Source of the DNA: Candidatus Brocadiia bacterium
GTDB lineage: Bacteria > Planctomycetota > Brocadiia > CAIUPP01
NCBI GenBank assembly: GCA_050015075.1
Contig: JBEKCB010000045.1
Coordinates: forward strand, 1-24,424
Reading direction: 5' to 3'
DNA: 24,424 nt
Positions 1 to 24,424 of the stretch are shown here, piece by piece. The notes beneath the pieces were generated by a model, which ran no database searches, had not been told where the DNA came from, and saw nothing but the letters and a program-made list of their open reading frames with translations. Each line of letters starts with the position of its first letter. Position 1 is the stretch's first letter. The translations under genes were made by a program, and so were the position numbers.

Positions 1-461
1 ACCTGCCGCAGGTTGTATTCCAAAACGATGGCGATGAGTTTCTGCAGCTCCGGCGGTTCCTCGGCGAAGTCGAGCATCGCCTCTTCATAGCCGCGCAGGT
101 CGGTCAACCGAAGGAACATGAACCCGTGCGGCAGGCCGATGTCCTCGGTGGGCGCGCTGAGCCCGTTCACATCCTCGCGGCGGGGAACCGGGTGACCGGT
201 GACAATGGCCTCGTGACCGTGATAGACATTACTCCAGACACATCCCCAGCCGTCAACGTGAGTCCCGGCGGCATATCGCGGCATGCCCACGGCATCATAG
301 TCGCGCGGCCCCTGCCGTGTGCCGAACAGTAACGGATGGCGCCGTGCGATCTCATCCAGCTTCTCTCGGTACTTCATCCACGCCGCCGGGAGCATGCCCA
401 TGCTCACGGGGATAAACTGCGGCCTGGCAAAGTTCATCGCCTTGTCGTGATCGCTACTCAT
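1..461 (-). CDS. Uroporphyrinogen decarboxylase / MtaA-CmuA methyltransferase family protein (3' part runs off the window)
   Basis: Absent from the ORF track. Manual translation from ATG 461 (GGAG RBS at 467-470): MSSDHDKAMNFARPQFIPVS...HVDGWGCVWSN...HGFMFLRLTDLRGYEEAMLDFAEEPPELQKLI. The DxWGxxW and LRGxE..xxD motifs are typical of this family. Confidence 0.85.
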   Translation of the reverse strand, partial: MSSDHDKAMNFARPQFIPVSMGMLPAAWMKYREKLDEIARRHPLLFGTRQGPRDYDAVGMPRYAAGTHVDGWGCVWSNVYHGHEAIVTGHPVPRREDVNGLSAPTEDIGLPHGFMFLRLTDLRGYEEAMLDFAEEPPELQKLIAIVLEYNLRQ

Positions 462-540
462 TCAGACTCCAAGGACTTTCAGGGCTACCCGGAATTTCGG
501 ATGGCCGCCCTCCACCTGATGGCCAGCCATCAAATGCCGG

Positions 541-569
541 ATTCTGACTTGGCGACTCCCGATTGTCAA
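541..569 (-). promoter_or_regulatory. sigma70-like promoter TTGACA-N17-CAGAAT (repeat copy A1)
   Basis: Perfect -35, 17-bp spacer, points to the ATG at 461. Confidence 0.7.
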
Positions 570-750
570 AGGGAAATCGCGCGGCGAAAGAAGGCCTCTG
601 CATTGACTGCCTCGACTACGATGCTCGTGTCGAAGGCGGGTCTGCTGCCGCCAGACCGGCACCGGGCGTAACTGAGAACACAGCCCGTATTTGAGCCACA
701 CTCGGCGCCTTGGAACTCTGTTCAAGACTGGCGGATCGCCGGAGAATTGC

Positions 751-779
751 TTGACGCGAGTAACCTCAGTCGTCAGACT
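751..779 (+). promoter_or_regulatory. sigma70-like promoter TTGACG-N17-CAGACT (repeat copy B1)
   Basis: Same geometry as the other copies, points to the GTG at 871. Confidence 0.6.
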
Positions 780-870
780 ACGACCTCTGACGCCTGGCCG
801 TCGCGTGGAGGGCGGCCATCTGAAATCCCAGGTACGATGCTGCGGTCGGGAAACAAGTTGGAGTGTTGCG

Positions 871-2067
871 GTGACGCACAAGGAGCGCATGCTGGCGACG
901 CTGCGCGGTGAGCCGACTGACGCGATTCCGTGGGCGCCGCGGCTGGACCTTTGGTACAACGCCCGCCAGCGCGCCGGCACGCTGCCGCCGAAGTATCGCA
1001 ACGCGGCGCTGTACGAGATCACCGACGATCTCGGCTGGGGCTTGCACGCGATCGTGCCGAACTTCAAGGACCTGCGCGACCCGGGCGATGACGCGCACCG
1101 CGCGCTGGGCGTTTACAATCTCTGGATGATGCCCTATGCAACGAAGTTCGAGGATGTTGACATCGCCGTGACGACTGAAGGCGACCGGACGCACGTGCGG
1201 TATCGCACGCCCGCCGGCTCCGTCTCGACGACGGTGGTGTATGACGAGAGCATGCGGCAGGCCGGCGCGACCATCACGCATATTTCAGAGCATGCGATCA
1301 AGGGCCGCCGGGACTACGCCGCCGTCGCGCACCTTTTCGACCACGCGCGCGTCGTGCCCAACGCACAGGGCTACGACGAATTCGCGGCGCGCGTTGGCCA
1401 GCGCGGGATGGCGTGCGCGGTCCTGAACGGGGCAGCCTCTCCGATGCACCTCCTGCAGCGCGAGCTGATGCCGATGGAGCTTTTCTTCTACGAGATGAAC
1501 GACCATCCCGACGAGTTGGCGAAGTGCGCGGAGAGCATCGGACGGTACTTCGAGCGCATGTTCGAGGTCGTCTCGAAATGCCCGGCGGACCTTTTCTTCC
1601 TCGGCGCGAACTACGACACGAACGTGACGTACCCGGCCTTCTTCCGCGCGCACATCCAGCCCTGGCTGAAGCGCTTCGCCGCCACGCTGCACGCGAAGGG
1701 GAAGTTCCTGCTGACGCACACCGACGGCGAGAACACCGGCCTGCTCGATTGCTACCTCAACAGCGCGATTGACGTGGCGGATTCCATCTGCCCCGCGCCG
1801 ATGACGAAGCTATCGTTTCGGCAGGTGCGCGACCACTTCGGCGGGCGGATCACGATCATGGGCGGAATTCCCTCGATCAGTCTGCTGAAGACTTCGATGT
1901 CGGACCGCGCGTTCGAGACCTACCTGGACGACTTCTTCTCGAACCTCGGCTCGGGCGATCATCTCATTCTAGGCATCTCCGACACCACGCCGCCCGGCGC
2001 GGAATTCGAGAGGCTTGAGCGCATTGCCGCCCGTACGCGCGCATTCGGGGCCGCGCGGCTGGGTTAG
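871..2067 (+). CDS. Uroporphyrinogen decarboxylase / MtaA-like family protein
   Basis: GTG start after GGAG. N-terminus MTHKERMLATLRGEPTDAIPW matches MTxRER...G..D.P; also HTDG, ITIMGGI and LILGISDTTPP at the C-terminus. Confidence 0.85.
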   Translation: MTHKERMLATLRGEPTDAIPWAPRLDLWYNARQRAGTLPPKYRNAALYEITDDLGWGLHAIVPNFKDLRDPGDDAHRALGVYNLWMMPYATKFEDVDIAVTTEGDRTHVRYRTPAGSVSTTVVYDESMRQAGATITHISEHAIKGRRDYAAVAHLFDHARVVPNAQGYDEFAARVGQRGMACAVLNGAASPMHLLQRELMPMELFFYEMNDHPDELAKCAESIGRYFERMFEVVSKCPADLFFLGANYDTNVTYPAFFRAHIQPWLKRFAATLHAKGKFLLTHTDGENTGLLDCYLNSAIDVADSICPAPMTKLSFRQVRDHFGGRITIMGGIPSISLLKTSMSDRAFETYLDDFFSNLGSGDHLILGISDTTPPGAEFERLERIAARTRAFGAARLG

Positions 2068-2127
2068 GCAGAGCGCCTTCGGCCGGGTGGATGGCTGATG
2101 AAGGGCCTGTTTCATAGGAGTTTTGTC

Positions 2128-3489
2128 ATGCTCAACATCGGCTTCGCATCGCGCGATATGACCCCGACGAGGCCCGCGATGCTCCAGGGCCAGATGCACC
2201 GGCGGATCGGCAGGAAGGCGCTTGACCCGGTCACCGTCAACGCGGTGGCGCTGGAGGACGATCAGACGAGAGAGAGCGCGGCGATAGTCTCCTGCGATCT
2301 CGCCCATCCCTCGGAAAACCTCTGTCGCGCGGTCCGCGAGCGCCTGCCTTCACGGTGTCCGGCGGCGCCGCGCGATCGGATGATCCTCGCGGCCACTCAT
2401 ACGCACACCTCCTTCGTCTTCGAGGAGGGATACTACGATCCTCCCGGCGGCGATGTCATGACGGCCGCCGAGTGCCGGGCGTGGATCGCCGAACACATCG
2501 CCCAGGCGGTTGTCGAGGCGTGGGAGCAGCGCAAGCCAAGGCGCCTCGCCCGCGCCTTCGGCCATGCCGTCGTCGGGCACAATCGTCTCGCGCTCTACGC
2601 CGACGGCCATGCGCAGATGTATGGAAAGACGGACCGGGACGACTTCGCCGGATTCGCCGGTTACGAGGACCACAGCCTCGACATGCTTTTCGCTTATGAG
2701 TCCGATGGCGCGCTCGCCGGCGTCGTCCTGGCGCTTCCCTGCCCTTCGCAGGAGACCGAGGAAATCGAGGAATTCTCCGCCGATTTCTGGCACGACATCC
2801 GGCTGGAGTTGCGCGAGCGGCTCGGCGGGCATCTGGCCGTGGTTGGCCTTTGCAGCCCCGCCGGAGACCAATCGCCGCACCGGCTCATCTACCAGGCGCA
2901 GGAGACGGAGATGCTCCAGCGCCGCGGGCTCTCCATGCGTCAGGAGATCGCCCGGCGTGTGGCCGACGCCGTGGATCGCGCGCTGGCCTGCACGCAGCCG
3001 GCGAAGGCCAAGGACTGGCCGTTGGTCGTTCGCGTCCGGCGCCTGGAATTAACCCGGCGCAAAATTACCCGAGCCGAGCGCGACTGGGCCGAGAAGACGC
3101 GCGCCGAATGGATCACCGGGAAGGGCGAATCGCAGTCCTGGTGGCCGACGCGCCAGCAAGTCGTTGTCGCCGGCTTCGACCACCCGCAGGAGGTCAAACC
3201 CTTCGAGATGGAGTTGCAGGTTTTGCGGCTGGGTGACATGGCGATCGCCGGCAACCCGTTCGAGCTGTTCCTCGACTACGGCCTTCAGATCAAGGCGCGC
3301 AGTCCCGCCGCGCAGACGATGCTGATTCAGCTCACCGGCGAGGGCATGTACCTGCCTTCCGCGCGATGCATGCAAGGGGGCGGCTACAGCGTTGTCCCCG
3401 CCGTCTCGGAGGTCGGTCCCGAAGGCGGCGCGGAACTGGTGAAGGAAACGCTCGCGACGATCAACGAGCTCTTCCCCGCGCAGGCGTGA
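2128..3489 (+). CDS. Neutral/alkaline ceramidase-like hydrolase (PVC-expanded family)
   Basis: AGGAG RBS. Motifs GFASRDMTP, IVSCDL, ILAATHTHTS, SADF, GDQSP, PFELFLDYGLQIKARSPA, YLPS...GGY. Confidence 0.75.
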   Translation: MLNIGFASRDMTPTRPAMLQGQMHRRIGRKALDPVTVNAVALEDDQTRESAAIVSCDLAHPSENLCRAVRERLPSRCPAAPRDRMILAATHTHTSFVFEEGYYDPPGGDVMTAAECRAWIAEHIAQAVVEAWEQRKPRRLARAFGHAVVGHNRLALYADGHAQMYGKTDRDDFAGFAGYEDHSLDMLFAYESDGALAGVVLALPCPSQETEEIEEFSADFWHDIRLELRERLGGHLAVVGLCSPAGDQSPHRLIYQAQETEMLQRRGLSMRQEIARRVADAVDRALACTQPAKAKDWPLVVRVRRLELTRRKITRAERDWAEKTRAEWITGKGESQSWWPTRQQVVVAGFDHPQEVKPFEMELQVLRLGDMAIAGNPFELFLDYGLQIKARSPAAQTMLIQLTGEGMYLPSARCMQGGGYSVVPAVSEVGPEGGAELVKETLATINELFPAQA

Positions 3490-3520
3490 ACAGGATAAAT
3501 GAGACACGCAACCACAGATG

Positions 3521-3549
3521 GCAAAATGGGCCGCAACTGGCCATTTTGT
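3521..3549. terminator. Bidirectional terminator-like hairpin
   Basis: GCAAAATGG(G)CC-GCAACT-GGCCATTTTGT lies between convergent genes. Confidence 0.55.
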
Positions 3550-3577
3550 TCTTAAAGGGTAGCCGCCGTTGCAGCAG

Positions 3578-4113
3578 CTACCTGTCGAGTTGGTCGAGGG
3601 CGTCGCCCTCGAGATCGCTCCGCCGCGCCGCCACAACGCCGACTAACTGCTCGTCCTCTTTGAGCCAGCTCTGGACGCGGAATGACGCGCCGGGCAGCGG
3701 GCCGCTGGCGTCTATCGGCCGTTCGGCCAGAAAGACCTTCAGCAGGTGGGGTAGCGATCACGAATGCGTCCGGCGGCGTAGCCGCTAGGAAACACGACAT
3801 CGTCTCCGATCCATATCTTCATGCCCAGGCGCTCTGCCTCGTCGAGAATAGTGTCCATGATTGCCCACCATTCGGGACCGGCGTAGTCCAGGAAACGCCG
3901 CGCCTCCAGCGGCACGGAATAGTCGGGCCGCGACTCGACGATGCACTGGCGGATGCCTGCCGAGCGCATCTTCTGCATCTCCTCGCGCAGGACTTCGGGC
4001 GGTTCGCCGTACTGCCAAAAGAGCGGCGCGATGAAGCCGGCCGGGGCCTCGCGAGGAGTCAGAGCACAAGCTATCGTCATGGACACCGATGATGCTTTCT
4101 TGGCCGTAGTCAA
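3578..4113 (-). pseudogene. Frameshifted, truncated N-terminal fragment of a GH106-like (alpha-L-rhamnosidase-type) glycoside hydrolase
   Basis: PLFWQYGE...EEMQKMRSAGIRQCIVESRP...WWAIMDTILDEAERLGMKIWIGDDVVFPSGYAAG. The frame breaks at the 4-G run 3748-3751, continues as LLKVFLAERPIDASGP... and stops at 3578, far shorter than full enzymes of this type. Confidence 0.75.
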
Positions 4114-4274
4114 CTCGCCTTTCCTGGAAATGCCGTTGCGCAACCATCGTATTGCCGGGCCTTCGTGAGATTGGTGAGCAGCGTCACAACCAAGGCGCCG
4201 CGTCTGCCCTGAGCGGTATTCACGTCATCCCCCTTTGTCATTAGCCGACCCGCAGAAGGTGGCATTGCCATTGA

Positions 4275-5597
4275 TCACCGCTCTTTGGGTGCTGAGCATG
4301 ACCGCGCACCATCCTTGACACCGCGCCCAGGTCGAGAATTCCCCGCGACGACGGGTGGGCCTTCGTGCGGCTGAGCGAGTTGAGTCACCACGCCCAGCCA
4401 GCCCAGCAAGGCGGCGGCAATTACGGTGGGGAAGGTCACCATCGGCAACACAACAAACCGGCCCACGGCAGCCAGCCCGCTGGCCGTCACGCCTTTGGAC
4501 GCGCGATATACGAACGCGTCAATGATTTCCTTGGCGCGGTAACGGGCGTCGAACGATAGCGGGACGTACAGTAATTCCTTGACGGCGCGGAAGACGGAGT
4601 AGTCGAGCACCTTGAACACCAGATAACAGGCCGCAGCGGTCCAAAGCCCCGGATTTGCGAACACGGCCGCAACCATCCCCAGATGCACGAGCGGGATCGC
4701 CAGGTAGATGAGCCGGTGGGATACGAAGGCGAGCGAGAGCGGCGCGATCACGAATTGGCAGACAGCCGATGCCATGTTGAGCAGCGCGTAGAACCCACCG
4801 AACCACTGCGTGCGCAGGTCCGCCAGCGGCAGCGCCTTCTCCGCGTAGAGGCTCAACTGCAACTCCGCCACGGTGGAGACAACCTGGGTGAGGGCGATCA
4901 GCAGCGCCAGCCTCCGCAGGACCGGCTCACGCATGAGAGTGCGGAGGCCGAGATGCCCGTGCTGCCCGTGCGCCTCGTCCATGGCCGGCTTCGGCTCTCC
5001 GCCGGCCCGATAGGCCACAACCGCAAAGAGGCCCGTCGGCACGAACGTGATGGCAGCCAGGAGGAGCAGGTTGACGCTGCCGAACTGAGTGGCATAGTGT
5101 TGCACAAACAGTCCGCCTGTAATCGAGCCGAGGGATGCAATGCCGCAGACGGGTCCGTTGAGCTTGCTGCCCTCGTCGGTGCGGACGGTGCTGTTGATGA
5201 ACGACCAGACCTGCTCGACGAGGAGTACGATGTAGGCCTCGCGGAAAGCATAGAGCACCGCAGTAGCGGGCCTCGCGCCGGCGCGGATGCCGGCGAAGCA
5301 GCCCAGGATCACCAGCGCAGAGAACGCCGAGGTGGTCAGGATAGCGGCGCGCGGGCCGGTCACGGACAAAAGGCGGCCGTACGCGTAAATGAACGCCAGC
5401 GTGGCAAGGGTGCCCAACGCCATGACAATGGGCAGGTTTCTCGCGCCGTAGGCGGCGATGAAGAGGGAGACGGAGACGCTGCGAACTAACTCATAGCCGC
5501 ATAGCAGGAAAGCCGCCGAAACCGCAATGGCTGCTGTGGCGGCAAGTCGGCCCGTGCGAATGCCGAGAAACGAGCGCCCGGCGGGTGTAGATTCCAT
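4275..5597 (-). CDS. MFS-fold nucleotide transporter-like protein (Npt/TLC ATP/ADP translocase family)
   Basis: About 12 hydrophobic segments; YELVRSVSVSLF, VEQVWSFINS, KVLDYSVFRAVKELLYVPL and RYRAKEIIDAFVYRASK are typical of the family. Confidence 0.8.
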   Translation of the reverse strand: MESTPAGRSFLGIRTGRLAATAAIAVSAAFLLCGYELVRSVSVSLFIAAYGARNLPIVMALGTLATLAFIYAYGRLLSVTGPRAAILTTSAFSALVILGCFAGIRAGARPATAVLYAFREAYIVLLVEQVWSFINSTVRTDEGSKLNGPVCGIASLGSITGGLFVQHYATQFGSVNLLLLAAITFVPTGLFAVVAYRAGGEPKPAMDEAHGQHGHLGLRTLMREPVLRRLALLIALTQVVSTVAELQLSLYAEKALPLADLRTQWFGGFYALLNMASAVCQFVIAPLSLAFVSHRLIYLAIPLVHLGMVAAVFANPGLWTAAACYLVFKVLDYSVFRAVKELLYVPLSFDARYRAKEIIDAFVYRASKGVTASGLAAVGRFVVLPMVTFPTVIAAALLGWLGVVTQLAQPHEGPPVVAGNSRPGRGVKDGARSCSAPKER

Positions 5598-5643
5598 GTT
5601 GTTCGACACTCAGCTTTTCCTGTTCCGCGCAGAACCCTGGGGC

Positions 5644-6006
5644 TTATTCTGCCGCCCTCGTGCGCCGCCGTTTGCAGGAATCTATTCTCTCATTACACGA
5701 AGCCTTGTCCACAAGCCGGCTGCCGCGTGCAGTGAGTTCATGCCGTTGGCCTGACCCACCAACCACCCGGGACCCACTCGTGGTTACCAGCATGGCCTGT
5801 TCGCCTTCGCCCTCTAACCAGTAGCTAAATCCACCGCACATGCGTGGGATCGGGAACCAGGCTTTGGATTCTTTGGCCGTAAGCAGCGGCGTCAATTCCG
5901 GTAACGCGAGATGATGCTCATCGATGAGCTTGGCAGCCCAACCGCGAATGACTGCATGAAGGTGGTGCTCGATGGCCAGGAGCGCGGTTTGGGGAACTTG
6001 TACCAC
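5644..6006 (-). pseudogene. Degenerate C-terminal remnant of a conserved hypothetical protein (domain recalled from ankyrin-repeat proteins)
   Basis: WFPIPRMCGGFSYWL...SRVVGGSGQRHELT resembles a recalled WFPVPGMYGGF...CRVVGGSGQRHEI motif with substitutions; no clear start or RBS. Confidence 0.45.
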
Positions 6007-6132
6007 TTACAGCCCTCCATCGCCAATCGACAACGCAAGCGGGGCTCTGCATGAACAGGCGGCGGACCAGTCCAACGCCCTACCGGGCCCGAATTGCGCT
6101 GCCGCCTACAGGACTCTATGCGGCTTATCACC

Positions 6133-6888
6133 TCACAATAGTTGAGGCGCTACTTCCCTTCTCCATCGCTCATGCAAGCCCCACCACAACGGAGAGTAAT
6201 TTCCTAGTTTATCGGCTTGGCGCGGATGCACCAAGGGCAGCAGGCGCAGGTCGTGATCGCCCACCCGAATTGCATGGAGACGACCGTACTCTGCCGCAGT
6301 CTCTCCGTAGTCGCCAAGCCGATCCTCCGAACCGAAGTACTTCGTGAACCAGCGCAGCGGCTGGTCCCCGAGAGTAATGAGAACGCTCGCCGCCGACTGA
6401 TGAAGTTCTACTTCAATCTCCGAACGCCGCTGCTCGTCTGCCAGCTTCTTCGGTACAGTTGGCCACTGCGGTTTCGGCAGACCCAGTCTCTCCATTGCCT
6501 GCGCCTGTCTCTCGTTCATGCAGCTATGAGGCACGAGATCGCAAAGCCACGCCTTATGCCGGCATAGTCCGAGAGGGGCGAGGAACAGGCCATCCAGAGC
6601 CCTGCCGGACGGCCCGTTGAACTGGCTGCTCGCTGGCTCAAGCCGGCCAGCCCCTTCCGGCAGCGGCATTTGGCGCAAGATCTCTTCGACCTTATCGCCG
6701 CCCCAGAAGATCTCAGGTTCCGATGCAACGGCCAGCGCGTTGATACGCAACTTGCCATCCGGCCCGACCCAACGGGCATGTACCGCGCTTGCATAGACGC
6801 CGAGGACAAATACCTGCTTGGCGGTCTTGTCTCGCTGCACGACCGGGAGAATCGGCTGTCCGAACGGAAAAGTGCCAATGCCGCTCAT
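6133..6888 (-). CDS. Uracil-DNA glycosylase-like superfamily protein
   Basis: GGAGG RBS before ATG 6888. VFVLGVY, FNGPSGRALD, WLCDLVPH, VLITLGD and LLPLVHP follow the UDG motif order. Confidence 0.65.
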   Translation of the reverse strand: MSGIGTFPFGQPILPVVQRDKTAKQVFVLGVYASAVHARWVGPDGKLRINALAVASEPEIFWGGDKVEEILRQMPLPEGAGRLEPASSQFNGPSGRALDGLFLAPLGLCRHKAWLCDLVPHSCMNERQAQAMERLGLPKPQWPTVPKKLADEQRRSEIEVELHQSAASVLITLGDQPLRWFTKYFGSEDRLGDYGETAAEYGRLHAIRVGDHDLRLLPLVHPRQADKLGNYSPLWWGLHERWRREVAPQLL

Positions 6889-6953
6889 GTCGGGCCTCCA
6901 CATTTGGCGCCCGCGAGCAGGATCGCCAAAATGCCAATGCGCCTCTTGCTCAT
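6885..6953 (-). pseudogene. 22-codon signal-peptide stub MSKRRIGILAILLAGAKCGGPT*
   Basis: Strong GGAGGGG RBS, basic n-region plus hydrophobic h-region, and a stop overlapping the UDG-like start (ATGA). Confidence 0.45.
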
Positions 6954-7032
6954 CACGTCCCCCTCCACGTGCCGCCATGTTGCACCGGCGATGGCAGGAC
7001 TCTATCACGAGGCTCTGACAGCGACCAACGGG

Positions 7033-7079
7033 AAAAACTGCGAGCAGGGGGTTTCACTTCTGTGCCCCCGACTCTGCGG
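7033..7079 (-). terminator. Hairpin plus T5 downstream of the FGE-domain gene (terminator and/or DGR-type stem-loop)
   Basis: Minus strand CCGCAGAGTCGGGGGCACAGAAGTGAAACCCCCTGCTCGCAG-TTTTT. Confidence 0.55.
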
Positions 7080-7125
7080 CCACGACGAACGGCCACGAGA
7101 AGGTAAACGAAAAGCGGCAAAGCGA

Positions 7126-8034
7126 TCACGGCCTCGGCGCGCAGACAACACGGAAACCGAAGACGTAGTCGTACCGGAACGACGGACCGTAGCCGAAGCG
7201 ATTGGCGGAGCGGCAGCGCCTCGGAAGGTCGAGCCAGGAACCGCCGCGCAACACGCGTATCTCACCTTTCTCCGGCCCCAGTGGGTCGTCGGTCGGACTC
7301 TTCTTGTAGTACCCTTCGTCATACCAATCCTGGCACCATTCCCACACGTTCCCGTGCATGTCATAAAGCCCAAACCCGTTCGCCGCAAAGCTCCCGACCG
7401 CCACAGTCTTCCCTCGGTATTCTCCCTTGCGCCCGTTTCCGTAGGCGGTGCTCCCATCGTAGTTCGCCTGGTCGGTCGAGATCGTTTCACCGGTATTGAA
7501 TGGTGTCCTCGTCCCCGCTCGACACGCATATTCCCACTCCGCCTCCGTCGGCAACCGGACCGTCTGCCCCGTCTTCGCCGACAGTTTCTTGCAGAATTCC
7601 ACCGCATCGTCCCAGGAGACCTGCTCCACGGGATTCCTTTCTCCCTTGAAATTCGATGGATTCACCTCCATCACTGCTTCGTATTGCGCCTGCGTCACCA
7701 CATAGACGCCCATGTAGAACGGCTTGGTGATCTTCACCCGGTGCTGCGGTTGCTCATTCTGGAACGACTCTGCCTTTGCTTCCTCACCGGCGCTCTTTCG
7801 TGCGACCTGCTCCGGCGGTTCATCTCCGCCCATCATGAACTCTCCAGCCGGAATAAGAACCAGCTTCATGCTCACGCCAACACTCAACCCAAGGGGTTGT
7901 ATAGTGCCGCAGTAAAAAGTCAACTCCTTCGGCTGCTTCACCGTTGGGCGGTCCTCCTCGGCCCGTGCAACTGCCATCATGCCCAGACTCGCCACCGCAA
8001 ACGTCATCAAAGTCCCCAAGAGTCGCTTCTTCAT
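7126..8034 (-). CDS. Secreted formylglycine-generating enzyme (FGE-sulfatase/SUMF1) domain protein
   Basis: Sec signal peptide; IPAGEFMMG, EQPQHRV, RLPTEAEWEYACRAG, NGFGLYDMHGNVWEWC, RGGSW, GFRVV. Confidence 0.92.
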   Translation of the reverse strand: MKKRLLGTLMTFAVASLGMMAVARAEEDRPTVKQPKELTFYCGTIQPLGLSVGVSMKLVLIPAGEFMMGGDEPPEQVARKSAGEEAKAESFQNEQPQHRVKITKPFYMGVYVVTQAQYEAVMEVNPSNFKGERNPVEQVSWDDAVEFCKKLSAKTGQTVRLPTEAEWEYACRAGTRTPFNTGETISTDQANYDGSTAYGNGRKGEYRGKTVAVGSFAANGFGLYDMHGNVWEWCQDWYDEGYYKKSPTDDPLGPEKGEIRVLRGGSWLDLPRRCRSANRFGYGPSFRYDYVFGFRVVCAPRP

Positions 8035-8053
8035 GGCTCTCGTCTCTTCTCCA

Positions 8054-8166
8054 AGCCGGGATTTCCCAGAGGGCCCCCGTTCACATGACGGTCAGCCGTC
8101 CAATGTCGCATTCTGACAACCGAGATCGCAGCGATCAAGCAATTCCTCGGCGGTCTGCCAGTCTTT
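8054..8166 (-). repeat. Dispersed promoter-leader repeat, copy B2
   Basis: AAGACTGGCAGACCGCCGAGGAATTGC-TTGATC-N17-CAGAAT-GCGACATTGGACGGCTGACCGTCATGTGAACGGGGGCCCTCTGGGAAATCCCGGCT, homologous to 723-833. Confidence 0.88.
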
Positions 8167-8169
8167 GCC

Positions 8170-9126
8170 TCACCCATTCGGAGCACCGCACTCTTGCAGT
8201 TGGCTGGCGATCAGGCTGGAGGCGAGCGCCTGCTGAGGAGTGGGCGTCAAGGGCGTTTTCATTTGCAGGGCGGCAACAAATGCTTCCATTTCTGCATAGG
8301 CGCCGCTGCTGACGAACTCCGGCTCGTCCGATGGTGAGGCATCCGCAAGCGCCAGCTTGCCGTCTTGCCAAATCTCAACCGACCACGGATGCACCGCGCC
8401 GGTCTTCACTTCCGCGATGAACTCGTCTCCGATGAGCCGGACCGTCTCCTCGACCTTGCCGGCGCAGGGTAGGATGGTGAGTTGAACGGAGACACCGCTT
8501 TTCCCGTGGAGAAGCGCCGTTCGACCGCATGCGCTTTCGCCATGGGTAACAACTTGCGGCGCCCCTTGCAACTCCAGGGGCCCCGCCACGTGGCACAACG
8601 CGTCGATCAGGTGCAGTCCGGTTCCCCAGACGAAATCCGGCTCCGCACGATGGGAACGCAGCATGCATCCTTCCACAAGGCGGATGCAGAGTCGCTCCCG
8701 CCCGATCCACTCAAGCGCCATCCGCAGCGCTGGATCGAACCGACGGTTCAGCGACACCATTACCGGCACGCCGGACGCCTCCACCGCCGCGACAATCTCC
8801 CGAGCTTCCGACAAGTTCCGCCCCAGAGGCTTCTCAATCAGCATGGGCAGCCGCCAGCGGAGATACTGCGGCGTCGCCTGGACCATGACAGGGATTGGAA
8901 GCACAACGACCAGGCCATCGAGCGCGGCGCCGCTTAACGCATCCAGGGACTGGACATGCTTCGCGAAGCCGTACTGCTCGGCCACGCGCGCCGCCTTGGC
9001 GAGGATCGGATCGCATACCGCCGTCAGCTCCACCTGCCCCGGGTGGCGCTCGGCCAACATGCGCAACGCGGGCGCATGCTGAGTCGCGCTATGGCTGCCT
9101 GCTCCGACCAATGCTACGCGCACCAT
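8170..9126 (-). CDS. Gfo/Idh/MocA family oxidoreductase
   Basis: RVALVGAGSHS Rossmann motif, LIEKPLG, SLNRRFDP, GLHLID. Confidence 0.9.
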   Translation of the reverse strand: MVRVALVGAGSHSATQHAPALRMLAERHPGQVELTAVCDPILAKAARVAEQYGFAKHVQSLDALSGAALDGLVVVLPIPVMVQATPQYLRWRLPMLIEKPLGRNLSEAREIVAAVEASGVPVMVSLNRRFDPALRMALEWIGRERLCIRLVEGCMLRSHRAEPDFVWGTGLHLIDALCHVAGPLELQGAPQVVTHGESACGRTALLHGKSGVSVQLTILPCAGKVEETVRLIGDEFIAEVKTGAVHPWSVEIWQDGKLALADASPSDEPEFVSSGAYAEMEAFVAALQMKTPLTPTPQQALASSLIASQLQECGAPNG

Positions 9127-9268
9127 GCCGGAATTTCCTTTGCTCTGGTCAGGAAACTTCCTGGGTAAGACGCCATCGCCACATTCTGACGCCTGAGGTC
9201 ACCTCGATCAAGCAATTCTTCAGCGGTCTGCTGCTCTTGAACGGGATTCAAGGTCGCTAAGCCCGGCT
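9127..9268 (-). repeat. Dispersed promoter-leader repeat, copy B3 (central leader replaced)
   Basis: CCTTGAATCCCGTTCAAGAGCAGCAGACCGCTGAAGAATTGC-TTGATC-N17-CAGAAT matches 708-779; the tail GGAAATTCCGGC is retained directly before the ATG at 9126. Confidence 0.85.
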
Positions 9269-9402
9269 GTAGCGGGACCGAATTGCAACGCCGCGTGCAG
9301 GAATCTACCCCGAGTCATTTCACATCTGTGTTGAAAACGTCACGATGAAGACGGCCCCTATATCGAGAGCTCTCCAAGGCTGCCAGAGCACTGGCAAGGG
9401 CC

Positions 9403-9485
9403 TTGACAGGAGCCGTATCGAGCGTACAATGTCGCTTCAGGAAGGGACAGCCCCACGGGGAACAGCCAAATGAGAAATCCCGGCT
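9403..9485 (+). promoter_or_regulatory. sigma70 promoter TTGACA-N16-TACAAT with a degenerate repeat tail
   Basis: Near-consensus hexamers. The tail TGAGAAATCCCGGCT matches the repeat end at about the same distance from the -35. Confidence 0.6.
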
Positions 9486-9553
9486 CAAGAGCTTGGACGG
9501 ATCGTCGCCCCGTGAGTGTTTCGGTCCCCATTTTCGCAGTCTCCCCAGATGTG

Positions 9554-9581
9554 TTGACGAAAATCCCGGCCGGTTTACAAT
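9554..9581 (+). promoter_or_regulatory. Second sigma70-like promoter TTGACG-N16-TACAAT for the GH5 gene
   Basis: Near-consensus hexamers ~46 bp before the ATG at 9628. Confidence 0.55.
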
Positions 9582-9627
9582 GCCGCACGAGCAGGCCGCC
9601 CAAAGGATGGTCAGAGGAGAAATCCGG

Positions 9628-10773
9628 ATGACAGCGGGCGTGCGCGGGTTGGCGAGAGAATATTCGCGCCGGGAATTCCTGAAGCTGGGAGCGGCCATCG
9701 CGGCAGCGGGCATGGTTCTGCCGGGCGCCTTTGCCGGGCAGGCGGCCCGAGACGATAGGACAGACTCTGCGCCGAAAGGAGCGGGCAAAGTGAACGCGTC
9801 GAAACTCCCGCGCTGGCGGGGATTCAATCTGCTGGAGAAGTTCGTCGCGCAGGATAGCGCCCCGTTCCGCGAGCAGGACTTCGAGTGGATCCGGGAATGG
9901 GGGTTCGACTTTGTGCGCCTGCCCATGTCTTACCTCTGCTGGACGGATGCAGGGGACCGGCTCAAGCTACGCGAGGACGTGCTCAAGCAAATTGATCAGG
10001 CCGTGGAATTCGGCCGCCGGTACGGCGTGCACGTTAACATGAACTTCCATCGCGCCCCCGGATACTGCGTCAATCCGAACCCCCCGGAGCCGTTCGATCT
10101 GTGGAGCAGCGACGAGGCGTTGAACGCATGCGCGTTCCACTGGGGGCATTTTGCCAAGCGATACCAAGGCATTCCAAATGAGCGGGTGAGCTTCGACCTC
10201 GTCAACGAGCCGGGCAACATCCCCGAGGCCACCTACGTGCGCGTCGTCAAGCGGCTGGTCGAGGCGATCCGCGCTGAGGACCCCGGCCGGCTGATCATCG
10301 CCGACGGGCTGTTCTGGGGGCGCAATCCCGTCAACGGGCTGGCGGAACTCGGGATCGCCCAGAGCACGCGCGGATACGATCCGATGCAGGTCAGCCACTA
10401 CAAGGCCTCGTGGATCGGCGGTTCGGACAAATGGCCCGAGCCGACCTGGCCGCTGAAACTGGGCCCGAGGGACGTCTGGGACAAGGAGCGGCTGCGCAGG
10501 GAAAGGGTCGAGCCGTGGAAGACGCTTGAGCGCGCTGGAGTGGGAGTGCACGTCGGCGAATGGGGAGCGTTCCAGTGTACGCCGCACAACGTCGTGCTCG
10601 CCTGGATGCGCGACAATCTCGCGCTGTGGAAGGAAGCCGGCTGGGGCTGGTCGCTGTGGAATTTCCGAGGCTCGTTCGGCGTCCTGGACAGCAACCGGGC
10701 GGACGTGAAATACGAGGAGTTCCGCGGGCACAAACTCGACCGCGAGATGCTGGAGGTGCTAAAGGCGTCTTAG
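9628..10773 (+). CDS. Tat-exported glycoside hydrolase family 5 (cellulase-like)
   Basis: GAGGAG RBS, SRREFLK Tat motif, WRGFNL, FDFVRLP, FHRAPG, acid/base NEP, nucleophile GEWG, WSLWNF. Confidence 0.92.
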   Translation: MTAGVRGLAREYSRREFLKLGAAIAAAGMVLPGAFAGQAARDDRTDSAPKGAGKVNASKLPRWRGFNLLEKFVAQDSAPFREQDFEWIREWGFDFVRLPMSYLCWTDAGDRLKLREDVLKQIDQAVEFGRRYGVHVNMNFHRAPGYCVNPNPPEPFDLWSSDEALNACAFHWGHFAKRYQGIPNERVSFDLVNEPGNIPEATYVRVVKRLVEAIRAEDPGRLIIADGLFWGRNPVNGLAELGIAQSTRGYDPMQVSHYKASWIGGSDKWPEPTWPLKLGPRDVWDKERLRRERVEPWKTLERAGVGVHVGEWGAFQCTPHNVVLAWMRDNLALWKEAGWGWSLWNFRGSFGVLDSNRADVKYEEFRGHKLDREMLEVLKAS

Positions 10774-10814
10774 CAGAAAGCTGTCTTGCCGCTGGGAAAA
10801 TCGGGTTCATATCA

Positions 10815-11033
10815 TTAACGGCGCCGCAGACGAGATCGTTCGTGAGAAAGAAAGCGTGGAGCCGCCCGCTTGCCAATCGGCGTTTCCTTCCCGATCCGGG
10901 TCTTGAGCCAGCCGCCAAGCTCCAGGATATACTGGAACTCCTCCGCCGCGTAGTCCCAGCGGTAATTGTTGCAGAGCGCATGGGCTGGAAGGTAGTTCTC
11001 CGCCGAGTCGCCACTATCTGCGCTGTGCGCTAA
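10815..11033 (-). pseudogene. C-terminal remnant of an HNH endonuclease
   Basis: Startless frame LAHSADSGDSAENYLPAHALCNNYRWDYAAEEFQYILELGGWL...RRR* keeps the H..G...N(YL)..H..CN signature. Confidence 0.7.
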
Positions 11034-11181
11034 GTGTCACGCGATAGCGCGATGCGCCGGAAGTCCGTTGCCGCAATGTCGCCGCCGCGCGCTTCGGAGC
11101 CATGGTGTGCGAAGACGATGGTCCGGCGCCAATGCGAAAGACTTCCCTGAGCGAATTGAACGTCAGTGGTTCCGACGTCAT
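11032..11181 (-). pseudogene. sdaA: N-terminal remnant of L-serine dehydratase
   Basis: MTSEPLTFNSLREVFRIGAGPSSSHTMAPKRAA...YRVTL carries the IGxGPSSSHT signature and breaks off before the expected YGSL. Coupled to the upstream stop (ATGA). Confidence 0.8.
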
Positions 11182-11927
11182 TTCCCCTTTTTGCGAACCC
11201 AGGCCAGGTATTCCGACGGCGTCATGAAGACGCAGCCCTTCGACTTGAGGAACTCGACGATTCTCTCGAAGCCTTCCCACTTCGTCTCGACTTTCCAAAG
11301 GTCTGGATGCCCCTGAAGGACGAGCATGTCGAGACCGGCGGCCAGTTTCTTGTACGTTCTCTCAAATTTCTTGAAGTCCGGCACGAAGATTGGATCTTCC
11401 AAACTCATCACCCGCGGGAGGCTCAGCCGGCTGAAATACTTCGGCTTCTTCGGGCCGCAGAGCCAAATCTTGACTTGGGGCACGGCCTCGAGGGCCCTGT
11501 CGGTCGCCTCGGTGGTTGAACTCCAGTGCGGACCGAACGCGGCGAACTCGAACCCAAGCTTCTCCCTGGCGAGTCTCTCGCAGCGGTCCAGCAGGGCCTT
11601 GTGTTCCTGCCAAGTTCCCTGTTCGAATTCCCCGGTCTTGTCCTCGGGATGTCGAGCATGGGTGCGGTAACCGTGGAGCCAGAACTCCACGGCGCCATTC
11701 TTGTGATGCTCCTTGATCCACTTGAAATAGGCCGGTTGATCGCCCTCCAGCGAATCACAGATGACGCCGGAAGAAGCCTTCAGGTGGTTCTTCTCGATGT
11801 AATCGGTCACGCGCCGCCATCGCGGTGAGACTGGACCGCCGCCGTTCGCGCCCAATTCAATAACATCGTCGAACTTAAAGATGATGACCTGCGCCTTGGC
11901 TGAAGAGACGGGCTTCCGCTTCTTCAT
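11178..11927 (-). CDS. Polysaccharide deacetylase-like protein (CE4/DUF2334-like)
   Basis: FKFDDV, FWLHGYxxH, FGPHW, LVLQGHP, FMTPSEY. Confidence 0.75.
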   Translation of the reverse strand: MKKRKPVSSAKAQVIIFKFDDVIELGANGGGPVSPRWRRVTDYIEKNHLKASSGVICDSLEGDQPAYFKWIKEHHKNGAVEFWLHGYRTHARHPEDKTGEFEQGTWQEHKALLDRCERLAREKLGFEFAAFGPHWSSTTEATDRALEAVPQVKIWLCGPKKPKYFSRLSLPRVMSLEDPIFVPDFKKFERTYKKLAAGLDMLVLQGHPDLWKVETKWEGFERIVEFLKSKGCVFMTPSEYLAWVRKKGK

Positions 11928-12077
11928 GATGCCGTTCTTCCCATTTCACGGCTTTGAATGTCAGATGTCTCGCAGTCCGGCATCGCAGCCGCACGGACAT
12001 ACCTGCGGACAACAAACAAAACCATCGGCGGCGACGCAAGCCGACGCCCAAGAGCCGCATGGCGCGGAGACAGCCAT

Positions 12078-13250
12078 CTACCTGATCCGATAGAGATGCA
12101 CATCCCAGTCGCCAAAGTGGTCCTGAAACTTGCCCTCCGCCGGTTCGATCTTCCGGCCTTCGCCGAGGACTTCGACCTGCGCGCCGGCAGGGAGAGCGTC
12201 GAGGGTGAAAGTGGCTTCCGCCGCGCCGGGCTTCATAGCGACGGCAAAGACGTATGTCGCACCGCCCTGCTTCTTAACCATGGTCGCCACCGGCACGTCC
12301 TTGTTCGAGGATTCCACCTTGAGCGCGTCCTTGACGGTGGGGCTGTTCAGCGCAGGGGCGAGTTCATGGACCTGCTGGTTGAGCGCCGTCACGGCAGCGA
12401 GCATCTGAGGATCGTCCAGGAGCGCATGGTCGTTCTCGGGCTTGAATTCATGGCAGAAATAGACGATTCCCTGGCTTCCGTGCACCAGGCTCATCCAGAC
12501 TTCCGCTTTGACCTGCTTCGGCGTTGCCTTGGTACGCGACTCGATCCGCGTGCATTCGATGCAGTTCCAGGCAATCTTGCGCCCGCCGGTCCACTTGACC
12601 AGCCGCTCGACGCCATGGGCGACGAAATCCAGCTTGCCTTTGACCTGCGGGTTATTGTGCACTACGGGGTAGATATCGAACGAGGCAATATCGCATCCCT
12701 TGATGTACTCGGCATAGTCCTCGGGATGGTTGGTGCGCACGCCGCGGCCATTGTAGCCGTCCCAGGCGACGCCCTGACCGAGATTGAGGAGCACCGGTCG
12801 GGAGGGATCCGCCTTGCGGAGCGCTTCGTATTCCGCAACAATCTTGGCCGGCAAAATGGGCGGCCCGTAGCCATTGCCCCCCGGCAGATCCTGGGCGTTG
12901 TCGGGTTCGTCGCCGTGCATCCAGCCGACAATGATCGGATCATCCTTATGGGCCAGACCCACGACATTCTGGTCGCAGATGGCCGGCATTCCGTATTTCT
13001 TGAGCTCAGCCAGATCAGGTTCGGTCGGCTCCAGGCCGACGTAAAGATTGATGCCCGCCTTCTTGTACCTTGGCGCATCTCTCGGCTCCTGCAGCCAGAC
13101 GGCGATGGGGAAGAATGAGGCATCCTTCGGCGGCCCATTCTTCCATTGCGCATAGGGATTAGAGGACTCAGGTTTAGCTTCGTCAGCGCCGACCGCTATC
13201 GTCGCAGCCAGCAGGATTACGGATGCGGTCAGAACTCGCTGCCATATCAT
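12078..13250 (-). CDS. Secreted putative glycoside hydrolase (clan-A-like TIM barrel)
   Basis: AGGAGG RBS, signal peptide, FFPIAVW, WMHGDEPDN, SFDIYP, WMSLVHGSQGIVYF. Confidence 0.7.
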   Translation of the reverse strand: MIWQRVLTASVILLAATIAVGADEAKPESSNPYAQWKNGPPKDASFFPIAVWLQEPRDAPRYKKAGINLYVGLEPTEPDLAELKKYGMPAICDQNVVGLAHKDDPIIVGWMHGDEPDNAQDLPGGNGYGPPILPAKIVAEYEALRKADPSRPVLLNLGQGVAWDGYNGRGVRTNHPEDYAEYIKGCDIASFDIYPVVHNNPQVKGKLDFVAHGVERLVKWTGGRKIAWNCIECTRIESRTKATPKQVKAEVWMSLVHGSQGIVYFCHEFKPENDHALLDDPQMLAAVTALNQQVHELAPALNSPTVKDALKVESSNKDVPVATMVKKQGGATYVFAVAMKPGAAEATFTLDALPAGAQVEVLGEGRKIEPAEGKFQDHFGDWDVHLYRIR

Positions 13251-13597
13251 CTTCGTTCCTCCTTTTCATTAGGTTATCTTGGTCCATGTCCAGGGCAGCC
13301 GGCGGCTGCGGCGCTTCGCGGCGGACAATCCCCGTTCCAGCTTTCCTCCCGTTCTTAGACCGTCATATCAGCCTCCCTTTCTGCCGTTGCCCACGCCGTG
13401 CGAGTGCGGCCCCGGTAGCTATCCGTTGCCGCCCCATGTCGCCGGTGCATTTTACCTCACGCCTCTGACAGCCGCCAATCGGGCCCTGAGAAAACCTGAT
13501 ATTCAGCGGCCCGGACGCTGCCGTTGCCGCGCAGACATCCCGATTACCGTTCACTCTCATGCAAGTAAATACGGATCTTAACATGTGGTACGCCCAC

Positions 13598-13796
13598 AGG
13601 GGCACACGCGGGCGTATCGTTTCCCAGAACAACACGACGAAGTCAGTCAGGCCTTTGTCACCGCAGTCCAGGCGGCTGAAGCGGAGGCCTTCTTTCGCCG
13701 CGTGGCTTCCCCTTGACAAGGGGGATTCTGATTGTCAGAATCCGACGTTTGATAGGTGACCGTCATGTGAATGGCGAGCATCTGAGAAATTCAGGT
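13598..13796 (+). repeat. Dispersed promoter-leader repeat, copy A2
   Basis: GAGGCCTTCTTTCGCCGCG is identical to the reverse complement of 580-598; TTGACA(13713)-N17-CAGAAT; leader GTGACCGTCATGTGAATGGCGAGCATCTGAGAAATTCAGGT. Confidence 0.9.
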
Positions 13797-14040
13797 CAAG
13801 GTCTCACGCGCGCTCTCTCGCGCCGGCCTGCCCATTCATGGCGCCCCGGCCGGCCTCAACTGGATTCATCTCATCGAGGCAGGGAGTTTTAGGAGAAGAG
13901 CACGGCCGCCTAGCAAGCCGACCTGGCCGTCCTCCTGTGCGATCAGGCCGGCGCGACTGCCTGTTCCGTGTCCGAGGGCGCGCAATGGTATTGCCGGAGA
14001 AACCTTGAGAAGGCCCGACCGACCCGCATCGCTTAACCTC

Positions 14041-15390
14041 ATGTTAATCAACCAGGCGCCGTTGGCGGCAAGCGCCGCCGCACTGCGCAACGGCACGCTG
14101 GACTTGATGCGATATCTCGGCGAAGTCTGCGACCGTATCGAAGCGTTCGAGCCGACCGTGCAAGCGCTGGCGCCGGAGCCGAATCGCCGGGCGCGCCTGC
14201 TGCGCGAGGCAGCCGAGCTGCAGCGCAGGCATCCGAAGCCGGAGGGTCGCCCTTTGCTCTACGGAGTCCCGCTGGGGGTGAAAGACATCTTCCACGCGCA
14301 GGGCTTCGCGACGCGCGCCGGAACCCAATTGCCGAGCGACCTGTTCCCCGGCGATGAGGCGTCGTGCGTCGCTATGCTCCGAGCGGCAGGCGCACTGGTC
14401 CTGGGCAAGACGGTGACGACGGAGTTCGCCTACGCGGAACCCGGGCCGACTCGCAACCCGCACAATCCGGCCCATACGCCCGGCGGCTCCAGCAGCGGCT
14501 CCGCCGCGGCCGTAGCGGCAGGTTTCTGTCCGCTGGCGATCGGCACGCAGACGGTCGGCTCGACGATCCGCCCCGCGGCGTTCTGCGGGATCATCGGGTA
14601 CAAGCCGAGCTTCGGGCGCATCCCAACGGCCGGGGCGATCACCTTCGCCTCTTCAGCCGACCACGTTGGCCTTTTCACGCGGGACGCGGCCGGCATGGCG
14701 CTGGCTGCTTCGATCCTGTGCCGCGATTGGCGGGCATCACGCGAGCCGCCCGACGAAGCGCGGCGCGATTCGCGGCGAGCGCTCCCCACGTTCGGCGTGC
14801 CCGACGGCCCCTACCTCCAACAGGCCTCGAGCGCGGCGTTGGAGGCGTTCGACAGGCAACTCGAGTCGCTCAGGTCCGCCGGCTATCCAATCCGGCACGT
14901 GCGGATGCTCGAGGACATCGGCGCGATCAATCGGCGCCATTGGCGCATGTGCGCCGCTGAACTGGCGCAGGCTCACGCCGTTTGGTTTGCCCGGTACGAG
15001 GATCTCTACCGCCCCCGGACCGCCGCGCTGATTCGGGAGGGTCAGAGCGTCGGCGCCGACGAATTGGCGGCCGCCCGCGCCGCGAGAATCGAGCTGCGGA
15101 GGAAACTGGAACGCCGGATGGCTGAGGAGAGAATTGACCTGTGGGTCTGTCCCGCGGCGACGGGGCCGGCGCCCGAAGGGCTTGACTACACCGGCGATCC
15201 GAGCATGAACCTGCCCTGGACACACGCCGGCGTGCCCGCAGTGACCCTTCCCGCCGGCCGGGCGGCGAACGGGCTGCCGCTCGGCCTGCAGTGCGTGGCG
15301 AAGTTCATGAACGACGAGGAGTTGCTCGTCTGTGCTGAGCAACTGGAGCGGATCTTTAACTTCCATCCGCCGTCTCAGGCGCGAATCTGA
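14041..15390 (+). CDS. Amidase signature family protein
   Basis: GVPLGVKD, GKTVTTEFA, TPGGSSSGSAAAVA, GTQTVGSTIRPAAFCG, GLPLGLQ. Confidence 0.93.
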   Translation: MLINQAPLAASAAALRNGTLDLMRYLGEVCDRIEAFEPTVQALAPEPNRRARLLREAAELQRRHPKPEGRPLLYGVPLGVKDIFHAQGFATRAGTQLPSDLFPGDEASCVAMLRAAGALVLGKTVTTEFAYAEPGPTRNPHNPAHTPGGSSSGSAAAVAAGFCPLAIGTQTVGSTIRPAAFCGIIGYKPSFGRIPTAGAITFASSADHVGLFTRDAAGMALAASILCRDWRASREPPDEARRDSRRALPTFGVPDGPYLQQASSAALEAFDRQLESLRSAGYPIRHVRMLEDIGAINRRHWRMCAAELAQAHAVWFARYEDLYRPRTAALIREGQSVGADELAAARAARIELRRKLERRMAEERIDLWVCPAATGPAPEGLDYTGDPSMNLPWTHAGVPAVTLPAGRAANGLPLGLQCVAKFMNDEELLVCAEQLERIFNFHPPSQARI

Positions 15391-15697
15391 GCGCCCCCGA
15401 GCACCGGTTCGTGAACCACGGCTTCCTTCGAAAACATAAACAATAGACACGTTGTCTCTGCCCATCGAATGGAGTAAGAACAGCGGAGGGCGTGTTTGAT
15501 CCTGAGAGTTCCGAGGACGCGCGACCTGTCCTTGACGTCGGTGGCCACGGAAGATCGAGAACAGGCCGAAGCCGTCCGCTTGCGCATTATTTTCTTCTCG
15601 GTGACCATCAGGGCGGCCAGGTTCGACGGGAGAAAGACGTTGGCCAAATAGGCACTACGACAAAGCGCTCCGAATCCTCGTTCCCATTATGCTCAAG

Positions 15698-15897
15698 AAG
15701 GGCGCGCGTGGGCGGATCGTCTTACAAAACATCGGCGTGCGCACCTGTTGACGGGTAACTCCTTGTAATACCCCGCGCGACTTCCCATTGACAAACGGGA
15801 TTCTGAGCGTCAGAATACGACATTTTGATGGCTGAATGCCATGTGGACGACCTGCCCGACGGGCATGTGGACAGCGGCCCTCCGGGAAATTTCGGGT
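15698..15897 (+). repeat. Dispersed promoter-leader repeat, copy A3 (internal 24-bp duplication)
   Basis: CCGCGCGACTTCCCA-TTGACA(15788)-N17-CAGAAT...GATGGCTG...CATGTGGAC x2...GGAAATTTCGGGT. The upstream block GGGCGCGCGTGGGCGGATCGTCTTACAAAAC matches 13599-13630. Confidence 0.88.
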
Positions 15898-15917
15898 GAC
15901 AATAATGGCTATCCTCA

Positions 15918-18254
15918 ATGACCCCGTGTAGGCGTTCTTTCAGGGCAGTCCCCCGAGGCTATGCTTGCGTACTGGCTGAGTATCATTTCAACTCGAGGCA
16001 CATCGCTCTCATCATTGCGGCGTTCATGACATTGGGATGCCTCCCGGCGCTGGCGCAGGAGCAGAAACCCGGGCCGCGGCTCCTCAACTCCTTTGAGACC
16101 GAGGCCGACGCGAAGGCATTCGTCCCCGGCGGCGTGAAGGCCCAGCGCGTTCAGGAGCACGCGACAGACGGCAAGTGGGCGCTGAGGGTGTTCTTCCCCG
16201 GCTCGCCCACGGACACGTGGCCGGGACTCAGGTACGTTCTGCCGGTCAACGACCTCTCGAAGTACGACGCGCTCACCTTCGACGTCTATAACCCCGCAGA
16301 TACGCCGATGGATTTCGCAGTCCGTGTGGACGATGCGAACCGGCAGACGCATTACATCACGGTGCAGTTGAAGGCGAAGGGCTTCACCCCCGTGGAGATC
16401 CGGGTCAAGGAGCTCCGGGCGGATCTGGACACCAGGAAGATCGCGCAAATCTATGTTTACCGCTCCAGGCCGCGCGAGGACTGCACGCTCGACCTCGACA
16501 ACTTCCGACTGGGCTGCCTGCTCGAGCATTACCAGGAGATCCAGTTCGTGGAGGACGCGCCCCTGCCGCCGCTTTCGCCGGAGGACCGGCAGCGCGGCTA
16601 CGTCCTCTTCAAGCGTCACTACATGGACTATGTGATGCCGGTCAGTGTGCCGAAACCGGAGGAGCTGAATCCACGGCTGGAGATTTTTGCGGCGCAGGGC
16701 CAGCGCGAGCCAGCGGCGCTCTGCGTCCGCGCCCTGCAAGACCTGAAACAGGCGATGGTCACGGTCACGCCCCTCACCGGCCCTGAAGGCAGGACGATCG
16801 GCGCCGAGCAGGTGGACGTGCGGGTCGTCCGTTACCTCAACAAACGCCTGACCTATCCTTCAACCGAGTTCATGCTGACGCCCACCTACCTCGAAACGGT
16901 CAGGCCGGAGGATCTCGCACATGACACCGCGCGCTGCTTCTGGCTCACCGTGAACGTGCCGGCCAACGCCGAGCCCGGCCTCTACCAGGGCGAGGCCGCC
17001 TTCTCGGCGCAAGGGTGTCCGGAGGCGCGCGTGCCGTTCCGCCTGCGCGTCCTGCCTTTCACGCTCGAGGAGCCGCCCGGCCTGGCCTTTGGCGTTTGCT
17101 ACCGGCCGTGGAACTTGAAGGCGCTCAAAACGAATGCGGAGCGGAAGGCGTACCTTCGCCGCGACCTCCAGGATATGCGCGATCACGGAATGACCTCCGT
17201 CGCCCTTTGCGTCGGACTCGATCCGGGCCAGATCGCCATCAAGGACGGGAAGGTGAGCCTGGGCATGGACGGGACCTCCGTGTTTGAAATGGTCATGGAC
17301 GCTTACCGCGACCTGCGCTTCTCCGAACCGATCCTCCTGCTGGACGACGCCGCGCAGAACTACGCGGCGGCCAAACACCCGCTGGGCAGCGCGGAATTTG
17401 CGAAGGACTACCAGCTCGTGCAGGTTGCGATCCGCGACGCGGCCCGGCAACGCGGTTGGCCGGAGATCATCCAGCAGGCCGTGGACGAGCCCGTCTGGGA
17501 GAATCCGGCCCAAGCGGCGATGGACCGCGCCGTACGCTGCCTGAGGCTCCTGAAGGAGATCCCCGGCCAGCGCACCGAACAGGACGGCCCCGGCGACAAA
17601 TACTTCCATGAGATCGCCGGCCCGTTTGCCGATGTATGGAACTACAACGGCGGCTTCGCCGCGCGCGAAGTAATCCGCCAGGCCAAGGCGCAGGGTCACC
17701 TGATCTGGATCTACAACTGCGATGTCGAAGGATTCCGGCCGGAGGTCGAGCGTTATGCCGCGGGCTTCCATCTTGCCGCCGCGGACGGCGACGGCGTCTA
17801 TAACTGGGAGTACCGCGGCGATGCCAGCGACTTGTACGACGATTTCGAAGGCTCGAACGGCAACTTCGTCATGTGGTACCCGGCCGGCGAGAAATCCACC
17901 GGCGGGCCTTCGATCGGCTGGGAGGGCTTCCGTGCGGGGATTAACGATCAGAAGTACATTGCGCTCCTGCGCCGGACGATCGCGGAATGCCGTAGCAGCC
18001 GCGTCCCAGGCGAGATCGCCGCAGCGGACCGTGCCCAGACGGTGCTCGATGAAATTCTCTCAAGTCTCGTCTATAGCCCCGACCTGCGCGGGACTGCGAA
18101 GTGGGACAGCACCTCCGCGGACGCAGACGGCCACAAGCGAGTGCACGGCCGGTACAAGCTCCCCAACGGTTGGGAAACGGGAACTTACGACACCGCGCGC
18201 CGGCGCATCGCCGAGGCGATACTGGTTATGAAGGAGAGCGAACCGCGGAGATAG
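15918..18254 (+). CDS. Large secreted putative glycoside hydrolase (N-terminal CBM-like domain, GH123/DUF4091-like core); start uncertain
   Basis: 778-aa ORF with strong GC3 bias. Hydrophobic signal ending PALA; LLNSFE...HATDGKWALRV...DLSKYDALTFDVYNP; VDEP; WEGFRAGINDQKY. Confidence 0.7.
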   Translation: MTPCRRSFRAVPRGYACVLAEYHFNSRHIALIIAAFMTLGCLPALAQEQKPGPRLLNSFETEADAKAFVPGGVKAQRVQEHATDGKWALRVFFPGSPTDTWPGLRYVLPVNDLSKYDALTFDVYNPADTPMDFAVRVDDANRQTHYITVQLKAKGFTPVEIRVKELRADLDTRKIAQIYVYRSRPREDCTLDLDNFRLGCLLEHYQEIQFVEDAPLPPLSPEDRQRGYVLFKRHYMDYVMPVSVPKPEELNPRLEIFAAQGQREPAALCVRALQDLKQAMVTVTPLTGPEGRTIGAEQVDVRVVRYLNKRLTYPSTEFMLTPTYLETVRPEDLAHDTARCFWLTVNVPANAEPGLYQGEAAFSAQGCPEARVPFRLRVLPFTLEEPPGLAFGVCYRPWNLKALKTNAERKAYLRRDLQDMRDHGMTSVALCVGLDPGQIAIKDGKVSLGMDGTSVFEMVMDAYRDLRFSEPILLLDDAAQNYAAAKHPLGSAEFAKDYQLVQVAIRDAARQRGWPEIIQQAVDEPVWENPAQAAMDRAVRCLRLLKEIPGQRTEQDGPGDKYFHEIAGPFADVWNYNGGFAAREVIRQAKAQGHLIWIYNCDVEGFRPEVERYAAGFHLAAADGDGVYNWEYRGDASDLYDDFEGSNGNFVMWYPAGEKSTGGPSIGWEGFRAGINDQKYIALLRRTIAECRSSRVPGEIAAADRAQTVLDEILSSLVYSPDLRGTAKWDSTSADADGHKRVHGRYKLPNGWETGTYDTARRRIAEAILVMKESEPRR

Positions 18255-18370
18255 CCTCAACGGAGACGCAGCTCCTCGCAATGGTGTCGGAGAAGATTGG
18301 GTCTCGGAGGCGAACTGTGATGCCGCCGACGACCAAAGATAACGTGCGAACGCACAGAAACGTACGAGCC

Positions 18371-18386
18371 GCAACGGCTGTGCCAA
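18371..18386 (-). promoter_or_regulatory. sigma54-type -24/-12 motif TTGGCACAGCCGTTGC
   Basis: Matches TGGCAC-N5-TTGC with GG-N10-GC spacing, but no downstream gene on this strand. Confidence 0.35.
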
Positions 18387-18527
18387 TGGGCGAAAAAGGC
18401 CCGAGATATCGTGGGATATTAACGGGGCCGGGATATGAGCAGTCGAGAGCGGGCGGTTACACAAACCGCAACCGCAGCACTCGGCTCTGAAATTGGTTCC
18501 GGCACATTGAACAAAGGAGAACCGACA

Positions 18528-19697
18528 GTGGCATTGGACATGGTGACGTTGGGCGTGGGGCGGATGGGCTGCTTCATGGTGGCGGCCGTGGTAATCGGTG
18601 CTCTGCTGCCGGCCGGCTGTGCTGCGCGGGGACAAACACCGGGCGGCGGCAACAAAGCGGCCACGTGGCCGCCGTTCCAGTTGGCGGCGGAGAGCAACCC
18701 GCGGCCCGCCAGGGTTGATGCCCCGCCGCGCAAGGTGGTCATCGGCACGGTCTGCCATCACATGTACGGCGAGTTTCCGGGCCTGGAAGCGCGCTGTGAA
18801 GAGCTGAAGGCCCGCGTCGAGGAGATGGAAAAGCAGGCCCGCGCCAAGTATAACTGCGGGCTCGACCTGGTGGTGCTGTCGGAGTTCTCGCTGAACGACA
18901 TGAAGCAGCCGCTGGCCATGCAGGCCCTGACACTCGACAGCCCCGGCTTCGTCTATTTCCAGAAGCTGGCCCGCGAGCATCACACCTACCTGGTCATCCC
19001 TTCGATCATCACCGCCGGCGGCAAGTATTACAACTCGGCTGTTCTGCTGGACCGCCAGGGCGCGATGCTGGGCCGCTATGACAAGGCTCACCCAGTGCCG
19101 GACGAGCCGCCGGCCGAGACGTTTGAGGGCGGCGTGACGCCGGGGATGAGCTTCCCGGTGTTCGATTGCGACTTCGGGCGGCTGGGCCTGCAAATCTGTT
19201 TCGATTACATGCACGAGGAAGGCTGGCACGAGCTGGCCATGCAGGGGGCCGAGATCGTCGCCTGGCCGACGCAGTCGCCGAGCGTGACGGTGGCGGCGGC
19301 GCGGGCGGTCAACAACCGCATCTTCATCGTTTCGAGCACCTGGCGCAACGACGCCGTGGTCATCGAGCCGACCGGCCGCCTGGCGGCGGAGTTGCGGCCC
19401 ACGGGCGAGAAGGTCTCGCCGCAAGAGGACGTCCTGGTGACGCAGATTGATCTGGAGTACCGGCTGCTGCCGTGGGACTCGAAGCTCGACAACGGCGAAG
19501 CCCTGAAGAGGAAGTTCGGCAACGACGTGGGCTTCCGCTTCTATCCGGAAGAGGATTGGGGCATTTTCTGGTCGAACAACCCGGCCGTGCCGATTGACAC
19601 GATGGTCCGCTGGCTGGGCATCTGGACGCAGGATCAATACGAGGCGACGGCCCGACAACACCTGGCCCGGGCCCGTGCCCAGGCGCAGGGGAAGTAG
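18528..19697 (+). CDS. Carbon-nitrogen hydrolase (nitrilase superfamily), probable lipoprotein
   Basis: AAAGGAG then GTG; LPAGC lipobox-like; Glu-Lys-Cys triad in VVLSEF, YDKAHP and QICFD. Confidence 0.9.
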   Translation: MALDMVTLGVGRMGCFMVAAVVIGALLPAGCAARGQTPGGGNKAATWPPFQLAAESNPRPARVDAPPRKVVIGTVCHHMYGEFPGLEARCEELKARVEEMEKQARAKYNCGLDLVVLSEFSLNDMKQPLAMQALTLDSPGFVYFQKLAREHHTYLVIPSIITAGGKYYNSAVLLDRQGAMLGRYDKAHPVPDEPPAETFEGGVTPGMSFPVFDCDFGRLGLQICFDYMHEEGWHELAMQGAEIVAWPTQSPSVTVAAARAVNNRIFIVSSTWRNDAVVIEPTGRLAAELRPTGEKVSPQEDVLVTQIDLEYRLLPWDSKLDNGEALKRKFGNDVGFRFYPEEDWGIFWSNNPAVPIDTMVRWLGIWTQDQYEATARQHLARARAQAQGK

Positions 19698-19893
19698 TGG
19701 GCGCGGCGGTTGGAGGGCATCACCTTGGGCCTCCTTGCCCGTAGCGGAGCGAAGTGTGTGCGGCCGACACCGTCGCCATGATCACCGGCGACCTGCCCTG
19801 CGTCGCGAGCCATGATGAACTGGTCAGGGAGCTGTCGGCGTTGGCGGACGACTTGCCTGAAAGTACTCATTTATATTTCCAGGGAGATAGACC

Positions 19894-21588
19894 ATGTTGC
19901 CTTGGAGCCGCATGATCGCGCCGGTAGCCCTGTTGGGGGCCCTTGGAAGCGCGCTGCTTGCGATGGGCGGCGAGCCGGTGGGTGTGACATTCGACCTGGC
20001 GGCCCGCGGGAAGATCATCACCGACAAGTTCAGCGACATCAATATGTGGGAAGTCGATCGGATCTGGACGGAGCAGGCGGCCGAACAACCCAAGGACTAT
20101 TTCGCCGCGAATTTTCCTTTTGTGCGGCGCATCCAGTTGATGGCAGCCACCGGCGGCAATGAGCAGCGTGACCTGTTCAAGAATCCCCTGGACCGGACAA
20201 TCCTCACCGATTACGACTTCAGCAGACTGGTCCGGGCTTGCGAGAATATCGTCGCCATGGGCCTCAAGCCGATGATCAAAACCGGCTGGGTGCCGCTGAA
20301 GCTCAGCGCGGATCCGCACATCAGCCGCGCGTTTCGCACCAACGTCCGCCCACCTGCGGACTATGACGCTTACTACGCTTACATCAAGGCGATGGCGGAG
20401 GCCCTCAAGCAGCACTTCGGAATTGCGCAACTGAGGACGTGGACGTGGGGCGTGGGCGTCGAGTATGAGAACCGAGGCTGGTTTGAGGCTGAGGACGGCA
20501 AGCCCGAGACGACCCGCCTGGCTTATTTCCGGTTGTACGACACGACCGCGGCGGCTCTCGAAGACGCTCTGGGCGCCGAGAACGTGACCATCGGCGCGCA
20601 CAGCATGAGCGTCCAGGCGGGCTCCTGGAGATTCTGGGACGCGCGCGATTTCATCGAGCATTGCGCGAACGGCGAGAATCTCAGACGGATAGGGCACAAA
20701 GGAACGCACCTCGACTACCTGGCTATTTCGTACTACACGCGGACGCCCGGCTTCGATCCTGACCAGTTCCTGGCTTCCATTGCGAGCGTTCGAGAGAAGG
20801 CCATGCAGGTCGGACTCACGAATTTGAAGTACGGCGTTGACGAGGGGCGCGTGCTCGACGGCCCGGACCGAAAGGTGCTGATCGCACGCGAGGCCGAGCA
20901 CCCCATCCAAGCCGCCGGCGATGCCGAGCTTTTCCACCTGATGGTGGACCACGACGTGGATTACTTCTCAACCTGGGGCGTGACGACCGATGAGCTGTTC
21001 GGCGACGTGCCGATCGTCGGGGCCAATCTTCGCAATCTGGCGTTTCGCATGAACGGCAGCGCCCTGCTGAAGTCTCAGCGATCAGGCCGCCCCGCGGATG
21101 CCGCCGACGATGTCAGCGGCCTGGCGGGCTACGATGCCGCGACGAAGACCCTCCACGTGCTGCTCTACAACTTCAACCGGAATCCCGACGCCGCGTCCAG
21201 CGAGGAGCTGGCCGTCTCAATCGCCCACGTTCGGCCCGCTGGCGATCACGCGACTCTCCGCTCCTGGCCATTGGACGAAGACCACGGCAACTGGTGGAAG
21301 GCGTGGCAAGCTGATGTCGCCGCCCGGAAGATGCCGCCCGAGGCCTTCAGGCACACGACCTGGACGCTCAGTCTTCCGCGCGAGTTGAACAACCCCGCCG
21401 ACGCCGAATTCTGGAAATCGCGAGCGGCCGATTATGCCAAGCTGGGCCAACTCCGCTCGGACGACGAGCCCCTTCGACCCGGCGTCGGCGACACGATCTC
21501 GTGGCCAGCGCGGCTGAAGCCGAATGCAGTCGTCCTGTATGAACTATTCCCGGTTGAGCCCGTTGGGCCGTCCGATCCGTCACGCTAG
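19894..21588 (+). CDS. Secreted GH39-like glycoside hydrolase
   Basis: GGGAG RBS, signal peptide, YDFSRL...GLKP, PPADYDAY, WGVGVEYEN, YFRLYD, LDYLAISYY, VDEG. Confidence 0.7.
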   Translation: MLPWSRMIAPVALLGALGSALLAMGGEPVGVTFDLAARGKIITDKFSDINMWEVDRIWTEQAAEQPKDYFAANFPFVRRIQLMAATGGNEQRDLFKNPLDRTILTDYDFSRLVRACENIVAMGLKPMIKTGWVPLKLSADPHISRAFRTNVRPPADYDAYYAYIKAMAEALKQHFGIAQLRTWTWGVGVEYENRGWFEAEDGKPETTRLAYFRLYDTTAAALEDALGAENVTIGAHSMSVQAGSWRFWDARDFIEHCANGENLRRIGHKGTHLDYLAISYYTRTPGFDPDQFLASIASVREKAMQVGLTNLKYGVDEGRVLDGPDRKVLIAREAEHPIQAAGDAELFHLMVDHDVDYFSTWGVTTDELFGDVPIVGANLRNLAFRMNGSALLKSQRSGRPADAADDVSGLAGYDAATKTLHVLLYNFNRNPDAASSEELAVSIAHVRPAGDHATLRSWPLDEDHGNWWKAWQADVAARKMPPEAFRHTTWTLSLPRELNNPADAEFWKSRAADYAKLGQLRSDDEPLRPGVGDTISWPARLKPNAVVLYELFPVEPVGPSDPSR

Positions 21589-21806
21589 TGTTTAGTTGCG
21601 TAAATTGGCGTACTAATTTACGCAACTAAACACGGCCCAACGGAACGTGTAACTCCTAAGAAAATGCGCGCTCGGCGCGCATTTTCTATTGATGCACCAG
21701 CCGCGCAGCCGTCGGCTCGGCTAATGTGCTCGGCATAACGACGCGGCTTATTGCGGTCATGCTTCCTTGCGGAAATAGGACGCCAATTTCCGCAAGGAAG
21801 CACTAG
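21585..21806. repeat. 222-bp CTAG-bounded MITE/REPIN-like element made of two inverted palindromic units
   Basis: Left unit CTAGTGTTTAGTTGCGTAAATTGGCGTACTAATTTACGCAACTAAACAC; right unit (reverse complement) CTAGTGCTTCCTTGCGGAAATTGGCGTCCTATTTCCGCAAGGAAGCA. Confidence 0.8.
21659..21687. terminator. Bidirectional intrinsic terminator-like hairpin
   Basis: Perfect 13-bp stem AGAAAATGCGCGC-TCG-GCGCGCATTTTCT. Confidence 0.7.
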
Positions 21807-21964
21807 TCTCACGCATCCCAACATTTCCCAACAGCCGGGGACCGCGACATCGGCGTTCTTTGACGAATGTCCGGCCCTGATGGCGGCCCTTGCCCGTTCG
21901 AGGTAAAGCCACGGGAAGCCGTTACAGCAGTTCAGACAGCGCCCGCAGTGTTCGGTGTGCCCGC

Positions 21965-22084
21965 TCATGGCCGCACCGCTTTCACCATCGCCAAGATAGC
22001 GGCCTTCCTCGGCTCGGGAAGCGATGACCACGCGCGGACGCTTTCGGCCAGATCGGGGGTCAGTTCAGTCACATTCGCGGTCAA
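21965..22084 (-). CDS. Small att-adjacent hypothetical protein (start uncertain)
   Basis: TPDLAESVRAWSSLPEPRKAAILAMVKA matches the DPDL..V..AW..LP...RA.ILA.V peptide that I recall beside island att sites in Planctomycetota. Confidence 0.55.
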   Translation of the reverse strand: MTANVTELTPDLAESVRAWSSLPEPRKAAILAMVKAVRP

Positions 22085-22145
22085 CAGCGCGGTGGCATGC
22101 GCTGAAAGGCTTGTATTTACTGGCGATTCCGAAGACAGCGAAGGC

Positions 22146-22189
22146 TTGCAAAACCATCCACCCCGGTTCGAATCCGGGCGCCGCCTCCA
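22146..22189 (+). other. 3' fragment of tRNA-Cys(GCA), island attachment site
   Basis: Anticodon loop TTGCAAA, ACCAT, T arm CCCGG-TTCGAAT-CCGGG, acceptor CGCCGCC-T-CCA. No 5' acceptor strand (GGCGGCG) or D arm upstream. Confidence 0.88.
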
Positions 22190-22191
22190 AA

Positions 22192-24424
22192 TCAACGATA
22201 CGTGTCCTTCAAGCTCCGCACGCGCAGTTCCCGCCGGAACGCCGCCAAAGACAGCGCCCGCGACGGCTCAACGAGGACCTCGACGGGTTGCCGCGGCTGA
22301 AGATGAAAGAAGTTATCGGAGAAGCGCGCGTCGGCGCCGGGGAGTTCGAGCCAGACCCAGAGCGCCGGGCGCGCGGCGGTGAGACCGACGCGGACGGCGC
22401 CGGCTTCGGCGCGCGAGACGGCGACTTTAATCCCCGGGTCCGCAAGTTCCAGATGCTTCGGTCTGGCGAAGGTGACAAGGTCGGCGGATACGGAGCGGCC
22501 GCGGACGCTCAGGTCGAGCCATAGGAGCAGGTTGCGCGGTCCGCGCGCGTCGAGATGCGGCTTGAGGTCGAGCGTCCGGACGAGCCGGCTGGTCCGGGCC
22601 GGCAGCCGCACGGGGCAGGAGCCGGTCTCCAGTCTTTCGCCGGCCACGGTGTTGACTCTCCACGACAGAACGCCTTCACACGCCTGCAGCAGATCGCTCG
22701 TCGCATGCGCTTCGACGCGGCCGGTCTTCAGGTCCTCCACGCCGGAGACGAGCAGCGGCGCGTAAAACCGCCTGGCCATGTAATGCAGCGCCTTCCATCG
22801 CTTGAGATAGTCAATGGATGACCAGCTTGCGACGGGCCAGCAGTCGTTGAGCTGCCAATAGAGCGTGCCCATCGTGCGCGGCATGCTGCGGCGCCAGTGC
22901 TCGACGGCGTATTTCATCCCCACTCCATGCAGAATCTGGCTGAGCCAGAGGGCATTATCGAAGTCCCTGGGCAGGCGGAACCACTCCAGCATGTACTGGA
23001 AGATGAGGCTGTTGCCGATGCCGCTGCGCTGGTGATGTTCCATGACGTAAGAGGTGACGTTGCGATCGGCCGGCGCGGTGAAGAGGCGGACTGTGCGCGG
23101 CTCGGGGAAGGACTGGAAGCCGAACTCGCTGCAGAAGCGGTGGAGGTTGGCGCGGTAGCTCTCGAACGGCTTCCGACCGTGCCACACTTCCCAGAGGTGC
23201 GCGTCGCCGCAGGCGGGGTTGTTGAATTTGCTCCGGTCGCCGCAGGGATTATGCGGGCTGCAGGGCCAGTACGCGCGCTCGGGATCGTTCCGGCGCACCA
23301 CTTCGGGCAGAAGCTTGTCGAAAAGTTTCCCGTAGTCCCGCCAGCTCATGCGGGGCGGCTGGGCCGACCAGCGATCGCCCACGAGCCCCTGCTCCAATTC
23401 GTTGTTCCCGCACCAGAAGGCGATGCAGGCATGATGGCGCAGGCGGCGGACCTGGTATTCGGCCTCGGCGCGGACGCTGCTCAGGAACGCGCGGTCGAAG
23501 GCGGGATAGGTCGAGCAGGCGAACATGAAGTCCTGCCAGATGCAGAGGCCTAACTCGTCGCAGAGGTTGTAGAAATCCTCGCTCTCGTAGACGCCGCCGC
23601 CCCAGACGCGGAGCATGTTCATGTGGGCGCCGGCGGCGCTGCGGAGGAGCGACTCATAGTCGCCCAGGCCGACGCGCACGGCGAAGGCGTCGGCGGGAAT
23701 CCAGTTGGCGCCCTTGGCGAAGAAGGGCACTCCGTTGACGGCGAACCGGAACGATTCTCCCCAGCGGTCCTTCTCCCGCTGGAGTTCGAGCGTCCGAAGG
23801 CCGATGCGGCGGACGGTGTTATCAATGAGGTGGTCGTCGGCATCGAGCAGGTCCACCACGACGCAGTACAGCGGTTGATCGCCCATGCCGTTCGGCCACC
23901 AGAGTTTCGGGCTGCGGATGGTCAGTTCAGCATCGGCGGCGCGGCCGCGGACCGGCGCGACGGCATGTGCCACCGCCTTATCCTGAAGCAGGACCGTGAC
24001 GCGGATATGCGTCGCCGCCGCTGAACGGCGCGCGCGCTCGACCCCGGCGCGCACGCGCAAAGTCACCGCGCCTGAGCGCGAATGTTCCTGGGTGATGTGC
24101 AGGTCGGCGATCCGCGCGACGTCGAATGCTTCGATGCTGATGGCGCGCCAGATGCCCGCCGTCACCAGCGCCGGACCCCAGTCCCAGCCGAAGTTACAGG
24201 GTTCCTTGCGGACCCACGCGCGGCCGGCGACTTCTCGCGGGCCGCCCCAGCCCGCCAGATTCCGTCCTTTCTGTCTGCGCCGAATGTATGGCAGGACGGA
24301 ATTGAATCGGATGCTGATGCGGTTTTCGCCGCGGCGCAGCGCCGGCTTGATGTCGAATTCCCAGAGCCGGTACATGTTGTCCGTCGCGCCCACCTCGCGC
24401 CCGTTGACCGTCACGACGGCGAAC
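22192..24424 (-). CDS. Beta-mannosidase, GH2 (5' end outside the window)
   Basis: FGWDWGP, LWWPNGMGDQPLY, KGANWIPAD, NMLRVWGGG, WQDFMFAC, WCGNNE, SEFGFQSFP, YWQLNDCWP, FSDNFF. Confidence 0.95.
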   Translation of the reverse strand, partial: FAVVTVNGREVGATDNMYRLWEFDIKPALRRGENRISIRFNSVLPYIRRRQKGRNLAGWGGPREVAGRAWVRKEPCNFGWDWGPALVTAGIWRAISIEAFDVARIADLHITQEHSRSGAVTLRVRAGVERARRSAAATHIRVTVLLQDKAVAHAVAPVRGRAADAELTIRSPKLWWPNGMGDQPLYCVVVDLLDADDHLIDNTVRRIGLRTLELQREKDRWGESFRFAVNGVPFFAKGANWIPADAFAVRVGLGDYESLLRSAAGAHMNMLRVWGGGVYESEDFYNLCDELGLCIWQDFMFACSTYPAFDRAFLSSVRAEAEYQVRRLRHHACIAFWCGNNELEQGLVGDRWSAQPPRMSWRDYGKLFDKLLPEVVRRNDPERAYWPCSPHNPCGDRSKFNNPACGDAHLWEVWHGRKPFESYRANLHRFCSEFGFQSFPEPRTVRLFTAPADRNVTSYVMEHHQRSGIGNSLIFQYMLEWFRLPRDFDNALWLSQILHGVGMKYAVEHWRRSMPRTMGTLYWQLNDCWPVASWSSIDYLKRWKALHYMARRFYAPLLVSGVEDLKTGRVEAHATSDLLQACEGVLSWRVNTVAGERLETGSCPVRLPARTSRLVRTLDLKPHLDARGPRNLLLWLDLSVRGRSVSADLVTFARPKHLELADPGIKVAVSRAEAGAVRVGLTAARPALWVWLELPGADARFSDNFFHLQPRQPVEVLVEPSRALSLAAFRRELRVRSLKDTYR

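What the first reader, a model, noticed from the sequence alone, without database searches (positions are those of the whole stretch)
487..15897. Dispersed 'portable promoter-leader' element in front of unrelated island genes
Seen: six clear copies (487-~690 minus, ~701-833 plus, 8054-8166 minus, 9127-9268 minus, 13598-13796 plus, 15698-15897 plus) and one degenerate copy (9403-9485 plus). The clear copies share TTGAY.-N17-CAGAmT followed by roughly nCGaCaTTtGAtGGCTGrCCgTCAtGTGrAngGCGGCCaTCtGrAAATyyCrGGT. The spacer varies in sequence but is always 17 bp, as expected of a maintained sigma70 promoter. Every copy points into a gene, and five end 0-40 bp from its start codon. The downstream genes are unrelated (two URO-D-like, FGE domain, Gfo/Idh/MocA, amidase, GH-like). 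Upstream flanks fall into two classes: A (...CCGCGyGryTTCCC) and B (...AAGAstrGCrGAyCGCyGrrGAATTGC). Inference: homology of 85-200 bp is far more than a shared operator needs. It suggests a mobile promoter, or the recombination and expression site of a gene-cassette capture system that builds the island one gene at a time. I do not recognise it as attC, dif, REP or a known IS end.
Basis: partly seen in the sequence, partly recalled or inferred. Interest (0 to 1): 0.88.

Follow-up and report, generated by a model that had tools for sequence, protein, structure and literature searches.

The report
Genome-wide portable promoter-leader modules
The repeat is a roughly 100-base promoter plus mRNA leader that sits in front of about 140 unrelated genes across this peat bacterium's genome, and it looks like reusable regulatory DNA that is copied and swapped between genes rather than a gene-capture site.

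Summary
A seventh copy (9389-9489) and an eighth, degenerate one (9554-9632) also exist.

The element is not island-bound. An iterated nhmmer profile finds 138 copies (E<1e-4) across the 4.64-Mb genome. Of these, 115 lie within 300 nt upstream of a same-strand gene and none faces an opposite-strand gene at that distance.

The 111 downstream proteins scanned match 115 Pfam families, with at most 3 proteins per family. There are three subfamilies with different spacers and a shared leader.

Many copies occur only in this genus: 93 and 90 matches (capped), 4 in a sister genus, 0-1 elsewhere in 132 genomes of the class.

Between the two congeners, 11 of 17 orthologous sites share an element and 6 do not. 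Two shared sites carry different subfamilies, and breakpoints fall at module edges.

There was no Rfam match, no recombinase nearby and no attC, TIR or TSD features. No RNA data were available.

Best reading: a propagated sigma70 promoter-leader module family. The cassette-capture idea is not supported.

The parts
485..586 (-). Copy 1 (subfamily A flank). TTGACA-N17-CAGAAT at 569-541, then the leader. It ends about 26 nt before the ATG at 461 of ORF 3-461 (-).
   Evidence: nhmmer E 1.4e-20, pattern match, sequence read. Conserved with its gene in G001 at 93%.
735..838 (+). Copy 2 (subfamily B). It lies divergent from copy 1 and in front of the URO-D-like ORF 691-2067 (+).
   Evidence: nhmmer E 9.2e-21, pattern match 751-779, Pfam URO-D.
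8050..8155 (-). Copy 3 (subfamily B), in front of the FGE-sulfatase-domain gene 7126-8034 (-).
   Evidence: nhmmer E 3.2e-25, Pfam PF03781 7e-55. The G001 ortholog keeps the part from the -10 onward but has unrelated sequence upstream and a 27-nt insertion.
9123..9228 (-). Copy 4 (subfamily B promoter with a degenerate leader). Its 3' motif AAGGAAATTCCGG is followed after one base by the ATG at 9126 of the Gfo/Idh/MocA gene 8170-9126 (-).
   Evidence: nhmmer E 1.6e-12, pattern match 9183-9211, sequence read, Pfam PF01408.
9389..9489 (+). Copy 7 (subfamily C), TTGACA-16-TACAAT plus leader. It is the first of two tandem modules upstream of the GH5 gene.
   Evidence: nhmmer E 9.4e-13, promoter scan 11 of 12.
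9554..9632 (+). Eighth, degenerate copy (C-like), TTGACG-16-TACAAT. Its leader remnant ends in GAGGAGAAATCCGG directly before the ATG at about 9629, which opens the TAT signal peptide of the GH5 protein.
   Evidence: Promoter scan 10 of 12, sequence read, TAT signal and GH5 Pfam matches in ORF 9403-10773. It did not reach significance with the profile.
13696..13801 (+). Copy 5 (subfamily A), with the palindrome ATTCTGA-N3-TCAGAAT across the -10. It lies about 209 nt upstream of the amidase gene 14005-15390 (+).
   Evidence: nhmmer E 2.9e-24, Pfam amidase 1e-73. The G001 amidase ortholog (92%) lacks the element, and homology starts at window position 13909.
15771..15902 (+). Copy 6 (subfamily A), with a roughly 24-nt insertion carrying its own small hairpin. 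It lies about 20 nt before the GH123-like gene 15918-18254 (+).
   Evidence: nhmmer E 7.2e-21, sequence read, alignment, Pfam GH123 domains.

Best explanation
The repeat is a compact regulatory module of about 100-120 nt. It runs from about 20 nt upstream of a TTGACA -35 box, through a 16-17-nt spacer and a (C/T)AnAAT -10 box, to a roughly 55-nt transcribed leader with consensus TTTGAwrGC-GACyGTCC-ttTGGA-GGACGGyC-AAATGGsAAATyCCGG. The leader stops just before the gene's own ribosome-binding site.

About 140 diverged copies drive about 3-4% of this genome's genes. These are mostly lower-GC genes for secreted hydrolases and other accessory enzymes.

There are three subfamilies. They differ in the spacer and -10 region and share the leader:
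- A has a 9-bp-arm palindrome over the -10, which is a likely repressor operator.
- B has a different conserved spacer.
- C has a classical TAnAAT.

Inferred origin: the copies descend from each other by copying, because 40-75 bits of shared information in front of unrelated genes cannot plausibly arise site by site. They have since diverged to about 62% identity.

Inferred turnover: modules are gained, lost and exchanged in front of orthologous genes by recombination, with breakpoints at or inside the module and no dedicated recombinase.

Inferred, weakly: the leader acts as RNA. A short stem-loop holds an SD-like GGAGG, and two GGA motifs could serve mRNA stability or a CsrA-type regulator.

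Shown: the sequence family, its orientation, its distribution and its turnover. Not shown: transcription starts, regulator identity and the copying mechanism.
For: - Family size and orientation: 138 hits at E<1e-4. Of these, 115 lie within 300 nt upstream of a same-strand gene and 0 face an opposite-strand gene at that distance. Random intergenic positions split 227 to 219 of 810.
- Promoter signal: TTGAC is nearly invariant (127-131 of 131), as are A-AAT positions. The window holds 6 pattern matches against 0.05 expected and 12 promoter-like sites against 2.5 in shuffles.
- Downstream genes are unrelated: 115 Pfam families among 111 proteins, at most 3 per family.
- Downstream genes are enriched for signal-peptide-like N-termini, 59 of 113 against 28% of 3383 (odds ratio 2.9, p 4e-8). 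They also have lower GC, 62.9% against 65.0% (crude predictor and crude gene set).
- Sharp 5' edge: information falls to background 20-30 nt upstream of the -35 in all three subfamilies.
- 3' edge: the final CCGG lies a median of about 22 nt before the first in-frame start, and 49 of 64 lie within 40 nt.
- Subfamilies. The A palindrome has at least 6 of 9 complementary positions in 28 of 29 copies, against a mean of 1.9-2.9 in B and C.
- Lineage restriction: 93 and 90 matches (capped) in G000 and same-genus G001, 4 in G002, one each in G015, G123 and G031, and none in the other genomes of 41 and 132 searched.
- Turnover: of 17 orthologous sites compared between G000 and G001, 11 carry an element in both and 6 in one only.
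- Turnover examples: a clean 155-nt presence/absence difference at C25:40804-40958; different subfamilies at C25:33019 and C6:73111; promoter halves replaced at the FGE gene and at C13:68332; an extra tandem module in G001.
- Orthologous elements are 74% identical (925 positions) against 91% for adjacent coding DNA.
- Contigs from four other peat runs bridge all window copies without differences.
- RNA hints: leaders fold better than shuffles (mean z -0.71, 84 copies), and the sense strand is 2.3 kcal/mol more stable than the antisense strand.
- A CsrA homolog exists at C16:81214-81366.
Against: - There is no transcript evidence, so promoter activity and the transcription start are predictions only.
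- No copy pair exceeds 86% identity and the within-subfamily median is 62%. That level is about what shared functional constraint alone would keep, so descent by copying is an argument from information content and not from near-identical copies.
- Neighbouring copies are not clearly more alike than distant ones (0.639 against 0.618, p 0.06).
- No terminal inverted repeats were seen, no target-site duplication was seen at the one clean indel, and no associated enzyme was found. The copying mechanism is therefore unknown.
- That indel also includes 47 nt of a different REP-like repeat.
- RNA structure is weakly supported. RNAalifold predicts nothing on 44 copies. My two hairpins pair in 76.3% of cells against 74.4% in shuffles, with a covariation score reached by 31 of 500 shuffles.
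- The mini-ORF reading fails as a general feature. Only 39 of 76 copies have a canonical start, its frame relative to the gene is random (28/22/26), and its stop is no closer to the gene start than in copies without a start codon (11 of 26 against 7 of 22).
- The orthologous sites compared were those I happened to fetch, not a random sample.
- The gene set is a home-made GC3/ORF caller.
Confidence: 0.6

Rival explanations
1. These are ordinary regulons. Three transcription factors (and possibly one post-transcriptional regulator) each control 30-55 promoters. The 100-nt likeness reflects selection on a fixed promoter-operator-leader layout and not copying or mobility.
For: - Subfamily-specific conservation sits in the spacer, where RNA polymerase needs none. 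The subfamily A palindrome is present in 28 of 29 copies.
- Pairwise identity of about 62% fits constraint alone.
- 11 of 17 orthologous sites keep an element in both genomes.
- Target genes share a theme: they are enriched for secreted proteins.
Against: - Known regulons share a 14-22-bp site at variable positions, not a fixed 100-nt unit with sharp edges. That comparison is from my own knowledge.
- Profile scores of 40-75 bits per copy are far more than site-by-site evolution should assemble in front of 113 unrelated genes.
- Orthologous genes carry different subfamilies at 2 sites, and 6 of 17 sites differ in presence.
- The family is abundant in one genus and nearly missing in its sister genera.
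- This rival is partly compatible with the best explanation, because copied modules can still form regulons.
Confidence: 0.25
2. The conserved part that matters is a new cis-regulatory leader RNA, either a riboswitch-like element or the target of an RNA-binding protein. The promoter is merely carried along with it.
For: - The leader is shared by all three promoter subfamilies and by copies in other genera.
- Leaders fold better than shuffles, and the sense strand is more stable than the antisense.
- There is a U-G pair in the subfamily C stem, and several copies carry extra hairpin insertions at one position.
- GGA motifs and a CsrA gene are present.
Against: - Rfam gives 0 matches at E up to 1.
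- RNAalifold finds no consensus structure.
- Covariation is near the shuffle level.
- About a third of copies lack the 3' part of the leader (gap counts).
- Leader-only copies could not be separated with confidence, because the half-models have too little power.
Confidence: 0.1
3. The copies are remnants of a MITE or IS-derived element with an outward-facing promoter, as with Correia elements. Transposition has ceased.
For: - The family is dispersed, has many copies and is restricted to one lineage.
- One clean 155-nt indel separates the two congeners.
- The same genome does hold true hairpin repeats of 88-94% identity.
Against: - No terminal inverted repeats appear in the profile or alignments.
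- No target duplication was seen at the indel.
- A transposon would not be expected to have such strict orientation towards genes and a fixed distance to start codons.
- There was no match in the plasmid or phage collections.
- ISfinder was not available.
Confidence: 0.04
4. An integron-like capture system, in which the repeat is the recombination site where cassettes are inserted one at a time.
For: - Gene order in the window is not syntenic with the congener, and single genes with their leaders behave as units.
- Breakpoints fall at or in the element.
Against: - No integrase was found in the window, and none lies within 10 kb of any copy by my comparison of coordinates.
- Copies lie 5' of genes on both strands and all over the genome.
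- There is no attC-like imperfect palindrome.
- Breakpoints are not at one fixed position.
Confidence: 0.01

Closest known systems
Putative mobile promoters (PMPs; Nijveen, Matus-Garcia and van Passel 2012, PMC3575422; I read part 1 of 2 of the text, through the start of the reference list. The underlying NAR paper is not held.)
   Same: Highly similar upstream regions lie in front of non-paralogous genes within one genome. They are not tied to a known mobile element, have no Rfam match and have no known way of moving.
   Different: - According to that paper, PMP families are mostly pairs sharing about 92% identity over at least 50 nt.
- Here one family has about 140 members at a median of 62% identity and three subfamilies.
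- The conserved unit spans the -35, the -10 and a 55-nt leader.
- Turnover is documented at orthologous sites in two congeners.
Correia elements of Neisseria, which are MITEs that carry promoters. The features listed here are recalled; the elements are cited in PMC3575422.
   Same: Short dispersed repeats present in a hundred or more copies that can supply promoters to neighbouring genes.
   Different: Correia elements have terminal inverted repeats, a TA target duplication and fairly uniform copies, and they insert in either orientation (recalled). None of these features was found here.
Multi-copy cis-regulatory leaders such as T-box and riboswitch families
   Same: A conserved 5' leader stands in front of many different genes in one genome, with variable hairpin insertions.
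   Different: - There is no Rfam match.
- There is no convincing covariation.
- The promoter upstream of the transcript is co-conserved, which an RNA element does not require.
- 140 copies is far above the usual copy number, to my knowledge.
Integron attC sites and gene cassettes
   Same: Single genes flanked by a recurring short sequence, in a region of poor synteny.
   Different: The repeat lies 5' of the genes and carries the promoter. It occurs on both strands and genome-wide. There is no IntI and no attC-type palindrome.

Membership tests
Sigma70-type promoter | -35 TTGACA and -10 TAnnnT hexamers separated by 16-18 nt | tested here: met
   TTGAC is present in 127-131 of 131 copies and the A and T of the -10 are nearly invariant. 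The window has 6 matches against 0.05 expected. The scan finds the copies at 569-541 (-), 13713-13741 (+), 15788-15816 (+) and 9403-9430 (+), and the eighth copy at 9554-9581 (+), at 10-11 of 12.
Sigma70-type promoter | Transcription starts 5-9 nt after the -10 | not testable with these tools
   No RNA data could be laid on the window.
Putative mobile promoter (PMP) | Upstream regions at least 80% identical over at least 50 nt in front of non-paralogous genes (criterion as stated in PMC3575422) | tested here: met
   All 15 best pairs listed reach 82-86% over at least 50 aligned columns, although the family median is 62%. Downstream proteins fall in 115 Pfam families among 111.
Putative mobile promoter (PMP) | Evidence of movement independent of the gene | tested here: met
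   6 of 17 orthologous sites differ in presence between G000 and G001, and 2 carry different subfamilies. The sites were not sampled at random.
Integron cassette site (attC) | An IntI-type tyrosine recombinase next to the array | tested here: not met
   No Phage_integrase match in the 20 window ORFs. The genome has 7 matches, none on contig C45.
Integron cassette site (attC) | An imperfect palindromic site at the 3' end of each cassette, with cassettes in one orientation | tested here: not met
   Copies lie 5' of genes and on both strands. No element-wide inverted repeat was found.
MITE / IS end | Terminal inverted repeats and a target-site duplication | tested here: not met
   No TIR appears in the consensus or alignments. 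The clean 155-nt indel shows no duplication. ISfinder was not available. There was no match in plasmids or phages.
Rfam RNA family / riboswitch | A match to a curated covariance model | tested here: not met
   0 matches at E up to 1 over the whole window, both strands.
Structured cis-regulatory RNA (new) | A conserved secondary structure supported by covariation | tested here: inconclusive
   RNAalifold gives no structure. My hairpins pair in 76.3% of cells against 74.4% in shuffles. Folding z is -0.71 and the sense strand is more stable than the antisense.
Transcription-factor regulon operator | A palindromic site at a fixed place in the promoter | tested here: inconclusive
   Subfamily A has ATTCnGA-N3-TCnGAAT with at least 6 of 9 complementary positions in 28 of 29 copies. 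No such palindrome was found for B or C. No regulator was identified.

The most novel reading that the evidence does not exclude
This would be a transposase-free, genus-wide 'plug-in expression adaptor'. It is a promoter-operator-leader module in three interchangeable regulatory flavours, recruited in front of newly acquired or accessory genes (lower GC, secreted enzymes). Modules are shuffled between genes by recombination at their edges. Whole sets of foreign genes are thereby wired into host regulons, and gene-sized units are rearranged. That would be a new kind of mobile regulatory element and a mechanism for domesticating horizontally acquired genes.
Probability: 0.25. Interest if true: 0.85.

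Novelty: new variant of a known kind. Interest (0 to 1): 0.64.

Why it matters
How bacteria give newly acquired or reshuffled genes a working, regulated promoter is poorly understood. Catalogues of re-used promoters mostly list pairs of near-identical sequences.

This case is different. One family of about 140 modules covers 3-4% of a genome's genes. It has defined edges from the UP region to just before the ribosome-binding site, and three regulatory subtypes on one common leader. Two sister species show direct evidence of modules being gained, lost and exchanged in front of the same gene.

If confirmed, it gives a tractable natural system for studying promoter propagation and regulon growth. 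It also offers a set of compact, insulated promoter-leader parts from an uncultured peat lineage.

It also matters for annotation. The family marks likely transcription units and true start codons in these genomes.

Tried and rejected
- **Rfam.** A scan of the window at E up to 1 found nothing.
- **RNA structure.** RNAalifold on 44 copies gave no structure. Mutual information among leader columns showed subfamily signal and no helices. My two hairpins were barely above shuffles.
- **Mini-ORF idea (SD-7nt-ATG GGA AAT CCC GGN TGA, 'MGNPG').** It was attractive for subfamily C, and 20 of 93 copies have exactly 5 codons. I rejected it as a general feature. Only 39 of 76 copies have a canonical start, the frame relative to the gene is random, and stop-to-start distances are no better than in copies lacking a start codon.
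- **RBS idea for the 3' motif.** It holds for a few copies (the copy at 9123-9228, the eighth copy at 9554-9632, and C15:98107). Usually, though, the gene has its own SD 15-30 nt further on.
- **Link to other repeats.** A 146-nt double-hairpin repeat lies next to 0 of 138 copies. A REP-like hairpin repeat lies next to 3 of 138.
- **Leader-only and promoter-only profiles.** They were too weak to separate the halves.
- **Local duplication.** Nearby copies are not significantly more alike than distant ones (p 0.06).
- **Plasmid and phage collections.** No match.
- **Taxonomy.** The genome-contig scan with the FGE protein gave only distant hits; the best was 55% to a Phycisphaeraceae MAG.
- **Literature.** Three searches found the PMP commentary. 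Their listings showed no title describing this element.
- **RNA runs.** No RNA holder was listed, so no expression test was possible.
- **Genes dropped from the Pfam count.** Two of the 113 downstream genes (L163:4-5976 and L177:4-4485) were left out because of a size limit, and they were never scanned.
- **Caps on match counts.** Match counts are capped by the number of candidates scored (90 and 28 per genome).

Full report

Yes. The repeat finder recovers the copies as direct families D5 and D6 and inverted pairs I1-I5. These are 53-127 nt long and 70-83% identical.

Dinucleotide shuffles give 0.05 matches. The seventh copy has TTGACA-16-TACAAT.

Reading on, I found an eighth, degenerate copy at about 9554-9632. 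It lies in tandem behind the seventh and directly before the TAT-signal start of the GH5 gene.

Pfam confirms that the genes behind the copies are unrelated. They include a URO-D-like protein, an FGE-sulfatase domain, Gfo/Idh/MocA, GH5, an amidase and a GH123-like protein. The truncated ORF 3-461 had no match, so 'two URO-D-like' is unverified.

Contigs from four other peat metagenome runs bridge every copy in 7000-16500 with no differences. Examples are pieces 7839-8441, 8632-11232 and 12900-16500 of run X4. The arrangement is therefore not an assembly artefact. These runs may belong to one campaign.

**2. Scope**

The window is a whole contig (C45) of a 4.64-Mb, 66-contig, roughly 65% GC genome.

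- A profile built from the seven copies already hits more than 100 places.
- After two iterations there are 138 hits at E<1e-4 and 158 at E<1e-2. They lie on at least 25 contigs.
- The window is a dense spot, with 2.87 copies per 10 kb against 0.30 genome-wide.

The element is therefore not an island feature.

**3. Orientation and position**

I used a home-made GC3/ORF gene set of 3383 genes.

- 115 of 138 copies lie within 300 nt upstream of a gene on the same strand.
- None faces the end of an opposite-strand gene at that distance.
- 20 are further away and 3 lie inside ORFs.
- Random intergenic positions split 227 to 219 of 810.

The last CCGG of the element lies a median of about 22 nt before the first possible in-frame start codon, and 49 of 64 lie within 40 nt. 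Typically the gene's own AGGAG-like site lies in between.

Upstream, information content falls to background 20-30 nt before the -35 in every subfamily.

The unit is thus sharply bounded. It runs from about -55 to about +60 and stops in front of the ribosome-binding site.

**4. Anatomy**

The strongest columns are TTGAC (127-131 of 131) and the G-T-(C)-A-n-A-A-T block.

A simple rule based on the spacer and the -10 splits the copies into three subfamilies.

| Subfamily | Copies | Promoter region |
|---|---|---|
| A | 29 | TTGACAAGCGGGATTCtGAnnGTCAGAATcCGACA |
| B | 54 | TTGACggggGtGACCTCaGTCGTCAGAATAtGAC |
| C | 55 | TTGACAGCGGgCAaTTCGAGCGT-AnAATCTCAtG |

In A, the spacer is the mirror of the -10 region. 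At least 6 of 9 positions of ATTCnGA-N3-TCnGAAT are complementary in 28 of 29 copies, against a mean of 1.9 in B and 2.9 in C. This looks like an operator for a dimeric repressor.

All three subfamilies share the leader TTTGAwrGC-GACyGTCC-ttTGGA-GGACGGyC-AAATGGsAAATyCCGG.

About a third of copies, mostly in B, lack the 3' third of the leader (gap counts). Several copies carry a 25-60-nt insertion with its own hairpin at one position.

**5. Is the leader an RNA element?**

The evidence is weak and mixed.

- Rfam gives nothing at E up to 1.
- RNAalifold gives no consensus on 44 copies.
- My two hairpins are paired in 76.3% of cells against 74.4% in shuffles, and 31 of 500 shuffles reach the observed covariation score.
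- Column correlations reflect subfamilies rather than helices.
- On the other side, 84 leaders fold better than dinucleotide shuffles (mean z -0.71). The sense strand is on average 2.3 kcal/mol more stable than the antisense strand. The copies are not independent, so those p-values overstate.
- The subfamily C stem keeps a U-G pair (20 UG, 19 CG, 2 UA).
- The genome has a CsrA homolog, and the leader has two GGA-type motifs about 15 nt apart. This is only a lead.

A mini-ORF (MGNPG-stop) behind an SD-like GGAGGA is striking in subfamily C, and 20 of 93 copies have exactly five codons. It is not general, however. Only 39 of 76 copies have a canonical start. The frame relative to the gene is random (28/22/26). 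The stop is no nearer the gene start than in copies without a start codon.

**6. What lies downstream?**

There are 113 distinct genes. I scanned 111 of them; two very long ones were dropped for a size limit.

- They match 115 Pfam families, with at most three members in any family. Among these families are esterases, GH1, GH4, GDSL lipases, peptidases, beta-helix proteins and biosynthetic enzymes. The likeness of the upstream regions is therefore not a by-product of gene duplication.
- With a crude test, 59 of 113 have a signal-peptide-like N-terminus, against 28% of all 3383 ORFs (odds ratio 2.9, p 4e-8).
- Their GC is lower, 62.9% against 65.0%.

The family therefore marks accessory genes, many of them for secreted proteins.

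**7. Distribution**

I built a sequence-only covariance model from 44 copies.

- It finds 93 matches in G000 and 90 in the same-genus genome G001.
- It finds 4 in the sister genus G002 and none in G003 of the same family.
- It finds single matches in G015, G123 and G031 of another family.
- It finds none in the remaining genomes of the 41 relatives and the 132 genomes of the class that were searched.
- The out-group copies are recognisably subfamily A or C modules. One of them precedes a serpin gene.
- An exact subfamily-A promoter pattern occurs on 49 JGI metagenome contigs. These hold 91 elements in 343 kb, and 40 of the 49 match G000 at 77-100% identity. They were not checked for overlap with G000.

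**8. Age and turnover**

Within subfamilies the median pairwise identity is 62% and the maximum is 86%. There are no near-identical pairs, so there has been no recent burst.

I compared G000 with G001, where genes are about 87-96% identical. The window itself is poorly syntenic. Only four of its genes have orthologs in G001, and these lie on four different contigs.

Across the 17 orthologous sites I could examine, 11 have an element in both genomes and 6 in only one.

- At C25:40804-40958, G000 has 155 nt that G001 lacks, with clean junctions and no target duplication. The stretch is 47 nt of a REP-like repeat plus a complete subfamily A module.
- The amidase gene has the module in G000 but follows another gene directly in G001.
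- At C25:33019 and C6:73111 the same gene is preceded by a C module in G000 and an A-type module in G001. Homology resumes at the 3' motif or in the leader.
- At the FGE gene, homology stops inside the spacer, and G001 has no -35.
- At C13:68332 homology stops near the predicted transcription start, and here G000 lacks the promoter half.
- At C30:1598, G001 has an extra A module in tandem.

Orthologous elements are 74% identical (925 aligned positions, 10 pairs), against 91% for the coding DNA next to them. Some pairs are as unlike as random family members. This points to replacement rather than point mutation.

**9. What it is not**

- Not an integron-like system. There is no integrase in the window. 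The seven tyrosine-recombinase matches in the genome are on other contigs or far from copies. Copies are 5' of genes on both strands, and breakpoints are not fixed.
- Not a recognisable MITE. There are no terminal inverted repeats, no target duplication, strict orientation towards genes, and no plasmid or phage match. ISfinder was not available.

**10. Best reading**

This is a genus-specific family of promoter-leader modules of common descent. They act as sigma70 promoters with subfamily-specific operator-like spacers and a common 5' leader. Recombination at or within the module recruits, loses and exchanges them in front of unrelated, mostly accessory genes.

The closest published concept is the 'putative mobile promoter' of Nijveen, Matus-Garcia and van Passel. 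I read part 1 of 2 of the commentary PMC3575422, through the start of its reference list; the NAR paper is not held. By that paper's account most PMP families are near-identical pairs. This family is far larger and older, is structured into subtypes, and comes with comparative evidence of turnover. I therefore rate it a new variant of a known kind.

The main rival is that these are simply three large regulons kept alike by selection. It is not excluded and is partly compatible, because copied modules can form regulons.

**11. Limits**

- There is no transcript evidence.
- Gene calls and the signal-peptide test are crude.
- The orthologous sites were chosen by availability.
- The organism is an unnamed peat MAG.

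Noticed in passing
window 21574-21817 (inverted pair I6); also G000 C25:54203-54350: A roughly 146-nt repeat made of two long perfect-looking hairpins (REPIN-like). BLAST gives 56 HSPs in G000 at a median of 93% identity. The 46-row listing shows 34 near-full-length matches at 87-94% in G001. It is much younger than the promoter family and is next to 0 of 138 promoter modules.
   Followed up: partly
G000 C25:32846-33005 and C25:40804-40850: A second REP-like repeat with the hairpin GTCATTCCCGCG...CGCGGGAATGAC followed by TTTTTCAACAGC. It has 26 loci in G000. It lies directly upstream of 3 of 138 promoter modules and forms part of the 155-nt presence/absence difference with G001.
   Followed up: partly
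window 5651-5698, 6085-6132, 6971-7017, 9274-9321 (minus strand): A different upstream motif, ATAGAkTCCTGyAnnCGGCGnnGCAA (family D3). It has four copies in the window and only three weaker matches elsewhere in the genome. It may be a local operator or promoter for the genes at 4275-7008 and the region upstream of the promoter copy at 9123-9228.
   Followed up: partly
window 12078-13250 (-) and G001:C57:12007-24871: The weakly GH42-like gene of the window has about ten tandem paralogs at 74-81% identity on one G001 contig, and further copies elsewhere. Peat-run contigs pile up on this gene and show a head-to-tail joint 13254>12077. This suggests a tandem array in the population.
   Followed up: no
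G001 L042:1503-1711 (G001:C81) and window 9389-9632: Modules can stand in tandem. In G001 an A module is followed by a C module with no spacer between them. In the window there are two C-type modules before the GH5 gene.
   Followed up: partly
G000 C25:41254-43628 versus G001 L212:14691-16616: The gene behind the C25:40856 module is highly internally repetitive, with dozens of staggered BLAST alignments at 69-82%.
   Followed up: no
window 2098-3489, 4275-5609, 5644-6006, 11958-13118: Several long ORFs of the window have no Pfam match at E up to 0.001. The 2098-3489 ORF has paralogs at 78% in G001 and at 67% in G003.
   Followed up: no
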